From the IMG/VR virus record IMGVR_UViG_3300032770_000001, positions 186,001 through 250,000 of that record: a DNA stretch of 64,000 nt; one strand, given 5' to 3'. The notes beneath the pieces were generated by a model that searched no databases, had not been told where the DNA came from, and saw only the letters and a program-made list of their open reading frames with translations. Positions 1 to 64,000 of this stretch are shown one piece after another; position 1 is the first letter of the stretch; the number at the start of each line of letters is the position of its first letter. The position numbers and the translations under genes were made by a program.

Positions 1-2
1 CA

Positions 3-161
3 ACTAGAAACATCGTTGACGCCTGCCGACCATGCAATACTCTCAAGGGCTGCCTTACGCTAGAAGAATTTCGTCTCGTAATTGCGTTCCAAAAGGGTTT
101 GGTCAAACCTGCGAAGATGTTGTTCCCCGGCGAGCTTGCAAGAAAACTTGCGAACGATTGA
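3..161 (+). CDS. HNH endonuclease, C-terminal fragment (5' partial)
   Basis: Frame 3 reads TRNIVDACRPCNTLKGCLTLEEFR..., the NxVxACxxCNxxKG..TLEEF end of HNH nucleases; stop TGA 159-161. Not in the ORF track. Confidence 0.7.
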   Translation, partial: TRNIVDACRPCNTLKGCLTLEEFRLVIAFQKGLVKPAKMLFPGELARKLAND

Positions 162-212
162 AACAAATCAGCTACAAGAATCACTATTGAGTAGACCTCA
201 TTTGGAGGCTTC

Positions 213-500
213 GTGGGAATTCAGCAAGTCGTTCCTTTCAGCATCATTCTTGTCGGCGACGGAGTTACGACCACATTCAAATACACTCCAAGCCAACTCT
301 TCGCAGTCAACTTCGCAGGTCCGAATTACCGCACAATCTATAGTGCAGCAACTCCCAGTGCGGTGACCGCTATGAGCAGCACTCTCGGTCACGTGACGGC
401 ATCGCTTTCAAGCGGAAAGATTCAACTCATCTTCAGCACGCCGCCGCCAAATGGGTTGCAGGCTGAAGTTAACATCAATCTGTTCTTCGTAAGTCAGTAA
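213..500 (+). CDS. small putative virion protein, stand-alone IQQ/GDG domain
   Basis: GGAGG RBS before GTG; MGIQQV...GDGVTTTF is paralogous to the N-termini of 528, 894-2000 and 3473-6298. Confidence 0.7.
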   Translation: MGIQQVVPFSIILVGDGVTTTFKYTPSQLFAVNFAGPNYRTIYSAATPSAVTAMSSTLGHVTASLSSGKIQLIFSTPPPNGLQAEVNINLFFVSQ

Positions 501-527
501 AGATAAAAAGAAAGGTGCCCGACTCAC

Positions 528-893
528 ATGGCGATTTACATTCAGCAGAGCATTGAGCTTGGACTTTTTGGGGATGGTCTTGCTACGACCTTTTCCTATG
601 ATTTCAACAAAGCCCCGATTACTGCGGATTCAGACGGGGTTGCTTTAGCGGTAGGAAGCCCATCTTCACTCGGACCTGTGGTCTGGGTTGCCACGCCGCA
701 GGTTGGGATTGATGGACAGGGAAATGCCATCTACGATGAACCGAGCATCAATGCTCAGATCAACGGCACTATCGTGAGTTTTACTTTCGGTTCCGCTCTT
801 AAAGCTTACGGATCGATCTTCACGGATGGAAATAGCAATCCGTGGCAAATTGGGCCGTACATTCTCGACGTTGCGTTCAACTACAATGGGTAA
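528..893 (+). CDS. small putative virion protein, stand-alone IQQ/GDG domain
   Basis: AAAGGTG RBS; MAIYIQQ...GDGLATTFSY; beta-rich. Confidence 0.7.
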   Translation: MAIYIQQSIELGLFGDGLATTFSYDFNKAPITADSDGVALAVGSPSSLGPVVWVATPQVGIDGQGNAIYDEPSINAQINGTIVSFTFGSALKAYGSIFTDGNSNPWQIGPYILDVAFNYNG

Positions 894-2000
894 TTAGAAG
901 TTCGAAGTCTGCTTCACAGCGATAACTGTTATGTGCGTTGTGGTTGAGGCGCTCGTGGTTAACGTCCACGCTGTGTTCGCGGTCGTCGCCGGAAGCGGCG
1001 GATCGAAGTCCATGTTAAGGAACTGACATCCTACCGCAGCGTCAACGTTCATATCGAAGATGTATGACACTGTTCCATCGGAAAGCGTCATAGTCAAAGC
1101 CGCTGCCGTTGCTGAGGAAGCAACGGAGATATTCAAGTCCGTGATGTCAGCAAAAACTCCCGCGCCCTGCGCTGCCAGAATCGTTTTAGCGCCTGTGGTA
1201 GTGCTCGTAGTTGACTGCGTTACGATCTGACTGCGGCGGTACTCCTGCACAACTAGGTTGCCGTTGGGAGAACACTGGATCGGTGTTTGACTGCCGTTCG
1301 TGGGTGTGGGAGACGTGGTGCTGAACGTTGTCACCGCCCCGGCACTGACCAAACCGTTCGACGCAGTAGCCAAGCTGTTCATGCTGACAGCGGCCTGAGG
1401 ACTGGTTCCCGTGAGAACGCTGCTGAGACGTGCACGGAAATAGGAATACCCCGTAACCGTGAATGTGATGAGTGTGCTGCCTGCGGCAACTGCCCATGAG
1501 GAGATTGGTTGGAAGTTCGCCGGAATGGTGCCTGTAATTGTGAACCAATTCGTATTGTCCGGCGATGCTTCAAAGACAATGGCCCCGCCCGTGACTGTTC
1601 CACTCGCGATGATCGGCACTACTACGGTTCCTGATCCGCTGAGGGCGATACTGATCGTGGTGTTGGCAGCCGTTCCGCTAGTCCATGTCGCAGTCGCACC
1701 GGAGAGGCTGGCTGAACCATTGAAGAGCAGATCGCACCAGATCGAGATGACCTGACCGTTTGCGGGTGCGCTGTTGAACGTGATCGTCAGATTTCCGAAA
1801 CTATCAACGGTAGCTGTTGCGTTGATGGGGGAACTTCCATCATTGTGAAAACTTGCACCGGACGGCACTGTATTCATGTTCAGGAGAGTGCCGACCTGCG
1901 TACTCGCCTGCATGAGTTTGTTGATGCCGAACGTAAAGGCGGTGGAGGAGCCGTCGCCTTGAATGGCTAAATTGATTGTGACGATTTGCTGGATTGACAT
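894..2000 (-). CDS. Ser/Thr-rich fibre/decoration-like virion protein (368 aa)
   Basis: IQQ/GDG N-domain; FEASPDNTNW...YFRAR module shared with the larger fibres; AAGGGG RBS. Confidence 0.7.
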   Translation of the reverse strand: MSIQQIVTINLAIQGDGSSTAFTFGINKLMQASTQVGTLLNMNTVPSGASFHNDGSSPINATATVDSFGNLTITFNSAPANGQVISIWCDLLFNGSASLSGATATWTSGTAANTTISIALSGSGTVVVPIIASGTVTGGAIVFEASPDNTNWFTITGTIPANFQPISSWAVAAGSTLITFTVTGYSYFRARLSSVLTGTSPQAAVSMNSLATASNGLVSAGAVTTFSTTSPTPTNGSQTPIQCSPNGNLVVQEYRRSQIVTQSTTSTTTGAKTILAAQGAGVFADITDLNISVASSATAAALTMTLSDGTVSYIFDMNVDAAVGCQFLNMDFDPPLPATTANTAWTLTTSASTTTHITVIAVKQTSNF

Positions 2001-2197
2001 TGTACCGCCCCTTTATAAAGGGGACGGGTAGTCCGTCGATGGAACCAGCAATGCATGTGGGGACATCGGGGGAAGCAACCCACGTCGATTGAATGCCTTG
2101 GAAACCCCAACCAAAGAGTGATGTAGAACTCAAAGCGACAGCAAAGCGGTATACGGGGTTGTTGCGGTCGAAAGCTGCTAAGGACGCTCACGAGCTA

Positions 2198-3454
2198 TTA
2201 TAGCTTTTTTCGGGGCATGAAGTAATACCAAATTCTTCCGGCACCCTTGCGGTGTCCGGGCAACAGTTCTTCTACCGCCTGAGTGACACCGGGAAAGTGT
2301 GGGTGTTCATAGTCATGTCCGCAGAGAAGTCCGCCCGGTTTGAGCAATGGTTTCCACGCCTTGATGTCAGCTTTGACACCCTCGTAGTTGTGTCCGGCGT
2401 CGATGAATACCATGTCGAACTTCTTCTTTTGCGTCTTCAGCTTTTTTGCAGCTTTGACAGAGCGCATCTTCATGGGAGTAAGGTTCTTTACTCCCTTCAT
2501 ATTCTTCATGAAGATTTCGAAGATTTTTGAACGGTCGAGATCGTTAGGTAATTGAGTGTCGGGTTCGCTTTCAAAGGACGCTTTGAAAGTATCAACAGCG
2601 ATAACTTTTCCCGGCGTGTTGTCAGCCAATGCACGAGTGCTGCGTCCTAAAAATGAACCGATTTCCACGATGGCTTTGTGTTTTTTAGCCATCCGAGCTA
2701 ACCACAAGAGTTCATCCAGTTCCATCCAGCCCGTGATCTTTGCGGCTTTCATAATTCGTTCATCGACTGAAGGTTCCGGCCATGCCGCGAGATTCGCTCC
2801 CTGACATGGGTAAGAATCAAGGGGCAAGGTGAAGCACGAGCCATCAATGTTCATGTGAACTGGAAGAACCCCACCATGTGCCATGATCTTAAACCCAGCA
2901 TCGGAAACTTTCTTGCAAAAGTACAGGTCATCAGTACCAGTTGCGCGGGTGACTTCACCATCCACAAAAACTTCATCGGGTTCATAGAACCACGGTTCGG
3001 GAATCTTGTCGAGGATGCTGGTGCGGATGAGCATACACCCGGTACCGATTCCCGCACATTCAAACACTTCACCGATTTTCCAACGGTAGAACGGGCCGCC
3101 TCCGAGAGTCTTGAAAACGATAGGAGCCGGGGGGTCTTCCTTGGTGCAGTAAATTCCACCTATTACGCCAATGTTGGGGTCTTTTTCCATTTCCGCGTGT
3201 AGCCAACGGATGGCAAAAGCGGGGATGGCGGTGTCATCATCGAGACAAAGAATAAATTCAGCGCCTATTTTCTTGGCTTCGTGGGCAAGGAAATTGCGGT
3301 TTTCAGCACGATCCGTTCCCTCTTTAACAAGCCAAGCGACTGACATCCCAACGGGGTAGGCTAGTCCGGTCAGGCTAATCGCCCATCGAATGTTCACCGG
3401 ACGTTTAGACGAGGGTACACAGATTGCAAGACCAGCTTTTGTGGGAAGAGCCAT
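2198..3454 (-). CDS. glycosyltransferase (GT-A/GT2-like) fused to class I SAM methyltransferase
   Basis: N-half CLDDD, GTGCMLIR, TDDLYFC; C-half VEIGSFLGRST, FDMVFIDAGHNYEGV, GGLLCGHDY (Methyltransf_24-like). Confidence 0.85.
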   Translation of the reverse strand: MALPTKAGLAICVPSSKRPVNIRWAISLTGLAYPVGMSVAWLVKEGTDRAENRNFLAHEAKKIGAEFILCLDDDTAIPAFAIRWLHAEMEKDPNIGVIGGIYCTKEDPPAPIVFKTLGGGPFYRWKIGEVFECAGIGTGCMLIRTSILDKIPEPWFYEPDEVFVDGEVTRATGTDDLYFCKKVSDAGFKIMAHGGVLPVHMNIDGSCFTLPLDSYPCQGANLAAWPEPSVDERIMKAAKITGWMELDELLWLARMAKKHKAIVEIGSFLGRSTRALADNTPGKVIAVDTFKASFESEPDTQLPNDLDRSKIFEIFMKNMKGVKNLTPMKMRSVKAAKKLKTQKKKFDMVFIDAGHNYEGVKADIKAWKPLLKPGGLLCGHDYEHPHFPGVTQAVEELLPGHRKGAGRIWYYFMPRKKL

Positions 3455-3472
3455 ACACTGTGTAATACTCGA

Positions 3473-6298
3473 TTATTCAAAGAAGAACACAGCGCAAACG
3501 CCCGTACCGCCAGCCGTGGTGTTCGAGGTTGAAGTTGCGTTAACCACAACCGTAATACCATTGCTGAAGTTCGCCAAAGCGTAAGAACCGGGCGAAATGT
3601 TCATCTGAGCACTGGTAGACGCACTGGACGGTGCCGGAATCGGGACCGAAAACAACCAAGTACCAGTGGTCAAACCAGTGGTCGTGCTGGTATTGAAGAA
3701 GTGAATGAACAACGTACCTGCCGACGTTGATGTCGTTTGCAAGCTGATTGCCTGCACGCCATACAAGCTACCAGCCGAGTTCTTGATAACCGCAGATGCC
3801 GTGCTGTTGATGTACTTGGCTGTCAGTGAGCCTTGCGATACGGTTACCGGGGCGTGCGCCGTCCAAATGACGTTTGCCGGAGCCGCACCGGAGTTGACCG
3901 CAGCATCCACTGAAGCTCCAGCGTTGCCGCTGATGCCAACTTTCTGAACACCGGACGCAGCCGTGACTACGGTTGTTCCGTTCACCGATGCGAGGTCCTG
4001 ACGCAAACCACCGCCAGTCGTCAGCGACAGGGCGTTGAACGTGGTTGTGCTATATGCTGGAGCCGCCGTTGTTACCCAGCCGCCCATTTGTGCAATAGTT
4101 GGAGGCTGCACTGTAGCAGCAACCAGACCCGTGAAGATCAGCGTGGGATCGTGGATTTCGTTAGCACGCAGGGTGCAGCTTGCCGTACCGCTGGTGAAGG
4201 CTGAAACGCGAACACGGTAGTTGGACGCACCAGCCGCACCGATGATTGAGAAACTGGTAGCGGTGTTGGCAGAACCGAACACAATGCTGGGGACTTTGTT
4301 TCCAGTATCAAAGTACGTGCTTGTCCATGTGGTGCCGCCGTCAAACGAGACTTCCGGTACGATGGTGCCGATCAGTGTCCCAGCCGCCAAGAAACCGCCC
4401 ACAGCCAAATAGCCGAAAGCGTTGATGGTTGCTGCGGCGTTGAGGGCATTCAGGGTTCCTGTGCTACCGACCAGATCAGCCAACGCCCCAGCCGAAGCTG
4501 TGATAGTTCCCGAATCTACAACAACGTGCAGGTTGCTGCCCGTCGCTTGTACGACTGTCGCATTAAGGTTCGCCGCAGTCGCTTGAGTAACGGTGTTTGT
4601 CCATGTGCCGGACTGAGTCGCAGCGACCGTTCCGGTGACTGTTGCGTTCAGGTTCGCTGCCGTCGCCTGAGACACTGTGACTGCGTTGGTGATGGTGGTT
4701 AGGGTTCCGATGTTCCAAGTGCCGCTTTGCGTGACTGCTGCGGTACCGCTGACCGCAACCGTGAAGGTGTCAACGCCCGTCGCTACGATTTGTGCACCAC
4801 GAGCCGTCATCTGAGCATCGACGGTCTGTCCGTTCGTTACCGTGGGCTGCGTAGTATTGAATGCCCCGCCGATTTTGACAGGGTTCCCTGCGTTCGACGC
4901 ACCGGAGGCGGAATCGCCAACCACTGTGACGGGGTTGGTGACCGTGGTCAAGGTTCCGATGTTCCATGTTCCGGATTGGGCTGCCTGAACAGCAAACGTA
5001 CCAGTGCCCACTACGGTAGCGTTCAGGTTGGATGCGGTCGCCTGCGTGACAGTGTTCGTCCACGTGCCAGATTGGGTGGTTGCGACCGTGCCTGTAATCG
5101 TTGTTGAAGCGAGGGTAACAGCCTGCGCAGATGGGAAAATGACGTTGAGTTGTCCGCTGGAATTTGTAGACAAGCCTCGAACGTTAGTACCGTCGTAGCC
5201 GAGCGCAATGGTGCCGAGTGCGGATGAGGATTGGGCACTGCCCATTGCAAACTGTGATCCGCCGCCGAAAGATGTGATCTGGTTACCGCTGGCATCCACG
5301 ATAGCCGTTGCCATTGCCTTGGAGTTCGTGAGCGAGAAGCCTGTGACGCCGACAAGGTTTCCGGCGATGTTTACGCCCGTGTAGCTTGCGGAGGCTGGAA
5401 CCGCCGAGCCTGTCGCCGAGGCTGCGGCGTTGCCACTAGAACCCGCTTTTACATTGACCAGCAAGTTGCCTGCGGAGTCCAATTGAAGTGGTGAGGCGTT
5501 ACCGGAAGTAATGGTAGTTGGGGTCGTATTGAATTGAGCCCCGATCAGAATCGCGTTTGCTGGGGACGATGCATTCTGTCCCGCGAAATCAAGCACCGCA
5601 CCGCCATTGCCGACGATACGCGAAGTCCAGTTGCCAGACTGAGTTGCTGCTATTGTTCCCGTGACCGGGAAAGTCCCACCCGTACCTGTTACTAACCAAG
5701 CGGTCGTATTCGCTGTGTTTCCCGGCTGAACCGTCCATGTACCGCTTTGCGTTGCCTGAACCGCGAATGTGCCTGTCCCAACAACCGTAGCGTTCAGGTT
5801 GGCTGCGGTTCCCTGTGCAACCGTGAAAGACCCGGTTCCAGCGTTCGCAGTAACGGTGCCGGAGACGGGCTGGGTGACTGCTGATCCATCCACCTTGAGT
5901 GCACCACCCGCTGAAATGCTAGCTTTGTTGGTGCCGCCACTATCAAGAAGCTGTGTCGCAGAAGAACCCACGACCGTAACGTTTGTGGTTTGCGTCGGCG
6001 ATGAAGAGGTAGACGAGCCGGATGCAAATGTCAGATCAAGTTGGAACGTGTAGACGTTGGCAGGTAGTGGCGATGTTGTCGTAAGCGTGATATTGCCGTT
6101 CGCATCCGTCGTCACGGACGTGACAGGAACCGGGGGGTTATTGGCAGAGATAGCAGTCGGGACTACACCCGCTCCACCGAATGGCACAGCAATGCCGTTG
6201 CTGAACTGATAGAGGTTCTGCAAGGCGAAGCTAAACGTTGAAGCTGCACCGTCACCTTTGAGGTTCAAATAAACCGATATTACCTGTTGAATTGCCAT
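3473..6298 (-). CDS. long Thr/Ser/Ala/Gly-rich fibre-like virion protein (941 aa)
   Basis: IQQ/GDG N-domain, repeated QATAANLNATV and TQSGTW motifs, beta-sandwich-like C-terminus. Confidence 0.75.
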   Translation of the reverse strand: MAIQQVISVYLNLKGDGAASTFSFALQNLYQFSNGIAVPFGGAGVVPTAISANNPPVPVTSVTTDANGNITLTTTSPLPANVYTFQLDLTFASGSSTSSSPTQTTNVTVVGSSATQLLDSGGTNKASISAGGALKVDGSAVTQPVSGTVTANAGTGSFTVAQGTAANLNATVVGTGTFAVQATQSGTWTVQPGNTANTTAWLVTGTGGTFPVTGTIAATQSGNWTSRIVGNGGAVLDFAGQNASSPANAILIGAQFNTTPTTITSGNASPLQLDSAGNLLVNVKAGSSGNAAASATGSAVPASASYTGVNIAGNLVGVTGFSLTNSKAMATAIVDASGNQITSFGGGSQFAMGSAQSSSALGTIALGYDGTNVRGLSTNSSGQLNVIFPSAQAVTLASTTITGTVATTQSGTWTNTVTQATASNLNATVVGTGTFAVQAAQSGTWNIGTLTTVTNPVTVVGDSASGASNAGNPVKIGGAFNTTQPTVTNGQTVDAQMTARGAQIVATGVDTFTVAVSGTAAVTQSGTWNIGTLTTITNAVTVSQATAANLNATVTGTVAATQSGTWTNTVTQATAANLNATVVQATGSNLHVVVDSGTITASAGALADLVGSTGTLNALNAAATINAFGYLAVGGFLAAGTLIGTIVPEVSFDGGTTWTSTYFDTGNKVPSIVFGSANTATSFSIIGAAGASNYRVRVSAFTSGTASCTLRANEIHDPTLIFTGLVAATVQPPTIAQMGGWVTTAAPAYSTTTFNALSLTTGGGLRQDLASVNGTTVVTAASGVQKVGISGNAGASVDAAVNSGAAPANVIWTAHAPVTVSQGSLTAKYINSTASAVIKNSAGSLYGVQAISLQTTSTSAGTLFIHFFNTSTTTGLTTGTWLFSVPIPAPSSASTSAQMNISPGSYALANFSNGITVVVNATSTSNTTAGGTGVCAVFFFE

Positions 6299-6301
6299 CT
6301 G

Positions 6302-6745
6302 TTATTTCCCGCTTGCCGCAGCCATCGAAACTTCTTTCCATTTACGAAGATAGTCAATGGCGCTTTGTAAAATTTCTAAGTTATCTACCGCAAAACCAAT
6401 CATCCTGTTGCATCTCCGGCAAAGAAGCTGCCGAATTCTGCCCGTAGCATGGTCATGATCCACGTTTGGGTCTAACATTGGATCGTTGCATATTGCACAG
6501 CGACCTTGCTGCTCAATTATCATGCGGTCGAACTCTCCGGACTCGAAAGCATATTTCCAGTTCTTGCTCATTGTGGCTTTACAAGCTTTGCAAGCGTTCT
6601 GTAGGCCATCCTTCATGTGGCGATTTCTGTTAAAATTCTCTTCCACAGAAAGCAGTCGTGTACATGAAGAGCATCTTTTTAGTCCATTAGCAGACTGTGC
6701 TTCGCCCCTTACGGCTCTTTTATCTGTTTGCTTATTTAGACTCAT
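6302..6745 (-). CDS. endonuclease VII-family HNH (probable free-standing homing endonuclease)
   Basis: CSSC...CKAC zinc motif, then QQGRCAIC, VDHDHATGRIRQLLCRRCN, AIDYL; ATG 6745 overlaps the upstream TGA. Confidence 0.85.
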   Translation of the reverse strand: MSLNKQTDKRAVRGEAQSANGLKRCSSCTRLLSVEENFNRNRHMKDGLQNACKACKATMSKNWKYAFESGEFDRMIIEQQGRCAICNDPMLDPNVDHDHATGRIRQLLCRRCNRMIGFAVDNLEILQSAIDYLRKWKEVSMAAASGK

Positions 6746-9700
6746 TCTTCCGTCCACTCCACCCAGCAATCCCCTACCGGGGTTGTGCCTACCGCGCTGA
6801 GGCGAATACCAGCAAATTCACCTGTACCGCGAAGCACCAATCCTTGCTCGTTGTTGTCTCCGAATTTCCATTCGATTTCACCCGGTTGAACGCTGACCGC
6901 AGCGGTGACAATTTCGAAGCGTTTGGAGTTCAAGATACCCGCTGAAGTCGCCGTTGTTGCTGCCGCCGACCACTGGTTGACCACAGCCGTCTGTGCTGCA
7001 TTGTTGGAGTCCAGTTTCGCAACGTTTGCAGCTTGTGAGTTCGGCGTGCCGCCCGTCAGAGCCGAATAACGAAGCAACTGGATATCGCAAATCGTACCAG
7101 TCGCAGCCGATGCACTGAAGACGATGCGCGTGATGCGGATTGTCTTAGTTGCACTTCCCGTAATAGAGACTGTGGGTGCAGTTGCCGAAGCAATTGGCGT
7201 GAAGGCAACAATACCTACGCGGTAAGTCTGCTTACGACCTTCTTGGTTGACGTACAGACCACCTGTCGAGTCCACCTGAATTGCCACTGTTTGTGCAGCG
7301 GTCGGGGCCGGGATGGTGGTGTTGTACTGACCCAAAATTGCGAGGGCGTTAGTTGGCGCTGTACCTGCCGCGACCGTCCCATCGAGTGTCGCACCCGCGT
7401 TTCCAACGATTCGAGAAGTCCAGTTGCCGGATTGCGCAGCTTGCACGGCGAAGGTTCCGGTGCCAACCACAGTCGCATTCAAGTTCGCAGCAGTTGCCTG
7501 CGAGACAGTGACGGCGTTCGTGATGCTCGTCAACGTGCCGCTGTCGAGCACAGTATGTAGGTTGGTTCCGGTCGCTTGAGCGACTGTAACGGTGCCCGTG
7601 ACGGCAGTTGTGCTGCCGGAGTCTGCGATGACGTGTAGTTGACCCGTGGTACTCGTCAAGAGCGCACGAAGGTTCGTACCATCCGTGCCGCCGATCATCA
7701 ATGCGTTGGCAGGAACCGCAGCGCCCGTGGCTCCATCAACTGCCACACCAGTATGACCTGCGATACCGACCAAAGCCTGACCAGCGGTCCCAGTCGTGGT
7801 GAGTGCTGTTGTGCCGATATAGAGCGAGGCGTTGACAGGCAATGAACCCGCAACTGCACCCGGCCCTGTGCCGAATGTGCCGGATGGAACTGATTGGGTT
7901 CCGACAAAGATTGAAGCATTGACACCCTGTACGCTGCCTGTGGGGGCGGAACCGAAAGTGCTCGGTACTGCCGTGAGTGCTGTACCAGCCACGGAAGTAT
8001 GGTCAGTACGAACTGCACCCACCGTATTGAATGAGAACGTGTTCTGCGTTGCCGTCACGTAGGTTGGGTTGGCGGTCGTGACTTGACCACCGACCTGAAT
8101 CATGTTGGCAGGCTGCGAGCCGCCGATAGCGGCATCGAGCACTGCTCCAGTGTTACCTACGATGCGGGTTGTCCAGTTACCACTCTGGGTGACCGCAGCG
8201 GTGCCCGTGACTGAAATTGGCAGCGGGTTGCTGCTTGATACTCCGACGAGATTCCCACTGGAGTTGAAGCCGACGTAATCGGCATAGCTGGGAACCGGAC
8301 TGCCTGTAGCTCCGTTAGAGGCGGCAGTAAATGTGCCGCTGACGGAATTGACGTTGACTTTAAGAATACCGTTAACGTCGGTCTGGAGAGGCACCATTGT
8401 GCCATCCGTATAGGTCGGCGGGGTGAGGTTGTATTCTGCTCCGATTGCCGTACCGATGCCGGGGAATGCTGAACCAAAGTTCGAGGATGTACCGCCGCTC
8501 GCACCCGTTGCAACGATCTTTAGGTTGCCGTTAACGTCGAACTGGAATGGCCCTGTCTGACCGTTGGTAAATGTTGGAGCAACGGTATTGTAGACACCAC
8601 CGACAATCGATGTGCTTGCAGGAGCCGTACCCGGCGTCGTGCCAGTCATGTCGGAAGCGTCTTTCGTATTGAAGGTGCCCGTCCCAGCGTTTGCCGTCAC
8701 AGTTCCGATGGCGTTTGAGCCTGCCGGAAGTGGCGTGTTCGGGCTGAGAGCAACGACCAAAGATGTGTCGGTTGTTTGTGCTGCTGTGGATACATCCTTG
8801 ACCGTGGCTTTGCGCCAATAGTATTGCCCATCCGAGATAGCTTGGTTATTGCGAGCCGTGTCACCGAGTCCGCAACCATCGACATGCAACTCTCCGGATG
8901 TGCCATTGGAGATGTTGATCGCGGTCATGTGCATCGTGCGATTGTTCGGCCCGAATGTCGCATTCGGTAAACTGGCTACGATGTTTTCCGCACGGTCGAT
9001 AGCCCAGAACGCGGTTCCCACATTCCACCACAAGTAGTAGATGTGGACATTCCCATCCATAGGCTGTACGTTAGTGCCGGAGGGAGAAAGGTCTGCAATT
9101 TGACTACGTGTAGTGCTGGTGCCGCTGTTACCGGAATACAAGACAGCGTACAGGTTACCGTCGATACCGATTTCCCAACCGATACCATCGAGAACAGGCG
9201 TTGTCAGCGTCGGTGTCGCGAGCGTGTTGCCCAGACCCCAGAAACGATAGCTGTTAGTGGTGATCGGGTTATCCAGCACAACCCCCCACGTCATGCGCAA
9301 ATGCGTTGGAGACAGGAGTGGGAAGAGTGCTTGACTTTGCAATAAGCTGTAACCATTGACGGTTGTTCCCGGTACAAGGCTGGTAAAGCGGATATCAATG
9401 CCGCCCGATGTCGGATTGCTGCCCCCACTGCCGGAGCCTACATTCCAACGGTTTGTGGTATCAAGCCCATTGCCGAAGAAGTCACTGAACAGTTGGCTAG
9501 CTTCTTGAGTAATGTTGAGTGCATTGAATGGAGAAACAGTTGCCGCAACGTCGTTAGTGCGGTACGGTCCGCTGAGTGAGAACGGCATCGGCTCATCGAA
9601 CGAATTGGTGACTTCAAGACGATCTACATCGTTGAACCAAATCCAATCAATCGATATGGTCGTGCTTCCGGATGGGATGCCCGTATTTTGAATGTAAGCA

Positions 9701-12081
9701 ACCGGGCTCATCTCCGTGTAAGGTGCAGGTAAATCGACAGAATTTGTGGCTACTACCGTATCGTCAATGGACAATTCAGCACGGTTGCCCGAAAGCCCAA
9801 TGCGGTACTTATGGTCACCGAGAAAATTTGCTCCTCCATCGAAGTTAAATGGGGTGGACTCGATCTCCGTGCCGTTAGCCGTTGTGATGAAATTACCAAC
9901 AGTCGGATCGGTTCCGGAGAATTGAATAACGGCCTGCTCCATTGCGCTCGAACCGAATTGATCTTGCAACCCAAACGTAATAATCTGATTGGCGATGGCT
10001 TGATCGATGTTCAAATAGAACTCAATCACTAACGGTAGATAGTCGGCAAGACCCGCGACGATACCCGTGGTTGCTCCGGAGGAAACGCCGGAAGAAATGT
10101 TGACGCTGGAAGTAGAGACAGTGATGCTGCCGCCCGAACCTGTCTGTGAAGCGAATAGACCCGCGACAGCGGTTGAAGGTGCTGTCGTACCCTGATATGG
10201 TGAGGCTAGCGTTAGCTGGGTATCGCTGATGACTTTAGCAACGACAACATAGTCGCTTTCCGGATCGGCGGATTTTTTGATCCAATAACCAATTTGGACT
10301 TCACTGGTAAAAGCTGTGCCGGAACCCGTAATGTTAGTGCTGCTATTGGTGAAGTTCACCGTTCCGGTCAACGTGGCGACGAGACTAGACCCATTGAAAT
10401 GGTCACGGAATGAACCCTCATCTGTGAAAACTGCCCCGCGAACAGCAAACTGACCTGCTGCGTCCACGACGGGTGGTACGATTTGACCAGTAGAATACTG
10501 AGCGCCCAGATTCGGGAAGAATCCACTTATCTGTGGCGTCTGTTCTGTGACAGTACCACTCACCACCCAAGGCGATGTTCCTTGGGTCGTCGTTACTGTT
10601 CCACTTACGGGAAGAGGAGTTTGATCGCTTGCAACGGTGACTGGCACAGAGGCAGACATTGTGGTCTGACCAAGGGCGATAGGAGTTCCGCCAATCTGCG
10701 CGATGTTCGTGCTCGCGTTATTGGGTGGGTTGACGGAAACTGCACCCCCAGCGGTGACTTTGACCGCTACATAGGAACTGCCGCCAGCCGTGTTGTGTCC
10801 GTAGAGTACCGACTGTGTGATCTGCGCGGTATCCGTGTCTTCCGGTGCCTGACCGAGGAAGTTGCGATTGATCTGTACAGCAATAGATTGCAGAATAGTC
10901 TGCACGCGGAACGCAGTTTGTGGCGTAGCTCCGTTCGTGTAGACGATTCTGAAGTATTGCGCTTGGCGTCCGAACGGTACGGAAATGGCATCGCCAGCGG
11001 AAACCGACACGCTGCTGATAATGTCCCAGTTCGTGCCATCTTCGGAGAACTGGAATTGAAGCCCGTTGACAGCCGAATCTTGATCGCTAAAAACTGATGT
11101 ACGAATGGAAGTGTACGGCAAGATATTCGTTGCTGTACCTGTGAACACCCCACCAGCACCGAGCGGGGTAGTAGTAGAATTGTTCGAGTCAACAACGCCG
11201 TCAGCCCCCACATCACCGCTGTCAACAATGACATGCTGCGGCGTAGCGAAAGCGACTGTCGGGGTGTTTTGAACGAGAACTTTAAGTTGTCCGGTACTGT
11301 CGGTACTGAACACGCGGAGGTTCGTACCGTCGCTTCCGCCTACTTGTAGAGCATTGACCGGAGCAAGCGAGCCGGGGGTTCCATTGGAAATGTCCTCCGT
11401 GGTGAACGTGCCTGTTCCGGCATTCGCTGTAATCGTACCGCTGACCACCCATGGGCTGGTGCTTTGGGTAACAGCCACAGTCGCCGGAAGCGCATCGACA
11501 GTGACATGAAGATTGGATGGGTCAAGCTGGAAAACCTCACTGATATTATTTGCCTGACCAGCTTCGAGAGTGATGGTTGCCGTGCCCGTCCAAGGTGCGG
11601 ACGTGCTGACGCGGAACATGTTCAACCCGCCAGCGTTGATCGCCCATTGACCGTTGGTGGTTGTGTTTGTGACTGCTGAACCTGTGGCGGGGAATCGCGG
11701 AAGAACGTAGGCCGGACTCCAGTTTGTGCCATCGACCGAAGCCTCAAAATTCAGGGTTCCAGTCCATGTGCCAACGACATTAAACAGAATCGTTCCCGCA
11801 CCTTGACCACTAATTGCGACATTCGATGGGCTGGCAGTGATGGTGCCTGTGACAATGCGGTCAGCGGAGGGGGCAGAAGATACAACTACGGGATGCGCAA
11901 TTGTGCCAATGACATTTGACCCATCCCACATCTGAAACTTGGCGGTGCCGTTCGTCAGGGTGGAATCCGAGGCAGGAGACACCACAGCACCAGTGATGTC
12001 GTATAGAGTAACGTGCGCTGCTTTGCTAATCGGATCAATTGTTAATTGATCTGTCGAATTGCCCGATTTAATTATTGCCAT
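6742..12081 (-). CDS. very long fibre-like virion protein (1779 aa)
   Basis: T/S/A/G-rich; FEASVDGTNW and FQFSEDGTNW modules; TGTVNFTNSSTNITGSGTAF tail-fibre-like segment; repeats shared with 3473-6298. Confidence 0.75.
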   Translation of the reverse strand: MAIIKSGNSTDQLTIDPISKAAHVTLYDITGAVVSPASDSTLTNGTAKFQMWDGSNVIGTIAHPVVVSSAPSADRIVTGTITASPSNVAISGQGAGTILFNVVGTWTGTLNFEASVDGTNWSPAYVLPRFPATGSAVTNTTTNGQWAINAGGLNMFRVSTSAPWTGTATITLEAGQANNISEVFQLDPSNLHVTVDALPATVAVTQSTSPWVVSGTITANAGTGTFTTEDISNGTPGSLAPVNALQVGGSDGTNLRVFSTDSTGQLKVLVQNTPTVAFATPQHVIVDSGDVGADGVVDSNNSTTTPLGAGGVFTGTATNILPYTSIRTSVFSDQDSAVNGLQFQFSEDGTNWDIISSVSVSAGDAISVPFGRQAQYFRIVYTNGATPQTAFRVQTILQSIAVQINRNFLGQAPEDTDTAQITQSVLYGHNTAGGSSYVAVKVTAGGAVSVNPPNNASTNIAQIGGTPIALGQTTMSASVPVTVASDQTPLPVSGTVTTTQGTSPWVVSGTVTEQTPQISGFFPNLGAQYSTGQIVPPVVDAAGQFAVRGAVFTDEGSFRDHFNGSSLVATLTGTVNFTNSSTNITGSGTAFTSEVQIGYWIKKSADPESDYVVVAKVISDTQLTLASPYQGTTAPSTAVAGLFASQTGSGGSITVSTSSVNISSGVSSGATTGIVAGLADYLPLVIEFYLNIDQAIANQIITFGLQDQFGSSAMEQAVIQFSGTDPTVGNFITTANGTEIESTPFNFDGGANFLGDHKYRIGLSGNRAELSIDDTVVATNSVDLPAPYTEMSPVAYIQNTGIPSGSTTISIDWIWFNDVDRLEVTNSFDEPMPFSLSGPYRTNDVAATVSPFNALNITQEASQLFSDFFGNGLDTTNRWNVGSGSGGSNPTSGGIDIRFTSLVPGTTVNGYSLLQSQALFPLLSPTHLRMTWGVVLDNPITTNSYRFWGLGNTLATPTLTTPVLDGIGWEIGIDGNLYAVLYSGNSGTSTTRSQIADLSPSGTNVQPMDGNVHIYYLWWNVGTAFWAIDRAENIVASLPNATFGPNNRTMHMTAINISNGTSGELHVDGCGLGDTARNNQAISDGQYYWRKATVKDVSTAAQTTDTSLVVALSPNTPLPAGSNAIGTVTANAGTGTFNTKDASDMTGTTPGTAPASTSIVGGVYNTVAPTFTNGQTGPFQFDVNGNLKIVATGASGGTSSNFGSAFPGIGTAIGAEYNLTPPTYTDGTMVPLQTDVNGILKVNVNSVSGTFTAASNGATGSPVPSYADYVGFNSSGNLVGVSSSNPLPISVTGTAAVTQSGNWTTRIVGNTGAVLDAAIGGSQPANMIQVGGQVTTANPTYVTATQNTFSFNTVGAVRTDHTSVAGTALTAVPSTFGSAPTGSVQGVNASIFVGTQSVPSGTFGTGPGAVAGSLPVNASLYIGTTALTTTGTAGQALVGIAGHTGVAVDGATGAAVPANALMIGGTDGTNLRALLTSTTGQLHVIADSGSTTAVTGTVTVAQATGTNLHTVLDSGTLTSITNAVTVSQATAANLNATVVGTGTFAVQAAQSGNWTSRIVGNAGATLDGTVAAGTAPTNALAILGQYNTTIPAPTAAQTVAIQVDSTGGLYVNQEGRKQTYRVGIVAFTPIASATAPTVSITGSATKTIRITRIVFSASAATGTICDIQLLRYSALTGGTPNSQAANVAKLDSNNAAQTAVVNQWSAAATTATSAGILNSKRFEIVTAAVSVQPGEIEWKFGDNNEQGLVLRGTGEFAGIRLSAVGTTPVGDCWVEWTEE

Positions 12082-12084
12082 AGG

Positions 12085-12504
12085 TTATCCCACGATGTAG
12101 TTGAGCATGAACTTGTCGGACACGTACCCTTCCAAGCCAATCGCATATACCTCGAATTGTCCCGTTGAGCACTGACCGAACTTCAAATCGATTGCGTCCA
12201 TCTCGAACTCATCTAAATCCTTACCCGTCGTCCCCACGTCATAGGCAATCTGCCCAGTGATGTGGGAGCCCGGTGATACAGCCGGATCAGAAATCATAAA
12301 AAGCATTTCACTCACAGGCAGTGTGCCGAAATCAATCTGCACCTGTGTGACTTTATTCCCCGAACTCGGCAGCAACGACGGATCGATGGTGCCGCTCGGT
12401 GTCGTACTGACGATTACCTCAGACGCGGGTCCAGTTTCGGTCGCGATAACCTCTTGTACTTGCCCCGATACTGGATCACGTTCTAAATATTTCGGTGCTG
12501 CCAT
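12085..12504 (-). CDS. putative virion protein, MAAPKYLERD family
   Basis: First ~46 aa nearly identical to those of 12508-13008. Confidence 0.7.
   Translation of the reverse strand: MAAPKYLERDPVSGQVQEVIATETGPASEVIVSTTPSGTIDPSLLPSSGNKVTQVQIDFGTLPVSEMLFMISDPAVSPGSHITGQIAYDVGTTGKDLDEFEMDAIDLKFGQCSTGQFEVYAIGLEGYVSDKFMLNYIVG
12476..12504 (-). repeat. duplicated gene start (other copy at 12980-13008)
   Basis: TCACGTTCTAAATATTTCGG(T/G)GCTGCCAT, 28 of 29 nt identical. Confidence 0.85.
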
Positions 12505-12507
12505 CGT

Positions 12508-13008
12508 TTAACTCGCGAGGATAATCCCGTCCTCAATGTTCACATCTATTGCCGTTGTGCTTGTTGATGTACCGAGCAACTGAGCGATAACACCCACACC
12601 TGTCGGAACCACAGCCGTCACACCACCCGGCGTTGCTTTGTCGCCATAGTAGCGCGTACCCGCCGTCAAGCCAGTGAGTGATGTGTTCTGTCCACCGCTG
12701 TAATAGGTCGCCGTTGCCGCACTGCTGTAGCTGTTCAAAACGTAACCGATAGCCTGATTTCCACCCGACGACCAGACGGCGTTGTAGAGCTTGCCATCTG
12801 AAGCCTTGATGTATACGAAGGCTCCCGCCGCCAAGCTCTCGCCAGCAGTGGCGGTCGCCGCGCCAGATGCGGGAAGCAGGCTTGGGTCAATCGTTCCACC
12901 CGCAGTAGTTGAGACGACCACTTCTGCCGCAGGACCGACCTCAGTTGCGATGACTTCTGTGACTTTGCCACTCGTGGCGTCACGTTCTAAATATTTCGGG
13001 GCTGCCAT
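12508..13008 (-). CDS. putative virion decoration/cement-like protein, MAAPKYLERD family
   Basis: TAGESLAAGAFVYI...AIGYV...GLTAGTRYY resembles DUF2190/capsid-cement-like modules. Confidence 0.65.
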   Translation of the reverse strand: MAAPKYLERDATSGKVTEVIATEVGPAAEVVVSTTAGGTIDPSLLPASGAATATAGESLAAGAFVYIKASDGKLYNAVWSSGGNQAIGYVLNSYSSAATATYYSGGQNTSLTGLTAGTRYYGDKATPGGVTAVVPTGVGVIAQLLGTSTSTTAIDVNIEDGIILAS

Positions 13009-13020
13009 GATCTATTTCCT

Positions 13021-13581
13021 TTATGAGAGGACAATCGGTAGACCGATTTGAACCTCTATCTGAGTGTTTGAAAGCACAGTTCCAATTGGCAGTTCAAAAG
13101 CTGCCGCTGGAGACTGCGGGACTGTTGTCGTCATTGATCCCCCGGTGCTCAAATAAAGCGTCTGTCCCGGCGTTGTCCAATTCCAACCGAGGTTCGACAA
13201 AAAGCCCAACTGCTGTACCTGAACCGGGTCACCGGGGTTGACTGCACTCGTGATCGCAATCCCGATGGTTTGAGATGTATCCTGTAAATCCGTGACATCT
13301 GCCAAATAAGCGCCTCCATCAGAATGAACGCTGACCACCTGAAAAGCGTTAATCACTTCCTCTGCGGTCAAAGTTGTGACGATAGCCGAGGACGTAGTGC
13401 CGGGAATCAGGCTTGGATCAAGCTGTCCGGTGTTGGTGGTTATCGGAATCGCCCCCGGTGTGCCGCCTTGCTGGACGACAGGTACGCGCCACTCGGTGCG
13501 TCCTTTCTGACCGGGTTTGTCCTTGCGATCAACTACGACAGAAACGTCAAGGGCGTCCAGAATGGGGTTCTCGGTGCTCAT
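13021..13581 (-). CDS. putative virion decoration/cement-like protein
   Basis: Start re-called at ATG 13581 (TAATG overlap); GQLDPSLIP and TAEEVINAFQVV...IGIAI...GQTLYL parallel 12508-13008. Confidence 0.65.
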   Translation of the reverse strand: MSTENPILDALDVSVVVDRKDKPGQKGRTEWRVPVVQQGGTPGAIPITTNTGQLDPSLIPGTTSSAIVTTLTAEEVINAFQVVSVHSDGGAYLADVTDLQDTSQTIGIAITSAVNPGDPVQVQQLGFLSNLGWNWTTPGQTLYLSTGGSMTTTVPQSPAAAFELPIGTVLSNTQIEVQIGLPIVLS

Positions 13582-14090
13582 TAGTAGAACAATGCCTCCA
13601 TGTCGTATACAAACAGGGCGGCAGCCGTCCCGGTAAGGGTCTGTGGGGTCTGCGAAGTTCCGATGTTGGTCTCGGCGTAGTACAGCCACACCTTACGATC
13701 CCCGGCGTCGAGTGCCTGCGCTCCGGCAGGTTCGGCTGTCGGACCGTAGTCGGCGGTGGTGAATGGGAAAGTGATCGTGACTGAGTCCTGTACCGTGGCA
13801 TTCACGACTACCCGGTTGAGAAAATCCGCGTTCGTGAGCCCGGTCAGGATGATGCGTTGAGTCTTCCGCATGTTGCTGGTGGAATCGACCGTCAGCGTGA
13901 CGACGTTGCTGAGTACCGTTACGCTCTGGATGTTGCCGAGAATAACTTCCGGGTTCGATTCGATCTTTTGAAGCGAATTGATCTCGATAAACTGTTCTTT
14001 TTCTTGTGGTTGTGTGGCAGGATCGGGTTTGTAAATCCAGAAAGCCGCGTGAATGGTCGTATTTGCTTGGAAACCAGTTGTGATTGCCAT
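13581..14090 (-). CDS. putative structural protein with small beta-barrel (FCCH-like) module
   Basis: Start re-called at ATG 14090 behind GGAGAG; NVVTLTV...IILTGLTNADFLN...TITF. Confidence 0.6.
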   Translation of the reverse strand: MAITTGFQANTTIHAAFWIYKPDPATQPQEKEQFIEINSLQKIESNPEVILGNIQSVTVLSNVVTLTVDSTSNMRKTQRIILTGLTNADFLNRVVVNATVQDSVTITFPFTTADYGPTAEPAGAQALDAGDRKVWLYYAETNIGTSQTPQTLTGTAAALFVYDMEALFY

Positions 14091-14278
14091 GGGCTCTCCG
14101 AATTGGGCACACGTCGCCGTAGCAACGAAAACGTGCCTGTCCACAGCCTTGTGATTGGGGCTGCGGCTCTAACTAAAGGATCGAAAGTCGGATCAGGCTT
14201 TCACTCGTTTTCTCGTCTTCACCGAGCGGTGAAAGTCCATAAAGTGGTGAAAATAAAGACAAAAAACCCCTAAAATTC

Positions 14279-14309
14279 CTACCCTTTTGAGAGCTTAGAC
14301 TGGTAGAAT
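14279..14309 (+). promoter_or_regulatory. phage promoter, CTAnC-N18-GGTAGAAT class (leaderless)
   Basis: CTACC...TGGTAGAAT; ATG at 14316, 6 nt after the -10 box, no RBS. Confidence 0.75.
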
Positions 14310-14315
14310 GTAGGT

Positions 14316-14792
14316 ATGAAATGTTCACGGACACACTACAGCCGGATGATCGACTACTCAGCCGTCGCGGGTGGTCGGATAAAGCTGAACCAAGCCATCT
14401 ATCAGTATGTCCTCGGCATCAACGGTCGCCGCAGCACCGGGCGCACCCGCAGCCAGATCATGAAGTGGTTCCACGGTACGCCTGAATCTTTCGTGGTCGC
14501 CTCCCTGAATGAAGTTTCCGGTGACCGCATCCTGTTCGATACCACTACGCGCAAGTTCCGCGTGCGGACGTTCGGTGACGTGAAGCGAGAGCGGGAAATG
14601 GAGGCCCTCAGTGCCGCCCCGCCTCCGACGCCGCTCTTCCTGAACCATTGGATTGGGCAAGCCGAGGACGCCATCCTGCAAGGGCAGACCAAGGCGCAAT
14701 TCCTCGCCGCCTGCCATATCGAGAATCGCATCATCGCTGGAATTGCCTATAATCAAGCCAAAATCGCTGCTAATCGCCGGGGGTCACTATGA
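14316..14792 (+). CDS. hypothetical protein
   Basis: First gene after the strand switch; directly behind the promoter. Confidence 0.65.
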   Translation: MKCSRTHYSRMIDYSAVAGGRIKLNQAIYQYVLGINGRRSTGRTRSQIMKWFHGTPESFVVASLNEVSGDRILFDTTTRKFRVRTFGDVKREREMEALSAAPPPTPLFLNHWIGQAEDAILQGQTKAQFLAACHIENRIIAGIAYNQAKIAANRRGSL

Positions 14793-15163
14793 TGAATCTG
14801 GACAAGGTCCGGGTACAATTTCAGTCTAAGAACCCGCACGACACGATATTTATCAAGGTGTGGGCTGATGTTAACAACGAGCCGAAGGAACTGTACAAGG
14901 CTCTGGAGAAGGTCGGTTTTGAACAGGAGAAAACCTTCCCCCTGCCGCCCATCGCCGCCTCGTGCTATTATGACGCTGGCTACGCCAAGGGCGATCAGAC
15001 GCAGATCATCACCCGGTACTTCTGCAAGGACGGTACAGGGTTGTTCGGCGGCTGGACGAAAGAAGAGAAGAGGGTCAACCGTGCCGCCGCACGCAAGGTT
15101 CTCAGCAAGTTCGGTTTTATCAGCGTCACGCATCGCAAGCTGACCATTGCCGATATGATGTAG
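14789..15163 (+). CDS. hypothetical protein
   Basis: ATGA overlap in the + strand gene chain. Confidence 0.65.
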   Translation: MMNLDKVRVQFQSKNPHDTIFIKVWADVNNEPKELYKALEKVGFEQEKTFPLPPIAASCYYDAGYAKGDQTQIITRYFCKDGTGLFGGWTKEEKRVNRAAARKVLSKFGFISVTHRKLTIADMM

Positions 15164-15172
15164 GGGAATTCT

Positions 15173-15484
15173 GTGACCGACAACGCATTGCTCGACGTAA
15201 TCCGGGAGATTCCACAGCAGGCTCAGCGGCAATATGGCACCGACGAGCAGCTTCGGTACGCGATGGCGGCTGCCAATAAGCTTGGTCTGTACGACGCCGC
15301 CGACGTGATCCGCCGTTACGCGGGATTGGACGAGTTGGCGAATTTGGCGCAGAAGCACACCTGCACGTATCCCTGTGAGTTCTGTGCGGCTACCGATCCG
15401 AACTACAGCTTGAAGAAGCACGCAGAGCGCCCCGGCGAAGATTGGCGGGATGTCCGGGCAGCACGAGATTTCCGGAGGGACTAA
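15173..15484 (+). CDS. hypothetical protein
   Basis: AGGGG RBS before GTG; HTCTYPCEFC motif. Confidence 0.6.
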   Translation: MTDNALLDVIREIPQQAQRQYGTDEQLRYAMAAANKLGLYDAADVIRRYAGLDELANLAQKHTCTYPCEFCAATDPNYSLKKHAERPGEDWRDVRAARDFRRD

Positions 15485-16014
15485 TGGGTAGCTTCAAAGA
15501 GAGAACGATTCCGTGGCGTTTGATCCGGTGGACCGACGCCAACAATAAGGAAGTCCGCAGCCTCGTGTTTCACGTGGATGAACTGAAAGAGGTTGTCGAT
15601 CTGCCATTCCCTGAGGGAGCCGCCTGCCGGGAACCGATCTACGAATGCTCGACTCTCGCCGGGGCTCGGTTCTTTCGTCGCGACCTCACTAACATTGGTG
15701 ACTGCTTCACCGAGTTTATCAACCAAGGCAACCGGGACTGTCAGGTGGTCGCCATCGACAACAAGACATGGCGTGTCCTGTACGAATACACCATGCCTAA
15801 TGAAACGTCCGCCCTCCGCTGGTATCAGTGGGAGAACGGCGTCATGAAAACCGGGCAGATTGCCTACAGCACCCTATCGAAGAAGTGGCTCGACCTGATT
15901 GCACAGGAAGGCATAGGCATCGATGGACTGGTTGGCAACCCGCAGTCCGGCAAGTACGCCATGAAACGCAATTTCGAGAAGCACGGGTACGGAGCCTATG
16001 TTAAACACATTTGA
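15484..16014 (+). CDS. hypothetical protein
   Basis: Start re-called at TAATG overlap behind GGAGG. Confidence 0.65.
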   Translation: MGSFKERTIPWRLIRWTDANNKEVRSLVFHVDELKEVVDLPFPEGAACREPIYECSTLAGARFFRRDLTNIGDCFTEFINQGNRDCQVVAIDNKTWRVLYEYTMPNETSALRWYQWENGVMKTGQIAYSTLSKKWLDLIAQEGIGIDGLVGNPQSGKYAMKRNFEKHGYGAYVKHI

Positions 16015-16483
16015 GATCGAACTGCGCAAGCGGACGATGGGCATGACGCTCGGCTTCTCCAAATTTTTCGAGCCGAACGAGAAGTTCGTTGCCTACATGA
16101 AGAAGCATTTCGCCGAAAAGGTCGTGTTTGATGTGGGTGCCGGGGCGGGACATGTGAGCGCGATCCTGAGCGAAAAAGGCATCAAGACCATCGCCCTCGA
16201 CCTGCACATTCACAGCAACCCGGAGTTCGCCGTGTTGACGGCGGATGCCGCCACGTTTAAGTACACCAAGCGGTCGGTGGTTATGATCTGCCGCCCCTGC
16301 CACGGCAATTTTGTCGAGCAGACGATTGAGCGTGCCAAGGAATGTAAGGCATCGGTAGTGCTTTACATCGGCTTACATCGCAACATGGCGAACGATCTCG
16401 GTGATTTTGCCGATGGCTTTGAGGAAGTAGCAACCAAGGTCGGCAACGACGGCGAATCGATCTGGAGATACGACATTGGCTAA
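15998..16483 (+). CDS. class I SAM-dependent methyltransferase
   Basis: VFDVGAGAG motif I, IALD motif II, ADA. Confidence 0.75.
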   Translation: MLNTFEIELRKRTMGMTLGFSKFFEPNEKFVAYMKKHFAEKVVFDVGAGAGHVSAILSEKGIKTIALDLHIHSNPEFAVLTADAATFKYTKRSVVMICRPCHGNFVEQTIERAKECKASVVLYIGLHRNMANDLGDFADGFEEVATKVGNDGESIWRYDIG

Positions 16484-16700
16484 AAGACGCAATTTCGCGA
16501 AACGGTGCTGCCGCAAGTGCGGGGGCAGGGTCGGCGTCATCAAGCGTGACCTGTCGCTGCCGAAGCGCAGTCGAATGGACTTGCTCGGTTGCGTAGAGGG
16601 GCTCCATCTAAACTGGAGCGGAACCACCGGGTACGATCTGTTCGATTTCCCGATGAAAGAATCACACGCCGATCCGTTGAAGGGAGTACGACCGCGATGA
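16476..16700 (+). CDS. small Cys-rich hypothetical protein
   Basis: GGAG RBS before TTG; CRKCG; overlaps both neighbours. Confidence 0.5.
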   Translation: MAKRRNFAKRCCRKCGGRVGVIKRDLSLPKRSRMDLLGCVEGLHLNWSGTTGYDLFDFPMKESHADPLKGVRPR

Positions 16701-17266
16701 GAATCAAAAAGGCAGTGGTCGAACGCAAGCAGAGAGCCGCTCAACTCCGCAAGGCACGGCTGAAACGGGCCGTAGTCAAGAATGCGCACAAGATCAAGAC
16801 CGCCATCGTAGTCGATTACATGGGCTCGGATTTCGGCAATCGCACGCCGGAGATGGAGATCAAAGATCATATTGAGCGGTTCAGTGAGTTCGCGGAGCCC
16901 GTCAAGCTGGACGTATACACGCCGCACACCACCTATCCCGGCGAACTCAAGCCGGGGACTGATCTCGTCCTATTCGACTTCGGCGGCGTCATGTATGGCA
17001 ATGACCTGATGGCGAACAACTCCCGGCACTTGCTCCAGTGGGCTGCCGACAACCCGAATTCTCTGGTAGTCATCGTCTCAGTGTTCACCTACGAAAACTG
17101 CTTGAAGTTCGAAGCGATGGATTTGGGGCTGCTCGGTCAGCTTCACAACATCGTGGTGGACTGCAATCTGGACGATAAAGACCCGTGGTATCGCGGGGAG
17201 CGTTACAGCCCATTTCCAGAATGGTTTGAGAAAGCGCACGGCATTCCCTCGAAGGAATACAAGTAG
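16697..17266 (+). CDS. hypothetical protein, degenerate receiver-like domain
   Basis: Start re-called at ATGA overlap; AIVVD...DLVLFD...LVVIVS pattern. Confidence 0.55.
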   Translation: MRIKKAVVERKQRAAQLRKARLKRAVVKNAHKIKTAIVVDYMGSDFGNRTPEMEIKDHIERFSEFAEPVKLDVYTPHTTYPGELKPGTDLVLFDFGGVMYGNDLMANNSRHLLQWAADNPNSLVVIVSVFTYENCLKFEAMDLGLLGQLHNIVVDCNLDDKDPWYRGERYSPFPEWFEKAHGIPSKEYK

Positions 17267-17274
17267 ACGACAGC

Positions 17275-17303
17275 TTGCATTTTACAGAAAGTTGAGGTAA
17301 CTT
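17275..17303 (+). promoter_or_regulatory. sigma70-like promoter (leaderless)
   Basis: TTGCAT-17nt-TAACTT; ATG at 17310 with no RBS. Confidence 0.55.
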
Positions 17304-17309
17304 GATCTT

Positions 17310-18224
17310 ATGCGCAGAGGCACGAATCCGGTTTTTATCCACGTAGCTGCTGACGGCACCCTTCTCACTCCGGAGCGCAACAACCGGGATCAAAGTGCGG
17401 TGCTCGATCTCGATCCAACCACCAAGATTCTCGGTGTTAACCTCGGCTCCGATTACTGCGCCGAGCACGAGTGGGGCATCAAAGACCTTTACCGGGCGTT
17501 CGGGATCAAGCATGAGATCAACGTCTACGGTCTCAAAAAGCGCAAGATCAGCAAGCTGCCGTCTACGCTGGTGTGGGTAAAGTTGGCGGACGGTCGCGAA
17601 GGTTTCGCCTACCGCAATTTCTGGTACGATAACAAGCCGAAAGAGATTCTCGATAGGGACAGTGAACTGGTGCCCTATGAGACCTACGACCGCACGCTGC
17701 GCAAGATGGTGCCTGCCGCCAAGCAACTCGTCGGGGCGTGGTCTGAGAGCAATTTCGGGGTGTTCTCTAAGAACCCTGACGATATTGCCATGTTGAATGA
17801 GATTTACAGTCATTTCGGCAAGAAGAACATCGTGTTTACATTCTCCGCTGCTCTTCCGGCGTTCGACAATCCGGGGCTCATCATTGCCATCGCCGACCGC
17901 CTGCCAAAGGAAGTCATCAAGATGTGGACGGACGCCGACAAGGAAGCCCACGAGATCGAGAAATTCGTGGTCAAGAGCAAAATTCGCGAGACCCTCGAAA
18001 AGGCTGGCAAGAAGTATTTTGCTTTGAGCCCCAAGCGTGCCAAGGATGGCACCATCGAGTTCTGGTTGAACCCCTACGATCAGGACAAGAACAACTTCGG
18101 CTGGTTCAAGCTTGAAGACCTCCGCGCATGGGCGAAGGGCGAGGGGCGAATTCCGATGTCCGCCGCACAGCTTTTGGAGCAACATGAGCGGCGTCATGGC
18201 AAACAGACAACCGCTGTCCACTAA
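17310..18224 (+). CDS. hypothetical protein (304 aa)
   Basis: Long ORF with phage-like codon bias; no recognised motif. Confidence 0.75.
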   Translation: MRRGTNPVFIHVAADGTLLTPERNNRDQSAVLDLDPTTKILGVNLGSDYCAEHEWGIKDLYRAFGIKHEINVYGLKKRKISKLPSTLVWVKLADGREGFAYRNFWYDNKPKEILDRDSELVPYETYDRTLRKMVPAAKQLVGAWSESNFGVFSKNPDDIAMLNEIYSHFGKKNIVFTFSAALPAFDNPGLIIAIADRLPKEVIKMWTDADKEAHEIEKFVVKSKIRETLEKAGKKYFALSPKRAKDGTIEFWLNPYDQDKNNFGWFKLEDLRAWAKGEGRIPMSAAQLLEQHERRHGKQTTAVH

Positions 18225-18238
18225 ATTCGAGGAGTGAT

Positions 18239-18535
18239 ATGCCTGTTGCGACGAAGACCCTCCCCCTTACCTCAGAACTTCTCAAGCTAACCGAGAAGCC
18301 CTATGAGGAGTTCAACGCAGTGCTGGAAACAGTCCGCACCCGCTTTCCGCTGGATGTCCAGTACGAGACATTCAACAAAGTGCTTTCCGAGGAACTGGTG
18401 AATAACCCGCTCCGGCGTGCGACCCGTATTGCCATTCGTGTAGCAATGGGCGAGAACGTGGACCGTGAACTCAAGCCTTTCAAGTCCTCGCCGCCGTTTG
18501 GAGAAAAGAAAAAGAAGAAAAAATTCAAAAAATAG
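18239..18535 (+). CDS. hypothetical protein with Lys-rich tail
   Basis: GAGGAG RBS; tail is encoded by an A-tract just upstream of the next promoter. Confidence 0.6.
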   Translation: MPVATKTLPLTSELLKLTEKPYEEFNAVLETVRTRFPLDVQYETFNKVLSEELVNNPLRRATRIAIRVAMGENVDRELKPFKSSPPFGEKKKKKKFKK

Positions 18536-18564
18536 TTGACAAACATTTTGAACTACGGTATTGG
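18536..18564 (+). promoter_or_regulatory. promoter of the structured-RNA/TerD-domain unit
   Basis: Perfect TTGACA, 17-nt spacer, then TATTGG (within the recurrent GGTATT motif); A-rich UP-like tract upstream; the -10 match is weak. Confidence 0.65.
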
Positions 18565-18631
18565 TATAGCAGAGAGATTAACGGAGCGCCCTCTTGGTCG
18601 GGGGCTTTCCACTTAAAAAGTTTTGAAGTTC

Positions 18632-18726
18632 GGGTCGGCCATATCAGCCGTTCCTTCTACATTCACTCGGACAAAGAACCCGGAGAATCTCGGCTCCGGG
18701 AAAATACGTCTGGTGATTTCCGACCC
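18632..18726 (+). ncRNA. conserved stem-loop RNA element, copy 1
   Basis: GGGTCGG/CCGACCC outer helix, CCAT/GATTT internal loop, ATCAG/CTGGT helix, TTCCTTCTAC loop, inserted hairpin 18679-18700. Confidence 0.75.
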
Positions 18727-18943
18727 AAAAATGGCCGGGGGAATCGAGAGCCCCCGGTCGAAAAGATTGTGATTGTCAGTACGACTAGCAACCGAACTGA
18801 CCCGGCCTACGGCGGTCCGCGAGGAACCGTGGGGAAATTTTGAAATAGAGCACCCAAAGCGGTCGGGTCTCGTGGGTAGCGGATGGGCAACCAAGCCGCA
18901 CAGAATCCCACCCCCGGAAACGGGGCATTGATTTTTGAAAAGC

Positions 18944-19014
18944 TTGGACGGCCATATCAGCCCTTCCTTCTACTTGACCTTTACTCAAAAATAGGTCTGA
19001 TGCTTTCCGTCCAA
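18944..19014 (+). ncRNA. conserved stem-loop RNA element, copy 2
   Basis: TTGGACGG/CCGTCCAA outer helix, CCAT/GCTTT internal loop, ATCAG/CTGAT helix, TTCCTTCTAC loop. Confidence 0.75.
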
Positions 19015-19035
19015 TTAGTTTGAAAGGATACGCCA

Positions 19036-21258
19036 ATGAGCAACAATTCGATTCTGATCCGTCGTGCAAACAAGTTCCTCGTCGAGGACAAGGGCACCAA
19101 GACCCGTGTATCCAACGCGGCTCTGGCTGCATTCAACAAGAACCTTCAGGACTTGGGTTACACCTTGTCCGCGAAGGCGATTCGCACTCTCCAGAAGCCG
19201 GGTGTGTCTGCCCCGTTCTCCGAGATCGTGGATGTCCTCAAGGAACTCCGTGGCGTCCGCAACTATCGTCCGATGTATCCGAACTTCCCGACTCAGGTCT
19301 TGGAAGCGGACGAAGCAGAGTTGTATCTGAACGCCATCTTCCACTATTTTTCTTTCGTGGTCGCCGACGCTGTGAATGATTCCAGCGTGATTTGGCTGCC
19401 GAAGTACAAGAAGGATCGTCGTGAGCCGCTGGACGAGAAGGTGCAGTTGACCGTTCTCGAAATCGGCACCGAGGACGATCTGGCAGCGATTGCGGCCCGT
19501 ATCGCGATGTCGAACACGTCCATCTCCGCGACGGACAAGGAAGACCTCCGTTCGCTCATCAAGGATGGCTACCTGCACATCGGTGCGGGTCAGGGCAAGG
19601 TCGGTAAGATTCCGAACAAGGAAAATCTCGCGGTCGTGGGTGCAGTCCTGCTGACCGAGAAGATGTCCTTCGGGTTGATTTCTGAGCAGTTCAAGACTGC
19701 CACGGATGTTCTCCGTCTCGCGACGGCGCTCTCCGATGGCGACGTGTCTCTGGCGGCTGACACCAAGTTCAAGTCGCTGCCGCGCTATATCCGCCGTGTT
19801 CTGGTTTCGATTTTGGAAGCTGCGGAGAACCGCGAAGAGGACATGCTGCGTCACGAGAATCGCTGGGTGAAGCTTGGACACTCGCTGCACATGGGCGAGT
19901 TTTACAAGCGTTTCCCGTTCTCCTACGAAGCGATGCTCAAGCTGCGCAACAAGAGCGCAATGCAGAAGGACCCGATCCGCACCTTTGGTGCGAAGGTTGA
20001 GATGGCACTTCGCGAGGGTGAAGTCCGCAAGGCGATCACCCTGTTGGCGAAGCGTCCGGGTGAGTTTGCCCGTCGTCTCGATCACCTGATGCGTCTCGAT
20101 GAAGATCGTGCTGAGGCGACCGTGGATGCATTCGAGAAGGTCGCGGATGACGTGTCCACGCCTGTGTTGTTGCAGGTGATGGCACACTTCAAGGCGCGTA
20201 ATACGTCCTCCATGCGTGTGGCGATGCCGAAGGGCTCTATCGCTAAGGTGCAGGTACTTCCTCCTACGACTTGGAAGCTGGACTATGTCCAGTGCCAGCG
20301 TGTTGCCGAAGTGTGCACCAAGGCATTGACGGCCCGTTTCTCCAAGCTGGCTCCGCTCGGCAAGGTATATGTGGACGAGAAGTTGCAGAACTACCTCGTT
20401 CCGTTCTCGCAGCGTTCCGCCAACAAGAGTCTGCGCACGATTGTGCGCGGTTCGCAGATCGATCTGGCGAAGGACAAGGACACGATCCGCTTCTTCATCT
20501 GGTGGAAGAACATCGACGACCCGGATACGAAGGCAGCGGGTTGGAGCGGCGACGGTCGCGTAGACCTCGACCTGTCCGCAGTCATCTTTGATGAGAACTG
20601 GAAGAGCCTGACCGACATCGCGTGGTACAATCTGCGTGCCGACAGCGGCTACAGCCACTTCCGCAGCTTCAAGGCGTGTCACAGCGGTGATATCACGAAC
20701 GCTCCGAAGGGTGCGTCCGAGTTCATCGACATCGATATTCCGGGTGCGGTTGCCTACGGTGCGCGTTACGTCGTAATGGACGTGCGCTGCTACACGGGGC
20801 AGAACCTCAATACCATTCCAGAGTGCTCGGCAGGCTGGATGCTTCGTGAGAAGCCGAAGTCTGGTGAAGTGTATGAGCCGAAGACTGTTGTGGACCGTAT
20901 TGACGTTGCGTCCGAAGCTACGTCGGTCATGCCTCTGGTGATCGATCTGGTTGAGCGCAAGGTCATCTGGATGGACATCGTGTCCACGAACCGTCGTGCA
21001 TACAACACGGCAGCGGGTAACCGCGAACAGGTCGCATTGCTGGCGGATGCTTTCACCAAGATTCGCAAGCCGAACCTGTACGAATTGCTCTCTGCGCACG
21101 CGAACGGGCGCGGTAAGCAGGTGTTCGATCCGGCGAAGGCGGATGTTGTATTCTCCGTTGAGTCCGGTATCCAGTTCGAACTGGACAAGATCGCTTCTGA
21201 GTACATGCTGAACGAAGCCCCGGCAAAGCCGAAGGCGAAGGCTGCCAAGAAGCGTTAA
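19036..21258 (+). CDS. large helical protein with C-terminal TerD-like domain (possible Ro60/TROVE-like N-terminus)
   Basis: AAGGA RBS; C-terminal DLDLSA, HSGDIT, SEFIDID, RYVVMDV fit TerD; N-terminal ~450 aa looks helical (TATDVLRLA...DGDVSLA); strongly biased codons. Confidence 0.7.
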   Translation: MSNNSILIRRANKFLVEDKGTKTRVSNAALAAFNKNLQDLGYTLSAKAIRTLQKPGVSAPFSEIVDVLKELRGVRNYRPMYPNFPTQVLEADEAELYLNAIFHYFSFVVADAVNDSSVIWLPKYKKDRREPLDEKVQLTVLEIGTEDDLAAIAARIAMSNTSISATDKEDLRSLIKDGYLHIGAGQGKVGKIPNKENLAVVGAVLLTEKMSFGLISEQFKTATDVLRLATALSDGDVSLAADTKFKSLPRYIRRVLVSILEAAENREEDMLRHENRWVKLGHSLHMGEFYKRFPFSYEAMLKLRNKSAMQKDPIRTFGAKVEMALREGEVRKAITLLAKRPGEFARRLDHLMRLDEDRAEATVDAFEKVADDVSTPVLLQVMAHFKARNTSSMRVAMPKGSIAKVQVLPPTTWKLDYVQCQRVAEVCTKALTARFSKLAPLGKVYVDEKLQNYLVPFSQRSANKSLRTIVRGSQIDLAKDKDTIRFFIWWKNIDDPDTKAAGWSGDGRVDLDLSAVIFDENWKSLTDIAWYNLRADSGYSHFRSFKACHSGDITNAPKGASEFIDIDIPGAVAYGARYVVMDVRCYTGQNLNTIPECSAGWMLREKPKSGEVYEPKTVVDRIDVASEATSVMPLVIDLVERKVIWMDIVSTNRRAYNTAAGNREQVALLADAFTKIRKPNLYELLSAHANGRGKQVFDPAKADVVFSVESGIQFELDKIASEYMLNEAPAKPKAKAAKKR

Positions 21259-21274
21259 CGGAAGTCTTTCCTAC

Positions 21275-21307
21275 AGGGCTCCCCCAAAATGGGAGCCCTT
21301 TCTATTT
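21275..21307 (+). terminator. rho-independent terminator
   Basis: AGGGCTCCC-7nt-GGGAGCCCT followed by TTCTATTT. Confidence 0.85.
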
Positions 21308-21333
21308 GCAAAAAACCTTTCCAGTAGTATTAT
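21306..21333 (+). promoter_or_regulatory. sigma70-like promoter, AGTATT class (leaderless)
   Basis: TTGCAA-16nt-TATTAT; ATG at 21341. Confidence 0.55.
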
Positions 21334-21340
21334 CCAATGT

Positions 21341-21523
21341 ATGTACTTCAAACGTGTCAAAACCAAAATCAAGAAGGGTGACAAGGTCGTCACCAGAGTT
21401 GTGTTCAAAGAAGGCGTTGAAGGCACTGGCGTGACGCTCCCGTATTCCTGCGGGTTCTGCAACGAAGTGCACTTCCGTTCGCGGCGGCAGCGAAACCGTC
21501 ATACACAGTTCTGCCCCAAATAA
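21341..21523 (+). CDS. small zinc-finger-like protein
   Basis: CGFC...H...H...C. Confidence 0.6.
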   Translation: MYFKRVKTKIKKGDKVVTRVVFKEGVEGTGVTLPYSCGFCNEVHFRSRRQRNRHTQFCPK

Positions 21524-21524
21524 C

Positions 21525-21788
21525 ATGGAACCGTGGGAAATCGATCCAGATGATCTTCGCAAGATGGCGCTCATTGAGCGATTCACGCTCGGCGACATCA
21601 AAGAAGTCCTCAACCGTGAGGACATGGTCGGTACAGCCCCTCGAATCTATGAACTGCTGGAGCGATTCAGTAAGTCCCTTGACGGCGAGTACAACAACGG
21701 TGAGATCATCTCGTTCGGTCTAGCTCTCATCTCAGCCCAAATGCTGCTGATGTATGAGCACTTCGAGAAGGGCAATGAGACTTCTTAA
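21525..21788 (+). CDS. hypothetical protein
   Basis: Contiguous + strand chain. Confidence 0.6.
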   Translation: MEPWEIDPDDLRKMALIERFTLGDIKEVLNREDMVGTAPRIYELLERFSKSLDGEYNNGEIISFGLALISAQMLLMYEHFEKGNETS

Positions 21789-22353
21789 GCTGGGTTTCAC
21801 GGGCACTAAAGACGGGATGAGCATAGAGCAGAAGCGGCTCTTGGAAGAGCACTTCACCGCCCTGCTTGAGGGCTACGACTGGATTGAATTTCACCACGGT
21901 GATTGTATCGGCGCTGACGCTCAAGCCGCCATCATGTTGCGCGTCCTCAGCAACAAATTGCGGATGATGGAACAGGCAACCTGTCAAGTCACCATCATCG
22001 CCCATCCCGGTTATCCAGTACGAAACCCCAAAGATACTCGCTGGCGTGCATTCACCGCCGAGATCAATGACGAGATTCGAGAGGCGAAGCCATTCATCGC
22101 TCGTGACCACGACATCGTGGATGAAACCACGGATTTAGTCGCTACACCGCTGACTCGCGAAGAGCAGGTGTCGTCCGGCACATGGACAACAGTGCGTTAC
22201 GCACGGAAGAAAAAGAAAAAGATCACAATCATCAACCCGGCTGAGCGCAAGTTTGATCCACATTCTCTTCCGAAAGGGACGAACGCCATCGCCGGACAAC
22301 AGAGGTATTACGGGCCGACATATATGCAGCGAGGTTATCGCGAAGATGAGTGA
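21775..22353 (+). CDS. SLOG-superfamily (YspA/DUF2493-like) protein
   Basis: LGFTGT, HHGDCIGAD, RDHDIV, SGTWTTVRYA. Confidence 0.75.
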   Translation: MRLLKLGFTGTKDGMSIEQKRLLEEHFTALLEGYDWIEFHHGDCIGADAQAAIMLRVLSNKLRMMEQATCQVTIIAHPGYPVRNPKDTRWRAFTAEINDEIREAKPFIARDHDIVDETTDLVATPLTREEQVSSGTWTTVRYARKKKKKITIINPAERKFDPHSLPKGTNAIAGQQRYYGPTYMQRGYREDE

Positions 22354-22690
22354 CACGTTCTACATCCCGTATAGTCACGACAGGTCGAAGCCAGAAGACC
22401 CGAACTGCCATCTATGCATGGCGGGAATTCCAGTTTACACGAGCGCAATGGTGCCAGCTTTTGAACGGGTGCAAGTACGTTTCCCGCGATCCAAAAAAGT
22501 TCGCATCCGCAAAAAATGGTCGAAAGACCCACGGAATTGGAGAACGATTCCTTACGTTCGTTTCATGAGTATGCGTAAGGACAAGATGGATCAGTTGATC
22601 CTAACCCATCGGCAAACGATGGATGCTTGGCTGAAACAGTTCGGCGTAGGAGGTAAGGTGTCGCTAGATACCGAGACCAATGGACTTTAA
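22346..22690 (+). CDS. hypothetical protein
   Basis: Start re-called at ATG 22346 behind GAGG. Confidence 0.55.
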   Translation: MSDTFYIPYSHDRSKPEDPNCHLCMAGIPVYTSAMVPAFERVQVRFPRSKKVRIRKKWSKDPRNWRTIPYVRFMSMRKDKMDQLILTHRQTMDAWLKQFGVGGKVSLDTETNGL

Positions 22691-22910
22691 CAAGCTGCTC
22701 AAGAAACACCCGAAGATGTATCTGTACTACCACGACAACCAGCAGTGGATTCTCTACAAAGAAAAGCCGCCCGAAGGCACCTACTGTGGCGAGGAGGAGC
22801 ACGATAAATTCATTCTTGTCGAGGGGCAGGACTATGACGGCGTTGGTTACGCTCCGCATCTAGTCATCGACCTATGCAAGGCTCTGGGAATCAAGGTAGA
22901 ATCGGCTTGA
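22680..22910 (+). CDS. hypothetical protein
   Basis: Overlapping chain. Confidence 0.6.
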   Translation: MDFNKLLKKHPKMYLYYHDNQQWILYKEKPPEGTYCGEEEHDKFILVEGQDYDGVGYAPHLVIDLCKALGIKVESA

Positions 22911-23212
22911 AGGTTCAGGCGAAATTTCGCAGTCGCTCGATGGGTATTGTGCCATGTACCGTTGTTGACGGTCCTCGTATCGTCTGGAAGAAGTCCGATT
23001 GGATGGAGCGGGTTCAGGTTGAGTGTTACTGCATTACATACACGAATCTGAACGGCAAGCACAGGCACATGGAGTGGGTGAAGAAGTCCCGGATTATTTT
23101 TGATGCAGATGGAACTGAAATACGATGCGAAACAGCCCACCAGCAAGAAGGGGATGCCGCGAGAGATGTTCCTGCCGTGGGGCGGCTGGTTCCCGCACCC
23201 GGAACTCGATAG
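22907..23212 (+). CDS. hypothetical protein
   Basis: TTGA overlap start; overlaps the next gene by about 100 nt, so uncertain. Confidence 0.4.
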   Translation: MKVQAKFRSRSMGIVPCTVVDGPRIVWKKSDWMERVQVECYCITYTNLNGKHRHMEWVKKSRIIFDADGTEIRCETAHQQEGDAARDVPAVGRLVPAPGTR

Positions 23213-23693
23213 AGATATTGAGCGGAGACCGTGGAAAGTTTCTGAAGAACAGAAGCAAACTCTTGCAACCGTTCCGGCTGCGATTCAGTATTTCGTTCCG
23301 AGCGGGATCGGGCTAAGTACGTTTCGCAAGCACAAATTTTCACGTCCTGAGAGTCAGTCTTTAGCCAGCATTGACGCGCATGTTTCACTCGAAAAACTGT
23401 TGAAAAGCGTTGCAAATGAAGATAAAAAACTCATTAGTAAGAAGCCTCTGGACGGTATTTACGCCTATATTTGGCGGGTAGCGCGGTACGTGGCGGGGCT
23501 CGACCGGGCAATGCCGATCACGGCTTTTTGGGATTTGGAAGATGGCGTGCTTGCACTGACGGGTGTGCTGGGTGTTACTGAAGAGACTGTCAAGTTTTTA
23601 GGGCAGCGTGCCGATCAGTTGGTTGAAGCGACAGGCGGCAACAAGTACGCGGCACAGGTCAAATGGTCTAGGTTCCTTGGGAGGGCAGTGTGA
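23109..23693 (+). CDS. hypothetical protein
   Basis: ORF in chain; start uncertain. Confidence 0.6.
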   Translation: MELKYDAKQPTSKKGMPREMFLPWGGWFPHPELDRDIERRPWKVSEEQKQTLATVPAAIQYFVPSGIGLSTFRKHKFSRPESQSLASIDAHVSLEKLLKSVANEDKKLISKKPLDGIYAYIWRVARYVAGLDRAMPITAFWDLEDGVLALTGVLGVTEETVKFLGQRADQLVEATGGNKYAAQVKWSRFLGRAV

Positions 23694-24142
23694 GAAATCG
23701 CCGCGATTTTGAGATGATCCTGCAAGATATCCGAGATGATTTCTACCTCGGTCGGATTCAGTCTGAAGAAGCGCGAAAGACCCTTGAAGATGTGATGCGT
23801 GACTTCGGAATGCTGGCTGCCGACGAATGGTTGGTGGAGTTGCCGGAAAACTTCCGCAGTCGCGATGGCATGATCGGCCCGTTCCGTGTGCAACATGAGC
23901 GGTCGCCGTTTACATGGAACCGTCATTACGGACTCGGCTTCGTTAAGAAGACTCAAGCTGAGGCTGAAGGCAGGCAAAAGAACGGAACATACGCTTTCGG
24001 CTATCATGAAACTGAACTGGTCGGCAACGACGTGATTATAGCTGATTCGCCTCGCGGCCAAGTCAAGCCAATGGTCGAGGACGAGAAAATTTTCTTCGAC
24101 AACTTTGAAAAGCAAATGGAGGGTTTCAAGTGCACGGATTAA
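23690..24142 (+). CDS. hypothetical protein
   Basis: GGAGG RBS, GTGA overlap. Confidence 0.65.
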   Translation: MRNRRDFEMILQDIRDDFYLGRIQSEEARKTLEDVMRDFGMLAADEWLVELPENFRSRDGMIGPFRVQHERSPFTWNRHYGLGFVKKTQAEAEGRQKNGTYAFGYHETELVGNDVIIADSPRGQVKPMVEDEKIFFDNFEKQMEGFKCTD

Positions 24143-24408
24143 CGTGGGTTCGTTGTTTCATCGATCCAGAAGGTAATCGCTCGTGGGTTGCTCTTCGCGG
24201 CGGGGCGACCGGGTTCGATGTCGTGATTTCGCTTCTCAGAAAAAGTGATGTCGCACCAGTGACGCGCATAGTCGCGGAGAAGAGCGGACTAGCGACCATC
24301 GCCGAGGCGACGAAAGGCTTCGAAGATTGCTGCAAGTTCTACAACGATAAAGGTTGGAGACCCGATTCCACCTATCAGAAAATGATCGAGGAGTTGTTGA
24401 GCAAATGA
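24130..24408 (+). CDS. hypothetical protein
   Basis: GGAGG RBS before GTG. Confidence 0.6.
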   Translation: MHGLTWVRCFIDPEGNRSWVALRGGATGFDVVISLLRKSDVAPVTRIVAEKSGLATIAEATKGFEDCCKFYNDKGWRPDSTYQKMIEELLSK

Positions 24409-24677
24409 GTCACGTCGGTCAGTTCTTTGATAACAACCCGTTCTGGACAGTGGCGATCATCTGGCTGTTCGCTGTCGCATTCATGTGTATTCTTGCGGAC
24501 GCGAAGACAGCGAAGGTCAGGCGGATCAAGCGCATTCTGGTATCGGTCTGCATGACTTTCATGATCTGGGGTGTTTTCCTCGCCGGGTTGTACGATGCCG
24601 CCAAACTCATGCCTCCGGTTCCCGCGATCAAGTCCCCGACTATGGATTCCTCCTGCTCCTATACTGTTAAGCCGTAA
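24405..24677 (+). CDS. small membrane protein (2 TM)
   Basis: ATGA overlap; two hydrophobic stretches. Confidence 0.6.
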   Translation: MSHVGQFFDNNPFWTVAIIWLFAVAFMCILADAKTAKVRRIKRILVSVCMTFMIWGVFLAGLYDAAKLMPPVPAIKSPTMDSSCSYTVKP

Positions 24678-24689
24678 GAACTTAAACCC

Positions 24690-24720
24690 CTAACCAAAAT
24701 TGACCTTCGACTGGTAGAAT
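24690..24720 (+). promoter_or_regulatory. phage promoter, CTAnC-N18-GGTAGAAT class
   Basis: CTAACC...CTGGTAGAAT. Confidence 0.75.
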
Positions 24721-24736
24721 TAGGCAGGAGATTTTT

Positions 24737-25183
24737 ATGCCTGACAAAATTACGTACCGTGGCGTCCGCAATGTTGAGGGAGACGTGTATCGCTGCTTCG
24801 TTCACCGCGAAGACAATGTCTCATCGGTCGATTACGAACTCGATCCTCGTAACGACATCTACGACCACAGCCCAACAGGGATCGCGTGGGGCTACGGCGG
24901 CAGCGGTCCGGCTCAGCTTGCGTTGGGCATTCTCGCTGACTATTTCAGTCCGGACGGCAAGAGGGTGCGTTACACCCGCCGCAACGAGTGGGACATGGAT
25001 GGTCGCGACGACCCGAATCAGAAAGCCCTCAAGCATTATCAGGAATTTAAGTGGGCAATCGTGGCGCTATTCCCAATGGATGGCGAGTGGGAGTTGCCCG
25101 GTGAGATAATTGAGAAGTTCGTCACGGGAACGCTGACGGACGAAGAGAGACGCGAGTTTCTCAAGGGTCAAGTGAATGCCTGA
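24737..25183 (+). CDS. DUF6166-like protein
   Basis: HSPTGIAWGYGGSGPAQLALGILAD signature; AGGAG RBS. Confidence 0.7.
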   Translation: MPDKITYRGVRNVEGDVYRCFVHREDNVSSVDYELDPRNDIYDHSPTGIAWGYGGSGPAQLALGILADYFSPDGKRVRYTRRNEWDMDGRDDPNQKALKHYQEFKWAIVALFPMDGEWELPGEIIEKFVTGTLTDEERREFLKGQVNA

Positions 25184-25739
25184 GACCTTACAACTGGTGT
25201 ATTGGGACAACCCGGTTCTTTCGACCGTATGCACTCCCGTCGCCGACAGTGCTTTCGGCGCTGATAAGCTGCGAGACTTTGCCGCCCGGTTGCTGGCGAC
25301 GATGGATGCCAAGAACGGCGTCGGGCTGGCGGCTCCGCAGGTCGCGGTGACTGAGCGGATGTTTGCCATGCATTTCCCGAATAGTGAGCAGGATCGGGAG
25401 CCGTGGAAGCCGATTGTGGTCATCAATCCGACCTTGGAACTGAACGGGGGTACTGTGGCGGCACGTGAAGGCTGCTTGAGTCTGCCGGGGGTGTTTGAAC
25501 AGGTTGCACGGGCTGAGAACGTGGTCATGCGCTATCGGGATGCGGACGGTGACGAATTGGTGCGGGAATTGACCGAAATCGACGCTAGAGTAGCTCAACA
25601 CGAGTTTGACCACCTGAACGGGATCATGTTCTTTGACTATTTGAATATCCGCCCGACTTACGGTCGTCGGATGTCTAAACAGGTCTCGAAACAGGTCATG
25701 CGGATGTGGGAGAAAGAACGCTCTCGACGTGGGCTGTAA
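25176..25739 (+). CDS. def: peptide deformylase
   Basis: All three motifs: GVGLAAPQV, EGCLS, QHEFDHLNG. Confidence 0.95.
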   Translation: MPETLQLVYWDNPVLSTVCTPVADSAFGADKLRDFAARLLATMDAKNGVGLAAPQVAVTERMFAMHFPNSEQDREPWKPIVVINPTLELNGGTVAAREGCLSLPGVFEQVARAENVVMRYRDADGDELVRELTEIDARVAQHEFDHLNGIMFFDYLNIRPTYGRRMSKQVSKQVMRMWEKERSRRGL

Positions 25740-25759
25740 TCTAGGGTAAGATCGGGTTC

Positions 25760-25978
25760 ATGAACAGATCAAAGGCTATAACCGCAGCGGACAATGCGAG
25801 AGCGATTTTCCAATGTTTTGCCAATGCCGTTAATGACAACGCTCTGGTAAAACCGGGGATCGGTCATGCGATCCGGGACTACGAGGATCGGTTCAAGGTG
25901 GAGTTCAATAAATTGCTCGATGCAGTCGATCTCGATAAAGATCAGATCGGCTTCCAGCGAGTGGAGTATCCGAAATGA
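25760..25978 (+). CDS. hypothetical protein
   Basis: Follows a TCGACG-17nt-TAAGAT promoter-like site; probably leaderless. Confidence 0.6.
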   Translation: MNRSKAITAADNARAIFQCFANAVNDNALVKPGIGHAIRDYEDRFKVEFNKLLDAVDLDKDQIGFQRVEYPK

Positions 25979-26160
25979 TGAATGACCGTGGGGTAGTTAA
26001 TGAACCTTCGTTTGTTCTTTTCCCCGGCGACACTGTCAGCATTGTGGTCGATACTAAGACCTATCGTGGCACGCTGATGAACGACAATGGTCGTTGGTAC
26101 GTGAAAGTGCTCGGTGCCGACCCCGGTGAAGAGAAAGAAGTGGTCATCGTTAAGCTATGA
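25975..26160 (+). CDS. hypothetical protein
   Basis: ATGA overlap, GGAG RBS. Confidence 0.55.
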   Translation: MMNDRGVVNEPSFVLFPGDTVSIVVDTKTYRGTLMNDNGRWYVKVLGADPGEEKEVVIVKL

Positions 26161-26432
26161 GAAGTGGAAAAGTCATCCACGTCTGGATTACAAAGTACGC
26201 TTTAACTCAGGGCATTTTTGAAATCGATGCCGAAGAGTGCGTGACCTCAACTGGCGAATGTCAGAACATGATCCAGAAAGTTGGTGGAGCGTATTCCGAT
26301 TATTATCATGGCGAGGGCCGGGAGTGGCATCGTACTGAAGCCGCCGCCAAAGAACATGCGAACAAGATGGTGCGAGACAAGATCGCGAGTCTGAAAAAGA
26401 GTATCGCGAAATTTGAAAAACTGGTGTTCTGA
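26157..26432 (+). CDS. hypothetical protein
   Basis: ATGA overlap; VWITKYALTQGI start typical of small phage proteins. Confidence 0.65.
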   Translation: MRSGKVIHVWITKYALTQGIFEIDAEECVTSTGECQNMIQKVGGAYSDYYHGEGREWHRTEAAAKEHANKMVRDKIASLKKSIAKFEKLVF

Positions 26433-26620
26433 TGACACGAGGAGAGAAAGTTCAATTCGCAACTGATCTCGAACTTATGCATGAACGCCCCATGCGTCTC
26501 GGTCTTTATGCAACCGGGCAGCGTATCCACAATGCGATTCGCATGGTGGGGTTTGAAATCGCCGACGACATCACAGGTTGCATCGCATACGAGGAAGCTT
26601 TAGCGGCAGCGGAGAAGTAA
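26432..26620 (+). CDS. hypothetical protein
   Basis: TGATG and TAATG overlaps. Confidence 0.55.
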   Translation: MTRGEKVQFATDLELMHERPMRLGLYATGQRIHNAIRMVGFEIADDITGCIAYEEALAAAEK

Positions 26621-27762
26621 TGGCAAACCGAGAATACAGAGAAGAGCGTTACGACTACACCGGAGGGCGTGAGCACGCCCCGGAGTTGATCGTTGCAGTC
26701 GGCATCTCCGGCTCAGGGAAATCCACGGAGATCACGCAGATGGTGAAACGGTCACAGGGTAAGACCGTCCGCTTGAACCGTGACGACATGCGCAAGATGC
26801 TTTTCTGCGGAGCCGATTGGAACAAGCGGAACGAGGATTACGTCCGCAAGGCTCAGATGGAAGCTGCACGCATCGCGCTCCAGATGGGCAAGAACGTGGT
26901 GATCGACGACACCAACTGCATCCGGCAGACCCGGCAGAAGTGGGAAGAGTTGGCGGTCGATCTGCACACGCACCTGCGCTTCCTGATCTGGCAAGTGGAC
27001 TTAAAGGTCGCTGTAGAGCGAGATGCACTTCGCGGCGTAATCTGCGAAGCCTGTAAGCGTCCTATGGGCGCAATGGTGGGCGAAGAGATCATTCGCCGCC
27101 AAGCAAAGGATTTGGGACAGTTCAGCATGAGTCACGAAGTCAAGGCAGCGACGTTGACCCGCCCCTATTGGGAGCGGCAACAGCTTCTCAAGGGAGGCTT
27201 CATCCCCCGTCTGCCCGGACGCCCGTGGATTCTGTACGATCTGGACGGTACAGTAGCGAAGCGTGGCGACCGTGGTCGGTTCGAGGAGCACAAGGTCATC
27301 CTCGATACCTACTATGACACCGTCGTGCAATGGATTCGTGCATTGCAGCCGTTCTACAACTTGGCAGCCGTCTCCGGACGGCAGGATTTCTGCGGTGATG
27401 ACACCTGCGATTGGTTGCAGGCTGGTGACGTTCCGTTTGACCGCATCATCATGCGGTACACGCGGGATAACCGCCCTGACTATCAGGTGAAGGAAGAAAT
27501 CCTGAAAGAGTTGCAGGCTGTTGTCGGTCAGTCCGTGGGTTACTTCGACTCGAACGAAGAGTTTCGCGTTCCTGACGAGGGAATCGCGTTCGTAATCGAC
27601 GACCGTCCGCAGGTAGTCAAGATGTGGCGGTCGCACGGCTTGACGGTGTTCCCGGTTCGGGGTGTGGATAAGCATACCAAGGACTGCACGGAGCAGCACA
27701 AGGACAAGCCGTGGTACAAGGACGGCTACTGCGCTGAATGCGGAGCGGTCGAGGACTTCTGA
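26620..27762 (+). CDS. pseT: polynucleotide 5'-kinase/3'-phosphatase (T4 PseT-like Pnkp)
   Basis: P-loop GISGSGKST, RDD, DDTN; HAD domain DLDGT, SGR, K, IDDRPQV; start re-called at TAATG overlap. Confidence 0.92.
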   Translation: MANREYREERYDYTGGREHAPELIVAVGISGSGKSTEITQMVKRSQGKTVRLNRDDMRKMLFCGADWNKRNEDYVRKAQMEAARIALQMGKNVVIDDTNCIRQTRQKWEELAVDLHTHLRFLIWQVDLKVAVERDALRGVICEACKRPMGAMVGEEIIRRQAKDLGQFSMSHEVKAATLTRPYWERQQLLKGGFIPRLPGRPWILYDLDGTVAKRGDRGRFEEHKVILDTYYDTVVQWIRALQPFYNLAAVSGRQDFCGDDTCDWLQAGDVPFDRIIMRYTRDNRPDYQVKEEILKELQAVVGQSVGYFDSNEEFRVPDEGIAFVIDDRPQVVKMWRSHGLTVFPVRGVDKHTKDCTEQHKDKPWYKDGYCAECGAVEDF

Positions 27763-27926
27763 TGCTGCTCGACAGTTTTAGAGGTACGGTCGAGCAGGGC
27801 TGTCCGCTGTGTCGTTGGTTTGGCATTGTCCGGGCGTTTCCAGCACATTGGAGATCGCACAGTGTGCTGGAGCGCATGGTTTATCGCTTACGCAAGCTAC
27901 GGAGGCTTCGATGGGTCGCCAAATAA
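27762..27926 (+). CDS. small hypothetical protein
   Basis: TGATG overlap, GAGG RBS, CPLC. Confidence 0.45.
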   Translation: MLLDSFRGTVEQGCPLCRWFGIVRAFPAHWRSHSVLERMVYRLRKLRRLRWVAK

Positions 27927-28198
27927 TCAAACAGCCAAACGGTCTGTTCGCCCTCTGGTCGTCCAATTCGGACAAGTTTGTCTGGATCGACGCCACGAAG
28001 CAGGAGATGATTGACGCTTTCGCTGAGGAGGCTCGAAAAGAAGCAGTCGAGCGAACCGAGGAGATTTTTGCCGAACTGGAAGCCGGGGGAAGCCCCTACT
28101 ATCAGTGGACTCAGACGTATGAAGAGGCCGTCGCCTACTACGAACGTGTCCATGGGAAAAAATTCAATCCGGAAGAAGTAGGAACAGACGATGAGTGA
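27911..28198 (+). CDS. hypothetical protein
   Basis: Start re-called behind GGAGG: MGRQIIKQPNGLFALWSS. Confidence 0.65.
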   Translation: MGRQIIKQPNGLFALWSSNSDKFVWIDATKQEMIDAFAEEARKEAVERTEEIFAELEAGGSPYYQWTQTYEEAVAYYERVHGKKFNPEEVGTDDE

Positions 28199-28466
28199 AC
28201 CGAATTTAGTCGATGCATACACGTTCCGACTGTGCGGCAAGGAATTGGAAACCTTCCTTGCGTGGGAAGAAGAGCACAACAAGACTTGCAAATATTACGA
28301 TGACGGCACGTCCCCGGTCTGCCCGTCAGGGGCGATTGGTGGGCAGATGCAGTTCTGCTTTACCAACACCGGATTGGGGACCATTGTCGTAGTCGAGTGT
28401 TTGTGTTATACCAATGATGGTGACGAACGAGGCAAAAAGAACGTCACCGACTTTGATAGCTGGTAG
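28191..28466 (+). CDS. small putative metal-binding protein (paralog of 56525-56767)
   Basis: W...H...C, F..TGLG, CLC, TDFDSW. Confidence 0.65.
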   Translation: MSEPNLVDAYTFRLCGKELETFLAWEEEHNKTCKYYDDGTSPVCPSGAIGGQMQFCFTNTGLGTIVVVECLCYTNDGDERGKKNVTDFDSW

Positions 28467-28473
28467 GTAAACT

Positions 28474-28779
28474 ATGGAAACACAGTTGTCCCCCGAAGTT
28501 GCAGTCTCGCAGCCGTCCCCCGATGATGTTGTGGTAACAGTCAGTGAGCAGGAAGAACAAGACCTGCGTTCACGTTTTACGACGTTCATCTCTTCGAACC
28601 CGACCGCCAAACGCCGCAGTGCTTTCTTAGCGGTGCGTTTCCCGTACACCGGGAAGGGTGGTTACGCAAAGCGCCGTGTTGTCCTCGATATGCTGGTTGC
28701 CGAGGGTCAGGTGCCGGAAGTGTTCGGGAGTCCTGAACTTCGCAAGCAACTTAAACAGAATGGACAAAATTCTCGATAA
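28474..28779 (+). CDS. hypothetical protein
   Basis: AGGT RBS, chain. Confidence 0.55.
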   Translation: METQLSPEVAVSQPSPDDVVVTVSEQEEQDLRSRFTTFISSNPTAKRRSAFLAVRFPYTGKGGYAKRRVVLDMLVAEGQVPEVFGSPELRKQLKQNGQNSR

Positions 28780-29146
28780 AGCTGGCGCGACCGCTTCGCT
28801 GATTTGTGCCGTGCACTGTATCAGCCTGCCGTTACTGTTCGCGGTGATCCCGGCAATAGGGCTCACGTGGCTGGATAATGTCTGGTTTGATCGAGTGTTT
28901 CTGGCGGCAGCCGTGGTGTTTGTGATTCTTGCTCATCCACGTGGGTATATAAGACACCGTCGTTGCATTCCAGCGGTGCTGGCACTCATCGGTATTGCTA
29001 CTGTGGTGTTGGCGATCTCGCTGTGGGAACAATCGGAAGCGCACCATTATCTGGTTGCATTGGGCGGCTTAACAATCGCTTCATCGCATTGGCTTAATCG
29101 GCATTTCCTGCATCACGCTTGTTGCGAGGGACATCATGGCAGATGA
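28760..29146 (+). CDS. MerC-domain membrane protein
   Basis: DKAGATASLICAVHC..LP N-terminal signature; 4 hydrophobic segments; GY.RHRR; His/Cys tail. Confidence 0.8.
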   Translation: MDKILDKAGATASLICAVHCISLPLLFAVIPAIGLTWLDNVWFDRVFLAAAVVFVILAHPRGYIRHRRCIPAVLALIGIATVVLAISLWEQSEAHHYLVALGGLTIASSHWLNRHFLHHACCEGHHGR

Positions 29147-29438
29147 GTATTATGTGCTTTCGTTGAAATGGTCGGTCGGTTCCGACTACGTCGTGTTTTG
29201 GGGACCGAATGACGGCGGCTATTTCACCAATCTTGCCGAAGCAGGACGATATTCGCAGGAGCAGATTGACGCACATCGTAGCTACTACGACAACGGCCAT
29301 ACCACCCTCGCGGTGCCATGTAGCGAGATTGACGCATTGGCATGGCGGACTGTTTTCGCTGATCGCCTGCACGACACGATTTTGAAGAATCATGGCGTGG
29401 ACTGGATGAAGGTGCTTGAAGAGCGGAGATGCGGATGA
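29136..29438 (+). CDS. hypothetical protein
   Basis: GAGGG RBS; FWGPNDGGY...AGRY motif. Confidence 0.65.
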   Translation: MADEYYVLSLKWSVGSDYVVFWGPNDGGYFTNLAEAGRYSQEQIDAHRSYYDNGHTTLAVPCSEIDALAWRTVFADRLHDTILKNHGVDWMKVLEERRCG

Positions 29439-29698
29439 GTGAAGTTACACTAACCTGCTCCCATACGATGGGGTTGGAGCGGGGGGATTTTATCACTGTC
29501 TCCGGGTTTGCAAACATAGCCAACAACGGCTCGTTCATCGTTCGCCGTGTTCGTGGCTTTGGGTTGATCGTGCAGCCAGCTTCGTTCTGGGATTATGTCC
29601 GGCACTATGCTCGACGGGTTATGACGTGGGCAAAGTGGTATTACTATGGAATATCCGACTTTGCCAACGAGTTGAGAGACTCGTGGATGGACGAATAG
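29435..29698 (+). CDS. hypothetical protein with FCCH-like beta module
   Basis: VTLT...GLERGDFITVSG...NNGSFIV. Confidence 0.55.
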   Translation: MSEVTLTCSHTMGLERGDFITVSGFANIANNGSFIVRRVRGFGLIVQPASFWDYVRHYARRVMTWAKWYYYGISDFANELRDSWMDE

Positions 29699-29705
29699 GA
29701 AATTT

Positions 29706-29876
29706 ATGGCGCAGCCGAAACGTCGAATGATACGGCAAGAGTGGTATCTTGCTTACATGCTGTGTGTGCTTTCAGGTGCCAGCTTTTTCGACGGGCACCG
29801 GATTAGCGGTGGAATTCTGTTAGGATTTTCGGTTTTGATTGTCGTTCTCTGCGATGGATTCGGAGTTCGATTGTGA
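29706..29876 (+). CDS. small membrane protein (56 aa)
   Basis: AGGA RBS; two hydrophobic stretches; below the ORF-track cutoff. Confidence 0.55.
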   Translation: MAQPKRRMIRQEWYLAYMLCVLSGASFFDGHRISGGILLGFSVLIVVLCDGFGVRL

Positions 29877-29885
29877 AAGGATACT

Positions 29886-31055
29886 ATGCCTGTTTACTTG
29901 AGAGACATTTTGCCTGTCGATTTGCTGATGAAGCACATCGAGGATGGCGTAGTCCGCAAGCAGGTACACCCTCAGTATCCTGATCTCTTCATCCTCAATT
30001 ATTCTGAACATGCCCAGTTTGGCAAGATTTGGGACAACGTCACCAACAACTGCCGTGGGCTGATCGTACACGCACCCACCGGATTGCCGGATGCGGTCGT
30101 AGTTGCACGTCCGTTCAAGAAGTTCCACAACCTGAACACGACCTACATCCCGGAGACGATGGAAGAGAATCTCCCGAAGGATGAAGTTCCGCTTGTGACC
30201 ACGAAGCTGGATGGGTCAATGGGCGTACTATACGTGTGGGACAACCTTCTTTGGATGGCAACGCGGGGCTCGTTCGCATCAGAGCAGGCGCGTTGGGCTA
30301 CGGGATGGTTACGTGCGCACTTCGAGCGTCTCGGTCAGTATCGTCCGTATCATCCTTGGTTGCCGGATACGACTCCGGTATTTGAGGTCATTTACGAAGA
30401 GAATCGAATCGTAGTGGCTTATGATTTCGAGGGTTGTGTGCTGCTCGGAATCATCAACCATGAGGACGGACGTGAGTTCCGCCGCGACTCAGTTGAACGG
30501 TTCGGTGCCATGTACGATTTCAAGGTTGTGCCGAAGTTCGACAAGTCCCTGTCGGAGTGTGTTTCAGAGAACACCCTGAACGAGGAAGGTTACGTGTTGA
30601 CCTATAGTAACGGTACTAAAGTAAAGGTCAAGTTCCTCGATTATTGCCGCCTCCACAAGGTTCTTACTGGTATGAATCCACGGGGGATATGGGAATTACT
30701 AGCCAAAAATCAGACCGAGACGGTAGAATTGATATTGAAGGACGAGAAAATGCCGGAGCAGTTCAAGGCATGGTTCTCCGGCTGGGTTGAGCACCTTCGC
30801 ACGAAGTATCAGGATATCGAACGTCGTGCGCAGGCGGTTTTTGCAACCCGCCCCTTCACTGGTAAGTGGGCGTCGGAGCCATCGCCGGAAGGCTTGAAGT
30901 TGTGGCGTAAGACGCAGGCTTTGCACTTCCAGAAGACCCCGGACTTGTGTTCGGTTCTGTTTGCGATGCTCGACGAGAAGCCGTATGCGGAGATCATCTG
31001 GGACAGACTGAAGCCGAGAGCGGATGAAAGAACGTTCAGAAAGGACGGAGAGTAA
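29886..31055 (+). CDS. RNA ligase, T4 Rnl1 family
   Basis: CRGLI, RPFKKFHN, motif I KLDGS, ATRGSF, FEVI..ENRIV, EGYV, KVK. Confidence 0.92.
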   Translation: MPVYLRDILPVDLLMKHIEDGVVRKQVHPQYPDLFILNYSEHAQFGKIWDNVTNNCRGLIVHAPTGLPDAVVVARPFKKFHNLNTTYIPETMEENLPKDEVPLVTTKLDGSMGVLYVWDNLLWMATRGSFASEQARWATGWLRAHFERLGQYRPYHPWLPDTTPVFEVIYEENRIVVAYDFEGCVLLGIINHEDGREFRRDSVERFGAMYDFKVVPKFDKSLSECVSENTLNEEGYVLTYSNGTKVKVKFLDYCRLHKVLTGMNPRGIWELLAKNQTETVELILKDEKMPEQFKAWFSGWVEHLRTKYQDIERRAQAVFATRPFTGKWASEPSPEGLKLWRKTQALHFQKTPDLCSVLFAMLDEKPYAEIIWDRLKPRADERTFRKDGE

Positions 31056-31270
31056 TGACACTGTTGAATGCACTGTTCGGATGCACGCACGGGAATTACA
31101 GTTTCCCCCGTACACCCAAGGGGCCGAAACGACCTCAGGCAGCAGCAATCACGGGCACATACGTTGTCTGTCTCGACTGCGGCAAAGAAATGCCGTATGA
31201 CATGAACGAAATGAAAATCGTGGACGCTAAGAAGCTGGACGTTTCTTGCGTCCCCGTTCTGGAAGGATAA
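31055..31270 (+). CDS. small zinc-binding protein
   Basis: LFGCTHGNYSFP...TYVVCLDCGKE.PYD. Confidence 0.7.
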   Translation: MTLLNALFGCTHGNYSFPRTPKGPKRPQAAAITGTYVVCLDCGKEMPYDMNEMKIVDAKKLDVSCVPVLEG

Positions 31271-31273
31271 CCC

Positions 31274-31316
31274 ATGAACTTGGCAGCTACAGTCGCTATG
31301 AACTTGGCAGCTACAG
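31274..31316 (+). repeat. 24-nt-period tandem duplication at gene start
   Basis: ATGAACTTGGCAGCTACAG at 31274 and 31298. Confidence 0.9.
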
Positions 31317-32605
31317 CCGTCATGAAGGAACTGCGACGGGCGGGTCATCAGGCTTACCTCGTGGGTGGTTGTGTGCGTGACATCCTTCTCCAGCGTAAGC
31401 CAAAGGATTTCGACGTAACGACTGATGCCACACCTGAGCAGGTTCAGGCTCTTTTTGAACACACGCTGGCAGTCGGTGCCTCTTTCGGTGTGGTGATTGT
31501 TCTGGTGGATGTCGATGGCGTTGACCATCAGATTGAAGTCGCCACGTTCCGAACCGATGGTCAGTATTCTGACGGTCGGCGACCGGATTCTGTCGTCTAC
31601 AGCCTGAGTGCGGAAGAGGACGTGAAGCGTCGGGACTTCACTATTAACGGTTTGTTGTGTCTCGGCGAGGCAGACACGGGCTCCGTAGCGGAGTACGAGG
31701 CCGCTCTTACGGGTGCCACAGACCGCGTCACGGTCGGCAATCATACGTTCGGAATCGTGGATCATGTCGGCGGTATCGCTGACATCCAGCGGGGAATTAT
31801 CCGTTGCATCGGCGACCCGGATGCCCGGTTCGGCGAGGACGCCTTGCGGATGCTTCGGGCGGTTCGGTTTGCTGCTCAGCTTGGCTTCGAGATCGAGAAC
31901 GCCACGTGGAGGGCAATCGAAAAGAATGCCCTCGCGATCAAGCAGGTCAGTGCGGAACGGGTTCGTGACGAACTCTTCAAGCTGTTCGCTGCTCCATTCC
32001 CGGTCGAGGGGTTGGTGCCACTGTTCAGCACCGGGCTGGCGCAGCACGTATTTCCGGTAGAGGTTGTCCGGGAATTGCGGATGGCGTACTGCTTGCGGCG
32101 ATTCGAGCGATTCAACTCTGCGCTGCCGGAAGTCGGCTTGGCGATGTTGCTCAACGACACGAACCCACGGGCGACTGTCGAACTTTGCAACGCCCTCAAG
32201 CTGCCGAACGACGTAAAGGAAGCGGTTGTGAACGGCGTGTTCTACGTCGATACGATTGCTGCCTCTCCGAAGTTCGACATGGCAACCGTTAAGCGCACGA
32301 TGCGCAAGAGGGGGATCAAGATTGCTCTGGAGTTGTTCTTGCAGGATGAAATGGTCGGCAAGACGAACCGGGGCATGGAAGAGACCATGCGCATCTATAA
32401 CCGATTCGCCAACTTGACTCCAGAAGAGATTAAGCCTGCGCCGTTTATCACTGGCGACGATTTGATCGCGAAGGGGTTGACGCCCGGACCGGAGTTCCGA
32501 CGCATCCTCGAAGACCTTGAGACTTACCAGTTGAACGGTGGAATCAAGTCTCGTGCTGATGCTGAGGAACGATTGAAATTCGTGTGGACGGGGGAGGCTA
32601 AGTAA
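31274..32605 (+). CDS. cca: class II tRNA nucleotidyltransferase (CCA-adding enzyme)
   Basis: YLVGGCVRD, DFD, EVATFR, RRDFTING, EDALRMLRAVRF; lacks the poly(A) polymerase GRRF signature; no HD domain. Confidence 0.9.
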   Translation: MNLAATVAMNLAATAVMKELRRAGHQAYLVGGCVRDILLQRKPKDFDVTTDATPEQVQALFEHTLAVGASFGVVIVLVDVDGVDHQIEVATFRTDGQYSDGRRPDSVVYSLSAEEDVKRRDFTINGLLCLGEADTGSVAEYEAALTGATDRVTVGNHTFGIVDHVGGIADIQRGIIRCIGDPDARFGEDALRMLRAVRFAAQLGFEIENATWRAIEKNALAIKQVSAERVRDELFKLFAAPFPVEGLVPLFSTGLAQHVFPVEVVRELRMAYCLRRFERFNSALPEVGLAMLLNDTNPRATVELCNALKLPNDVKEAVVNGVFYVDTIAASPKFDMATVKRTMRKRGIKIALELFLQDEMVGKTNRGMEETMRIYNRFANLTPEEIKPAPFITGDDLIAKGLTPGPEFRRILEDLETYQLNGGIKSRADAEERLKFVWTGEAK

Positions 32606-33150
32606 TGCAGCCAGCCTCCCCATCCCGCTTTAAGAGCCTGACCATACTGGCGGATGTATCCACTCTCAAAGAAGCACAGTCAATCCGCGATCTTCTTGAA
32701 GTCGAATTTACCGATTTGAGTATCCGGCTTCTCCCGGTGCCGGGACTGATCCCTGAGATGTGGGAGAAAATTCTGATCCCTTCATTGCCAACGGATCAAC
32801 TGGTCATTGGGTTCGGGTTGTGCGGCACCGTAGCGGCACGCATTCAGGAAACACACCCGGAGTTGGGTTTGTCGGTGATGGCGATCAACTCTCCGACTAC
32901 GACCGCATTTTGGCAGGTCATCTGGAAATCGGATCAACGGGTTGCAATCTATTCCAGCAACTATGAACCGATCAAGGGCGTGAACTGGACCGGATTGGCT
33001 GAAACGGCTCTGGACGTGGACTGGCTTCAGCACGGGATGTTCTCGGAAAATGGTGGGAACCTTTGCAAATATGCCATCGCTTACTACGTCGCGGCTTACC
33101 TCATCAACCGAAATCTGGAACCAGCGGTTTCTTCATTTTCTGCTCAATAA
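32605..33150 (+). CDS. hypothetical protein (possible degenerate alpha/beta hydrolase fold)
   Basis: GGAGG RBS; LVIGFGLCG resembles a nucleophile elbow without Ser. Confidence 0.55.
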   Translation: MQPASPSRFKSLTILADVSTLKEAQSIRDLLEVEFTDLSIRLLPVPGLIPEMWEKILIPSLPTDQLVIGFGLCGTVAARIQETHPELGLSVMAINSPTTTAFWQVIWKSDQRVAIYSSNYEPIKGVNWTGLAETALDVDWLQHGMFSENGGNLCKYAIAYYVAAYLINRNLEPAVSSFSAQ

Positions 33151-33201
33151 GACTCTTCCCAAAAAGTCTTTCTCGCGTTATATTCAAACAGAGGTTTAAC
33201 G

Positions 33202-33501
33202 ATGAAATTCTATCGCAACGCTTTACTGCTCGTGTTGTTCGCCATCGTGAACTACTACGGTATCCAGTACGGATTCCTCGGACTAAACACTGCTAACGAT
33301 TTCGCGTTCATTGGCGGCTTCGTCGGCCTCGTGATTTTGTTCATCACCGATGTGCTCATCATTTGGCGTGTCATCAAGACCTACGCCAAGAAAGCTGAGG
33401 ATTCACTTTGCCAAGAAAAAGCAACCCTAGCGGCGGAAGCCTCGGCTCCGTCACCGTCACCCGCTCCAACAACCCAACAAGCTTCGGAAACGTCGAAGTA
33501 A
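33202..33501 (+). CDS. membrane protein (2 TM)
   Basis: GAGG RBS; hydrophobic N-half; directly upstream of the SPFH gene. Confidence 0.65.
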   Translation: MKFYRNALLLVLFAIVNYYGIQYGFLGLNTANDFAFIGGFVGLVILFITDVLIIWRVIKTYAKKAEDSLCQEKATLAAEASAPSPSPAPTTQQASETSK

Positions 33502-33512
33502 AGGTTCCCAAA

Positions 33513-34466
33513 ATGTCAATTGGAAAACCCATCTCGTACATCGTCCTCGCGATTGTGTTGCTGATAATCACCATCTCAGTCGGCTGCGCTTTCAATCGCG
33601 TCAGTCCCGGTCATGCCGGGATCGTCGTCAACCAAGCTGGTTCCAACAAGGGTGTGCAGGATCAAGTCGCACGCACCGGATGGTTCTGGATCAACCCGTT
33701 CACCGAGAATCTGATCGAGTATCAGACCTCGCAACGTATGGAGAAGTGGACTAAGGATTCGAATGAAGGCAAGCCCGGTAACACCGAAGTGTCCTTCACC
33801 AACAAAGACTCGATGGTGATTTACGCTGATGTTGCTATCGCGTTCTCCCTCGATCCGAACAAAGTTCCGGCGTTCTACCTCAAGTTTTTGGCGACGAGTG
33901 AGGATGATCTGGATCAGAAGTTCACCAACGGCTACCTGCGCAACGATGTGCGTAACTGCCTCAACGAACTGGCTGGTCAGTACGACATCAAGCAGATCAT
34001 GGGCGACAACGCCGAGTTCTTGAAGCGCACGCAGAAGTGCATTCAGGACGACGTGATTCAGTGGGGCGTCAACATCGATCAGTTTGGTCTGATCGGGGCA
34101 CCGCGTCCGCCGCAGAACGTGGTCGATTCAATCAACCTGAAAGCACAGGCTGAACAGATCGCCACACAGAAACAGATCGAACTGACGCAGGTCCAAGCCG
34201 AAGCCGCAAAGCGTGTTGCCGAAGCTGAGGGCGATGCGAAGGCTCAGGTTACCCGCGCACAAGGTGAAGCTGAGGCAAACCGTCTCCGCAACACCAGCAT
34301 CACAGAGAACATCCTGCGTATGCGTGCACTGGACAACCAGCACGATCTGATCTGGAATTTGAAAGACCATCCGGGAATCATGCCATCCACGCTAGTCATC
34401 AGCGGAGGCGGCGGCAAAGATTCCGTCCCCGGCATCCTGTTCAACGTGGACGCCGGAAAGAAGTAA
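33513..34466 (+). CDS. SPFH/band-7/prohibitin family protein
   Basis: N-terminal TM, VSPGHAGIVV, GWFWINPF, AE/AQ-rich coiled coil AQGEAEANRL; start re-called at ATG 33513. Confidence 0.9.
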   Translation: MSIGKPISYIVLAIVLLIITISVGCAFNRVSPGHAGIVVNQAGSNKGVQDQVARTGWFWINPFTENLIEYQTSQRMEKWTKDSNEGKPGNTEVSFTNKDSMVIYADVAIAFSLDPNKVPAFYLKFLATSEDDLDQKFTNGYLRNDVRNCLNELAGQYDIKQIMGDNAEFLKRTQKCIQDDVIQWGVNIDQFGLIGAPRPPQNVVDSINLKAQAEQIATQKQIELTQVQAEAAKRVAEAEGDAKAQVTRAQGEAEANRLRNTSITENILRMRALDNQHDLIWNLKDHPGIMPSTLVISGGGGKDSVPGILFNVDAGKK

Positions 34467-34468
34467 AC

Positions 34469-34666
34469 ATGGTGCCGACTTGCTGGCTTTGTGGGACTGT
34501 CAATGATTGCAACTGTCCCTCTCCTGAGGAGTACGAGAAGCGAAAACAGGAGCGGGAGCGACGGGAGCAACAGAAGCAGCACGAAGCCAGCATTCGGCGT
34601 CAGCGTGCCAAGATTAAAATTTCACCGTGGTATCATCCGCCCAACTCGTCCGAGGACTCAGAATAG
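34469..34666 (+). CDS. small Cys-rich hypothetical protein
   Basis: CWLCG...CNC followed by a charged helix. Confidence 0.5.
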   Translation: MVPTCWLCGTVNDCNCPSPEEYEKRKQERERREQQKQHEASIRRQRAKIKISPWYHPPNSSEDSE

Positions 34667-34680
34667 TCGCACTTTGGATC

Positions 34681-34848
34681 ATGGTGCTGTTCTTCACCAT
34701 GCTCGGAGTCGTCGGCGCTTTTCTGTTTATCGCCTCGGCGATCACTAATCAGCCTGACGGTGGGGTCATCAGTTTTCTGCTTGTGATTTTCTGCATAAAA
34801 ATGGTATTCTGGCTGCTAGATTCTCTCGTGGAGACAATGGAACGATGA
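34681..34848 (+). CDS. small membrane protein
   Basis: Two hydrophobic stretches; ATGA overlap with the next gene; start uncertain. Confidence 0.5.
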   Translation: MVLFFTMLGVVGAFLFIASAITNQPDGGVISFLLVIFCIKMVFWLLDSLVETMER

Positions 34849-35618
34849 CCGAGAAGTGGCCCTCAACGCTTATCATCTGGCGGCATGGACAGAGCGAAGC
34901 TAACGTCCGCAAGGAAGCGGCAAAGAAAGCCGGACAGGAGCCTGCTTGGACTGGTCGGCTACGTGATATGGATTCCCCTCTCACGTCACTTGGTGAGCAA
35001 CAGGCTCTCGTTTTGGGTCAGGAATTGGGTCGTCGCTATCCGGCGAACGACATCTACCGTATCGAGAAGCACACGTTTGAATATCCTGCGATTCGCAGCA
35101 ACAAGATGATTCAAATCATCCTGTCTTCCCCATACGTGCGCACCAGACAGACTACAGCGAAGATCATCGAGGGTCTCGGTTATACGCCACGGGTTGTTTA
35201 CGATGAGCGTCTCCGTGAAATCGACTTCGGGATGATGGACGGCATCGACCGTGCCACGTTCCGCACGCTTTATCCTCATGAAGCGGACCGTCGCGAGAAG
35301 GACGGCAAGTATTGGTATCGACCGCCCGGTGGTGAGAATCGCCCCGATTGCCGTATGCGCGTGCATAGCCTACTCGACACCCTGAACCGTGATTATGTCG
35401 GTATGTGCGTCGGCATTTCCACCCACAGCGTCATCAAGCTGGGCTTCCGCAGCCTGCTGGAACGCTGGGGCGAGGAAGAATACATGCAGGTTGACCGTGA
35501 GGACGACGTGAAGAATGCCAGTTTGACGGTTTACAACCGTTTTGAACAGCGCAAGCTGGTGCTTCAAGAGTACAATACGATTGTTCCGATTGGAGAAAAT
35601 GATGAAAGGCTGCTCTAA
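34845..35618 (+). CDS. histidine phosphatase (phosphoglycerate mutase family)
   Basis: RHGQS, SSPYVRTRQT, LREIDFG, GGE, STH, NAS. Confidence 0.92.
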   Translation: MTEKWPSTLIIWRHGQSEANVRKEAAKKAGQEPAWTGRLRDMDSPLTSLGEQQALVLGQELGRRYPANDIYRIEKHTFEYPAIRSNKMIQIILSSPYVRTRQTTAKIIEGLGYTPRVVYDERLREIDFGMMDGIDRATFRTLYPHEADRREKDGKYWYRPPGGENRPDCRMRVHSLLDTLNRDYVGMCVGISTHSVIKLGFRSLLERWGEEEYMQVDREDDVKNASLTVYNRFEQRKLVLQEYNTIVPIGENDERLL

Positions 35619-36045
35619 GGCTGCTACCGTACCAGTGTTCGCAAACCGCGCCCCGTGGAACGAATTAGTTCTGCGTGGCAAGCGTCGAGTCAAGACCCTG
35701 AGTTTCAATTGGAAATATCGCGGTCCGATTCTTCTGTATACCTCCAAAGATCGCACCGACGATTGGGGTCTCTTCGAGTACCGCGTTCGCGGTCTCAAGA
35801 TGGCGGACATTCCGACTGGTGCAATCGTCGGCATCGCCGAAGTTGTAGACGTGGTGGAAACTGATGCGTTGCCGCAGACGTTTTATGACAAAGACCCGGC
35901 TCTGTTTGATACGCTCGGACAGTCCCACGTAGTCATCATCGACAACGTGAAGCGATTCAAGACTCCGGTTCCGTTCAAACCGCCGAAGGGTGCCATCCGC
36001 ATCATGAAAGCCCCGGCGTCCTTGCTCAAAAGAGCGACTGCATGA
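35599..36045 (+). CDS. ASCH-domain protein
   Basis: PW..LVLRGK...YRGPILLY...GAIVGIAEVVDV; the usual KxxExR motif is altered. Confidence 0.75.
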   Translation: MMKGCSKAATVPVFANRAPWNELVLRGKRRVKTLSFNWKYRGPILLYTSKDRTDDWGLFEYRVRGLKMADIPTGAIVGIAEVVDVVETDALPQTFYDKDPALFDTLGQSHVVIIDNVKRFKTPVPFKPPKGAIRIMKAPASLLKRATA

Positions 36046-36287
36046 ACGATCTACTCAGCTTCGAGGCTGGCGTCACCGACATAATCACTGGTAAGCCTCG
36101 CTGGACTGGCGAAGTCATCGACGTTGAATCGATGTCTATCGCTGAGGATGTGTTTACCGGGCGAGGATACTACCGCAATCTGGTGGTTCGTCGCGTCGGT
36201 GGGCATCTACCGACCGAACCCTGCTGTAGTCGTGAATCGCGCACCTTCGCTGGAGGGTGTACTTTTTGTGGAGACCCCTGTTTATGA
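36042..36287 (+). CDS. hypothetical protein
   Basis: ATGA overlaps; Cys-rich C-terminus. Confidence 0.55.
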   Translation: MNDLLSFEAGVTDIITGKPRWTGEVIDVESMSIAEDVFTGRGYYRNLVVRRVGGHLPTEPCCSRESRTFAGGCTFCGDPCL

Positions 36288-36655
36288 AACTTATGATTTT
36301 CGACCCCGGCACAAAGCCGCTGGAAGTTGAACTCGCCGACATCAACAATGCCCTACAGTACATCAACCACGCTCAGTATGGTGATTCAGGTTGGGCTGTT
36401 CTAAACGATGACGGCACTGTGTTCAAATCCGGCATGGTTGAGAACTTCAGTCTCAGCGAATTCCTACCTAGTTTCAAACAGGAAGCCCTCTGCGAGAAGT
36501 GCAACGTCAATCTGGGTGTTCAGTACAGCGAGAACGAAGCCGATCAGGTTGACGATGATCTTGCCAACCAGCATCGTGTTTACAGCAGCAAGTGCTCGAT
36601 GACGTATGGTTCTCAGTTCATCGTCAAGGGTGCCGTTGAGGAAGTGGAAGTATAG
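36284..36655 (+). CDS. hypothetical protein
   Basis: Start re-called at ATGA overlap behind GGAG; CEKC...H...C. Confidence 0.6.
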   Translation: MKLMIFDPGTKPLEVELADINNALQYINHAQYGDSGWAVLNDDGTVFKSGMVENFSLSEFLPSFKQEALCEKCNVNLGVQYSENEADQVDDDLANQHRVYSSKCSMTYGSQFIVKGAVEEVEV

Positions 36656-36666
36656 CACGAAAGTGA

Positions 36667-36697
36667 CTAACCGAAATTCCGAATTCATAGGTAGAAT
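36667..36697 (+). promoter_or_regulatory. phage promoter, CTAnC-N18-GGTAGAAT class
   Basis: CTAACC...AGGTAGAAT. Confidence 0.7.
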
Positions 36698-36714
36698 CTC
36701 CTCAGGGGGATTTT

Positions 36715-36882
36715 ATGAACTTCAAGTCGGAACTGCCGGAATCGATCTTGACGGGTGGGTTTTTTCTCCTACTTGCGTGCCTTCCAGTTGCCGCAGTCGT
36801 TTATGCTGGGTACGCATCTAAACCGAAAGAGCGCCCGGTGACGCTGGAAGATCAGTATCCCGATGAGCACCTTGGAGTCTAA
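36715..36882 (+). CDS. small membrane protein (55 aa)
   Basis: AGGGGG RBS; MNFKSELPESILTGGFFLLLACLPVAAVVYAG...; TAATG overlap; not in the ORF track. Confidence 0.6.
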   Translation: MNFKSELPESILTGGFFLLLACLPVAAVVYAGYASKPKERPVTLEDQYPDEHLGV

Positions 36883-37196
36883 TGCGTAGCTTCACCGTCG
36901 TTATTAACGACAAAGAAAGCGGAGCCTTCGCGTTCGAGGAGGGCTTCTCCGTGGCTGCGATGGATATCGTTGATGCCTCGATTAAAGCCAACGACATCTG
37001 CATGGCGGTATCTCAAACCATCCGTGAAGAAAAGCAGATGTACCCCCACATTAACCCCGATTTTATCCGGGTGGACAGCATCGCCGATCAGGGCGTCCTG
37101 CTTGGCAGCGATGCCAACACCCCGACTTCCACATGGATTTCCGAGTACGTTACTGATATACTAAAGCGGAACCTCCCTGAGGGCATTGATGACTGA
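36882..37196 (+). CDS. hypothetical protein
   Basis: GGAG RBS, overlap. Confidence 0.6.
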   Translation: MRSFTVVINDKESGAFAFEEGFSVAAMDIVDASIKANDICMAVSQTIREEKQMYPHINPDFIRVDSIADQGVLLGSDANTPTSTWISEYVTDILKRNLPEGIDD

Positions 37197-37440
37197 GAAG
37201 TTCGCTACCAAGTGCTTCTACCGCGAAAACGGGCTGCACTGCGAGTCTGGTTTGCTTTACCACTCCGACAGCGATAATGCCGCTCTGCTTGAGGGCACGA
37301 TGATGCATTGTCCCGCGTGCGAGGGCAAAGGTGTGATCTTGACTGATCTCGCCAAAGAGTTCATCACGTTTCTGCAAACACAAGGGCGACCGTTCATTTA
37401 TGAACTGGTCACGGAAATTCTGGAGGATAAACTGCGCTAG
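37189..37440 (+). CDS. small zinc-finger protein
   Basis: CESG...CPACEGKG (DnaJ-type CxxCxGxG). Confidence 0.6.
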   Translation: MTEKFATKCFYRENGLHCESGLLYHSDSDNAALLEGTMMHCPACEGKGVILTDLAKEFITFLQTQGRPFIYELVTEILEDKLR

Positions 37441-37442
37441 GT

Positions 37443-37718
37443 ATGCCTCGGTTCGAAGATGAATTTACGGACGAATTGATCCACAAGCACGAGATGGAGT
37501 ATATCCATCCGGAGCCGTTCGATCCTCCCGACTACGGGTACGATTACGAGGAGCCTGTGGAGGGTGAGTTCGAGCATTACGAGGGTGACGAAGGCGTCAA
37601 GCCGGAAGAACCTGACACGATCTGCAAGACCTGTGACGGCACCGGGGAGTTTCCGGACGATCATTTGTGCAAGGATTGCCAAGGCAAGGGCTACACCACG
37701 CCTGAGCCGAAGAAGTAG
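37443..37718 (+). CDS. acidic protein with DnaJ-type zinc finger
   Basis: D/E-rich N-terminus; CKTCDGTG and CKDCQGKG. Confidence 0.65.
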   Translation: MPRFEDEFTDELIHKHEMEYIHPEPFDPPDYGYDYEEPVEGEFEHYEGDEGVKPEEPDTICKTCDGTGEFPDDHLCKDCQGKGYTTPEPKK

Positions 37719-37737
37719 GCTTTCCGGTTCTTTAGTA

Positions 37738-38181
37738 GTGAATCCCCTGCTCAAATCCGCCGCCAAAATAACCCCTGAATTACAGGCGTTCATGGATGAA
37801 TTTTATGCCGGGACGCAATCGAGCCCTATGCGGTCCGCCGACCGAATCTGGCGGGGTAAGGTCATGATTGAAGCACGCCCGTTCGACAAGCGAATCCACA
37901 TTTCCGACATCCTGTCGTTAGAGCGCGGTCAGAAGAATGCTTCCCAAGCGTTACAGTGGCTCTGTAGCCTCGCGGACAAGCACGGGGTGGGTATGAGCCT
38001 AGTCCCCAAAGCTCACGGCACAGGCGGTCTGGATGATGCCCAATTGAGAGCGTGGTACATCCGTTACGGTTTCCAGCCGCACATGGGCTCCAAGCTCGTC
38101 CGGGAGCCGCGCACGACCCTGAAGCTTTCCCCCGGCAAGATGAAAGTCATTCCCATCAATCCGCAAAGTGATGAAAAATAA
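37738..38181 (+). CDS. GNAT-like acetyltransferase
   Basis: IHISDI...RGQKNASQAL..L...AD, LRAWY.RYGF; start re-called at GTG 37738. Confidence 0.65.
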   Translation: MNPLLKSAAKITPELQAFMDEFYAGTQSSPMRSADRIWRGKVMIEARPFDKRIHISDILSLERGQKNASQALQWLCSLADKHGVGMSLVPKAHGTGGLDDAQLRAWYIRYGFQPHMGSKLVREPRTTLKLSPGKMKVIPINPQSDEK

Positions 38182-38201
38182 GGGAATATAGTCCCAAAAA
38201 A

Positions 38202-38232
38202 CTACCTTTTCTGAGCCTCCCGCTGGTATAAT
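38202..38232 (+). promoter_or_regulatory. phage promoter, CTAnC-N18-GGTATAAT class (leaderless)
   Basis: CTACC...CTGGTATAAT; ATG at 38239. Confidence 0.75.
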
Positions 38233-38238
38233 AGAGGC

Positions 38239-38751
38239 ATGAACAACGATCACCTGCCAGAGTCGAATTACTTGCGAGGCGAACGCGAGGCCGAACTGAA
38301 AGCTCTCGATCCCCGCAGTGCCGAACAGGACGCTTTCGGCGACCTCTTGCTGGAGCAGGCTTACATCGAGAGCAACTGGACTTTCTCAGTCGAATCGGAA
38401 CTCGCCGTCGTCGGCCACGATCCTGAGTACGCCGATATGGACAATCCTCGCGGCGAGATCGTCCGCAATCGCTACTTCATGGTCGGCACCACCCCTAACG
38501 GTCGGCAGTATCGCTTCGGTTGGGAGCGCACGCCGGAACTGGCGGAAGCTGCCTTCCGGTATCTGGCTCCTCCGGTCGAACAATGGTCTTTGTGGCGCTG
38601 CATCTACGGCTCCGACGCCTACGTGCAGGACAATTGCGAACTTCAACAGCTTCGCGATGAAATGGACGAAGATTTCCGTGGCACCGGACGCGACTGGATG
38701 GTCGAGGCTCCCGAAGTTGCTGCTCGGATGATTAACGCGGGGGTGTTGTGA
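38239..38751 (+). CDS. hypothetical protein
   Basis: Directly behind the promoter. Confidence 0.65.
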   Translation: MNNDHLPESNYLRGEREAELKALDPRSAEQDAFGDLLLEQAYIESNWTFSVESELAVVGHDPEYADMDNPRGEIVRNRYFMVGTTPNGRQYRFGWERTPELAEAAFRYLAPPVEQWSLWRCIYGSDAYVQDNCELQQLRDEMDEDFRGTGRDWMVEAPEVAARMINAGVL

Positions 38752-39233
38752 TGAAACGCATCTACCTCAACTTCGAGCACCAGAGCACGCATTCGCCGAC
38801 CGAGCCCCGCATGTACACCGTGGACTATGAGTCGGACACCTTTCTGACGGTAACCACGAATTACGGTCACGGCGTGAAAAGCACCATGAACCTGACCAAG
38901 AACGCGGACGGCACGTTTCAGAACGAGCATCGCGTGCGGTTCGTGAAGGTCAAGCCGGATATGCGCAAGAAGCCTTTCTCGGTCGAGAGCCAAGAAGAGG
39001 GTCGCGGTCCGAAAACCGTTCGCAAGTTTGCCACGGTCGAGGAGATTCGCACTTACGTCAAGGGTCACTGGCAGGGATGGGAGTATTACGACGGCGGCAA
39101 CAGCTTCCACAGCGACTACTGCACCTTCACCGTCAAGGGCGTGAATCTCGCCGATCTGGTTCCGCCACGTGAGGAATTCGAGCGAGACGCATTTTTCTCC
39201 AAGATGGAAGAACTCCACGGAGGGACGAACTAA
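38751..39233 (+). CDS. hypothetical protein
   Basis: TGATG overlap. Confidence 0.65.
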   Translation: MKRIYLNFEHQSTHSPTEPRMYTVDYESDTFLTVTTNYGHGVKSTMNLTKNADGTFQNEHRVRFVKVKPDMRKKPFSVESQEEGRGPKTVRKFATVEEIRTYVKGHWQGWEYYDGGNSFHSDYCTFTVKGVNLADLVPPREEFERDAFFSKMEELHGGTN

Positions 39234-39469
39234 TGAAACGCATCGCCACTAATCGCGTACCGGAGCTTCTATCCACTACGCTCCTGAGTGCGATTCCCGT
39301 TCCTTTCAAGATCAACATGGAGCCGGAGATTCAGATTCTTGGCGGCGACCGCCGCAAGGGAATGCTGTCAGTCGAAGTCAGCATCATCACCGACTTGCCT
39401 GCGGATGAACTGCGTGCCGCGCTGGTCGAAGCCGGGTTTTGGGAAGGGTTGGAGTACGTAGCGGCATAG
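39233..39469 (+). CDS. hypothetical protein
   Basis: GGAGG RBS, TAATG overlap. Confidence 0.6.
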   Translation: MKRIATNRVPELLSTTLLSAIPVPFKINMEPEIQILGGDRRKGMLSVEVSIITDLPADELRAALVEAGFWEGLEYVAA

Positions 39470-39480
39470 TGGGGGTTTTA

Positions 39481-39687
39481 GTGAGACGAATCGTGGAACT
39501 GGTAGCGACGATCACCGTCGAGTTTGCGGAAGATGCGACGGTGAAACAAATGCTTGAACTGCGGGAGAGAATCTCGCAGGCAGTACAGCCCGTGATTTTC
39601 GGGCACGATACCGAAGCGATACGGCGTAGCGCAGGACACCATTACGATCTGCACTATCGCGACATCATGCGCGACGAGGAGCGTTGA
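39481..39687 (+). CDS. hypothetical protein
   Basis: GGGGG RBS before GTG. Confidence 0.5.
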   Translation: MRRIVELVATITVEFAEDATVKQMLELRERISQAVQPVIFGHDTEAIRRSAGHHYDLHYRDIMRDEER

Positions 39688-39688
39688 T

Positions 39689-39964
39689 ATGGACAAACCA
39701 GTAATCCTGCTTTCATTCAACAGTTTTGGCACGGCTGGCGGACGCCGGGGTTGCTACGAGGCGCACCTGAAAGATCGCTTTGGCGTTTGGGGAGCCGGAA
39801 CCACAGCAGAGTCCGCCGTCGAAAGCTGTGCACGCACGGCGAAATCATTCGAGATCGACGACCTGCATACCGAGAACCCCGCCGACTACGTCGTCATGGT
39901 CACGGATTTGAAGTCCTTTCCATCGAACAAAGATTTCGATTTGCGGTTGGCAGAACTTATCTAA
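39689..39964 (+). CDS. hypothetical protein
   Basis: GAGGAG RBS. Confidence 0.6.
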   Translation: MDKPVILLSFNSFGTAGGRRGCYEAHLKDRFGVWGAGTTAESAVESCARTAKSFEIDDLHTENPADYVVMVTDLKSFPSNKDFDLRLAELI

Positions 39965-40002
39965 GTCGCTTGTCAACGAGTCTATTGGGGTAGGAGGGTT
40001 GT

Positions 40003-40965
40003 ATGGCGAAAATTCAATATCTCAACAAGCGGCTCAGCGAAAAGAAGCTGGCACTGATCGACCTCTGCAACGAGATCATTGCGACCTATCAGGCGCAGAA
40101 CTTGCGGCTGACGCTCCGGCAGCTTTACTACAGGCTCGTTGCTCGTGGAGTGATTCCAAACATCCAGAGCGAATACAAAAACCTTGGCGATGTCCTGAAC
40201 GATGCCCGGTTGTGCGGACTGATAGATTGGGACGCCATCGAAGATCGTACCCGCGAACTCGGACAAAACTCGCATTGGGATACGCCTTCAAACATCATCG
40301 AATCGGCTCGTGACAGCTACTTGAACGACCTGTGGAAGTTTCAGCCGATCCGCCCGGAAGTGTGGGTCGAGAAGGACGCCTTGGAGGGCGTCATCGAAGC
40401 AGCTTGCCGACCACTGGACGTGCCGTTCTTCTCCTGTCGTGGCTATACCAGCCAGACGGCGATGTGGGAAGCGGGGCAACGCATTCTCCGGCGTCGTCGC
40501 AACATCACGACCTATGAGGGAGAGCACAAGCGCAAGAATGGGAATGAATTCCGGCAGCGCACGCTGATCTTTCATCTTGGCGATCACGATCCGTCCGGTA
40601 TCGACATGACTCGTGACATCACCGACCGCCTTGAACTGTTCAATGGAGCCCCGGTGGAGATTCGCCGTCTGGCTCTGAACATGCCTCAGATCGACAAATA
40701 CAACCCGCCGCCGAACCCGGCTAAGACCACGGACTCGCGGTTCCGGTCGTATCAAGAAAAGCACGGCGACGAGAGTTGGGAGTTGGATGCGCTCGATCCC
40801 AATGTGCTCATCGCCCTGATCCAGTCCAACATCCGCAGCGTCATGGATGTGCCCCGCTTCGAGGAAGCGAAGGCGATTCAGGAGAAGGGACGCACTGAGC
40901 TAACGGCGATTGCCGAGAAGTACGACAAGGCGGTCAAAGCTGTGTTAGGTAAGAGCGGCAAATGA
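40003..40965 (+). CDS. Toprim-domain protein (Topo VI-A/Spo11/DUF2399-like)
   Basis: TLRQLYYRLV winged-helix part, EVWVEKDAL, CRGY.S, HLGDHDPSGIDM, ELDAL. Confidence 0.8.
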   Translation: MAKIQYLNKRLSEKKLALIDLCNEIIATYQAQNLRLTLRQLYYRLVARGVIPNIQSEYKNLGDVLNDARLCGLIDWDAIEDRTRELGQNSHWDTPSNIIESARDSYLNDLWKFQPIRPEVWVEKDALEGVIEAACRPLDVPFFSCRGYTSQTAMWEAGQRILRRRRNITTYEGEHKRKNGNEFRQRTLIFHLGDHDPSGIDMTRDITDRLELFNGAPVEIRRLALNMPQIDKYNPPPNPAKTTDSRFRSYQEKHGDESWELDALDPNVLIALIQSNIRSVMDVPRFEEAKAIQEKGRTELTAIAEKYDKAVKAVLGKSGK

Positions 40966-41408
40966 GCCACGGCAATCGGAATTATAGACAGTGCAAGCGA
41001 CTGTTTGCGCAACAGGGCGGTCTGTGTCATTACTGCAAGGAACCGATGACGCTAGAACGCCCGACCCGGCACAAAAAGGTTGCCGACAACATGGCGACCA
41101 TCGAGCACCTTGAGGATCGTTATGATCCCAACCGGGGGAAGTTCGCCGGACAAAAGCGACATGTGGTCGCCTGTCACAAATGCAACAACGGTCGGAACTC
41201 GGTCCGACAAGCAGACCCCACGGTTGTGTCCAGAGCCGAGCTACGTCGAAGGTCGAGATCGAGTTCTCGGTGGGTGACTTTACGATGGTATCGCTGGCTC
41301 TGGAAGTCGTTTTACCAATGGGTAGTTGACATCTGTTCTCATTCGCGGTATTTTCCGAAATATGGCAAAGCGCAAATCCCGTCCCGCCGACCTGTTGTCT
41401 GCTCCTGA
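40962..41408 (+). CDS. HNH endonuclease
   Basis: QQGGLCHYC, ATIEH, VACHKCNN. Confidence 0.8.
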   Translation: MSHGNRNYRQCKRLFAQQGGLCHYCKEPMTLERPTRHKKVADNMATIEHLEDRYDPNRGKFAGQKRHVVACHKCNNGRNSVRQADPTVVSRAELRRRSRSSSRWVTLRWYRWLWKSFYQWVVDICSHSRYFPKYGKAQIPSRRPVVCS

Positions 41409-41631
41409 ATTGATCGAAGAGGCTGAACTGTCCGGCGAGACTCCGGAAAAGTTTCTTGCTCGATTGCAGGATGATGCTTATGACCGTGAAATGCACCCCT
41501 ACGACCTGTTGCTCGAAATCCGCGAATGCCGCGAAGCCGACAGTCGCATGGTGGTGATCGATGCCAAGAAGCTGGCTGAAATGCAGGCTGGTAACGGTGA
41601 CCCCATCATTGAAGAGCCCGTAACCTATTGA
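41362..41631 (+). CDS. hypothetical protein
   Basis: Start re-called at ATG 41362; acidic. Confidence 0.55.
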   Translation: MAKRKSRPADLLSAPELIEEAELSGETPEKFLARLQDDAYDREMHPYDLLLEIRECREADSRMVVIDAKKLAEMQAGNGDPIIEEPVTY

Positions 41632-41658
41632 AAACAGGGCTCAAATAACCACAAAATC

Positions 41659-41689
41659 CTAGCTTTTTCAGACTCTCCGCTGGTAGAAT
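41659..41689 (+). promoter_or_regulatory. phage promoter, CTAnC-N18-GGTAGAAT class
   Basis: CTAGC...CTGGTAGAAT. Confidence 0.75.
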
Positions 41690-41706
41690 ATGGGCAGGGG
41701 GAAACT

Positions 41707-42138
41707 ATGGGCACAGTCATCACCGTCCTCGTAATTTTGGCGATTATCGGCGGCATCTTCGTGATGCTGCTCAATTCACCAGTCGGCGACCGCAAGACTG
41801 GTTACACGAGCGAGTGGTGCGAACGTTACATCGGTCGCATCAAGGTCGGCGGCGAAGAAATGACTGGACGCTACTCCGGGCTGATGTCAGATGGAAAGCG
41901 CAGCTACGACGCCTACATCGTCATGACGCGCAATGACGATTTGAATCCGCCCTATCAACTTTCGCGCACGATTCAATGTCCCGACTGCCAGATGATTGTG
42001 TTTCCTATTGGCGGCTGTCGTTGCAATGTGACGCGGGGAACCGACGATAAATGGCTCAAGCCGCTTCCGACCTTCAAGAAAACCGCACCGTGCTCGTTGG
42101 CGCATGAATACTTCGTGGGTTGGCCGGAGAAAGCGTAA
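41707..42138 (+). CDS. membrane-anchored hypothetical protein
   Basis: AGGGGG RBS; N-terminal TM; CPDC...CRC. Confidence 0.65.
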   Translation: MGTVITVLVILAIIGGIFVMLLNSPVGDRKTGYTSEWCERYIGRIKVGGEEMTGRYSGLMSDGKRSYDAYIVMTRNDDLNPPYQLSRTIQCPDCQMIVFPIGGCRCNVTRGTDDKWLKPLPTFKKTAPCSLAHEYFVGWPEKA

Positions 42139-42671
42139 TGAACTCGTCTCAATTCACGGAACGTTTCGGCGACCCGGCGAATTATCGATTCAACGGAAAG
42201 TGCTTCGACACAGGCACAGACGGCAAGATGCACTGTGACGTTTGCAACCGGGTCATCCGCTACGTGTACATCATCGTGAAGGAAGGACAGGAGCGCGAAA
42301 AGCTGCAAGTCGGCTCGTGTGAGATCGTCACATTCGAACAGATCGGTCACGCGAAGCTGGCGGCGGCGTTGACGAGCGCCAAAGCGTATCTCGAAGTCAC
42401 AGTCGAAGCGAAAGAGCACGCAATCAAGCTGTACAGCCGTCGTGATCGGAAGCAGGCGTTGCTAAAAGAGTGGCGAAAGATCAAACGTCAAGCACTGAGT
42501 CAGGTGCGCAAGCAACGGCAGACAGCGGACTATGAACGCCTCGGTCGCCTGTTCGAGTTGGAATTGATTGCAAAGAAGCCCCTCCCCCTGTACAAAAAGC
42601 ACGGTCTGACGGTCCGCTGGTTGGAGTTTCAGATCGGTGAAATGCAGACCAAGATGGCAAAAGTCGTCTAA
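42138..42671 (+). CDS. hypothetical protein
   Basis: TAATG overlap; CDVC..VIRY...VGSC. Confidence 0.65.
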   Translation: MNSSQFTERFGDPANYRFNGKCFDTGTDGKMHCDVCNRVIRYVYIIVKEGQEREKLQVGSCEIVTFEQIGHAKLAAALTSAKAYLEVTVEAKEHAIKLYSRRDRKQALLKEWRKIKRQALSQVRKQRQTADYERLGRLFELELIAKKPLPLYKKHGLTVRWLEFQIGEMQTKMAKVV

Positions 42672-42695
42672 TCGAGTATTTTACAGGAGAGGATT

Positions 42696-42998
42696 ATGGA
42701 CAACGTCTATCAGATCAGGGTCAACGGCAAGATCGTAAAGCACCTTCGGGTACAGAACGAACTGGTTGATGGAATGCCAATCGGCAAACAGCAGATCGCC
42801 ATCGAAGATTCGATGGTGGGCTGGATCACCCTCGATGACAACAGCAACCTTCTCCCCGGCCTGCCTCAGTTCGTAATTGAAATGCGGGACGCGACCATTC
42901 CGCCGATTGAGCGCCGATACCTGCCCAACAAGGGCTGGCAAAAGACTTCCGTGGCAAACCTGTTGTATCGTTTAGAAGCTACCGGGGTCTTAAAGTAG
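42696..42998 (+). CDS. hypothetical protein
   Basis: AGGAGAGG RBS. Confidence 0.65.
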   Translation: MDNVYQIRVNGKIVKHLRVQNELVDGMPIGKQQIAIEDSMVGWITLDDNSNLLPGLPQFVIEMRDATIPPIERRYLPNKGWQKTSVANLLYRLEATGVLK

Positions 42999-43014
42999 GA
43001 GGGTAGTTCCCCCA

Positions 43015-43272
43015 ATGGGTTTCTTAGACGACTACGAAGAGGACGAGCGCCCACGTCGCCGCCGCAAACGCGGCAGTGAGGATGACGACAGGGTGGGTTT
43101 CGGCTGGCAGGATATGGTCGCCGGACTCGATCCCGATGCTGAGCCGGAAGAAGAGGAAGAGCCCCTCGAAGAAGAGGATGAAATGCAGGAACTCGAAGTG
43201 GACGACCACGGTCGTATCCGCAATCAGAGTTCTCTCGATTCTAGTTTTTGGGACGAAGAATCCGAGGAATAA
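43015..43272 (+). CDS. highly acidic small protein
   Basis: AGGAGG RBS; D/E-rich. Confidence 0.6.
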   Translation: MGFLDDYEEDERPRRRRKRGSEDDDRVGFGWQDMVAGLDPDAEPEEEEEPLEEEDEMQELEVDDHGRIRNQSSLDSSFWDEESEE

Positions 43273-43551
43273 ATGAAAAGGAAAGCTGCGACAGTCGCGC
43301 TTTTGTGTTTTCTAGTTGGGTTTCTTTCCCTCTACATCTATCAGTCTGTGCGCGACCTCAAGCACGAGATGTCAATCAAGATGCAGCCCGTGAAACCGAA
43401 CGCGCAGTTCCAGTTCGGATATCCTCCAACGACGACATGGCCTACGGTTCCACCAAGCATCAAAGCACCGAAGCCGCAACCACCGCAGGAACCTCGCTTC
43501 GCACCATGCTATGATGAACGGTGTAAGGCACGACAGGTGATCCTGATATGA
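43273..43551 (+). CDS. membrane-anchored hypothetical protein
   Basis: GAGGA RBS; N-terminal TM; Pro-rich. Confidence 0.6.
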   Translation: MKRKAATVALLCFLVGFLSLYIYQSVRDLKHEMSIKMQPVKPNAQFQFGYPPTTTWPTVPPSIKAPKPQPPQEPRFAPCYDERCKARQVILI

Positions 43552-43853
43552 CAATAGCTGAAACATCCACAACACCGGAGCAACGCCGCGAGATGTACAC
43601 CGCGATCTCACCAGAGGTCAAGGCACCAGTGTTGGCAATCCTCCAGAACATGTTGGAACCGATTGCGCCGGAGATTAGAATTGACTTCGCAAAAGACCCG
43701 GCGAATTGGTGGAAGCGCGGTCACTTCCATTTTGGACTTGCGGTCCGGAATCAACTTCGCCGCAAAGGGTATGACGCCTCCTACTTCGGCGTTGAGAACC
43801 TCGATGACATTTACGTTTACCTCGTCGAGGATGCTTTGCAACTCCACGCATAG
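43548..43853 (+). CDS. hypothetical protein
   Basis: ATGA overlap; HFHFGLAVRNQLR...DD motif. Confidence 0.65.
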   Translation: MTIAETSTTPEQRREMYTAISPEVKAPVLAILQNMLEPIAPEIRIDFAKDPANWWKRGHFHFGLAVRNQLRRKGYDASYFGVENLDDIYVYLVEDALQLHA

Positions 43854-43885
43854 CTGGTATTATTCAGGTAGGAGAGAAACCTACC

Positions 43886-44131
43886 ATGAGCCACAAGAAC
43901 GATCCCGATTACCACGACGTTCGCGCCAAGATTCTCCTCGAAGCAGCCCAACACCTTGAGACCGAAGCCGATGAAAAATTCGGCACGGAGCACTTCGGTT
44001 TCATTGAAGCCGCCAAGGAACTTCGCCGTCTGGCGTCCAACGCCCGTAAAGAACACGCCAAGGTGCGCGACCGCAAGCGTCGTGCGACACGAGCAAAGGA
44101 AGTCAAGAAAGCGTTGGAGGCTTGGAGCTAA
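43886..44131 (+). CDS. hypothetical protein
   Basis: AGGAG RBS. Confidence 0.6.
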   Translation: MSHKNDPDYHDVRAKILLEAAQHLETEADEKFGTEHFGFIEAAKELRRLASNARKEHAKVRDRKRRATRAKEVKKALEAWS

Positions 44132-44595
44132 TGGCTAAAACTCAATTGGAACTGGAAGTCGAGCAACAGGAACTCGATGCACAGAAGAAGAGACTCGCCG
44201 CCGAAAAGAAGGCAGTCGAGGACGCCGAGAAGAACCGCATCTGGTCACGCAATCGATTTCGCGAAGCCACGGAGCCTCTGGTCGAATGGGCGGGGGCTGA
44301 GTATACGGGCGATGAATCTCTGAAGTTTACTTTCCGTGGCATTGATTACGTATTGTCAGTAGATTCTCATTGGGTTGAGGGCGACAACGAGAGCGGAATG
44401 CCAGATCATTGGTTTTCGGCGTTTTATCTTCACAGCAAGGGTAAGGAAGCCCACGTCGCCAATAGTGTGGAGGATTTCAAGCCGGATCGCGACGGTCGGT
44501 GGGGCTATCACTGTGGCCCGATCAAAGAGCGCGTCATCGCGTGCATCAAAGAAATCGACGAAGAGGTCGAGCGTGACAAACACCGTCGCTACTAA
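44131..44595 (+). CDS. hypothetical protein
   Basis: TAATG overlap, GGAG RBS. Confidence 0.65.
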   Translation: MAKTQLELEVEQQELDAQKKRLAAEKKAVEDAEKNRIWSRNRFREATEPLVEWAGAEYTGDESLKFTFRGIDYVLSVDSHWVEGDNESGMPDHWFSAFYLHSKGKEAHVANSVEDFKPDRDGRWGYHCGPIKERVIACIKEIDEEVERDKHRRY

Positions 44596-44905
44596 AACCG
44601 AACCCGGCTTCTATCTTTCTGACATCGACCCTGAGTCGAAGCAACACCTGTTCATTTACCGAACGAACCCAACCCGCATCTTCTGTATTGGCTGCTTTGA
44701 GATGTGCACCGCCGATCCTGAGGCAGCTAAAGCGTTCACCGCCAAGCATGGCTACCTCGGTGAACGAGTTGCTTTCCGCCTCGAACCGTGGGTCACCCGC
44801 TGGCAAGATGGTGATCGTCATTGGGCACGGGATGGCAATGGCAATACGGTCTGCATCACCGAACCATTTGAGATCGATCCGAAGGTGATCCGAGAACTAG
44901 AATAG
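44573..44905 (+). CDS. hypothetical protein
   Basis: Start re-called at GTG behind GAGG. Confidence 0.55.
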   Translation: MTNTVATKTEPGFYLSDIDPESKQHLFIYRTNPTRIFCIGCFEMCTADPEAAKAFTAKHGYLGERVAFRLEPWVTRWQDGDRHWARDGNGNTVCITEPFEIDPKVIRELE

Positions 44906-44918
44906 CCGTTCCTTTGGT

Positions 44919-45242
44919 ATGCGGGAGCTACTGGTCTTTCCGACAGAGATCGAGCACCAAGGGACGCGGCAACTGGTTCATGACAGCTTTCCGCAGGCGG
45001 AATTGTGTGACGTGAAACTTGAGGCGGATGAGGACATCATTACCGCCCTCAAAATCGTACCCTTGCGTCCTGCCACGTTTATTCACTGGGCATTTGAGCA
45101 AACCCAGTCCGGCCTACACGTTGTGCGTTACTGCTACAACCTCTCCATCGCCTTGACCGAGCGTCCCATGCCTCGGTGGTTAGTGCGGGAAATCATGTCA
45201 GATTCCTACCTTCGCGAAGTTTTTCAACTACCGAACCTCTAA
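44919..45242 (+). CDS. hypothetical protein
   Basis: Chain; no clear RBS. Confidence 0.55.
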   Translation: MRELLVFPTEIEHQGTRQLVHDSFPQAELCDVKLEADEDIITALKIVPLRPATFIHWAFEQTQSGLHVVRYCYNLSIALTERPMPRWLVREIMSDSYLREVFQLPNL

Positions 45243-45303
45243 TACGTGGGGCGCTTTTGCGACCCCTAGTGCAGTCAAATCACAGTAAAGTACAGAGGTC
45301 GTC

Positions 45304-46146
45304 ATGACACAAATTTCCGCTGAAGTCTCCAAACTCGCTCCGAAACTCTCGGAGAATCTCAAAACCAACCAGAAAAAGCAAGCCGTCAACAACCTAGTTG
45401 CGAGTCTGTTCAACACCGTCCGCATGTCGGAATGGGCGTTTGATTCCAAGCTCAATACCTTTAAGTTCCCGCTCAGCAAGAAGTTATCGCTGATTCTGAC
45501 CCCTACCTCAGTCGAGGTCCGCAAGGGAATCCGCACCTACCCCATCGGCAACGGCAAGGACGCCGGACGCCTGTTCGACAACATTAAGCACGCTCAGGCT
45601 GTGATCGCCAAGGCAGTTGCCGAACAAGATGTACAGGTCAAGCATTTTATGGAGGCTTTCGACATCGAAGAACTCGACCGTGAGCTTGCCAGCGGCGACA
45701 ACGACAACGCCATCACCGCCGATATCGAGAAAGTAGACATCAAGATCAAGGACGCCCCGGACTCAGTCCCGGCTGCTGTCGCCGATCCTATCGCGGAAGA
45801 AGCGGTCAAGGGTCTGGGCGGCATCGGTTTTAAGGACGATGACGGCACCACCGTCACGTTCGATGATGACGCTCCGGACGGTGATCTGTTCGCCGAGGCT
45901 CTGGATAATCCGACGAAGGCCGATCCGCTTCTCGCCATGCTGGGGTCGGAGGAAAATTACGGACCGCAGAGCCCGAAGCGCAGCTTGACGGCGGATGCCG
46001 TCGCTCAGCAGGCGAAAATCAACCTGCAATCCCTTGAGGGTCGCGTATTAACTATTGTGGAAAGTGCGTTTGCCGATAAAGAGCAGCGCACTGCTGTAAA
46101 GACCCTCGTCAAAAAAGAATTCCGTCGCACGATGGACAAACTTTAA
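45304..46146 (+). CDS. hypothetical protein (280 aa, acidic centre)
   Basis: GAGG RBS; leader hairpin GGGGCGC-TTTT-GCGACCCC. Confidence 0.7.
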   Translation: MTQISAEVSKLAPKLSENLKTNQKKQAVNNLVASLFNTVRMSEWAFDSKLNTFKFPLSKKLSLILTPTSVEVRKGIRTYPIGNGKDAGRLFDNIKHAQAVIAKAVAEQDVQVKHFMEAFDIEELDRELASGDNDNAITADIEKVDIKIKDAPDSVPAAVADPIAEEAVKGLGGIGFKDDDGTTVTFDDDAPDGDLFAEALDNPTKADPLLAMLGSEENYGPQSPKRSLTADAVAQQAKINLQSLEGRVLTIVESAFADKEQRTAVKTLVKKEFRRTMDKL

Positions 46147-46358
46147 TGGAGGGTTTCATGGAACTCAGAAAAAAGGTAAGTGAGATCGTCCAACTGTTTC
46201 GCAACGAAGATGGCACCATGGATGTGGTTTTCGATGAAGCGTCCAAGGCGCGTTCGGTAACATTCACTACGGATTACGGGGCGGTAATCAAATTCAAAAA
46301 GCCCCGTCAAACGTACCAGATGAGCGATAGAGTCGTGGGCATCTCCATTCGTGGGTAA
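46146..46358 (+). CDS. hypothetical protein
   Basis: TAATG overlaps at both ends. Confidence 0.55.
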   Translation: MEGFMELRKKVSEIVQLFRNEDGTMDVVFDEASKARSVTFTTDYGAVIKFKKPRQTYQMSDRVVGISIRG

Positions 46359-48385
46359 TGAGCGAAGAGCTTATTGATTGTCCTTTAGTCACACCGTATA
46401 CAACGGCGTGCGATATCTCGGCTGAGACTCTCAGTAAGCTCTACACGCTTCGGAACTGGAACGTGGAGCAGGACGGACCTGTCCCGTTCAAGTGGCCGTC
46501 GTACCTACGGAAGAACATCTACGATATCTCTCGCGGCACGGAATCTGATGCTCCCCTAATCCTCCGGGAGTACCAGAAGCAGGCGATCCACCATCTGTGC
46601 CGTATGCCCCGCTTCATGCTGGGGGATGCGGTCGGGCTGGGTAAGACGCTCGACGCGATTGTGGCGACCTGTTGGTTGAAGGAGCGTTTTCCAAACGCCA
46701 AACTGGTAGTGGTGACAACCAAATCCACGACGTATCAGTGGGAAGAGGAAATCACACGCTACAGCACTCTGCGTCCGTATGTGATGCGGGACACGTACAA
46801 GGGACTTACGTCGTCCAACGCTCGGTACGCGCAGATGATTGCATTCCTAGAAGGGACGAAGAAAGACGCGCTGATCGTCAAGTACACGTCCCTTATAGGG
46901 ACTCGCAAAGAGAAGAAGGCCGACCCCGGCAATCCTGAATTCGACGAAGATGGCAACCCGATTAAGAAGGGTGAAAAGGAATGGCTATCCGACGAAGTCC
47001 GCAATTTTGCGAGGATTTTCAAACAGCACGGCGAGAACATCATTCTCGTTTTCGACGAATGCCACAAATTCAAAGGCATGGGCTCCTCAACTCGGAACCT
47101 CGTGTTCAATCTCTCCCGTTTCGCTGGTCGAGTCTGGGCGATGACGGCAACCGCCATCAAGAACGATCTCGATGAATTCTACGCCATCGCCTCCGGCATC
47201 CGTATCGAGCCACTTGGATATCAGGGGGATTTTCACAACGAATACTGCATTTTCCGGCAGCAGTGGATGGGCTGCCATCGTGGAGAGCAGAAGATTCTGG
47301 TCGGCTACCAGAATATTCCGAAGTTCAAGCGAGAGATGCGCCCCTTCTTTCTTGGACGTTCTCAGCGGCAGGTGAATGAACCGCTGCCTGAATTGACCAC
47401 CATTTATCATCCCATCGAATTGGACGCCAAGCAGACGCAAATTCTGACTGAAGATTTACCCAACGGCACGATCCAATTACCTCCAGCTATTGTCAAGGTT
47501 GCAGGAGAGGTCTACGAGAAGGAACGTGATCCGAACAACCTGATGACTCAGTTGTCGGTTCAGCAATTGGTGACCAATCACTGGTGTCTGCTTGATCGCA
47601 CAAACGAAAAGGACTTTCACACGAAGGTTCTCAGCCCCAAGGAAGAAGCCCTGCTCGACATGTTGGACGGTGATTACCGTGGGGAGAAGGTCATCGTCTA
47701 TACCAAGTACCGCACGTGGATTGACCGCTTACAATGGCTGACTGACAACGGGCACTTCACCAGCCGGAAGTTCCTCCGTATCACCGGAGCCGAGAACGAA
47801 AAGCAACGCAATGAGAACAAGAAGAAGTTCCAAGACCCCGAATCCGGCTACGATCTGATTGTCATCAACGCTGCCGGGATGGAAGGCATCAATCTTCAGC
47901 AGGCAGCCCACATGGTGTTGATGGATGTACCGTGGTCGTGGGGTGATTTGATCCAGCTAGTTGGTCGAATGGTCCGCATGGCGTCACCGCACTCTGCCTG
48001 TACGTTGCACGTAATGGTAGCTCGCGGTACAATCGATGAGTACGCTATCGAGACGTTGAAGGGGAAGAAAGGTGTTTTCGAGAAAATCCTTGGAGAGAGT
48101 CATTCGGCTGGCATCTTGGATTCCAGTGGTAGTAGTCTCGATCTCGGCTCTGGAATGGATGCAGAAGGAACTGAAGAAGAGTTCAAAGAACTCCTCCGTG
48201 CGCACGTAAAGAAAGTCGGGATGAAAACTTTCCTCCTCGGTGATCTGATCTCTGAAGCGAAATCCACTGGCGACGATTACAAGATGGTCTTCGAGAAGGG
48301 CGGCAAGAAGAGTAAGAAGAAAAAGTCCAAGGAAGAGCAAGCCGTCGAGGACGCCAAGCTCGCGTCAAGATGGGATGTGTTCTAG
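46358..48385 (+). CDS. SNF2-family (SF2) helicase/ATPase
   Basis: LREYQ, GDAVGLGKT, DECH, TAT, EGINLQ, QLVGRMVR. Confidence 0.92.
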   Translation: MSEELIDCPLVTPYTTACDISAETLSKLYTLRNWNVEQDGPVPFKWPSYLRKNIYDISRGTESDAPLILREYQKQAIHHLCRMPRFMLGDAVGLGKTLDAIVATCWLKERFPNAKLVVVTTKSTTYQWEEEITRYSTLRPYVMRDTYKGLTSSNARYAQMIAFLEGTKKDALIVKYTSLIGTRKEKKADPGNPEFDEDGNPIKKGEKEWLSDEVRNFARIFKQHGENIILVFDECHKFKGMGSSTRNLVFNLSRFAGRVWAMTATAIKNDLDEFYAIASGIRIEPLGYQGDFHNEYCIFRQQWMGCHRGEQKILVGYQNIPKFKREMRPFFLGRSQRQVNEPLPELTTIYHPIELDAKQTQILTEDLPNGTIQLPPAIVKVAGEVYEKERDPNNLMTQLSVQQLVTNHWCLLDRTNEKDFHTKVLSPKEEALLDMLDGDYRGEKVIVYTKYRTWIDRLQWLTDNGHFTSRKFLRITGAENEKQRNENKKKFQDPESGYDLIVINAAGMEGINLQQAAHMVLMDVPWSWGDLIQLVGRMVRMASPHSACTLHVMVARGTIDEYAIETLKGKKGVFEKILGESHSAGILDSSGSSLDLGSGMDAEGTEEEFKELLRAHVKKVGMKTFLLGDLISEAKSTGDDYKMVFEKGGKKSKKKKSKEEQAVEDAKLASRWDVF

Positions 48386-48394
48386 GAGGATTAC

Positions 48395-48658
48395 ATGATG
48401 CATCGTCAAGTTTTACGACAAGAGCCGGACGGCTCATTTGTTGAAATCAAGTTCGCCGATCTGAAGAAGGGCGACCATTTCCGCCTGATCGGAGAGGAGA
48501 ACGACATCGAGGACGGCAAGGATTTGTATCTCGCCGACACCGATGCTTACCCCGTGGATCAGGCAAAACTGATCTCTGGCGAAGTGCTCATGCTCGCCGA
48601 GGCCGGGGCGAACTTTGCCGTGGACGTTCACGAATCAGAGGAATACATCGGTGCCTGA
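48395..48658 (+). CDS. hypothetical protein
   Basis: AGGAGG RBS. Confidence 0.65.
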   Translation: MMHRQVLRQEPDGSFVEIKFADLKKGDHFRLIGEENDIEDGKDLYLADTDAYPVDQAKLISGEVLMLAEAGANFAVDVHESEEYIGA

Positions 48659-48956
48659 GTTCTGCGATTGCCCCGATTGGGAACCATGTCCGTGTGGCGG
48701 CACCGGGCCTTGCCACTGTCAATATTGTTGCAAGGACTTGACGCCGGAACAAATGAAGGCGTTCGACTTCAACACGTGGGAACATATCCCGCCGCGACCA
48801 ACAGGGTTGCCGCAAGAGATTTATTGCGGTGCCTGCAATACGCGAGTCACAAACCCAACGAAGGAACAGGTTGATTTTCATTTCAACGATGAGCATCTAG
48901 GGCTGAATCAGGTGCGACGTTCCGCTTTGTGGACTCCCCCGGAGAGACGGCGATGA
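48651..48956 (+). CDS. Cys-rich hypothetical protein
   Basis: GAGG RBS before GTG; many CxC/CxxC. Confidence 0.55.
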   Translation: MPEFCDCPDWEPCPCGGTGPCHCQYCCKDLTPEQMKAFDFNTWEHIPPRPTGLPQEIYCGACNTRVTNPTKEQVDFHFNDEHLGLNQVRRSALWTPPERRR

Positions 48957-49627
48957 CATACGAAAAGCTTTACATCAAAGTGTTGAATGCGATCTACCGC
49001 ATCAAGCGGTATTTCAAACCCGCCGATTGCTGTAGTCACTTCAAGAATGCCGATGGTCGGCTGGTGGACTGCGAGGACTGGATTGGCTATCAGGATTGCA
49101 TGTACCCCGGCTGCGGTCACTATTACATCGAGCACGGCTTCGGCGGCTCCAGCGCATTGCTCTACGTCAAGCCGGAGCTAACCAAGCATCAATGGGCCAT
49201 CGATGGACAGGGCGGCGTCTGTACGTTCTGCAATACCGCAATGACCGACGCCAACATGAACGATGAATGCCCGAACACGTTGAAGAAGGGCGACACAGTC
49301 ACAGACCCGATGGGTTGCCTGAACGCGGGATGCGACATGTGTCCCAAATTCTGGACAAAAGAGGACTTGCATGATTTCGTACAACAATTGAGTGTTGCAC
49401 GAAATCATGCATCCCACTGGTTCCACCTTGACGAATGCCCCGGCGTGCTGGGTTCGTATGCGCGAGTGACCACTATTGTAGAAGTAGATGTTACCATGCG
49501 CTACCCCTGCACTCCGGAAGAGTACGCAACCATGATGGACAAATCGCGGGAGCTACAGGCGAAATTCCCCCACATCGCTTTCAACTTTCATGTTCAATTT
49601 GAGTCCCGCAAAGAACCGGAAGAGTGA
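48953..49627 (+). CDS. Cys/His-rich hypothetical protein
   Basis: ATGA overlap, GGAG RBS. Confidence 0.6.
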   Translation: MTYEKLYIKVLNAIYRIKRYFKPADCCSHFKNADGRLVDCEDWIGYQDCMYPGCGHYYIEHGFGGSSALLYVKPELTKHQWAIDGQGGVCTFCNTAMTDANMNDECPNTLKKGDTVTDPMGCLNAGCDMCPKFWTKEDLHDFVQQLSVARNHASHWFHLDECPGVLGSYARVTTIVEVDVTMRYPCTPEEYATMMDKSRELQAKFPHIAFNFHVQFESRKEPEE

Positions 49628-49639
49628 GTATTGTAGGGT

Positions 49640-49954
49640 ATGGGTACCAAGCCTATAATTTCGGCTGTGACGGTCTCCGTGGATTTTGGGGATAAGGAAT
49701 ATGGAAATGGTTCCAATTCCTTCATGAACATCAGCGCCCGTTACCCGGAGCCCGGTGTTCAGCTTGAAGACCTTGGTGATGTAATCGATCAAGGACTCGA
49801 CATGTACTTTGCAGCATGGAAGACCATGCTCTCGGCCCGCTACGCGACCGGAATTCTGGCGGGTAACGACTATAAAACGTACCTCGAAGAAGCAACCAAA
49901 CGAATTGCCAAAGCACGCAAGCATTTGAGGAAGCCGATAGATGAGCAGCAATGA
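49640..49954 (+). CDS. hypothetical protein
   Basis: Follows AGTATT motif; probably leaderless. Confidence 0.65.
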   Translation: MGTKPIISAVTVSVDFGDKEYGNGSNSFMNISARYPEPGVQLEDLGDVIDQGLDMYFAAWKTMLSARYATGILAGNDYKTYLEEATKRIAKARKHLRKPIDEQQ

Positions 49955-50939
49955 CGACCTGCATGGATTTCGAGCCGAGACCCTGCTTGGCGACGATTCC
50001 TACATCCTGAAACAGATTGCCGACTTGAAGCGTGACGTTCGCTACAGCACGGCTGGCAACGAGATTTCCATCGACGACTATTACAAGCGTCTGGAGGATC
50101 AGGTCGCCAAACTGCCCCGTATCGCTCTCGATTATGCGATTCCTCCCGGCACCGAGGATGAGTACGGCACCCGTCTGTCCCACTCTTACGAACAAGTCAC
50201 CGATGATTGTGAGCGGGTTGGCAATCTGGTGCTCGATTTCCAGAGCCGCCTCATGAACGCTCAGAGCTACATCAAGCGCCTGCGCACCGAATTCGGTGCG
50301 TGGTATATCCTCGCGGCTCAGTTGCAGACCTCCAATCTCGGCATCAAGTTTCCGCCGAATCAGGTGAAAGCACTATCCGAATCCGAATTCTGCCGTGTAG
50401 CTGAGGGGCTGGACGTGCAGGTTGAGAGCCTGTTGGCGCTGGTCGCCCATCTATATGAGACGGTCAAGAGCACCAAGAAGATCGGCGGCGAGAAGTACAA
50501 TCAGGGCAAGGATCAAGTCAACTTGAGCTATACCAGCCGCATGGCAAATGCCACGGCACCCATCGCGCCGAGCAAGGCGAATGACATGGCGGTTGTGCCT
50601 GAGGATGAGGACGAGGGAGAAGTCCCGGCTTTCGTTAGCAAGCGTCCACAGGTCAAGGAACCTATCATTGAGGGAACGTGCAATCTCACCGAGATCAAGC
50701 CGCATGTCGAGGCGGAACCCGCGAAGATGCAATCAGTTCTGGATGCGGCGAAACCGGGCGAGACGGTTGTCCTGCAATTCAAAGACGATGTGTCCCCTCT
50801 CATCGCCGGAATCAAGGACGAGGTCGTGGTAGCAGTCGAGACGCCGGACGATATCGCCTCTTTCCTAAACCAACCTGCGCAGGCACCGAGTACGCCTCGC
50901 CGTAAGTTACTTCTGACAGAAGATGAGGACTTAATGTGA
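49941..50939 (+). CDS. hypothetical protein (helical N-half, low-complexity acidic C-half)
   Basis: GAGG RBS; 332 aa. Confidence 0.7.
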   Translation: MSSNDDLHGFRAETLLGDDSYILKQIADLKRDVRYSTAGNEISIDDYYKRLEDQVAKLPRIALDYAIPPGTEDEYGTRLSHSYEQVTDDCERVGNLVLDFQSRLMNAQSYIKRLRTEFGAWYILAAQLQTSNLGIKFPPNQVKALSESEFCRVAEGLDVQVESLLALVAHLYETVKSTKKIGGEKYNQGKDQVNLSYTSRMANATAPIAPSKANDMAVVPEDEDEGEVPAFVSKRPQVKEPIIEGTCNLTEIKPHVEAEPAKMQSVLDAAKPGETVVLQFKDDVSPLIAGIKDEVVVAVETPDDIASFLNQPAQAPSTPRRKLLLTEDEDLM

Positions 50940-51229
50940 TGGAACTGATTACAGGCATTCACAATCGTCGCGTTGCAGAGAATAAGCTGAAGGCGTTGAA
51001 GTGGAAGCTTCGGCAGTCAAAGCGCCAACAAGCACGGCTGGAGAAAGAAATCTTTCAGCTTGAAAACAAGGTTTGGGATTTGGAAGTGCGTCTGGTTAAA
51101 CCAAGCCAGATGTGTCGCAACAACTGGACAAGTGGCTATTACTGCGCCCTGAAGAAGGGGCACAAAGGCGGCTGTCAGGGGCAGGCACCGCCTCCGGTCT
51201 ATAGAAACTTCAAGCGAGTCTATGAATGA
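50936..51229 (+). CDS. hypothetical protein (coiled coil + Cys/His motif)
   Basis: GTGA overlap; CALKKGHKGGC. Confidence 0.6.
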   Translation: MMELITGIHNRRVAENKLKALKWKLRQSKRQQARLEKEIFQLENKVWDLEVRLVKPSQMCRNNWTSGYYCALKKGHKGGCQGQAPPPVYRNFKRVYE

Positions 51230-51762
51230 GCTTCTGTAGCACAATTGAACATCGTCGTAGCGGTCAATTCCTGAGCCTCGCTCTACACACGATTGCGATG
51301 GCCGACCCAATCATGCGTATCGAGGACGCTCGCTATGAGGCGCGAGAAGGTCGGAAGAAAAGTCGTCGCCCTTCGCGCAAAAACGAATCCAAGCAGTTTG
51401 ATCTCTTCCCGCTGACTAAAGAGCAGGCGGAAAGCTTCGCCGGATTCGCCAAGACCCTACGGTACTTCCTTGAGTCTTATCAGGAAGATGTCATCAAGAC
51501 CAAACCGAAGGATAACCGTAAGATGTGGGGACCGGGCGGACGGCTGCACGATCTGGAATACTGCGACTACGAGTTTTACGATTTCTGGTACCACATGATT
51601 CGTGATCTGAGTCCGGAGGTATGGGAGACGCGGGTCAAAGAGCTTGAGAAGATTGGTGAGAACAGCATCGTCGAGGACTATGAGCCGAGCATCAAGTTCC
51701 TGTACCAAATCAACGCCCGTGCCCTTTGGGAACACGAGAGCCATCGCAGAGGTTGCTTCTAA
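51226..51762 (+). CDS. hypothetical protein
   Basis: ATGA and TAATG overlaps. Confidence 0.6.
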   Translation: MSFCSTIEHRRSGQFLSLALHTIAMADPIMRIEDARYEAREGRKKSRRPSRKNESKQFDLFPLTKEQAESFAGFAKTLRYFLESYQEDVIKTKPKDNRKMWGPGGRLHDLEYCDYEFYDFWYHMIRDLSPEVWETRVKELEKIGENSIVEDYEPSIKFLYQINARALWEHESHRRGCF

Positions 51763-52445
51763 TGAATGTTCAAGAGTTTGACATGGATGTACAGGCTCTT
51801 CGGAAGAAGCACCATCTGACCGAGCAGATTCGGGTAAATCAGCGGCTCGCACAGGGCGAGTACCTTCCGATCAATGAACTTTTGATGCTGTTCGATTACG
51901 AACTCGCTGAGAAGCTGCGGAATATGGTGAAGGACAGCTTCAGGCTATTCATGGACGCTCCCGGCTCCAGTCACAACCACCAAGCATGGCAAGGTGGGTA
52001 CATCGACCACGTGACTGAGACCATGAACATCGCCATCGTTGAGTACGGAGCATTCTGCAACCTCGGTCGCTACTTTCCGTTCAGTGTCACCGATGCTCTG
52101 CTCGTTATGTTCCTCCATGATCTGGAGAAACCCTTCAAATCTCAGGGGAGCCTGAGCCGCTGCCAGTGCAAATTCGGTGCGGACTGTGTATGTCCCCTGC
52201 CCGTCAAGGCAACCAAGGAAAACCGCCGCAAATTTCGTGACGATATGATCGCGGAATATGGTATTGAACTAACAGTGGAGCAGAAGAATGCCCTGCGCTA
52301 CGTAGAGGGCATCCCGGATTCCGAGTACAAGCCGGGGGAGCGCATCATGGGCGAGTTGGCTGCCTTCTGTCACACTTGCGACATCCTGAGCGCCCGTCTC
52401 TGGCATGATTGGGGACGCGAGCGATCATGGGGGAGAGTTGAATAG
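51762..52445 (+). CDS. HD-domain phosphohydrolase (YhaM-like)
   Basis: APGSSHNHQAWQGGYIDH, FLHDLEK, HTCD. Confidence 0.8.
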   Translation: MNVQEFDMDVQALRKKHHLTEQIRVNQRLAQGEYLPINELLMLFDYELAEKLRNMVKDSFRLFMDAPGSSHNHQAWQGGYIDHVTETMNIAIVEYGAFCNLGRYFPFSVTDALLVMFLHDLEKPFKSQGSLSRCQCKFGADCVCPLPVKATKENRRKFRDDMIAEYGIELTVEQKNALRYVEGIPDSEYKPGERIMGELAAFCHTCDILSARLWHDWGRERSWGRVE

Positions 52446-52628
52446 TGTACCTGAATCTTCAGATCGGTAAGTTCAACTTCACGGTCGGTAAACCGACCAA
52501 CAAACCCGCGAAAAAGCCAATGGTTATGCAGGTTTCGCACCCTGTGATGAACGGTCGGATCGTCGATCAAGAATTTATTATCGACGATGAATCAAAGCTC
52601 CGCTACCAAAACTAAGAATAGACACACC

Positions 52629-53102
52629 ATGATTGAGATCGTCATCGACCCTAAATTCACGGGTCCGAGCATTATCGATCAGCAGTTCGTTCTTCGAAAC
52701 ATCCAAGACGACGTGATAGAGTTGCGCTGGTCGAACAAGCGTGAAGAAATCGCAGTGTTGAACCGATTTCTTGACTTGAACTTTCGCTTCTTTGTGTCCG
52801 ACGCCTTGATGCAGGAGAAGTCGGCAATCACGCTGGGGCTTCCGGTTGAATTCGAGAACAACACGATGAACGAAGCGAAATTGGCGTTAAATACGCGAAA
52901 ATCGTATGATTGGCGCAAGTTTTGTGAACAACGCTCTCACGTCTACACCCGTAATCTTTTGATCCGCATCGCCGCTGATTCTCTCCGCAAAGGGAAAGAA
53001 TCGTGTCTCGCCGCCGTCGTCGCCGACTTAGCCAAGAAGTCTGGTATTAACCTTGTAGAAGACGCAGATATTCTATTGCGACTCAAAGCCCTACAAGGAT
53101 AA
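52629..53102 (+). CDS. hypothetical protein
   Basis: ORF in chain; start uncertain. Confidence 0.6.
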   Translation: MIEIVIDPKFTGPSIIDQQFVLRNIQDDVIELRWSNKREEIAVLNRFLDLNFRFFVSDALMQEKSAITLGLPVEFENNTMNEAKLALNTRKSYDWRKFCEQRSHVYTRNLLIRIAADSLRKGKESCLAAVVADLAKKSGINLVEDADILLRLKALQG

Positions 53103-53104
53103 GC

Positions 53105-53380
53105 ATGTTTGAAGACGATGACGATGATGAGTTTCCAGCTAAATGGCTGGATAAAAAGCACTACATCCGCATCGATCCTAAGACAGGCAAACCGCAACTG
53201 GTCCGCGTAGAGCCATTCATCACGGAAGGGCAGGAATTTATTCCCTACCAAGTCAAAGTGTTCGTTGATGACACTCAGGAATTGGTCATGGGGCGCGAAG
53301 AAGCCGAGATGTACATAGCGATGACTGGATGCTCACCGCTGGAGGTCGCAGCGCAATGGAAGCACAAAAGCGAACACTGA
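53105..53380 (+). CDS. hypothetical protein
   Basis: AAGGA RBS. Confidence 0.6.
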   Translation: MFEDDDDDEFPAKWLDKKHYIRIDPKTGKPQLVRVEPFITEGQEFIPYQVKVFVDDTQELVMGREEAEMYIAMTGCSPLEVAAQWKHKSEH

Positions 53381-53991
53381 AGCACCAGTGGGTACCTGCC
53401 CATCAACTTCTTTCAACTGAGACCGGGGACTATCCGGTGTGCAAACGTTGTGGCTTCGTCCAGAACGAGAAAAACAAGGACAAACCTTGCGTCGATAAAA
53501 GACTTTCCAAGGGAATTCATGGTATTCTAAGAAAGGAACAAGGTATTCTAAGAAAGGAACAAGAGCAAATGAACGCAAAAGAAGCCAGAGCAACCGCTAC
53601 GAAGCGGGCAACAGAAATCGAAAATGCACGTCAAGAGAAAGAGCGCCGGGAAGCCGAAGCTTCCGCTCAGAAGTGGCGTGAAGAGAAAGCCAACTGGGAG
53701 AAAAATCAAATCCGCTGGATCACCGAGCGGATCGCCGAAGCGGTAAGCAAGGGTCAGCACAGCACCAGCTTCCAGATGGAAGCCAACGATGACGAGGAAC
53801 GATCCGGTGAGAAATGGTTTTGGCAAGTGACTCCGTACAAAGCTGAGATGAAGCGAGTGATGAAGCACTTCGAGGATTTGGGCTACACGCTTGAGTTCTA
53901 TGTCAAGAACCGGGAGAACGTCGATCTTTCGGACTTGAATCCCCGCGACAACTGGATCACTTACGAAACCCGCTTGAAGGTGAGTTGGTGA
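53356..53991 (+). CDS. hypothetical protein (probable second in-frame start at 53569)
   Basis: GGAGG RBS at 53341; internal AAAGGA RBS before ATG 53569. Confidence 0.55.
   Translation: MEAQKRTLKHQWVPAHQLLSTETGDYPVCKRCGFVQNEKNKDKPCVDKRLSKGIHGILRKEQGILRKEQEQMNAKEARATATKRATEIENARQEKERREAEASAQKWREEKANWEKNQIRWITERIAEAVSKGQHSTSFQMEANDDEERSGEKWFWQVTPYKAEMKRVMKHFEDLGYTLEFYVKNRENVDLSDLNPRDNWITYETRLKVSW
53521..53562 (+). repeat. perfect 21-nt tandem duplication
   Basis: GGTATTCTAAGAAAGGAACAA x2. Confidence 0.95.
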
Positions 53992-53994
53992 AAC

Positions 53995-54441
53995 GTGGTT
54001 CACCCAAGCCAGAAAAAGCGTAACCACCCGAACCACGGGCCGAACATCTACGATCCGAATTGCGAGGGCTGTCGCAAATACGGGATGTGGAAGTCGAAGG
54101 TTTGGAATCGGCATCTGCTGGACAAGGATGATCCGGCGTATCTGCCGGAAGGTCGCACGCCGGAGAACCCTCGTAGTCAAAAACGGCTTAACCCCAAGTA
54201 TGGCTATCACGCCGTCAAGATCAAGAAGGGCGTGCTGGGTGAGATCAGCAAGATTCAGGAAGAGCTTGACGAACTGAAGGACGCCGAGAACCAAGGGGTC
54301 AAAATTCTCATTGCTGTTGAGCTTTCTGACCTGTTCGGAGCCATCCGCGAGTACGCGAAAAAGTACGGGCTCAAGATGGCAGACCTGCATGACATGGCAA
54401 AATTGACGCGCAAAGCGTTTGAACAAGGACACCGGAAATGA
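53995..54441 (+). CDS. MazG-like all-alpha NTP pyrophosphatase-domain protein
   Basis: SKIQEELDEL.DA...VELSDLFGAI fits ExxE...ExxD. Confidence 0.6.
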   Translation: MVHPSQKKRNHPNHGPNIYDPNCEGCRKYGMWKSKVWNRHLLDKDDPAYLPEGRTPENPRSQKRLNPKYGYHAVKIKKGVLGEISKIQEELDELKDAENQGVKILIAVELSDLFGAIREYAKKYGLKMADLHDMAKLTRKAFEQGHRK

Positions 54442-54629
54442 ACAAAGACGACAACCCCAACATCGTGAACATCATCACTGAAGGCAACATGGTTCAGGTC
54501 GATAAAGACGGTCGAGTTCTTCTCTCCAAGGAAGACAGCAAGCGACTTAAACGTATCGAGAAGATGTTGGAAATTCTACTTGAGGGCGGCTACCCTCAGC
54601 AGTTTGAGGAGCTACGCAAACTACAATGA
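54438..54629 (+). CDS. hypothetical protein
   Basis: ATGA overlaps. Confidence 0.55.
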   Translation: MNKDDNPNIVNIITEGNMVQVDKDGRVLLSKEDSKRLKRIEKMLEILLEGGYPQQFEELRKLQ

Positions 54630-54982
54630 GCTACATGCAATGTCCAAAATGCGGCGGCTGGTTTGGTATTGTCGGGCCGCAGATTTTTCAATGCGGCTGT
54701 CCACATACACCTAAGCGGTTCTCATTCTCCGGTGTCAAACGTAAAGTCGCCATCGACGACGACATCTGGCAGTCCACACAGCAGTACGTCAAGGATCAGA
54801 TCGCAATCATGAAACGTCATGGTTCCGATCCCGGACTCACTGAGGAAGAGTTCAATGATCTGGCGTACACAGTCGCGGAGTATCCACAAACTATCCGCAA
54901 TCTGCAAAAGAAGGCTGAGGCGAAACTTGCTAACAACGTGGGTGGGACCGGAACAGTACAATCGACTCCTACGGGCGATTGA
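54626..54982 (+). CDS. hypothetical protein
   Basis: GAGGAG RBS; CPKC...CGC. Confidence 0.6.
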   Translation: MSYMQCPKCGGWFGIVGPQIFQCGCPHTPKRFSFSGVKRKVAIDDDIWQSTQQYVKDQIAIMKRHGSDPGLTEEEFNDLAYTVAEYPQTIRNLQKKAEAKLANNVGGTGTVQSTPTGD

Positions 54983-55565
54983 TTATTACGAGCGACACGG
55001 TTTCAAGTACATCAACGTGCCGTGGTGCGTCAGCGAAGAAGCGATGATGATTACTCGTCCGGAGTGGGCGAAATCGAGCATCTGCACGTTAATAGCTGGG
55101 GGTGAGCCCACGTGTCCGGTTGCATCTGCTGAACAGAGTTTTCTTCAACTCCAGATAGATGCAATCGGACGCGGCGAACGCATGGCTGGAAAGTACGTGG
55201 CGATCACGCCGTGTTTCCGAAATGAGCCTGTATTGGATGATTTGCATCAGGCGTACTTCATGAAGGTGGAATTGATCCATTGGGGTGAGACCGCCGATGG
55301 GGTTTGTTTACGAGACGTGTACGATATGGTCAACACGGCTCAGATGCTTTTGAACTGCCACGTGCCGACTATCCGTGTAGTGAACGAGGAGCCCGACCCG
55401 GTTTCGGTTGGCTATGCCTTCGACATCAATGCCAAGTCTACTGGGATCGAACTCGGCAGTTATGGTATCCGCGAATACCCGGCAGTGGGGCGGTGGGTAT
55501 ACGGCACCGGGCTGGCGGAACCGCGAATGACTTATGCCATTGAAAAAGACACGACTGTCGGCTGA
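54927..55565 (+). CDS. stand-alone class II aminoacyl-tRNA-synthetase-like catalytic domain
   Basis: GFKYINVP (motif 1-like), SAEQ, PCFRNE...H...FMKVE (motif 2), IELGS, GTGLAEPR (motif 3); start re-called at TTG behind GAGG. Confidence 0.7.
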   Translation: MLTTWVGPEQYNRLLRAIDYYERHGFKYINVPWCVSEEAMMITRPEWAKSSICTLIAGGEPTCPVASAEQSFLQLQIDAIGRGERMAGKYVAITPCFRNEPVLDDLHQAYFMKVELIHWGETADGVCLRDVYDMVNTAQMLLNCHVPTIRVVNEEPDPVSVGYAFDINAKSTGIELGSYGIREYPAVGRWVYGTGLAEPRMTYAIEKDTTVG

Positions 55566-55866
55566 AGATCGGGCACGGGAAGCTGCTCGCCGCGATCCCC
55601 GGCAGATGGCGCTTCCGCTACCAGAAGATTATTTGAAAGGGTTGATTTTTCCCACTAAATACGTTAAAACTCTTGAGGAACGGATCGAGGGTTTGCCGAA
55701 GTGGGCGCAGCGTCACATAGCAGAACTGGAGGCTAGACTTCAGAATGCTTTAGTATGTGGCAGCGTCGGTGCGGACAATGTGGCAGAGACCTCTACAAGC
55801 ACCACCTGTCTGAAATCATCCGCTGTATCTGCGGGTGGACATGGGGAGATTGATGAAACTCGGTAA
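55534..55866 (+). CDS. hypothetical protein
   Basis: Chain; LPKWAQRHIAELE. Confidence 0.55.
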   Translation: MPLKKTRLSAEDRAREAARRDPRQMALPLPEDYLKGLIFPTKYVKTLEERIEGLPKWAQRHIAELEARLQNALVCGSVGADNVAETSTSTTCLKSSAVSAGGHGEIDETR

Positions 55867-56512
55867 CTGGTATGACATGGTGCCTGTGAGTCAAATCACG
55901 CACCGTATTTTTGTCGGCGGCTACGCGCAAGCGGCACAGCTTCCCATCAACAACCCCCACAAAATCAGCGCCGTGCTCAACGTCTCGACCGAACCACCCT
56001 ACGAGAAAGACCCGAACATCGTTTACTGCCACGTCCCGTTCAATGACGGCGAGGGCATCCCCCGTAGCCAATTCGTAAAGTGTCTCGGTTTCCTCCAGTG
56101 GGCATACGAGACTGGTCACACGATCCTGATCCATTGCGCAGCCGGAATTTCCCGGTCGGTTGTCATCACGGCGTCGTTCATGGAATACGAGAAACTCATG
56201 GGCTTCGATGAGGCTCTGGACCGTATCCGCAAGTGTCGCGCTATCGCGAACCCGGCTCCGGCAGTGCAGGTATCGGCAAAGAAATTCCTCGGAGTCTGGC
56301 CTTACGATGGTTCGATGGGCTCAACTTCACAGGCCGAGCACGAGAAGGTCATCCGCGAGGCGTTCGTGTGGATGGATGCACAACGTGCGGCGGATGCCCA
56401 CACCAAGGACAACTGTCCGATGAAGATTTTCCTGATCTCCCACAGCCCTGAAGACAACACGCCCCGGCACATGATAAAATGTACATGTGACCAACTTCTC
56501 ACTGGGACGTAG
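55853..56512 (+). CDS. dual-specificity (Cys-based) phosphatase
   Basis: IHCAAGISRS (HCxxGxxR), PFNDG acid loop. Confidence 0.92.
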   Translation: MKLGNWYDMVPVSQITHRIFVGGYAQAAQLPINNPHKISAVLNVSTEPPYEKDPNIVYCHVPFNDGEGIPRSQFVKCLGFLQWAYETGHTILIHCAAGISRSVVITASFMEYEKLMGFDEALDRIRKCRAIANPAPAVQVSAKKFLGVWPYDGSMGSTSQAEHEKVIREAFVWMDAQRAADAHTKDNCPMKIFLISHSPEDNTPRHMIKCTCDQLLTGT

Positions 56513-56524
56513 TATTATCCATGT

Positions 56525-56767
56525 ATGGGCAATCTTTCGTATAAGCTGCTAGACAGCGAACAAGCCGCTTTCGAGAAATGGGCGAAAGAGCACGAAGGCT
56601 CGTGTGAGTATACGAGCAAAACCGCAGCGAATCCAGCCCATCCCAAATACTTTACGCCGACCTCTCCAGTTGAGGTCGCTTTCCGCGCAACAGGGGTTGG
56701 ACCTGTCATCCATGTTCGCTGCCTGTGCGGGGCAGAAGTTGACATTACAGATTACGAGGCATTCTAA
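56525..56767 (+). CDS. small putative metal-binding protein (paralog of 28191-28466)
   Basis: W...H...C, F..TGVG, CLCG, TDYEAF. Confidence 0.65.
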   Translation: MGNLSYKLLDSEQAAFEKWAKEHEGSCEYTSKTAANPAHPKYFTPTSPVEVAFRATGVGPVIHVRCLCGAEVDITDYEAF

Positions 56768-57468
56768 TGGCAATCCCGGTTGAAGGACAACTGATTCAGT
56801 TGATGGATTTGAACGGTATCGGTGAAGCGAACCAAGAGAAAATCTTCGCCTATCTGAATGTCGTCGCCGACAAGCACCCCGATACGGCGCAGCACTCCAT
56901 GCGCGTTGGCGTGCTGGCTGCACGCATCGCCCGTGTGCAGGCGATTCCCGGCGTCACTCCCAAAATGCTGCTCTGGGCTGGCTGCCTGCATGACGTGGGC
57001 AAGGTCGTGGTAGACCTTGAAACTCTCAATAAAGTTGAGAAATTCACCAAGAAGGACATGAAGAAAATGGAGCCGCACGTTATCATGGGATGGCAGATGC
57101 TCGATAAACTTCATGATTACACCGCCGCCATCATCGTGCGTCACCACCAGTTCGGCCCGAAACCGTATCCCACGAAATTGCCGGAACTCCCGGATTGGCT
57201 CGAACCCAAGAAAGCCCTCATCAACACGGCGGCACGTCAGCTTGCGCTGGCGGACTACTATGACGCCCTGATGAACCGCAAGAACGACAAGAACAAGGCG
57301 AAGCCGAAGAAGGGTGAGAAGGTCGCAAAAGAACTCAACGGCGAAGAGAAGCGCAACCTGTACTTCAAGGACAACGCCGATCAGAGCCGCCTCATCATGC
57401 TGCTCGAACAGCAGGGTGTGCTCAAGTTCCCCGACGCCTATCAAGACACGGTTGTGCAGGTGCTCTGA
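56767..57468 (+). CDS. HD-GYP-like phosphodiesterase
   Basis: TAQHSMRV, LHDVGK, H...G, HHQ...PYP, LADYYDAL. Confidence 0.8.
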   Translation: MAIPVEGQLIQLMDLNGIGEANQEKIFAYLNVVADKHPDTAQHSMRVGVLAARIARVQAIPGVTPKMLLWAGCLHDVGKVVVDLETLNKVEKFTKKDMKKMEPHVIMGWQMLDKLHDYTAAIIVRHHQFGPKPYPTKLPELPDWLEPKKALINTAARQLALADYYDALMNRKNDKNKAKPKKGEKVAKELNGEEKRNLYFKDNADQSRLIMLLEQQGVLKFPDAYQDTVVQVL

Positions 57469-57719
57469 TGCTTGTCGAACTTCATTGGTACATGCCGTGG
57501 TATCCAATCGGAGACCCCGCGTTTCCGGAACACCGTCCATTTTCCATTGCGCCCGATCAAGTGGCGGACGTATCCGTTCTTCCCCCCTATGCTTACACTT
57601 TCGTTAACGGCGGATCAGGCAGTTATCCTGAAGGCACGAATATCACGATGAAGAATGGTAACAAGTTCGAGGCTAAGGAAAAGTACGCTGAGGTCATGAA
57701 GCTGCTGAGGGGTGAATAG
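57468..57719 (+). CDS. hypothetical protein
   Basis: TGATG overlap. Confidence 0.6.
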   Translation: MLVELHWYMPWYPIGDPAFPEHRPFSIAPDQVADVSVLPPYAYTFVNGGSGSYPEGTNITMKNGNKFEAKEKYAEVMKLLRGE

Positions 57720-58000
57720 TGCTTGCCGAGCTAATCCAAGAAGTCGAAGGATATAAGCGGGGGCAAGAGTACAAGATCAACTACCTAGCCCGGATGCTTG
57801 CCGCCTATGACGATAAAACGTGGGTGCGCCTAAGACGGGATCGCCGGAGAACGTACCTTCGGGCAGCGACCACCCTGTACCACAACTGGGGGGAGTTTGA
57901 GGCGTGGTTGCAGGCCAACAAATTTCCCGGAAAATCTGTGATTTCCGACCCCTTAGTAGAGGGCACACATGGGCAAGAAGGTCGCAGCGACCGAGGTTAA
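57719..58000 (+). CDS. hypothetical protein
   Basis: GAGGGG RBS before GTG. Confidence 0.55.
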   Translation: MLAELIQEVEGYKRGQEYKINYLARMLAAYDDKTWVRLRRDRRRTYLRAATTLYHNWGEFEAWLQANKFPGKSVISDPLVEGTHGQEGRSDRG

Positions 58001-58454
58001 AGCACCCGGTACATATCAAAAGCACCTGAAATACACCATATTCCTCGCCGGGGCCATCGACCAAGGCAGCGCCGTGGACTGGCAGAAAAAGGTGGCTCGT
58101 GCCCTCGACGACTTGGATGTCCTCGTTCTGAACCCCCGCCGTGACGATTGGGACGCCTCTTGGGAGCAGTGCCAAACCTGTGAACCCTTCCGCAGTCAAG
58201 TCATGTGGGAAATTCAGGCGCAGGAAGATTCCGACATGAACATCTTCGTGTTCACCAAGGATTCAAAAGCTCCTATCACTTTTTTCGAATTGGGAGCTTT
58301 CGGAACACGCAAGGAAGCCATCGTTTGTGCTGAGGAGGGTTTCTACCGTCAGGCGAACCTCGACATTTACTGCGAACACTTCGGTATCGCCATGTACCAC
58401 AACCTTGACGAAATGATTGCCGACCTCCATGATGTATTAGAGCAGAGGGCTTAA
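57969..58454 (+). CDS. nucleoside 2-deoxyribosyltransferase-like protein
   Basis: IFLAGAI, DWQ, NPRR, WE...D, PITFFELG. Confidence 0.85.
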   Translation: MGKKVAATEVKAPGTYQKHLKYTIFLAGAIDQGSAVDWQKKVARALDDLDVLVLNPRRDDWDASWEQCQTCEPFRSQVMWEIQAQEDSDMNIFVFTKDSKAPITFFELGAFGTRKEAIVCAEEGFYRQANLDIYCEHFGIAMYHNLDEMIADLHDVLEQRA

Positions 58455-59197
58455 TGGCAGGTCAGGACGTTTTCGTTCTCACATCTATCTTGGAAAACGG
58501 GGAGAATCGCCCCGTCGCCGTCACCACCGACGAGCACGTTGCTAATGAGTGGGTACGGGCTGGCAACGATAACGACTGGATTTCCTTCACGCTCGACGAT
58601 TTGAGCACCACCGGACTCGCCAAAGAAGTCACCCCCTTTAAGCCGAAGCAGAAGATGCCTGCTGAGGAAGCCATTAAGAACATCAATGACCAACTGGTGA
58701 AACAGAATCAAGAGCTTCAGGAAGTCGTCCAGTTGCTTCAGAAACGCATTCAGATGTACGAAAAACGTATGGGCTACAAATCGAGTGCCGAAAACCCGCT
58801 GTTCGAGAAAAGCGCGGGGGCACCGGGTTCCCACCTGTACCACGGCACGTCCGAGAAAGCGTACAAAGCAATCATCCGCAATGACTACAAAATGACGGCA
58901 CCGAGCTACTGGGCTACGCTAGAGGTTGCCGAGTATTACGCCGAGGTCGCGGCAGAAGAAGATGGCAGCAACATCAAAGTCGTAATCGAGATGCCAATAG
59001 GTTTGTTCAGTTCCGACCATTTAGCCCCGGATGACAACTCCATCGCCGAGCCCCTGACCTACACGTTGGGGATGACTGAGACCGACTTGTACGATCAATG
59101 GCAAAGCAGCGATGGCACGTGGGAAGACAGCCTTGAAATTTATGGCAGCGTGAAGTACAACGCCGTCGTCGATATCAGACAGGGGAACCTTGTATGA
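58454..59197 (+). CDS. two-part protein: N-terminal domain + coiled coil, C-terminal ADP-ribosyltransferase-like domain
   Basis: LYHGTS...I...Y.AT..VAEYYA...VVIE pattern after a linker. Confidence 0.55.
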   Translation: MAGQDVFVLTSILENGENRPVAVTTDEHVANEWVRAGNDNDWISFTLDDLSTTGLAKEVTPFKPKQKMPAEEAIKNINDQLVKQNQELQEVVQLLQKRIQMYEKRMGYKSSAENPLFEKSAGAPGSHLYHGTSEKAYKAIIRNDYKMTAPSYWATLEVAEYYAEVAAEEDGSNIKVVIEMPIGLFSSDHLAPDDNSIAEPLTYTLGMTETDLYDQWQSSDGTWEDSLEIYGSVKYNAVVDIRQGNLV

Positions 59198-59385
59198 CTC
59201 GTGAAGAAGAGTTACGGGCGATTTTCTTTCCCGTCATGTACGAATGGTACGAGTGGAAGGAAGACCCGACCATTTTTGTACCCGGCACCGATTTCAACCG
59301 GATGTTGGATGAACTGAGAGAACGGTACAAGGTGACGCCGGAAGAGTGGGAAAAGCTGGAAATTCAATACTGGGAGACACTGTGA
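59194..59385 (+). CDS. hypothetical protein
   Basis: ATGA overlap, AGGGG RBS. Confidence 0.55.
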   Translation: MTREEELRAIFFPVMYEWYEWKEDPTIFVPGTDFNRMLDELRERYKVTPEEWEKLEIQYWETL

Positions 59386-59576
59386 TGGGGTTACGTGATG
59401 ATGATCCGAGCATTTACGAAGATCGTGCGTTGTTAGAGTGGGCACGGCAAGCACCGAGACCACGCGGTTACGATGACGGACCGATGTCCGAGGAAGAGTC
59501 CGCCGCCCGTGACCATGCCGTCCGCGAGCACGCGAAGCGCAAACCTCACGTTCGCCGCTACGCCGACGAGGACTGA
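59385..59576 (+). CDS. hypothetical protein
   Basis: TGATG overlap, GGAG RBS. Confidence 0.55.
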   Translation: MGLRDDDPSIYEDRALLEWARQAPRPRGYDDGPMSEEESAARDHAVREHAKRKPHVRRYADED

Positions 59577-59851
59577 TGCACCTGCACCAACTCCACCTAC
59601 CTGTGGTCTTAGCGGTCTATTGGTTTCTCCAAGACCCGCACGAATACGTGTTTCGTTTCGTCCGCTGGGCTGCCAAGACGGTTATTTTCTGGGTGATGGC
59701 GTTTGTCGTTCTGATGCTCCTCGCCAACATCATCGTGGGGATCATTCATTTCGGGTTCCACGTCCCCATGTCCGTAATCATAGCCACAGTTGATGGCTGG
59801 AATGCCTACGTCCGGCATTGGCGACAATGGTTGGAGGGGCACCAACTCTGA
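59576..59851 (+). CDS. membrane protein
   Basis: GAGG RBS; hydrophobic. Confidence 0.6.
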   Translation: MHLHQLHLPVVLAVYWFLQDPHEYVFRFVRWAAKTVIFWVMAFVVLMLLANIIVGIIHFGFHVPMSVIIATVDGWNAYVRHWRQWLEGHQL

Positions 59852-60049
59852 TGTGGCTTTCCATGATTTGGCTCTGCGGAGCCCTAGTTGTCGGCTGGGA
59901 AGGGCATATTCTTGCTTGTTTGATTTTGTTCGACTGCTACCTTGCCCATCGTATTTTCATTGAAAAAAGATTTCTTCGCAGGCCATAAAAATCCCGCCAA
60001 TTCAGTATTCCTCTGTAGATGCCCCTGAGGGCGTCGGAAAAGAGGAAAC

Positions 60050-60412
60050 TTGAACCCCAAAAAGAAGAGTACCCCTCCGGCAAAACCGGAGGATTTTAAG
60101 TCCTTCAAGGACTTCTGCGAGAAATTCTACCCAATCGACAAGTTCCCACGCCGTAAGCGTTGTCCGCATCCGAATTGTCCGGAGAACGACCGCGACCCGT
60201 GGATCGACGAGTACCGCGAGTGCACACTACACAAGCCGATCTGGATTTCTATCCCCGCTGGCGAGCACATTCATATCGAGTGCCCGGTCCATCCCGGAGG
60301 TCACATTCTACGCGGCTCCAACATCCGTTACGAGATTCAGATGGACAAGGATGACTGGGGCACGCCCCGTTGGTGGAAGGAAAACAATCTTCCCGGAAAG
60401 GTCTGGATGTAA
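60050..60412 (+). CDS. Cys/His-rich protein (paralog of the next gene)
   Basis: KP....IPAGEHIH..CPVHP. Confidence 0.65.
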   Translation: MNPKKKSTPPAKPEDFKSFKDFCEKFYPIDKFPRRKRCPHPNCPENDRDPWIDEYRECTLHKPIWISIPAGEHIHIECPVHPGGHILRGSNIRYEIQMDKDDWGTPRWWKENNLPGKVWM

Positions 60413-60712
60413 ATGAAAATCCGTAAATCAAACCCATGCCCACAGTGTCCGCCTGACGCCCCTTACGAGGAACCGGAGCCGTACAATCCTGCCTGTATTT
60501 GCAACAAGCCGATGTTGCTGTACATCCCGGCAGGACAGCATATCCATTGCCCGGTACATCCGGACGTGGTTATCTACAGTTCCAGTCCGATGTGCATGAG
60601 CACAGGACTGGATTACACGCACGATGCCTCTAAGGATTTGACCTACGATTCGACCAAACCGTTTGGGACGATGACGGGCGCAAATATTCTGTCAGGCAAG
60701 ATCACTTGCTGA
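60413..60712 (+). CDS. Cys/His-rich protein (paralog of the previous gene)
   Basis: KP....IPAGQHIHCPVHP. Confidence 0.65.
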   Translation: MKIRKSNPCPQCPPDAPYEEPEPYNPACICNKPMLLYIPAGQHIHCPVHPDVVIYSSSPMCMSTGLDYTHDASKDLTYDSTKPFGTMTGANILSGKITC

Positions 60713-60727
60713 AGTATTAAGCAGTAA

Positions 60728-61111
60728 GTGAGAACACCGCGTAAGCTTTTCAAGGCAATCCACCGGGCTCTGACCCCTGACCTCTTGAATCCCAAGTGGC
60801 GGGATAAGGTCAAGCCCGGTGACCATCCCACGACCGGGCACTGCTACATCTCTGCCGAAGTCTTGTGGCATCTTTGGGGTAAGCGGCGGGGGTATCTCAG
60901 CTACGTTATTAGCGGCGAAGACTGGACACATTGGTTCCTGATGCACCCGGCGTCTCGGCATAAAGCCGACCCCACAGCCGAGCAGTGGAAGGACGAGCCT
61001 ATTCCTTACGACCGTGGACGTGCCTGCGGTTTCCTCACAAAAAAGCCCTCCAAGCGAGCAAGAATCGTAATCCGCCGTATTAGAGAACATGGGAAATCCG
61101 CAGTTTGTTGA
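60728..61111 (+). CDS. hypothetical protein, possible Cys-His-Asp (transglutaminase-like) triad
   Basis: GHCY...HWFL...DPT. Confidence 0.6.
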   Translation: MRTPRKLFKAIHRALTPDLLNPKWRDKVKPGDHPTTGHCYISAEVLWHLWGKRRGYLSYVISGEDWTHWFLMHPASRHKADPTAEQWKDEPIPYDRGRACGFLTKKPSKRARIVIRRIREHGKSAVC

Positions 61112-61541
61112 TGCCTTGCTGTTCAGCCGTGATCTGAGATTTGTGGTTCTGATCCGCAAGACCAAACCCGCGTGGCAAGCTGGCAAGCTCAACTGCGTCG
61201 GCGGTAAGATCGAGCCCGGTGAGACGCCGGAACAGGCTGTTGTTCGCGAGTTCTGGGAAGAGACGGGTGTCCGGATCGAGAACTGGAAACGGTTTCTGGA
61301 CCTGAAACTCACCCGCGATGACGGCGAGCTTTATTGTTTCTACGCCATCGGTGACACTTACGACATCGATAGCAAGACTGAAGAAATTGTCAGCGTCTAT
61401 AACGTCGAAAGCCTGATGACCCGCACGGATACCATCCCTAATCTTCGTTGGCTGGTGCAAATGGCGTTGTCTTTTGAGTATGGCGAGTCCTCCGAAAAAT
61501 TTGTTGCACAGGAAGTCGCTCCAGTCGGTATTACTCAATAA
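61089..61541 (+). CDS. Nudix hydrolase
   Basis: Nudix box GGKIEPGETPEQAVVREFWEETG. Confidence 0.92.
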   Translation: MGNPQFVDALLFSRDLRFVVLIRKTKPAWQAGKLNCVGGKIEPGETPEQAVVREFWEETGVRIENWKRFLDLKLTRDDGELYCFYAIGDTYDIDSKTEEIVSVYNVESLMTRTDTIPNLRWLVQMALSFEYGESSEKFVAQEVAPVGITQ

Positions 61542-61582
61542 GCTCGCAATGAGCCCACAATTCAACGAGGAGGCTTCAAGAG

Positions 61583-62188
61583 ATGTACGAAGCGCAAAGT
61601 TTTCGCAACCAACTCGTCGAATGGATGAAGGAAATCATCCCCTACTCCAACTTCGACAAATACGCTCGCAAAACACGCGAGGGTATCGAGACCAACCCAC
61701 ACAACACCGACCGTCACGCTAACCACGTGAACTACGTCATCTACACCGCACGACACAGCTACAGCATTTCGGCTACGCCGACGTACCTTGGCTGCATCGC
61801 CTCGACCACATACTATCGCCCCGGTGAGAACTGGACACGCGGCAACGATCTCCCGGATGGCAAGTTTTCCCGTGAGACGTGGGAAGCCATCAAAGACGCG
61901 ATCATCCGCTTCGAACTGGAGAAGATCGAACAGACAGTAGTGGGCGGGGTTCCCGATGGTCCGCCAAGCAACTACAAGCCGACGCCCATCGACGAGGAGT
62001 ATTTCGCGGCTCGTCATGCGGCTTTCTTAGCACAGGAACGCCTGAGCAAGGCCGAGCGTGCCATGAACGGGCAGGACAAGAAAGACCCCGAAATGCCGTC
62101 CACTCGTGCAGCCGTAGAGCCCGAAGTGGATATGGACGCTTTCGTAGTTGTAAAAACACCCGACAACGAACCCAAGGTCAGCGCATGA
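61583..62188 (+). CDS. hypothetical protein
   Basis: GAGGAGG RBS; YLGC...R.GENWTRGNDLPDG motif. Confidence 0.7.
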   Translation: MYEAQSFRNQLVEWMKEIIPYSNFDKYARKTREGIETNPHNTDRHANHVNYVIYTARHSYSISATPTYLGCIASTTYYRPGENWTRGNDLPDGKFSRETWEAIKDAIIRFELEKIEQTVVGGVPDGPPSNYKPTPIDEEYFAARHAAFLAQERLSKAERAMNGQDKKDPEMPSTRAAVEPEVDMDAFVVVKTPDNEPKVSA

Positions 62189-63126
62189 AAATCGAAAGCA
62201 AGTTGATTCTCGCAAGCAAATCAGCGGTGACAGGCGTGAACCTGTACACCTTCGTTCTCACCTATCCCCGCGTCATCCTTGCGGAAGTCAACACGCATCG
62301 TATGCTGAGCCGCAACACTGCGTCTTCGCGTGCGATTCCTTCAAAGAAACAGAGAGAGCGGGTCTTACAAGACCCGTTTCTCCCTGTCACCATCGGGCAA
62401 AACCAGAAGGGGATGCAGGCCGGGGCGGAACTTTCCGGCTGGCGTCGTACTGCCGCCTACAAGACGTGGGAGTACACCCGTTATGTTAACGTCTTCGCCT
62501 CCTACTTGCTCGACAAGCTGGGAGCCCACAAGCAGGTGGTCAATCGCATCGTCGAGCCGTGGACGTACACCCAGCAGGTAGTCACCGCGACCGACCTGAA
62601 GAATGTATTCAAGCTCCGCAACCACAAGGATGCTGAGCCCCACTTCCAGATCATCGCTAAGCAGATGCAAGAGCAGGTTGAGTACGTCGAGCTTCTGTTT
62701 GAAAAAGCTTTGCCGCCTGAGATGTGGAAAGATGACAAGCTGTACCGCCGCCGTCTGGAACTGTATGGGATGCCGAAGGGTATCGGTGTGATCCAAGTGC
62801 TTCGCCCCGGTGAGTGGCATCTACCATTCGTCGATGACGATGAACTCTGGCCCGGCCACAACTACGATTTGGCGATCAACTGGGAAGAACTCAAGCAGGT
62901 CTCAACCGCCCGTGACGCCCGTGTCAGCTACTTCCTGCCGGAGAACGGGCAACGTTCCGACTACAGCCGTGATCTCGAACTATGCGGTCGCCTGTCCACA
63001 TCCGGGCACATGAGCCCGTTCGAGCACATTGCCACGCCTCTTGAAACTGCCACATATATGGGCAATTTCAAGGGCTGGAAGCAGTACCGCAAAGAATTTG
63101 AGCAGGAGGCTGGCGGCGACCGCTGA
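62185..63126 (+). CDS. thyX: flavin-dependent thymidylate synthase (phage ThyX-like)
   Basis: AEVNTHRMLSRNTASSRAIP (RHRx7SxR variant), LRNH..A.P, ARVSY, HMSPFEH; start re-called at ATGA overlap. Confidence 0.85.
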   Translation: MKIESKLILASKSAVTGVNLYTFVLTYPRVILAEVNTHRMLSRNTASSRAIPSKKQRERVLQDPFLPVTIGQNQKGMQAGAELSGWRRTAAYKTWEYTRYVNVFASYLLDKLGAHKQVVNRIVEPWTYTQQVVTATDLKNVFKLRNHKDAEPHFQIIAKQMQEQVEYVELLFEKALPPEMWKDDKLYRRRLELYGMPKGIGVIQVLRPGEWHLPFVDDDELWPGHNYDLAINWEELKQVSTARDARVSYFLPENGQRSDYSRDLELCGRLSTSGHMSPFEHIATPLETATYMGNFKGWKQYRKEFEQEAGGDR

Positions 63127-63144
63127 GTCGCAGTATTACTCCGT

Positions 63145-63657
63145 ATGGCAACCTTGTTTGTACCGGGGCTTTACCCCACAAAAGACGTTACACCTTCACG
63201 GTGGGATATCTTCTACCTCAAGATGTCCCATCTGGTCTCTCAAATGTCGAAAGACCCCTCGACTCAAACTGGGGCGGTTATTGTCCGCCCGAACAAGTCC
63301 GTGGTGTCGGTCGGCTTCAACGGCTTCCCCAAGGACATGCCGGATAAGCCGGAATACTACGCCGACCGCGAACAAAAATACTCTCGCATCGTGCATTGCG
63401 AGATGAACGCCCTGCTGTTTACGAAAGAGTCGGTGCTGGGTTACACTCTCTACACGTGGCCGTTTGCTTCCTGTGACCGTTGCTGCGTATCCATGCTTCA
63501 GGCTGGGATTACACGTTTCGTCTTTCCGGAACTGCCGGAAGACAAGAAAGAACGCTGGCAGAAGCCCTTGGATTTGACCAAGAAGTACATTGAGGAATGC
63601 AACCACCAGTGGCTTGAGATTGGGCTGAAGGAAATCTATCCTGATGGCACGGTGTAA
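63145..63657 (+). CDS. dCMP deaminase
   Basis: SKDPSTQTGAVI, GFNGFP, HCEMNA, CDRC. Confidence 0.92.
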   Translation: MATLFVPGLYPTKDVTPSRWDIFYLKMSHLVSQMSKDPSTQTGAVIVRPNKSVVSVGFNGFPKDMPDKPEYYADREQKYSRIVHCEMNALLFTKESVLGYTLYTWPFASCDRCCVSMLQAGITRFVFPELPEDKKERWQKPLDLTKKYIEECNHQWLEIGLKEIYPDGTV

Positions 63658-63753
63658 ACGGCATCGCTTCGACACGTTGATTCGCAGCGCAACACGCCCG
63701 TGGATGTGCGGCAAGTGCGGATACTGGCCCCCAGCCAATAAACAGCCGAAGAA

Positions 63754-64000
63754 ATGATTAAGAACTACCCCAACCACCGCTGGCAGGATGTCTACCGCCA
63801 TGGACGCATCTACAGGGAATGGTACCGCTTAAAGCCGGAATACGGCGAGAAATTGCACCTGACGCGGGCGGACGTTTCCAAGGGGCGGGCATTCTTCGAC
63901 ACCTTCCAGTTCTGGATTAACCTCAAGCCTTGGAATGGGTTCCGCAATAAAGCAGGAGAACGGCACGCCAATACTATGGTCGCTCTGCCGTTATGGTACC
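63754..64000 (+). CDS. hypothetical protein (3' partial)
   Basis: Open from ATG 63754 to the window end. Confidence 0.5.
   Translation, partial: MIKNYPNHRWQDVYRHGRIYREWYRLKPEYGEKLHLTRADVSKGRAFFDTFQFWINLKPWNGFRNKAGERHANTMVALPLWY

What the first reader, a model, noticed from the sequence alone, without database searches (positions are those of the whole stretch)
2198..3454. Glycosyltransferase-methyltransferase fusion embedded among Ser/Thr-rich virion fibres
Seen: a GT-A domain (DDD motif) fused to a SAM methyltransferase, lying between genes for extremely Thr/Ser-rich proteins and preceded by its own AGTATT motif. Established: some actinobacteriophages glycosylate virion proteins with their own glycosyltransferases, and chlorovirus PBCV-1 has a multidomain GT/methyltransferase that builds methylated capsid glycans. 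Inference: this phage coats its fibres with O-methylated glycan, for shielding or adhesion.
Basis: partly seen in the sequence, partly recalled or inferred. Interest (0 to 1): 0.65.

Follow-up and report, generated by a model that had tools for sequence, protein, structure and literature searches.

The report
Phage sugar-adding, sugar-methylating fusion enzyme
A 455-kb wetland phage encodes one protein that joins a sugar-transferring domain to a sugar-methylating-type domain, placed between its most serine/threonine-rich fibre-like genes. It has the same two-domain build as an enzyme of mycobacteriophage Che8, a phage whose particles are known to be glycosylated, so it probably decorates the phage's own surface proteins, though this is not proven.

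Summary
Window 2198-3454 (-) is one 418-aa ORF.

- **N-terminal domain (res 1-225):** a GT-A glycosyltransferase. The model has pLDDT 91-94 and matches STIV A197 at Z 20. D72 and D74 of the DDD motif are invariant in 57 homologues.
- **C-terminal domain (res 241-418):** a Methyltransf_24 SAM methyltransferase (Pfam E 2e-18). Its nearest solved relative is MeT1, a sugar O-methyltransferase.
- **Neighbours:** the two flanking genes rank 1st and 3rd of 507 ORFs in the genome for Ser+Thr content.
- **Family:** I found it in phage and metagenome sequence only. The GT domain occurs alone, fused to Methyltransf_24 at four separate places in its tree, fused to an unrelated methyltransferase family, or next to a separate TylF-type methyltransferase gene.
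- **Gene linkage:** each GT lineage keeps its own Ser/Thr-rich partner gene beside it. In the window's lineage the partner is a fibre C-terminal domain, directly upstream in 5 of 5 genomes.
- **Precedent:** Che8 gp108 has the same GT2 + Methyltransf_24 build, and Che8 virions are glycosylated.

Best reading (confidence 0.55): a cytoplasmic enzyme that adds a sugar to virion surface proteins and O-methylates it. No glycan, no acceptor and no virion location has been shown. I file it as a new member of a known kind, of moderate interest.

The parts
2198..3454 (-). Whole ORF, 418 aa plus stop: bifunctional GT-A / SAM methyltransferase
2780..3454 (-). GT-A glycosyltransferase domain (residues 1-225), A197-like
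   Evidence: Z 20.0 to 2c0n; Foldseek E 6e-11; standalone homologues of about 235 aa cover only this part
3233..3241 (-). DDD (DxD) metal/nucleotide-sugar motif, residues 72-74
   Evidence: Invariant columns in A1 and A2
2927..2929 (-). Asp176 in TDDLYF, an invariant candidate catalytic base. His200 (2855-2857) is an invariant candidate third metal ligand
   Evidence: Invariant in A1/A2. The roles are inferred from GT-A enzymology and were not tested
2201..2734 (-). Methyltransf_24 (MeT1/TylF-like) SAM methyltransferase domain, residues 241-418. Motif I is VEIGSFLGRST (263-273); D352/H355 and H380-D381 align with the MeT1 FIDGGH...HD segment
   Evidence: Pfam E 7e-19; MeT1 6g7d profile E 3.4e-11 and Foldseek E 8e-12; alignment
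3463..3469 (-). AGTATT / GTATTA motif, 8-9 nt before the ATG, inside the 18-nt gap after the fibre gene's stop codon
3473..6298 (-). 941-aa Ser/Thr/Gly/Ala-rich fibre-like protein directly upstream: the proposed main acceptor
   Evidence: S+T 27.3%, rank 3 of 507; no Pfam, PHROG or NCBIfam family; nearest Atlas feature clusters are 81-94% viral
3476..4021 (-). C-terminal domain of the 941-aa protein (residues ~760-941) with the conserved FFNT[ST]xTT and ALANFS.GI motifs. This part travels with the GT gene
   Evidence: Found only in the ORF that ends at the GT start in L009, L010, L011, L025 and the window
894..2000 (-). 368-aa protein directly downstream, the most Ser/Thr-rich ORF of the genome: a second candidate acceptor
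   Evidence: S+T 28.8%, rank 1 of 507; shares the N-terminal motif with the 941-aa protein
6742..12081 (-). 1779-aa fibre-like protein, modular paralogue of the 941-aa protein
   Evidence: Shared 61-108-nt repeat modules; shared peptide motifs with L009's fibre; S+T 23.6%
213..893 (+). Two small ORFs (95 and 121 aa) with the same N-terminal motif as the 368- and 941-aa proteins
   Evidence: The motif is found in only these four ORFs of the 455.7-kb genome

Best explanation
The gene encodes a soluble, cytoplasmic, two-domain enzyme. I propose three steps. (1) The N-terminal GT-A domain is DxD- and metal-dependent. Its fold is GT2-like, with an invariant Asp176 that could act as catalytic base, so it is probably inverting. 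It takes a host nucleotide-sugar and transfers the sugar to exposed Ser/Thr-rich segments of the phage's own surface proteins before or during assembly. The first candidate is the C-terminal domain of the 941-aa fibre-like protein encoded just upstream. The 368-aa and 1779-aa neighbours are further candidates. (2) The C-terminal MeT1/TylF-like, probably metal-dependent SAM methyltransferase O-methylates that sugar, either on the protein or, as CalS11 does, on the nucleotide-sugar before transfer. This caps it. (3) The result would be fibres carrying short methylated glycans. Shown here: the two folds, the conserved motifs, restriction of the close family to phage and metagenome sequence, repeated GT-methyltransferase coupling, and conserved adjacency to Ser/Thr-rich partner genes. 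Inferred: the acceptor, the donor, the methylated atom, the order of the two reactions, and the biological purpose (shielding from antibodies, lectins or proteases, or adhesion).
For: Folds and motifs. No membrane segment: the highest 19-residue hydropathy is 1.52.

The GT and methyltransferase functions have been joined repeatedly:
- Methyltransf_24 fusions sit at 4 separate places in the GT tree.
- A clade of fusions carries the unrelated Methyltransf_11/25/23 type.
- In L010 a separate TylF gene lies directly downstream of the GT; in L024 a methyltransferase gene lies directly upstream.

Position in the genome: the gene lies between ORFs ranked 1 and 3 of 507 for Ser+Thr.

Conserved partners:
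- The 941-aa protein's C-terminal domain is directly upstream of the GT in 5 of 5 genomes of this lineage, at 42-62% GT identity.
- Lineage B keeps a ~300-aa family next to the GT. That family's profile matches a capsid-shell chain of Legionella phage LME-1 (9eg4), E 6e-14.
- Lineage D keeps a 152-197-aa family with a PHROG 'tail fiber' hit.
- 31 of 42 non-identical loci have a protein with at least 20% Ser+Thr within two genes of the GT, against 20.9 +/- 3.0 for random positions.

Distant homologues sit inside structural modules, for example MCP - hypothetical - GT - tail tubular A - tail fiber in MW202711, and beside terminase, major head and Mu-F genes.

Precedent: Che8 gp108 is GT2 + Methyltransf_24/TylF. 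hhalign gives E 1.5e-4 over both domains and BFVD Foldseek gives E 1.3e-11. Che8, Corndog and Myrna virions are glycosylated (PMC12363180). Cluster O phages pair an O-methyltransferase gene with three GT genes that modify capsid and tail tube (PMC11600133).

The close family has 135 relatives in IMG/VR and none in 185,579 species genomes by the same pattern scan.
Against: - No glycan, glycoprotein or virion proteome exists for this uncultivated phage.
- The 'fibre' identity of the neighbours rests on composition, size, repeats and weak Atlas neighbours only.
- Gene adjacency in a late or structural module shows co-expression, not an enzyme-substrate relation.
- The nearest GT relative, L009, has no methyltransferase within 10 kb.
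- In Che8 the essential GT is gp110 (GT25-like), not the fusion (PMC12363180). No second, initiating GT lies in this module, so this enzyme would have to start the glycan itself.
- The phage encodes no nucleotide-sugar pathway.
- The N-x-S/T sequon count is what composition predicts, so it says nothing about the site type.
- The complex prediction could not be run.
Confidence: 0.55

Rival explanations
1. The enzyme alters a host envelope polymer (LPS, teichoic acid, capsule or S-layer glycan) during infection, as prophage TarP does for wall teichoic acid. This could block superinfection or ease release. Its position among fibre genes would then reflect only late co-expression.
For: TarP, TarS, SpsA, RmlT and polysaccharide synthases appear among the GT-A fold matches at Z 14-15. 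In L010 the GT heads a cluster of GT2, GT6, GT6, GT11, an epimerase and a C-methyltransferase, which would also suit polysaccharide synthesis. Elsewhere in this genome a GT-A gene is paired with a polysaccharide pyruvyl transferase. Cyanophage papers read similar gene sets as cell-surface modification (PMC12801897).
Against: There is no membrane segment, and no Gtr-like or flippase partner. The best fold match by a clear margin is the viral soluble minimal GT-A A197 (Z 20 against 15). The close family was absent from cellular genomes in the pattern scan. Lineage-specific adjacency to particular virion-type protein genes is not expected for an enzyme that acts on host polymers.
Confidence: 0.15
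2. The enzyme works on a soluble or non-virion substrate. It might make a methylated nucleotide-sugar or small glycoside, or modify another phage or host cytoplasmic protein. Alternatively the methyltransferase domain could methylate protein rather than sugar.
For: CalS11 and TylF-type relatives act on nucleotide-sugars or natural-product sugars. COMT-like small-molecule O-methyltransferases fill the fold list. Host-dependent methylation of phage tail proteins has been reported (PMC13445384, title and abstract only). The acceptor was never observed here.
Against: Repeated physical fusion to a GT argues that both domains act on one glycoconjugate. No natural-product genes lie nearby. Partner-gene conservation points to proteins of the particle.
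Confidence: 0.2
3. The enzyme glycosylates, and then methylates, hypermodified bases in the phage DNA to evade restriction.
For: PHROG 2675, the best PHROG for the C-terminal domain, is labelled 'DNA methyltransferase'. There is a trivial Pfam TAGT hit around the DxD motif (E 0.16). Phage GTs that hypermodify DNA are well known (cited in PMC12619734).
Against: The methyltransferase belongs to the O-methyltransferase-like Methyltransf_24 family, with MeT1 as its nearest solved relative. It is not a DNA N6, N4 or C5 methyltransferase family. The TAGT score is far below its cut-off (12.3 against 27.5 bits). The only thymidylate-synthase-like gene in the window is ThyX, 58 kb away. The gene sits among fibre-like genes, not replication genes. 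Relatives sit in head and tail modules.
Confidence: 0.04

Closest known systems
Mycobacteriophage Che8 gp108, with gp109 and gp110: the virion glycosylation genes studied by Freeman et al. 2023, as cited in PMC12363180 and PMC11600133
   Same: Same two-domain order: N-terminal GT2-type GT-A and C-terminal Methyltransf_24/TylF methyltransferase in one ~400-aa protein. Remote homology runs across both domains: hhalign E 1.5e-4 over 297 columns and BFVD Foldseek E 1.3e-11. Both are phage-encoded and soluble.
   Different: Profile-level similarity only (22% over aligned columns). In Che8 the fusion is one of three tandem GT genes at the right genome end, and the GT reported as essential is gp110 (PMC12363180). 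The known targets are the C-termini of capsid and tail-tube subunits (PMC12619734). Here the fusion is the only GT in its module, lies between fibre-like genes, and belongs to a 455-kb wetland phage.
Chlorovirus PBCV-1 A064R, a multidomain GT / GT / methyltransferase for the capsid glycan. Its function is recalled from my own knowledge and was not checked here
   Same: A virus-encoded fusion of GT-A domain(s) with a sugar methyltransferase that acts on the virus's own structural protein. Two unnamed chlorovirus proteins (M1IF74, 638 aa; M1HWA2, 445 aa) align over about 500 columns, E 5e-10 to 3e-9.
   Different: A064R has three domains and belongs to a eukaryotic virus. I could not confirm that the BFVD hits are A064R orthologues. 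The A064R domain-1 crystal structure was not among the top 50 fold matches.
STIV A197 (PDB 2c0n), the minimal viral GT-A
   Same: Best structural match of the GT domain: Z 20.0, rmsd 2.4 A over 173 of 191 residues. It has a DxD motif. It is essential in STIV, whose major capsid protein is glycosylated, and the capsid protein is the suspected acceptor (PMC10551542).
   Different: 14-17% identity. A197 is from an archaeal virus, has no methyltransferase domain, and its donor and acceptor are also unknown (PMC10551542).
Mycobacterium hassiacum MeT1 (PDB 6g7d), the methylmannose-polysaccharide 1-O-methyltransferase
   Same: Nearest solved relative of the C-terminal domain: profile E 3.4e-11, Foldseek E 8e-12, TM 0.71 by target. 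The VEIG..G.ST and FID.GH...HD segments are shared. MeT1 methylates a sugar hydroxyl (PMC9883506).
   Different: About 22% identity. MeT1 is a standalone bacterial enzyme for a cytoplasmic polysaccharide. Regiospecificity cannot be transferred.
Cluster O mycobacteriophages (Corndog group): an O-methyltransferase gene followed by three GT genes
   Same: A phage cassette that pairs O-methyltransferase with GT activities to modify virion proteins (PMC11600133).
   Different: The genes are separate. I made no sequence comparison with those proteins. tblastn of the window protein against 50,697 phage records found only one mycobacteriophage hit, a lone methyltransferase in phage Boilgate.

Membership tests
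GT-A fold glycosyltransferases (GT2-like clan) | Single Rossmann-like alpha/beta/alpha nucleotide-sugar-binding domain | tested here: met
   AF2 pLDDT 91-94. Z 20.0 to A197, and 109 representative chains at Z 8 or more; all but a few of the 50 listed are GT-A enzymes
GT-A fold glycosyltransferases (GT2-like clan) | DxD motif at the end of the fourth beta-strand | tested here: met
   LDDDT at residues 71-75; D72 and D74 invariant in 57 sequences, D72-D74 in 59
GT-A fold glycosyltransferases (GT2-like clan) | Pfam Glycos_transf_2 score above the gathering cut-off | tested here: not met
   16.2 bits against 23.3. Some family members pass (PF00535 or PF13641 listed), and the MT11-type fusions score 20-22 bits. 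The family is a divergent branch; membership rests on fold
GT-A fold glycosyltransferases (GT2-like clan) | Catalytic base and sugar-transfer activity | not testable with these tools
   Asp176 and His200 are invariant candidates; no assay was possible
Methyltransf_24 / TylF-like class I SAM O-methyltransferases | Pfam PF13578 above the gathering cut-off | tested here: met
   67.7-69.1 bits against 26.3
Methyltransf_24 / TylF-like class I SAM O-methyltransferases | Gly-rich SAM motif I and acidic motif II | tested here: met
   VEIGSFLGRST (263-273) and IAVD (285-288) are conserved in A1 and align with the same segments of MeT1
Methyltransf_24 / TylF-like class I SAM O-methyltransferases | Metal-binding Asp/His cluster, and a sugar hydroxyl as substrate | tested here: inconclusive
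   D352, H355 and H380-D381 align with FIDGGH...HD of MeT1. The ligand roles are recalled, not checked, because the MeT1 structure paper is not held. The substrate is untested
Phage virion glycosylation systems (Che8 / Corndog / Myrna type) | Phage-encoded GT with an associated O-methyltransferase | tested here: met
   Both domains are in one ORF. Che8 gp108 has the same architecture
Phage virion glycosylation systems (Che8 / Corndog / Myrna type) | Glycans demonstrably attached to virion proteins | not testable with these tools
   This is an uncultivated wetland metagenome phage, and no listed run is on record as RNA. Only gene linkage is available
Phage virion glycosylation systems (Che8 / Corndog / Myrna type) | Presence of the essential initiating GT (Che8 gp110 / Corndog gp38 type, GT25-like) | tested here: not met
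   No second GT lies in the module. The only other GT-A genes lie 177-192 kb away and are GT2 or GT7C-like. No GT25 search was run, so the rest of the genome was not tested for that family
DNA base glycosyltransferases (TAGT and T4-type) | Family profile match, and linkage to a base hydroxymethylation or TET pathway | tested here: not met
   TAGT gives 12.3 bits against 27.5. The neighbours are fibre-like genes. The only thymidylate-synthase-like gene in the window is ThyX
Seroconversion Gtr-type / membrane GT2 synthases | Transmembrane segments or membrane partner genes | tested here: not met
   The highest 19-residue Kyte-Doolittle mean is 1.52. The model is globular throughout

The most novel reading that the evidence does not exclude
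The A197-like GT family is a phage-restricted 'surface-protein glycosylation cassette'. Each GT lineage has co-diversified with its own acceptor gene: a fibre knob, a head-decoration-like protein or a short tail-fibre-like protein. It picks up and drops methyltransferase domains of different families as tailoring modules. If so, methylated-glycan coats on fibres and heads would be common in uncultivated environmental phages, up to 455-kb megaphages, and not peculiar to actinobacteriophages. The adjacent gene would then predict the acceptor.
Probability: 0.35. Interest if true: 0.7.

Novelty: new member of a known kind. Interest (0 to 1): 0.42.

Why it matters
In the literature I could reach, phage virion glycosylation has been shown only for a few mycobacteriophages, where it weakens antibody recognition. 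If this family does the same job, three things follow.

- It extends virion glycosylation to very large environmental phages and to fibre proteins, which are the parts that meet the host.
- It gives a simple genomic rule, GT next to its Ser/Thr-rich partner, for picking enzyme-acceptor pairs to test.
- It shows that Che8 gp108, annotated only as 'glycosyltransferase', also carries a methyltransferase domain.

The enzyme is small and soluble and its model is confident, so the test is practical. As it stands, this is an annotation-level inference about a common enzyme class.

Tried and rejected
**Steps that could not be run**
Nothing can be said about binding.
- The ESM Atlas fold library was not available.
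- The Freeman 2023 and MeT1 structure papers are not held. Their content is cited only through other papers or marked as recalled.

**Searches that found nothing**
- No near-identical phage in 50,697 records.
- tblastn of the 941-aa protein: no hit. The 1779-aa protein gave only two short hits.
- Pfam sheath and terminase models found nothing in the genome, so I could not place the module relative to the head and tail genes.
- PDB profile searches of the fibre C-terminal domain (A4) and the 322-aa partner family (A5) gave nothing usable.
- NCBIfam added nothing.
- The sigma-70 promoter and terminator scan found nothing on the coding strand.

**Ideas dropped**
- That the ~300-aa partner families are cut-down versions of the 941-aa C-terminal region. 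This was suggested by Atlas feature neighbours, but hhalign finds no relation between A3, A4 and A5.
- N-glycosylation sequon enrichment in the fibres: counts equal the composition expectation.
- The PHROG label 'DNA methyltransferase' for the C-terminal domain. I reject it as a family-name artefact, given Pfam and MeT1.

**Left unresolved**
- Whether 9eg4 'orf16' is the LME-1 major capsid protein or its head decoration protein. Decoration is more likely, because the phages concerned have a separate predicted major head protein.
- No RNA run holds the stretch.
Full report
**What is there.** The window is bases 186001-250000 of a single 455,708-bp IMG/VR virus contig that CheckV rates complete. 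Near-identical sequence is held by wetland metagenome runs. The window carries phage-type genes: polynucleotide kinase, RNA ligase, CCA-adding enzyme, topoisomerase, helicase and ThyX. No close relative exists among 50,697 deposited phage records. On the minus strand, 14112 to 894 forms a run of co-oriented genes:
- four small genes;
- a 1779-aa protein (6742-12081);
- an Endonuclease VII/HNH gene (6302-6769);
- a 941-aa protein (3473-6298);
- the target ORF (2198-3454, 418 aa);
- a 368-aa protein (894-2000).

**The observation.** The C-terminal half is a clear Methyltransf_24 domain (E 1.9e-18, 67.7 bits against a 26.3 cut-off). By sequence the N-terminal half only grazes Glycos_transf_2 (E 0.01, below cut-off) and finds nothing in the PDB by phmmer. 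I therefore built alignments from 328 homologues and predicted the structure.
- The full-length model has pLDDT 93.6 and the N-domain model 91.2.
- The N-domain is a GT-A fold. VIA-align gives Z 20.0, rmsd 2.4 A over 173 residues to the Sulfolobus virus STIV glycosyltransferase A197. That is well clear of the next matches at Z about 15: mimivirus R699, B4GALNT1, WrtF, chlorovirus hyaluronan synthase, Mnn9, TarP and SpsA. Foldseek agrees.
- The DDD at residues 72-74 is the DxD motif. D72, D74, W125, P154-W155-F156, D176, H200 and P216 are invariant in 57 sequences.
- For the methyltransferase domain, the best solved relative by profile (E 3.4e-11) and by fold (E 8e-12) is MeT1. MeT1 is the 1-O-methyltransferase of mycobacterial methylmannose polysaccharide (PMC9883506). 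Next come cation-dependent O-methyltransferases and CalS11, a TDP-rhamnose 3'-O-methyltransferase.
- The protein has no membrane segment.

The flanking proteins are Ser/Thr-rich beyond anything else in the genome. The 368-aa and 941-aa proteins rank 1st and 3rd of 507 ORFs (28.8% and 27.3%, against a mean of 12.6%, sd 4.6). The 1779-aa protein has 23.6%. AGTATT sits 9 nt before the ATG.

**The family.** Homologues come in two forms: fused proteins of about 400 aa and GT-only proteins of about 235 aa. An IMG/VR scan found 135 relatives, of which 80 loci were fetched. The same kind of pattern scan found none in one genome each of 185,579 bacterial and archaeal species. That scan is pattern-limited, so it argues only that the close family is phage-borne.

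The GT and a methyltransferase have been brought together in several ways:
- **Methyltransf_24 fusions** like the window's (L012/13, L035, L036, L050).
- **Methyltransf_11/25/23 fusions**, an unrelated methyltransferase family joined to the same GT (L029-L031, L039, L042, L045, L049).
- **A Methyltransf_12/23 fusion** in L086.
- **Separate genes**: a TylF/Methyltransf_24 gene directly after the GT in a 265-kb phage (L010), and a methyltransferase gene directly before it in L024.

On a maximum-likelihood tree of 40 GT domains, the Methyltransf_24 fusion needs four changes, forced by well-supported branches. The Methyltransf_11-type fusion forms essentially one clade. The window's nearest GT (L009, 62% identical, support 96/91) has no methyltransferase within 10 kb. 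So the GT is the core, and methylation is a recurrent, optional tailoring step on whatever the GT makes. This is the strongest evidence that both domains act on one glycoconjugate.

**Gene linkage.** The last ~180 residues of the 941-aa protein form a domain with conserved FFNT[ST]xTT and ALANFS.GI motifs. An iterated profile search of 6,900 ORFs from all loci found this domain in exactly four other proteins. In L009, L010, L011 and L025 it lies in the ORF that ends at the start of the GT gene, as it does in the window. The 1779-aa protein gave a weak hit (E 9e-5).

Other GT lineages keep other partners:
- A ~300-aa family (20-22% Ser+Thr) lies 0-1 genes upstream in eight loci. Its profile matches chain 'orf16' of the Legionella phage LME-1 capsid model 9eg4 (E 6e-14). 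That model holds the major capsid protein and an outward-projecting head decoration protein (PMC12407071). These phages have a separate predicted major head protein, so the decoration protein is the likelier match. I could not confirm the chain's identity.
- A ~322-aa family lies beside the GT in four loci, three of them with a second GT between.
- A 152-197-aa family (phrog_5417, with a phrog_4176 'tail fiber protein' hit) lies upstream of the Methyltransf_11-type fusions.

The three larger families are not detectably related to one another. Overall, 31 of 42 non-identical loci have a protein with at least 20% Ser+Thr within two genes of the GT, against 20.9 +/- 3.0 for random positions in the same loci (1 of 2000 permutations reached 31). 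The loci are not phylogenetically independent, so this figure is only indicative. More distant homologues sit inside head and tail modules. One example is portal - scaffold - major capsid - hypothetical - GT - tail tubular A - tail fiber in MW202711. Others lie beside terminase, Mu-F and tail genes.

**Comparison with known systems.** A BFVD search showed viral proteins that align over both domains, including Mycobacterium phage Che8 'glycosyltransferase' Q855A2 (E 1.3e-11). I fetched Che8. Its genes 108-110 are three tandem glycosyltransferases. gp108 (391 aa) is GT2 (residues 31-132) plus Methyltransf_24/TylF (243-366). hhalign against the family profile gives E 1.5e-4 over 297 columns spanning both domains. 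Che8, Corndog and Myrna virions carry glycans, with Che8 gp110 and Corndog gp38 reported as the essential GTs (PMC12363180, citing Freeman et al. 2023). Cluster O phages pair an O-methyltransferase gene with three GT genes that modify capsid and tail tube (PMC11600133). A197 is essential in STIV, whose major capsid protein is glycosylated (PMC10551542). The window's enzyme is therefore a remote member of a domain architecture already present in a phage with proven virion glycosylation, not a new invention. It differs in three ways: it is the only GT in its module, it sits between fibre-like genes, and it belongs to a megaphage from a wetland.

**Mechanism and rivals.** My best reading (0.55) is given under Best explanation. 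The enzyme would use a host NDP-sugar, since the phage has no epimerase, nucleotidyltransferase or GT1 genes. It would glycosylate Ser/Thr-rich surface segments of the neighbouring proteins, and its second domain would O-methylate the sugar.

The rivals are:
- host envelope polymer modification (0.15);
- another soluble or protein substrate (0.2);
- DNA hypermodification (0.04).

The DNA reading rests mainly on a PHROG label that Pfam and MeT1 contradict.

The weak points of the favoured reading are plain. No glycan has been seen. 'Fibre' is an inference from size, composition, shared repeat modules, a shared N-terminal motif and viral Atlas neighbours. Adjacency shows co-regulation rather than enzyme and substrate. 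In Che8 the fusion-type enzyme is not the one reported as essential.

**Verdict.** I file it as a new member of a known kind with interest 0.42. No alternative genetic code was used.

Noticed in passing
whole genome; in the window e.g. 3463-3468(-), 21327(+), 56512(+), 61077(+), 63133(+): GTATTA occurs 101 times in the 455.7-kb genome. In 40 cases a start codon opening at least 50 codons follows within 3-15 nt, mostly at 6-8 nt, and often as GTATTA-N5-6-(T)ATG. AGTATT occurs 29 times in the window against 13.4 +/- 3.8 in shuffles. The spacing would fit a -10-like element driving leaderless or very short-leader mRNAs. Other genes have Shine-Dalgarno-like TAGGAG/AGGAGA instead.
   Followed up: partly
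window 213-500(+), 528-893(+), 894-2000(-), 3473-6298(-): Four ORFs begin with the same ~25-residue motif (M.IQQ ... GDG..T.F.[FY]). No other ORF of the genome has it. It may be a common attachment module for several fibres. Two of the four are only 95 and 121 aa, and they converge on the 368-aa gene with stop codons abutting at 893/894.
   Followed up: partly
window 6302-6769(-) and 3-161(+): An Endonuclease VII/HNH gene (Pfam E 1e-19) is wedged between the two large fibre genes and overlaps the last 28 nt of the 1779-aa ORF. Another HNH fragment runs off the window start. These are probably homing endonucleases. L002 and L009 also carry Endo VII/NUMOD3 genes near their GT.
   Followed up: no
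window 2008-2023(-): A perfect 16-nt palindrome, CCCCTTTATAAAGGGG, ends 7 nt before the ATG of the 368-aa gene, in the 197-nt gap after the GT-methyltransferase gene. It could be an operator, a stem-loop or a TATAAA-type late promoter.
   Followed up: no
genome C1:366955-368615(-) and C1:379948-380676(-) (loci L005, L004): There are two more GT-A genes elsewhere in the genome. One (GT2/GT7C-like, 299 aa) abuts a polysaccharide pyruvyl transferase (254 aa). The other (GT2, 242 aa) is next to a metallophosphoesterase. They could extend or tailor the same glycan, or serve another target.
   Followed up: partly
L010 (IMGVR_UViG_3300050821_009835, 265 kb), locus 10001-20789: In this relative the GT is followed by a TylF methyltransferase, a GT2, two GT6, a GT11, later an epimerase/dehydratase-like gene and a sugar C-methyltransferase-like gene, all downstream of two fibre-like genes. 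GT6 plus GT11 is the enzyme pair behind histo-blood-group-type glycans.
   Followed up: no
L095 36172-37347 (Che8 gene 108, AAN12506.1): Che8 gp108 is deposited simply as 'glycosyltransferase'. Pfam also finds a Methyltransf_24/TylF domain at residues 243-366, so it is a bifunctional GT-methyltransferase.
   Followed up: yes
window 26578-32605(+): This is an RNA repair set: polynucleotide kinase (394 aa), RNA ligase (389 aa) and tRNA nucleotidyltransferase (443 aa). It is presumably a counter to host anticodon nucleases.
   Followed up: no
window 4963-5070, 5734-5841, 7419-7526 and others: The 941-aa and 1779-aa genes share diverged 61-108-nt repeat modules (68-74% identity). The peptide motifs GN.GA.LDAA.G..PAN.L.VGG.DGTN and TQSGTWT recur, also in L009's fibre. 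These look like modular, recombining fibres.
   Followed up: partly
L013 8891-9799 and relatives (alignment A3): A ~300-aa phage protein family with no PHROG or Pfam match is homologous, over its C-terminal 160 residues, to chain 'orf16' of the Legionella phage LME-1 capsid model 9eg4 (E 6e-14). The LME-1 paper states that its novel head decoration protein has a C-terminal domain with relatives in uncharacterised phages.
   Followed up: partly

What the first reader, a model, noticed from the sequence alone, without database searches (positions are those of the whole stretch)
14279..41689. Five promoters share a non-canonical CTAnC box at exactly fixed spacing from the -10
Seen: intergenic sites at 14279, 24690, 36667, 38202 and 41659 all read CTA[ACG]C-N18-GG-TA[GT]AAT, 31 nt each with no spacing variation and no TTGACA at the -35 position. 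Most head runs of small hypothetical genes. Established: T4 middle promoters pair a sigma70 -10 with an activator box (MotA) in place of the -35. Inference: a phage-specific promoter class read by an activator, a modified host polymerase or a phage sigma factor.
Basis: partly seen in the sequence, partly recalled or inferred. Interest (0 to 1): 0.6.

Follow-up and report, generated by a model that had tools for sequence, protein, structure and literature searches.

The report
Megaphage early promoters with odd -35 box
A 456-kb uncultivated wetland phage uses about two dozen copies of one long promoter that keeps the bacterial -10 signal, replaces the usual -35 signal with its own CTAnC box, and often starts the RNA at the start codon; what reads the box is unknown.

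Summary
A relaxed scan gives about 24 sites, all pointing at downstream genes.

The full element runs from about -65 to +1:
- four phased A/T blocks;
- cCTAnC at -38 to -33;
- a T- or A-tract at -32 to -28;
- an extended -10 (TGG-TAnnAT);
- a pyrimidine/A pair 7 nt after the hexamer.

In 13 to 16 sites that A is the A of the ATG, which predicts leaderless mRNAs. The element sits at orthologous genes (rIIA, Ku, the sigma operon) in relatives with 50-70% protein identity. In those pairs the -10 (86% identity) and the box (70%) stand out from the spacer (42%). More distant relatives lack it.

Genes behind the sites look early: rIIA, Ku, ligases, an ECF sigma and small unknowns. The phage has no RNA polymerase, no MotA or AsiA, and only an ECF-type sigma. 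My best reading is host primary-sigma extended -10 promoters of the pre-replicative class, with a clade-specific upstream module in place of the -35.

The parts
14240..14318 (+). Class-1 promoter. A/T blocks lie upstream, box CCTACC at 14278-14283, tract 14284-14288, TGG at 14301-14303, hexamer TAGAAT at 14304-14309. Predicted +1 is 14316, the A of the ATG of the 158-aa ORF 14316-14792, so the mRNA would be leaderless. The site lies in a divergent intergenic region.
24650..24739 (+). Class-1 promoter. Box CCTAAC at 24689-24694, A-tract 24695-24699, TGG-TAGAAT at 24712-24720. Predicted +1 is about 24726, giving a leader of about 11 nt that begins with GGAG. ATG at 24737 opens the DUF6166 gene. 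A peptide-deformylase-like gene and a PNKP-like gene follow.
30660..30752 (+). Box ACTAGC at 30698-30703, A-tract, CGG-TAGAAT at 30721-30729. It lies inside the RnlA-like RNA ligase gene 29886-31055 and is probably an internal promoter for genes 31055-33150. Box, tract and hexamer are kept in a relative while 4 of 8 spacer bases differ.
36630..36717 (+). Class-1 promoter. Box ACTAAC at 36666-36671, tract 36672-36676, AGG-TAGAAT at 36689-36697. Predicted +1 is the A at 36704, giving an 11-nt leader with GGGGG. ATG at 36715.
38165..38241 (+). Class-1 promoter, 20 nt after the stop codon of the upstream ORF. Box ACTACC at 38201-38206, T-tract, TGG-TATAAT at 38224-38232. Predicted +1 is 38239, the A of the ATG of the 170-aa ORF, so the mRNA would be leaderless.
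41620..41709 (+). Class-1 promoter. Box CCTAGC at 41658-41663, T-tract, TGG-TAGAAT at 41681-41689. Predicted +1 is the A at 41696, giving an 11-nt leader with GGGGG. ATG at 41707.

Best explanation
These are the main promoters of the pre-replicative (early-type) genes of a megaphage clade. I propose that the downstream half is read by the host RNA polymerase carrying its primary (sigma70/sigmaA-type) sigma. In that model sigma region 2 reads TAnnAT at -12 to -7 and region 3.0 reads TG at -15/-14. Transcription would start at the conserved A, 7 nt after the hexamer, with a pyrimidine at -1. In about half of the sites that A is the A of the ATG, which would give leaderless mRNAs. Most of the others would have leaders of 11-14 nt that open with a Shine-Dalgarno run.

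An extended -10 does not need a -35 hexamer, and the -35 has been replaced by a clade-specific upstream module. The module has four A/T blocks spaced about 11 bp apart (-63, -52, -41, -30). These resemble UP elements or curved DNA and would suit the alpha C-terminal domains. It also has the box cCTAnC at -38 to -33, at a fixed 20 bp from the -10. Something stereospecific must read the box, but not the canonical sigma region 4 contact with TTGACA.

Shown: the motif, its copy number, orientation, position, conservation and gene context, and the absence of a recognisable phage RNA polymerase or primary-type sigma. Inferred: which sigma reads it, the start site, the early timing, and every statement about what binds the box.
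For: 1. The -10 signature is that of a primary sigma. T-12, A-11, A-8 and T-7 are invariant in 24 of 24 sites. Variation falls only at hexamer positions 3 and 4, in this phage and in relatives (TAGAAT, TATAAT, TAGGAT, TAGTAT, TATCAT, TATGAT). TG precedes the hexamer.
2. A pyrimidine at -1 and a purine at +1, 7 nt after the hexamer, occur in 20 of 24 sites, whether or not an ATG is there. An ATG sits exactly 6 nt after the hexamer in 13 sites, and 16 of 24 sites are of leaderless type. This is the known geometry of a -10 motif next to an ORF (PMC12340547).
3. The phage has no multisubunit RNA polymerase and no sigma region 3 or region 1.2 (controls positive). Its one sigma is ECF-type.
4. The genes behind the sites are rIIA, Ku-like, a DNA-ligase-like gene, an HD hydrolase, the ECF sigma operon, an alphaCTD-like protein, DUF6166 and many small unknowns. 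A different motif (GTATTR) heads the clamp loader and methyltransferases.
5. No canonical -35/-10 family exists that could serve as an earlier class. Class 1 is the only bipartite motif found upstream of genes.
6. Phased A/T blocks appear in this phage's sites and in the relatives' sites.
7. Phylogenetic footprint over orthologous promoters: extended -10 0.86, box 0.70, A/T blocks 0.59-0.64, spacer 0.42.
8. T4 early promoters are a precedent for strong phage promoters built as UP/-35/TGn/-10 (PMC2988021).
Against: - There are no RNA data. No public RNA run holds this phage, so the start site and the timing are unverified.
- The host is unknown. The only hint is a possibly chimeric Terriglobia contig.
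- An extended -10 promoter needs no -35 contact, so host polymerase alone does not explain why CTAnC and its exact spacing are conserved. A further reader is required and has not been identified.
- The phage sigma has a region 4, which normally implies a bipartite promoter, and class 1 is the only bipartite motif found.
- Spacing this strict (22 of 24 sites) is more typical of ECF or activator-dependent promoters than of ordinary sigma70 promoters.
- rIIA and DNA-repair genes are also middle genes in T4, so 'early' is not secure.
Confidence: 0.5

Rival explanations
1. Activator-dependent (sigma-appropriation-like) middle promoters. Host primary sigma reads the -10. A phage protein, made early or injected, binds CTAnC and replaces the region 4 contact with the -35, as MotA/AsiA do in T4. 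A related version has a phage enzyme modify the polymerase alpha subunits.
For: - The box is conserved and strictly spaced, yet unlike TTGACA.
- The match to the -10 is stringent, as in T4 middle promoters (PMC2988021).
- The box is significant only together with the -10: 18 of 96 relaxed boxes have TA..AT exactly 20 bp away.
- A distant relative has a canonical-looking TGGACA-N18-TATACT upstream of rIIA instead, so the box is a derived trait of this clade.
- The phage encodes an alphaCTD-like DNA-binding protein.
Against: - No MotA or AsiA homologue is found.
- The box position differs from the MotA box by about 6-8 bp.
- No separate, earlier promoter class exists to express such an activator.
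- The candidate factor genes themselves sit behind class-1 sites.
Confidence: 0.22
2. The whole element is read by host core polymerase carrying the phage ECF-type sigma. CTAnC would be its -35 and part of CTGGTA its -10, 16-18 bp downstream.
For: - The phage encodes an ECF sigma with an intact region 4.
- Its operon is headed and followed by class-1 sites, and this arrangement is conserved in the one orthologue, at 54% identity. That fits autoregulation.
- Class 1 is the only bipartite motif in the genome.
- Spacing is strict, and a T-tract after the -35 is common in ECF promoters (own knowledge).
- Phage sigmas with their own motifs are known (PMC8948821).
Against: - ECF sigmas lack regions 1.2 and 3.0, which in primary sigmas help form the T-7 pocket (1.2) and read TG (3.0) (own knowledge of sigma structure).
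- The invariant TAnnAT, with variation only at positions 3 and 4, is the primary-sigma signature.
- The AAC core typical of an ECF -35 is present in only 7 of 24 boxes, and there is no CGT/GTC-type -10.
- The start implied by an ECF -10 at -16 to -11 would not fall on the conserved Y/A pair or on the ATG.
- If every class-1 site needs this sigma, and the sigma gene sits behind one, expression could not begin.
Confidence: 0.15
3. The core promoter is a self-sufficient extended -10, and CTAnC is an operator. A phage repressor would bind it to shut off early transcription, or a host nucleoid protein would bind it.
For: Extended -10 promoters need no -35 contact (PMC2988021). A site overlapping -35 is a classic operator position. 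Phages do shut off early promoters with DNA-binding proteins (own knowledge: SPO1 TF1).
Against: Simple occlusion would tolerate shifts of 1-2 bp, yet spacing is fixed in 22 of 24 sites and in all relatives' sites. The box shows no dyad symmetry. No candidate repressor was identified.
Confidence: 0.08
4. The repeats are not promoters. They would be recombination or packaging signals, or remnants of a mobile cassette.
For: Two homology breakpoints coincide with sites: an X5 contig at 36667, and the Terriglobia contig junction where this phage has site 24690. This recalls the promoter-stem-loop cassettes of T4-type phages (own knowledge).
Against: All sites are co-oriented with genes and lie at a fixed short distance from start codons or Shine-Dalgarno runs. 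Conservation matches promoter elements position by position while the spacers diverge. Acting as recombination hot spots is compatible with being promoters.
Confidence: 0.03

Closest known systems
T4 early promoters (UP / -35 / TGn / -10; Hinton 2010, PMC2988021)
   Same: Many copies of one long, strong-looking phage promoter. A-rich UP-like blocks lie upstream, with TGn plus a near-consensus -10. They serve early genes, including many small unknown ORFs, in a phage that has no RNA polymerase of its own.
   Different: T4 early promoters keep a -35 hexamer at normal spacing. Here the -35 position holds no TTGACA-like hexamer, and a different box (cCTAnC) sits 3 bp further upstream. Here many transcripts are predicted to be leaderless.
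T4 middle promoters (MotA box + sigma70 -10; sigma appropriation)
   Same: A host-type -10, often with TGn, is combined with a phage-specific box in place of the -35. The -10 match is stringent and the spacing is narrow.
   Different: The MotA box is TGCTT-type, centred at -30 and 12 +/- 1 bp from the -10. Here the box is CTAnC, centred near -35.5 and 20 bp from the -10. No MotA or AsiA homologues are present. No earlier promoter class is visible.
Leaderless '-10 motif next to the ORF' promoters (Deinococcus-Thermus, Actinobacteria; PMC12340547; Thermus phages from own knowledge)
   Same: TAnnnT lies 6-7 nt before the start codon, so transcription and translation would begin at the same A.
   Different: Those promoters are usually -10-only or have a normal -35. 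Here a long conserved upstream module is attached, and the same promoter also serves genes with a short Shine-Dalgarno leader.
Promoters of phage-encoded sigma factors (phiEco32 gp36: tAATGTAtA; phage 7-11 gp47: GTAAtg-N16-aCTA; PMC8948821)
   Same: A phage-specific consensus occurs in many copies, the start lies 6-9 bp downstream, and the phage encodes a small sigma.
   Different: Those motifs do not resemble a sigma70 -10. Here the -10 half is a textbook extended -10. A second motif in this genome (GTATTR, then 6-8 nt, then the start codon) looks more like that kind.

Membership tests
sigma70/sigmaA-type extended -10 promoter | A -10 hexamer TAnnnT with conserved T-12, A-11 and T-7 | tested here: met
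   24 of 24 sites; variation only at hexamer positions 3 and 4; the same holds in relatives
sigma70/sigmaA-type extended -10 promoter | TG at -15/-14, one base upstream of the hexamer | tested here: met
   T in 19 of 24 sites, G in 23 of 24; TTGG or CTGG in nearly all of the relatives' sites
sigma70/sigmaA-type extended -10 promoter | Transcription start 6-8 nt after the hexamer | not testable with these tools
   The sequence fits (Y-1/R+1 in 20 of 24 sites, ATG at +1 in 13), but no RNA run holds the phage
canonical -35/-10 sigma70 promoter | TTGACA-like hexamer 17 +/- 1 bp upstream of the -10 | tested here: not met
   Positions -35 to -30 read A-n-C-W-W-W. Consensus scans are at chance level
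T4 middle promoter / sigma appropriation | MotA box (TGCTT core) centred at -30, 12 +/- 1 bp from the -10 | tested here: not met
   The box is CTAnC at -37 to -33, 20 bp from the -10. The definition comes from PMC2988021
T4 middle promoter / sigma appropriation | MotA and AsiA encoded by the phage | tested here: not met
   PF09158 and PF09010: no match at E <= 1 in the whole genome. Very divergent analogues cannot be excluded
ECF sigma promoter | A cognate ECF sigma is available | tested here: met
   A 209-aa ECF-type sigma at genome 88354-88983
ECF sigma promoter | A -35 with an AAC core and a short CGT/GTC-type -10, 16-18 bp downstream | tested here: not met
   The variable box position is A in only 7 of 24 sites. 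There is no CGT/GTC, and the conserved downstream block is TGGTAnnAT. The consensus used comes from my own knowledge of ECF promoters
T4-early-type strong phage promoter (UP/-35/TGn/-10) | A/T-rich UP-like blocks upstream of -38 | tested here: met
   A/T content is 0.75-0.92 at -43 to -39, 0.67-0.92 at -55 to -49, and raised again at -65 to -60, in this phage's sites and the relatives'
leaderless-mRNA promoter | A -10 motif 6-7 nt before the start codon of a real ORF | tested here: met
   An ATG lies exactly 6 nt after the hexamer in 13 sites, and 16 of 24 sites count at distances of 5-8 nt. The ORFs run from 47 to 880 aa and include rIIA

The most novel reading that the evidence does not exclude
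The CTAnC box, with its flanking A/T tracts, would be the docking site of an undescribed adaptor. The adaptor would re-target host primary-sigma polymerase to phage DNA without a -35 contact, as a functional analogue of MotA/AsiA unrelated in sequence. One candidate is the phage's free-standing alphaCTD-like protein (genome 338884-339546). Another is an ECF-derived sigma that has gained sigma70-like -10 specificity. On either reading, a clade of megaphages runs its early programme largely on leaderless mRNAs.
Probability: 0.2. Interest if true: 0.75.

Novelty: new variant of a known kind. Interest (0 to 1): 0.45.

Why it matters
- Almost nothing is known about how megaphages with no RNA polymerase of their own time the expression of about 550 genes.
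- This element gives a concrete, testable handle: about 24 near-identical promoters, a defined box with fixed geometry, and a short list of phage proteins that could act on it (the ECF sigma, its conserved 323-aa operon partner, and an alphaCTD-like protein).
- If a new factor reads the box, that would be a second example of redirecting a bacterial polymerase away from -35 recognition.
- The predicted leaderless starts correct several start codons. They also suggest that the phage relies on 70S-type initiation for many early genes.
- As annotation, the motif marks operon starts in a genome where most genes have no known relatives.

Tried and rejected
- Near-identity DNA search in the phage collection: no match.
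- An exact 18-mer of the -10/+1 region in IMG/VR found only a near-identical 105-kb fragment of the same phage, plus two hits at the chance level.
- Relatives of the sigma or of rIIA in IMG/VR by peptide patterns: none close.
- RNA evidence: no RNA run holds the stretch.
- Laying contigs of four wetland DNA runs gave only fragmentary, low-depth pieces. This was not a usable test of variation in the motif.
- T7-like RNA polymerase search: no match, but its control was silent, so it is uninformative.
- Rfam: no known RNA family at the sites.
- TAG recoding was tested because of the two suppressor tRNAs: no signal.
- Read-through fusion of the 323-aa protein with the sigma: rejected, because an in-frame TGA blocks it in the relative.
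- The box as a stand-alone binding site elsewhere in the genome: not enriched.
- Host assignment through a Terriglobia MAG contig is unresolved. No other contig of that MAG matches the next 20 kb of the phage, and the phage-like block is absent from 300 other genomes of the class. The join may be an assembly chimera.
- PHROG scan of ten large proteins, done to find late genes, identified only the large terminase.
- The 323-aa operon partner of the sigma belongs to a viral family with no known function.
- The phage G paper has only software-predicted promoters and is not comparable.


Full report
**Setting**

The window is bases 186001-250000 of a 455,708-bp virus record that CheckV rates complete. 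The genome has 53.7% G+C. It carries 61 tRNA genes and a permuted tmRNA. Public runs that hold it are wetland metagenomes, and none is RNA. Isolated phages are only distant relatives. I called about 530 genes with a simple coding-potential script, which is rough but adequate for defining intergenic regions.

**Check of the observation**

- The pattern CTA[ACG]C-N18-GG-TA[GT]AAT matches 6 times in the window, all on the + strand, against 0.00 expected. These are the five reported sites plus 30699.
- Genome-wide there are 16 exact matches, and none for the reversed control pattern.
- A scan allowing mismatches, and a weight matrix, give about 24 convincing sites. The matrix finds 26 hits of 12 bits or more, against 1 in a shuffled genome.
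- GGTAGAAT is the most frequent intergenic 8-mer.
- Every site points at a downstream gene on the same strand, and nearly all are intergenic.
- One apparent exception, genome 105401, sits at the 5' end of an over-extended ORF call. An in-frame GTG lies 5 nt after its hexamer.
- The true exception is window 30699. It lies inside a full-length RnlA-like RNA ligase gene.

**Anatomy** (24 sites aligned on the hexamer)

- Four A/T-rich blocks at about -65 to -60, -55 to -49, -43 to -39 and -31 to -28, which is a period of about 11 bp.
- The box c-C-T-A-n-C at -38 to -33, with C in 20, T in 23, A in 22 and C in 22 of 24 sites. Its fourth position is free.
- A T-tract or an A-tract directly after the box.
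- An unconserved spacer.
- g-C-T-G-G-TAGAAT. The hexamer's T-12, A-11, A-8 and T-7 are invariant, and only positions 3 and 4 vary.
- (A/G)TAGG(C/T), then an A exactly 7 nt after the hexamer.

The box-to-hexamer distance is 20 bp in 22 of 24 sites; one site is 1 bp shorter and one 1 bp longer.

A pyrimidine at -1 and a purine at +1 occur in 20 of 24 sites. In 13 sites the A is the first base of an ATG that opens a real ORF of 47 to 880 aa. Counting distances of 5-8 nt, 16 of 24 sites are of leaderless type. Most other sites have leaders of 11-14 nt that begin with GGAG or GGGGG. In the window, 14279 and 38202 are leaderless designs. Sites 24690, 36667 and 41659 have 11-nt leaders.

**Conservation in relatives**

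rIIA homologues give a graded series of relatives.

- Contigs whose rIIA is 68%, 51% and 52% identical (L043-L045) keep the rIIA-rIIB-Ku synteny. They carry the same element upstream of rIIA, upstream of Ku, and at further places.
- The only orthologue-level relative of the phage sigma (54% identity, L052) has the element both before and after the sigma operon, as in this phage.
- A GTDB contig holds 14 kb syntenic with window 25.2-38.7 kb at 68-77% nucleotide identity. It keeps the sites that correspond to 30699, 36667 and 38202.
- Over these orthologous pairs, identity is 0.86 in the extended -10, 0.70 in the box and 0.59-0.64 in the A/T blocks. It is only 0.42 in the spacer, 0.45 between the hexamer and +1, and 0.43 far upstream.
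- Two more distant relatives (rIIA 34-37% identical, L046 and L047) lack the element. One has a canonical-looking TGGACA-N18-TATACT before rIIA.

The element is therefore under selection, and it is a derived trait of one clade.

**What the promoters serve**

Genes directly behind class-1 sites include the following:
- rIIA (phrog_612, 1e-89);
- a Ku-like protein;
- an ATP-dependent DNA-ligase-like protein;
- an HD hydrolase;
- DUF6166, followed by genes syntenic to peptide deformylase and PNKP genes;
- the ECF sigma operon;
- a protein with an alphaCTD-like domain;
- many small proteins with no family.

One site precedes a cluster of 16 tRNA genes. None of the genes I could annotate behind class-1 sites is a virion gene. 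A second, different motif (GTATTR, then 6-8 nt, then a start codon; about 24 sites) heads a clamp loader, methyltransferases, a metallophosphoesterase and a primase-like gene. It also lies upstream of the gene just before the large terminase. This division of labour suggests that class 1 is the earlier class. That is an inference from gene content, not a measurement.

**What could read it**

- The phage has no multisubunit RNA polymerase. The search for a T7-type enzyme found nothing, but its control was silent.
- It has one sigma: 209 aa, regions 2 and 4 only, ECF-type by Pfam, NCBIfam and PDB comparison.
- Sigma regions 3 and 1.2 are absent from the whole genome, while the control genomes respond.
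- MotA and AsiA are absent.
- Canonical TTGACA-N17-TATAAT pairs are not a family here. Class 1 is the only bipartite motif upstream of genes.

The invariant T-12/A-11/T-7, the free positions 3 and 4, the TG at -15/-14 and the Y/R pair 7 nt downstream together make up the recognition pattern of a primary-type sigma. Established structural knowledge assigns these contacts to the A-11 and T-7 pockets of regions 2 and 1.2, and the TG contact to region 3.0. An ECF sigma lacks regions 1.2 and 3.0. I therefore assign the downstream half to the host's primary sigma.

**The box**

It does not resemble TTGACA in any register. Read as a -35 hexamer it would leave a 19-20 bp spacer. It is significant only together with the -10: 18 of 96 relaxed boxes have TA..AT exactly 20 bp away, against an expectation below 1. 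Its conservation and fixed distance call for a stereospecific reader. The candidates are listed here.
- A non-canonical contact by sigma region 4.
- A host factor.
- A phage protein made early or injected.
- The region 4 of the phage ECF sigma, within the rival model in which that sigma reads the whole promoter.

The phased A/T blocks fit UP-element or curved-DNA contacts of the alpha C-terminal domains, as in T4 early promoters (PMC2988021). I cannot decide between these candidates with sequence alone.

**Comparison with known systems**

It shares the logic of a host -10 plus a phage box, but not the geometry or the proteins.
- The closest architecture is the T4 early promoter (UP/-35/TGn/-10) with the -35 exchanged.
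- The leaderless design matches the '-10 motif adjacent to the ORF' pattern described for Deinococcus-Thermus.
- Promoters of phage sigmas, such as phiEco32 gp36 or 7-11 gp47, look unlike a sigma70 -10. If anything in this genome resembles them, it is the GTATTR motif.

**Host**

The nearest bacterial homologues of the phage sigma are ECF sigmas of Terriglobales, Verrucomicrobiota and Planctomycetota MAGs, at 38% identity or less.

A contig of a Terriglobia MAG joins about 170 kb of housekeeping genes to the 14-kb phage-like block. Those genes include enolase, pyruvate kinase, phosphoglycerate mutase and ribosomal protein S21. The next 20 kb of the phage has no match in that MAG, and the block is absent from 300 other genomes of the class. 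The join may therefore be a chimera. On the bacterial side, the S21 gene is preceded by TTGACT-N17-TAGAAG. If this lineage is the host, its own -35 is canonical and the CTAnC box is phage-specific.

**Verdict**

It is a real, conserved, clade-specific promoter class. Its -10 half is ordinary (extended -10, host primary sigma), while its upstream half is new in detail and its reader is unknown. About half of its transcripts are predicted to be leaderless. I rate it a new variant of a known kind, of moderate interest.

Noticed in passing
Box, A-tract and hexamer are kept in a relative while half of the spacer differs. It is probably an internal promoter for genes 31055-33150.
   Followed up: partly
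window GTATTR at 21327, 49628, 56512, 61077, 63133 (+) and 3468 (-); about 24 sites genome-wide: A second promoter-like class: GTATTA/G followed after 6-8 nt by the start codon (ATG or GTG), with no conserved -35. It heads a clamp loader, methyltransferases, a metallophosphoesterase and a primase-like gene. It resembles single-element promoters of phage sigmas, so it is a candidate target of the phage ECF sigma or a middle/late class.
   Followed up: partly
genome 87379-88983 (locus L009:418-2022): An operon of a 323-aa protein from a viral family of unknown function plus a 209-aa ECF-type sigma, headed and followed by class-1 promoters. The same arrangement occurs in the only orthologue (54% identity, L052). 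The transcript that starts after the sigma gene begins with a conserved AAAGGGACAC stretch and runs toward a cluster of 16 tRNA genes.
   Followed up: partly
genome 338884-339546 (L034:16884-17546; protein P0121): A 220-aa phage protein whose first 70 residues align with the C-terminal domain of the RNA polymerase alpha subunit (PF03118, 30.9 bits). It keeps the equivalents of R265, N268, G296 and K298, the residues that bind UP elements. Its C-terminal half matches only an unknown PHROG. It could compete for, or bind, the A/T tracts of these promoters.
   Followed up: partly
genome 17291-26302, 30867-31271 and other tRNA clusters: 61 tRNA genes, including two with anticodon CUA (amber suppressors) and one with a four-base anticodon, plus a permuted tmRNA (RF04321, 78.8 bits). 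There is no sign of TAG recoding: TAG ends 87 called genes, and reading it through gains no more ORF length than reading TAA through.
   Followed up: partly
genome 270927, 289048, 290026: Three tRNA genes have a TAnnnT hexamer 6-7 nt before the first base of the mature tRNA. Their transcripts may therefore start at the mature 5' end, the same geometry as the leaderless mRNAs.
   Followed up: no
G001:C40 (loci L063-L073), contig of a MAG titled Terriglobia bacterium SRVP_15: A 185-kb contig. Its first 170 kb or so are bacterial housekeeping genes at 59-60% G+C. Its last 14 kb (55.6% G+C) are syntenic with window 25.2-38.7 kb at 68-77% identity and carry three class-1 promoters. This is either a hint that the host is an acidobacterium (or that a relative integrates), or an assembly chimera. 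The block is absent from 300 other genomes of the class.
   Followed up: partly
window 36667; window about 24690 compared with G001:C40 about 171000: Homology breakpoints fall at promoters. A wetland contig (run X5) diverges from the window exactly at the start of the box at 36667. The Terriglobia contig becomes phage-like just upstream of the DUF6166 gene, where this phage has site 24690. The repeated promoters may act as recombination joints for gene cassettes.
   Followed up: no
window 25176-31055: A cluster of RNA-repair and translation-related genes lies behind site 24690: a peptide-deformylase-like gene, a PNKP-like polynucleotide kinase/phosphatase and an RnlA-like RNA ligase. The first two were assigned by synteny with genes on the relative's contig that hit PF01327 and PF25109.
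   Followed up: partly
window 6742-12081 (-), 3473-6298 (-); genome-wide: Most very large proteins (1779 aa and 941 aa here, up to 3659 aa elsewhere) have no Pfam or PHROG match. Only the large terminase (genome 383452-385557) was recognised among ten tested.
   Followed up: no

Follow-up and report, generated by a model that had tools for sequence, protein, structure and literature searches.

To our knowledge, the gating of a ring-shaped RNA-surveillance protein by small adaptor RNAs is limited to Ro60 and its Y RNAs. The Ro-binding motif of Y RNAs, GNCGAAN0-1G (CGAA), lies in the 5' strand of a stem. A permuted tRNA-like module is the defining feature of the bacterial YrlA Y RNAs. In the Thermus phage phiLo, two Y-like RNA genes (Yrl1 and Yrl2) are located immediately upstream of the Ro60 gene.

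The DNA analysed here (the window, a stretch of 64 kb) is part of a phage contig (455.7 kb) found in a wetland metagenome, and at the DNA level it has no similarity to cultured phages. The sequencing runs that contain its sequence are all wetland-metagenome DNA, and none of them is recorded as RNA. Between the end of one ORF (18535) and the start of an ORF of 740 aa (19036) lies a gap of 500 nt, which holds two related RNA units. By its layout, we regard this as a candidate ribonucleoprotein locus of the Ro/Y-RNA type, while by the membership tests given below its RNAs do not fall into YrlA, nor its protein into TROVE. With Ro60 (Rsr, TROVE)/Y RNA systems it shares small RNAs with paired ends, encoded near and co-oriented with a protein that is predicted to form a helical-repeat ring. 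As in YrlA/YrlB/Yrn2 and in Yrl1/Yrl2 of phiLo, there is a tRNA-like form as well as a hairpin form with a pyrimidine-rich loop, and related loci also resemble these systems in apparent co-transcription with tRNAs and in RtcB-type repair genes nearby. Unlike Ro60, the 740-aa protein has neither a Pfam TROVE match nor a vWA/MIDAS domain, and carries a TerD domain instead. Unlike Y RNAs, the units lack the GNCGAA/CGAA motif and have GGCYAY, UUCCUUCUA and RNUUUCC in its place; also unlike the known systems, the gene has arrays of up to 4-5 units both upstream and downstream of it.

Features of the intergenic gap

The gap contains no convincing ORF, which agrees with the preliminary description of this DNA as non-coding. 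The features found in it and at its borders are the following (positions in the window; R1 is the covariance model described in the next section):

18239-18535, + strand: upstream ORF of 98 aa with a Lys-rich C-terminal tail; the same position is kept in the closest relative (locus L002, 5336-5659); no family match
18536-18564, + strand: putative promoter-like site, TTGACA (18536-41), 17-nt spacer including the first TTTGAA, TATTGG (18559-64)
18583-18610, + strand: small GC hairpin of the 5' block; folding no better than shuffled sequence (z -0.02)
18632-18726, + strand: RNA unit 1; R1 match of 50.4 bits, E 3.6e-11
18632-38/18720-26 and 18643-50/18707-14, + strand: helices P1 and P2 of unit 1; free folding agrees (z -3.3)
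18639-42, 18651-59, 18679-18700 and 18715-19, + strand: other parts of unit 1, namely CCAU, the invariant loop UUCCUUCUA, an optional loop hairpin and GAUUU
18733-18911, + strand: lineage-specific GC-rich hairpins (the middle blocks), at 18733-59, at 18775-18801 and in two further domains
18799-807/18861-69, + strand: 9-bp closing stem of a middle-block domain, with a GCGA hairpin inside
18872-18911, + strand: middle-block hairpin with a GCAA cap
18912-18936, + strand: terminator-like hairpin CCCCG-GAAA-CGGGG, then a T-tract overlapping the fourth TTTGAA; consensus-scan match only
18944-19014, + strand: RNA unit 2; R1 match of 61.9 bits, E 3e-14
18944-51/19007-14 and 18956-63/18994-19001, + strand: helices P1 and P2 of unit 2; the free fold equals the consensus structure (z -4.7)
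18952-55, 18964-72 and 19002-06, + strand: other parts of unit 2, namely CCAU, the loop UUCCUUCUA and GCUUU
19019-19035, + strand: fifth TTTGAA; overlap with the AAGGA ribosome-binding region of the 740-aa gene
19036-21258, + strand: gene of the 740-aa partner protein, with a predicted N-terminal helical ring and a TerD domain

The promoter-like site was not listed by the consensus scan, which needs a T at position 6 of the -10 hexamer. On its 3' side, a GGTAT..TATA.CAGAGAGA block is common to the window and L002. At 18912-18936, the GC-rich hairpin and the T-run of an intrinsic terminator are both present, as a prediction from a consensus match.

Using ARAGORN, no tRNA or tmRNA was found in the 64-kb window, as opposed to many relatives in which the RNA-protein module is located inside tRNA arrays. 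Two large ORFs of the window, with 1779 aa (6742-12081, - strand) and 941 aa (3473-6298, - strand), have no family match. Two long antisense ORFs of the 740-aa gene, 19015-21099 and 20790-21248 (both - strand), have counterparts in relatives, and the second had looked like a conserved neighbour; both were discarded as genes, since they reflect the conservation of the sense frame.

A family of structured RNAs

A 28-nt direct repeat at 18633 and 18946 was the route to relatives of the downstream protein. The same element flanks the protein gene there: two copies lie upstream of it in L002 and three in L003, while locus L006 has two copies downstream of the gene, among tRNA genes. IMG/VR was then scanned for a pattern of GGCTAT, CTTCCTTCTA and TTTCC with gaps between them, which yielded 65 stretches, most of them on phage contigs of more than 100 kb. 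From an alignment of 64 instances (A1) two helices were proposed, and the covariance model R1 was built.

In A1, 88.1% of the cells pair, compared with 55.3% after shuffling, and the covariation is 0.817 vs 0.191 in shuffled alignments (0/500), with slid controls at 0.13-0.22. Double changes occur in 13 of the 15 pairs. An independent set of 138 units that were reached via the protein only gives the same picture: 90.6% pair, covariation is 0.897 vs 0.188, and all 15 pairs show double changes. From its 5' end, a unit consists of P1 (4-8 bp, ending in GG), CUAU and P2 (8 bp), followed by a loop that begins with UUCCUUCUA, has a variable middle and ends in UA, and then by P2', RNUUU, CC and P1'. 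The internal loop of the family is GGCYAY / RNUUUCC, and the UUCCUUCUA loop is almost invariant. The loop sequence UUCCUUCU is invariant across phyla, in 137-138 of the 138 units, and the 5' element GGCUAU is conserved in 131-137 of them; the window has the version GGCCAU. In unit 1, P2 is closed by a G-C pair where C-G is usual, which is a compensatory change.

With its filters switched off, R1 matches the 64-kb window at two places and no others, 18943-19015 and 18630-18728. Overall it found hundreds of copies, with 229 matches in the fetched loci. The two stem-loops of the window are thus members of a structured RNA family without an Rfam match: Rfam 15 gives none in the window, neither at gathering score nor at E ≤ 10. 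No description of the RNA motif or of a TerD-linked RNA was found in the searchable literature and in Rfam. If confirmed, the family would add to Rfam a widespread class of structured RNA that is missing from it.

One subfamily of units (L037, L049 and L071, e.g. L049 6201-6842) has the loop CAUCCUUCUA instead of CUUCCUUCUA. In it, GGCU(R/W)R replaces GGCUAU, and the units lie downstream of the gene, mixed with tRNA-like long forms.

Arrays, tRNA genes and tRNA-like long forms

Many units are arranged head-to-tail in arrays of up to 4-5 with a spacing of 1-12 nt, and many are immediate neighbours of co-oriented tRNA genes. In L037, L049, L071 and L058, for example, a unit comes immediately after a tRNA-Lys gene, and L006 has a unit with tRNA-Val behind it. 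Members of about 140 nt contain a T arm, a closed acceptor-like stem-loop and a D arm within the loop, i.e. a module of the YrlA type. The Rfam model of YrlA (RF02553) matches these long variants at 29-51 bits with E-values down to 1.8e-10, all below its gathering score of 69 bits, and the alignment covers model positions 23-85, which is the tRNA-like domain; the stems and the conserved loops differ from YrlA. Both units of the window are short forms without the tRNA-like module, and the window has no YrlA match at E ≤ 10. If confirmed, the RNA family would explain unannotated gaps inside phage tRNA arrays.

Two of the tRNA-rich regions that hold RNA arrays also contain phage tmRNA genes (L026 7798-8154 and L031 6028-6373).

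Middle blocks and conservation between sister strains

Folding of the 214-nt stretch that separates the units gives GC-rich hairpins (-80.9 kcal/mol, z -2.3). The hairpins listed in the preliminary description (18733-18759, 18775-18801, TCC-GCGA-GGA at 18816-25, TGG-GCAA-CCA at 18884-93 and CCCCG-GAAA-CGGGG at 18912-25) were all recovered at these positions; the GNRA caps to which it had drawn attention are not conserved in anything found elsewhere. As R1 finds just two copies in the window, the middle blocks were rejected as further copies of the unit. It had been suggested that the blocks be searched with covariance models, and such a search picked out the two R1 units, with nothing in the middle blocks and no signal from Rfam. 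A comparison with the nearest relative gave no alignment beyond the units, and there was no closer relative in the metagenome collection.

A contig of a sister strain spans 18323-19061. It has 10 substitutions in the upstream coding part, and in the 500 non-coding bases it has 2 substitutions (18549 T>C and 18569 G>A) and two single-A insertions. Short sister-strain contigs that cover the start of the downstream gene show about 6-16% differences, and the non-coding region is the most conserved stretch between the sister strains. Since a near-invariant gap lies between divergent coding flanks, the whole gap, middle blocks included, looks constrained. Judged by this sequence comparison, the middle blocks may well be functional; a recombination boundary may be an alternative source of the conservation. 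Of the earlier proposal that they are additional non-coding RNAs, the near-invariance between sister strains speaks in favour, while homologues elsewhere are lacking.

One protein family accompanies the units

All ORFs were compared against each other across the loci, and a homologue of the 740-aa protein was the sole common neighbour (61 loci, most of which had been reached via the RNA pattern alone). In the reverse test, with loci fetched by the protein alone, units were present in 42 of 67 metagenome loci and in 27 of 28 genome loci. The RNA pattern alone leads to the protein and the protein alone leads to units, so the linkage holds in both directions. At the protein-anchored loci, every one of the 138 units has the orientation of the gene. 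Adjacency and strand are as for Y RNA and Ro60 genes, with a neighbour that is Ro60-like in its predicted fold and not a recognised TROVE protein. In protein subfamilies at ≤ 33% identity, no units were seen.

In a scan of genomes, at least 567 bacterial species were found to have the protein. Typical of bacterial genomes is a tandem pair of units that ends 7-25 nt before the start codon; in Paenibacillus amylolyticus, for example, the gene stands alone in the chromosome with two leader units and no other conserved partner. Units are also found directly downstream of the stop codon (L208, L196, L169, L049 and L078). A phage-like contig from the gut, reached via an Enterocloster "TerD family protein", has 4 units before the gene and 4 after it, and then tRNA-Met. 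Two cultured phages are among the carriers, XacN1 of Xanthomonas and Weasels2 of Rhodococcus. In the record AP018399.1 of XacN1, 3 units lie at about 288.9-289.4 kb, in a 500-nt gap upstream of ORF396; these units have TTGACA-N17-TATAAT promoters of their own, and a terminator hairpin is located between the last unit and the ORF. In Weasels2, weaker units follow gp266, and RtcB is encoded 3 kb downstream (L083 9278-10076). In an AT-rich clade of phages, the RNA arrays have beside them a gene for a Thg1-like tRNA-repair enzyme of the tRNA-His guanylyltransferase family (E 3e-31; L067 7741-8622, with homologues in L014, L020, L022, L024, L057, L059 and L066).

The 740-aa partner protein

An AlphaFold model based on 37 homologues had a pLDDT of 84.6, and the N-terminal domain modelled alone one of 82.9. 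In the model, residues 479-673 form a TerD beta-sandwich, which superposes on 2qz7_B with Z 14.2 (157 aa, 2.5 Å) and on 2kxt with Z 12.4. Foldseek matches this domain to 3ibz (E 8e-6), and its SGD and DxD motifs are conserved. The C-terminal domain has the TerD fold, in place of a vWA domain with MIDAS. Classical TerD is a stand-alone protein of about 190 aa in ter operons, whereas here the domain is fused to a helical ring of 470 aa and paired with RNA.

The helical ring spans about residues 148-456 in the predicted model. Among 48,161 chains, the best two matches of the N-terminal domain were Ro60 of Thermus phage phiLo (9l5y_B) and Deinococcus Rsr (2nvo_A). The aligned parts of the TROVE ring have 258 and 245 residues, with rmsd values of 5.4 and 6.2 Å, and the Z-scores of 8.7 and 8.0 lie in the range (8-9) in which helical repeats can match by chance. 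For comparison, bona fide Ro60 proteins differ from each other by 5.8-6.5 Å, and all other structural matches of the domain cover just a helical repeat of about 100 residues. Searching the 740-aa protein against Pfam gave no match even at E ≤ 10, TROVE (PF05731) included, and Ro60 was not found by phmmer or hmmsearch of PDB sequences. Foldseek gave no match for the N-terminal domain; in the ESM Atlas, the feature search gave no usable match for it and the structure search led to family members only. From the model, the N-terminal ring is likely to be Ro60-like, as a resemblance at the level of the fold only.

At the sequence level, the protein matches the NCBIfam model NF041916 (MXAN_6230/SCO0854 RING family) with E 1.7e-123 over profile positions 167-758 of 842; the score of 413 bits is below the cut-off of 600 bits. 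The NF041916 cluster was also returned by the ESM Atlas. The N-terminal RING (Prok-RING_4) is missing from the phage and Firmicute versions. In the literature on the SCO0854/MXAN_6230 family, no published function was found.

The protein also matches phrog_33734. From its size it could be guessed to be a major capsid protein, and this reading was rejected: the predicted fold is TerD plus a helical ring, and stand-alone copies in bacterial chromosomes contradict it as well. We suggest that phrog_33734 should not be annotated as capsid on the basis of size, and that a search for these RNAs should cover the gaps on either side of its gene.

Proposed function of the RNA-protein pair

By analogy with Ro60, the units are probably Y-RNA-like partner RNAs of a Ro-like protein. 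In this view, the gap is the RNA part of a conserved pair of RNA and protein genes, with two paralogous genes for an RNA of 70-100 nt. The ends of this RNA pair (P1), and the internal loop GGCYAY / RNUUUCC leads to P2 and the invariant pyrimidine loop UUCCUUCUA. As with Ro60 and Y RNAs, the RNAs may be transcribed with or beside the 740-aa gene and trimmed from a precursor like tRNAs, and the protein may then bind them to form a ribonucleoprotein. Its recognition surface would be the conserved internal loop together with the pyrimidine loop, while the variable loop, with the tRNA-like module in the long variants, would be the adaptor part. The unit nearest to the start codon may in addition feed back on translation of the protein. 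The arrays, the adjacency to tRNA genes and the separate promoters in XacN1 are counted as hallmarks of stable RNAs and support this view. Further support comes from the Ro60 matches of the N-terminal domain, from the RNA-repair genes (Thg1-like and RtcB) near the units in other phages and from the conservation of the gap between sister strains. The analysis establishes the RNA family and its structure, the linkage with the protein, the YrlA-type module of the long variants and the TerD fold, whereas binding, trimming, a Ro-like mode of action and a part in the surveillance and repair of RNA or tRNA in phage-host conflict are inferred. Several observations do not fit the partner-RNA model well. 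Pfam TROVE and the searches of PDB sequences for Ro60 were blank for the protein, as was Foldseek for its N-terminal domain, and the Z-scores are in the range of chance matches between helical repeats; the Ro-binding motif GNCGAAN0-1G / CGAA is absent, and the units of the window have no tRNA-like module. The protein subfamilies at ≤ 33% identity are without units, and the bacterial units 7-25 nt before the start codon, sometimes without a Shine-Dalgarno sequence, would also fit a cis-acting leader.

A broader reading goes beyond the partner-RNA model, and we put it forward tentatively, as possible. The pair may be a second Ro/Y-like ribonucleoprotein, in which a TROVE-like ring fused to TerD works with dedicated short-hairpin and tRNA-mimic RNAs that share the UUCCUUCUA loop. 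It would occur in many bacterial phyla and in phages of 50 to > 450 kb, and might serve the surveillance or repair of RNA and tRNA in phage-host conflict. It would be an analogous pair with other recognition elements and with TerD in place of vWA, present in many phages including cultivable ones. If confirmed, a function would be assigned to a large family of proteins of about 700 aa that are called "hypothetical" or "TerD family".

It is unlikely that the units are purely cis-acting leader elements that never exist as free RNAs, be it as aptamers (a riboswitch, perhaps for a TerD-linked ligand) or as operators for the gene's own product. Such leaders would account for the position of the units on the gene's strand and, in bacterial genomes, for the tandem pair close to the start codon; tandem riboswitches and autoregulatory leaders likewise have two similar structured units 5' of one gene. 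The stand-alone gene of P. amylolyticus, with no other conserved partner, would fit as well. In Paenibacillus, 7-12 nt without a Shine-Dalgarno sequence separate P1 of the proximal unit from the ATG, and in related loci an SD-like GAGAGGAGG is located just 5' of the proximal hairpin. This layout of SD, hairpin and AUG suggests that folding sets the spacing between SD and AUG. (The arrangement is seen in the Paenibacillus loci L230, L166, L171, L176 and L188, at about 2440-2500, and also in L174, L220 and L164.) However, units also lie directly behind stop codons, form arrays of 4-5, occur inside tRNA arrays and carry a tRNA-like module in their long forms, and in XacN1 they appear as separate transcription units with a terminator between the last one and the ORF. 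The units are thus not restricted to 5' leaders as the aptamers of riboswitches are, and neither an expression platform nor an alternative terminator/antiterminator pairing was seen.

The TTTGAA words

The preliminary description had taken five TTTGAA words as the signals that divide the gap, either as sites at which an endonuclease cuts a precursor into small RNAs or as boxA-like antitermination signals that protect a long untranslated transcript. All five are present on the + strand (18547, 18622, 18839, 18934 and 19019), and exactly 4 nt separate those at 18622 and 18934 from P1 of the respective unit (starting at 18632 and 18944). For these 500 nt, a first-order Markov model of the region predicts 0.31 copies, against the five observed (P ~5e-5 for this word). 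Since some hexamer reaches ≥ 5 copies in about 7% of the simulations, this excess is marginal when any word is allowed. With arrays that resemble those of tRNAs, it is likely anyway that a precursor of several units is processed. The words fall into single-stranded A/U-rich linkers, and RNase E-type enzymes cut linkers of this kind. A related word, TTTTGAC, is found before unit 1 of L002 at nearly the same spacing.

However, unit 1 of L002 is the only one among the relatives with such a similar word, and before unit 2 of L002 a TACTAT -10 box takes the corresponding place. The 11 related loci contain no comparable set, the homologous regions of relatives lack the word, and it is not conserved across the 5' flanks of the family. 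The individual words also have other explanations. The first lies inside the promoter-like spacer and is mutated in the sister strain (T18549C) while the rest of the region is nearly invariant. The second and the fourth are parts of A/U-rich leaders before paralogous units, the third follows a GC hairpin, the fourth is at the same time the terminator-like T-tract, and the fifth runs into the AAGGA ribosome-binding region. A boxA reading is not supported: the locus has no rRNA-type operon, no boxA-like sequence is conserved among relatives, and a long untranslated transcript that might need protection is lacking. We therefore consider it quite improbable that the words are recognised signals. 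Read from the sequence, they are linker, promoter-spacer, terminator T-tract and ribosome-binding sequence, with no apparent signal function of their own. What stood of the earlier proposal is that the gap encodes discrete small structured RNAs and is more than a simple untranslated leader, two of its blocks being members of a covarying family; TTTGAA as the signal that organises them did not.

TTTGAA was also considered as a phage-wide promoter word and rejected, as all remaining copies of TTTTGAA in the 64-kb window are inside ORFs. A Bacteroidota-type -7 promoter (TAnnTTTG) was a poor fit, and the phage uses Shine-Dalgarno sites.

A possible role of the pyrimidine loop in trans

In another model, the units act in trans through the UUCCUUCU loop as regulators or decoys, which either pair with purine-rich Shine-Dalgarno sequences (RRGGRR) or imitate 16S rRNA at its pyrimidine-rich 3' end. 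They would redirect translation or titrate an S1/KH-type protein, and the neighbouring protein would be a chaperone only. This would agree with a single-stranded pyrimidine loop that is invariant across phyla and with multi-copy arrays, which suggest stoichiometric action, as well as with Ro/Y ribonucleoproteins, in which the single-stranded part of the Y RNA contacts the S1/KH domains of PNPase. The loop may also resemble the 3' end of Firmicutes 16S rRNA, ...CCUCCUUUCUA. Taken together, both variants are very improbable, as no complementary target was found, the loop would pair with the phage's own Shine-Dalgarno sequences too, and the units strictly accompany one protein family, which speaks for conserved nucleotides that serve this protein.

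Additional observations at related loci

A contig labelled as uncultured archaeon (L161, MAG LFW-28) contains two units of 52 and 59 bits at 2290-2480, upstream of a homologue of the protein. The contig is archaeal by label, and it may be viral, wrongly binned or truly archaeal. In XacN1, a perfect TTGACA-N17-TATAAT promoter is located between two RNA units (L082 3540-3656). It is followed by a cloverleaf-like RNA, uncalled by ARAGORN and unannotated in the record, which has a non-canonical T loop and a 7-bp acceptor stem that ends in ACCA.
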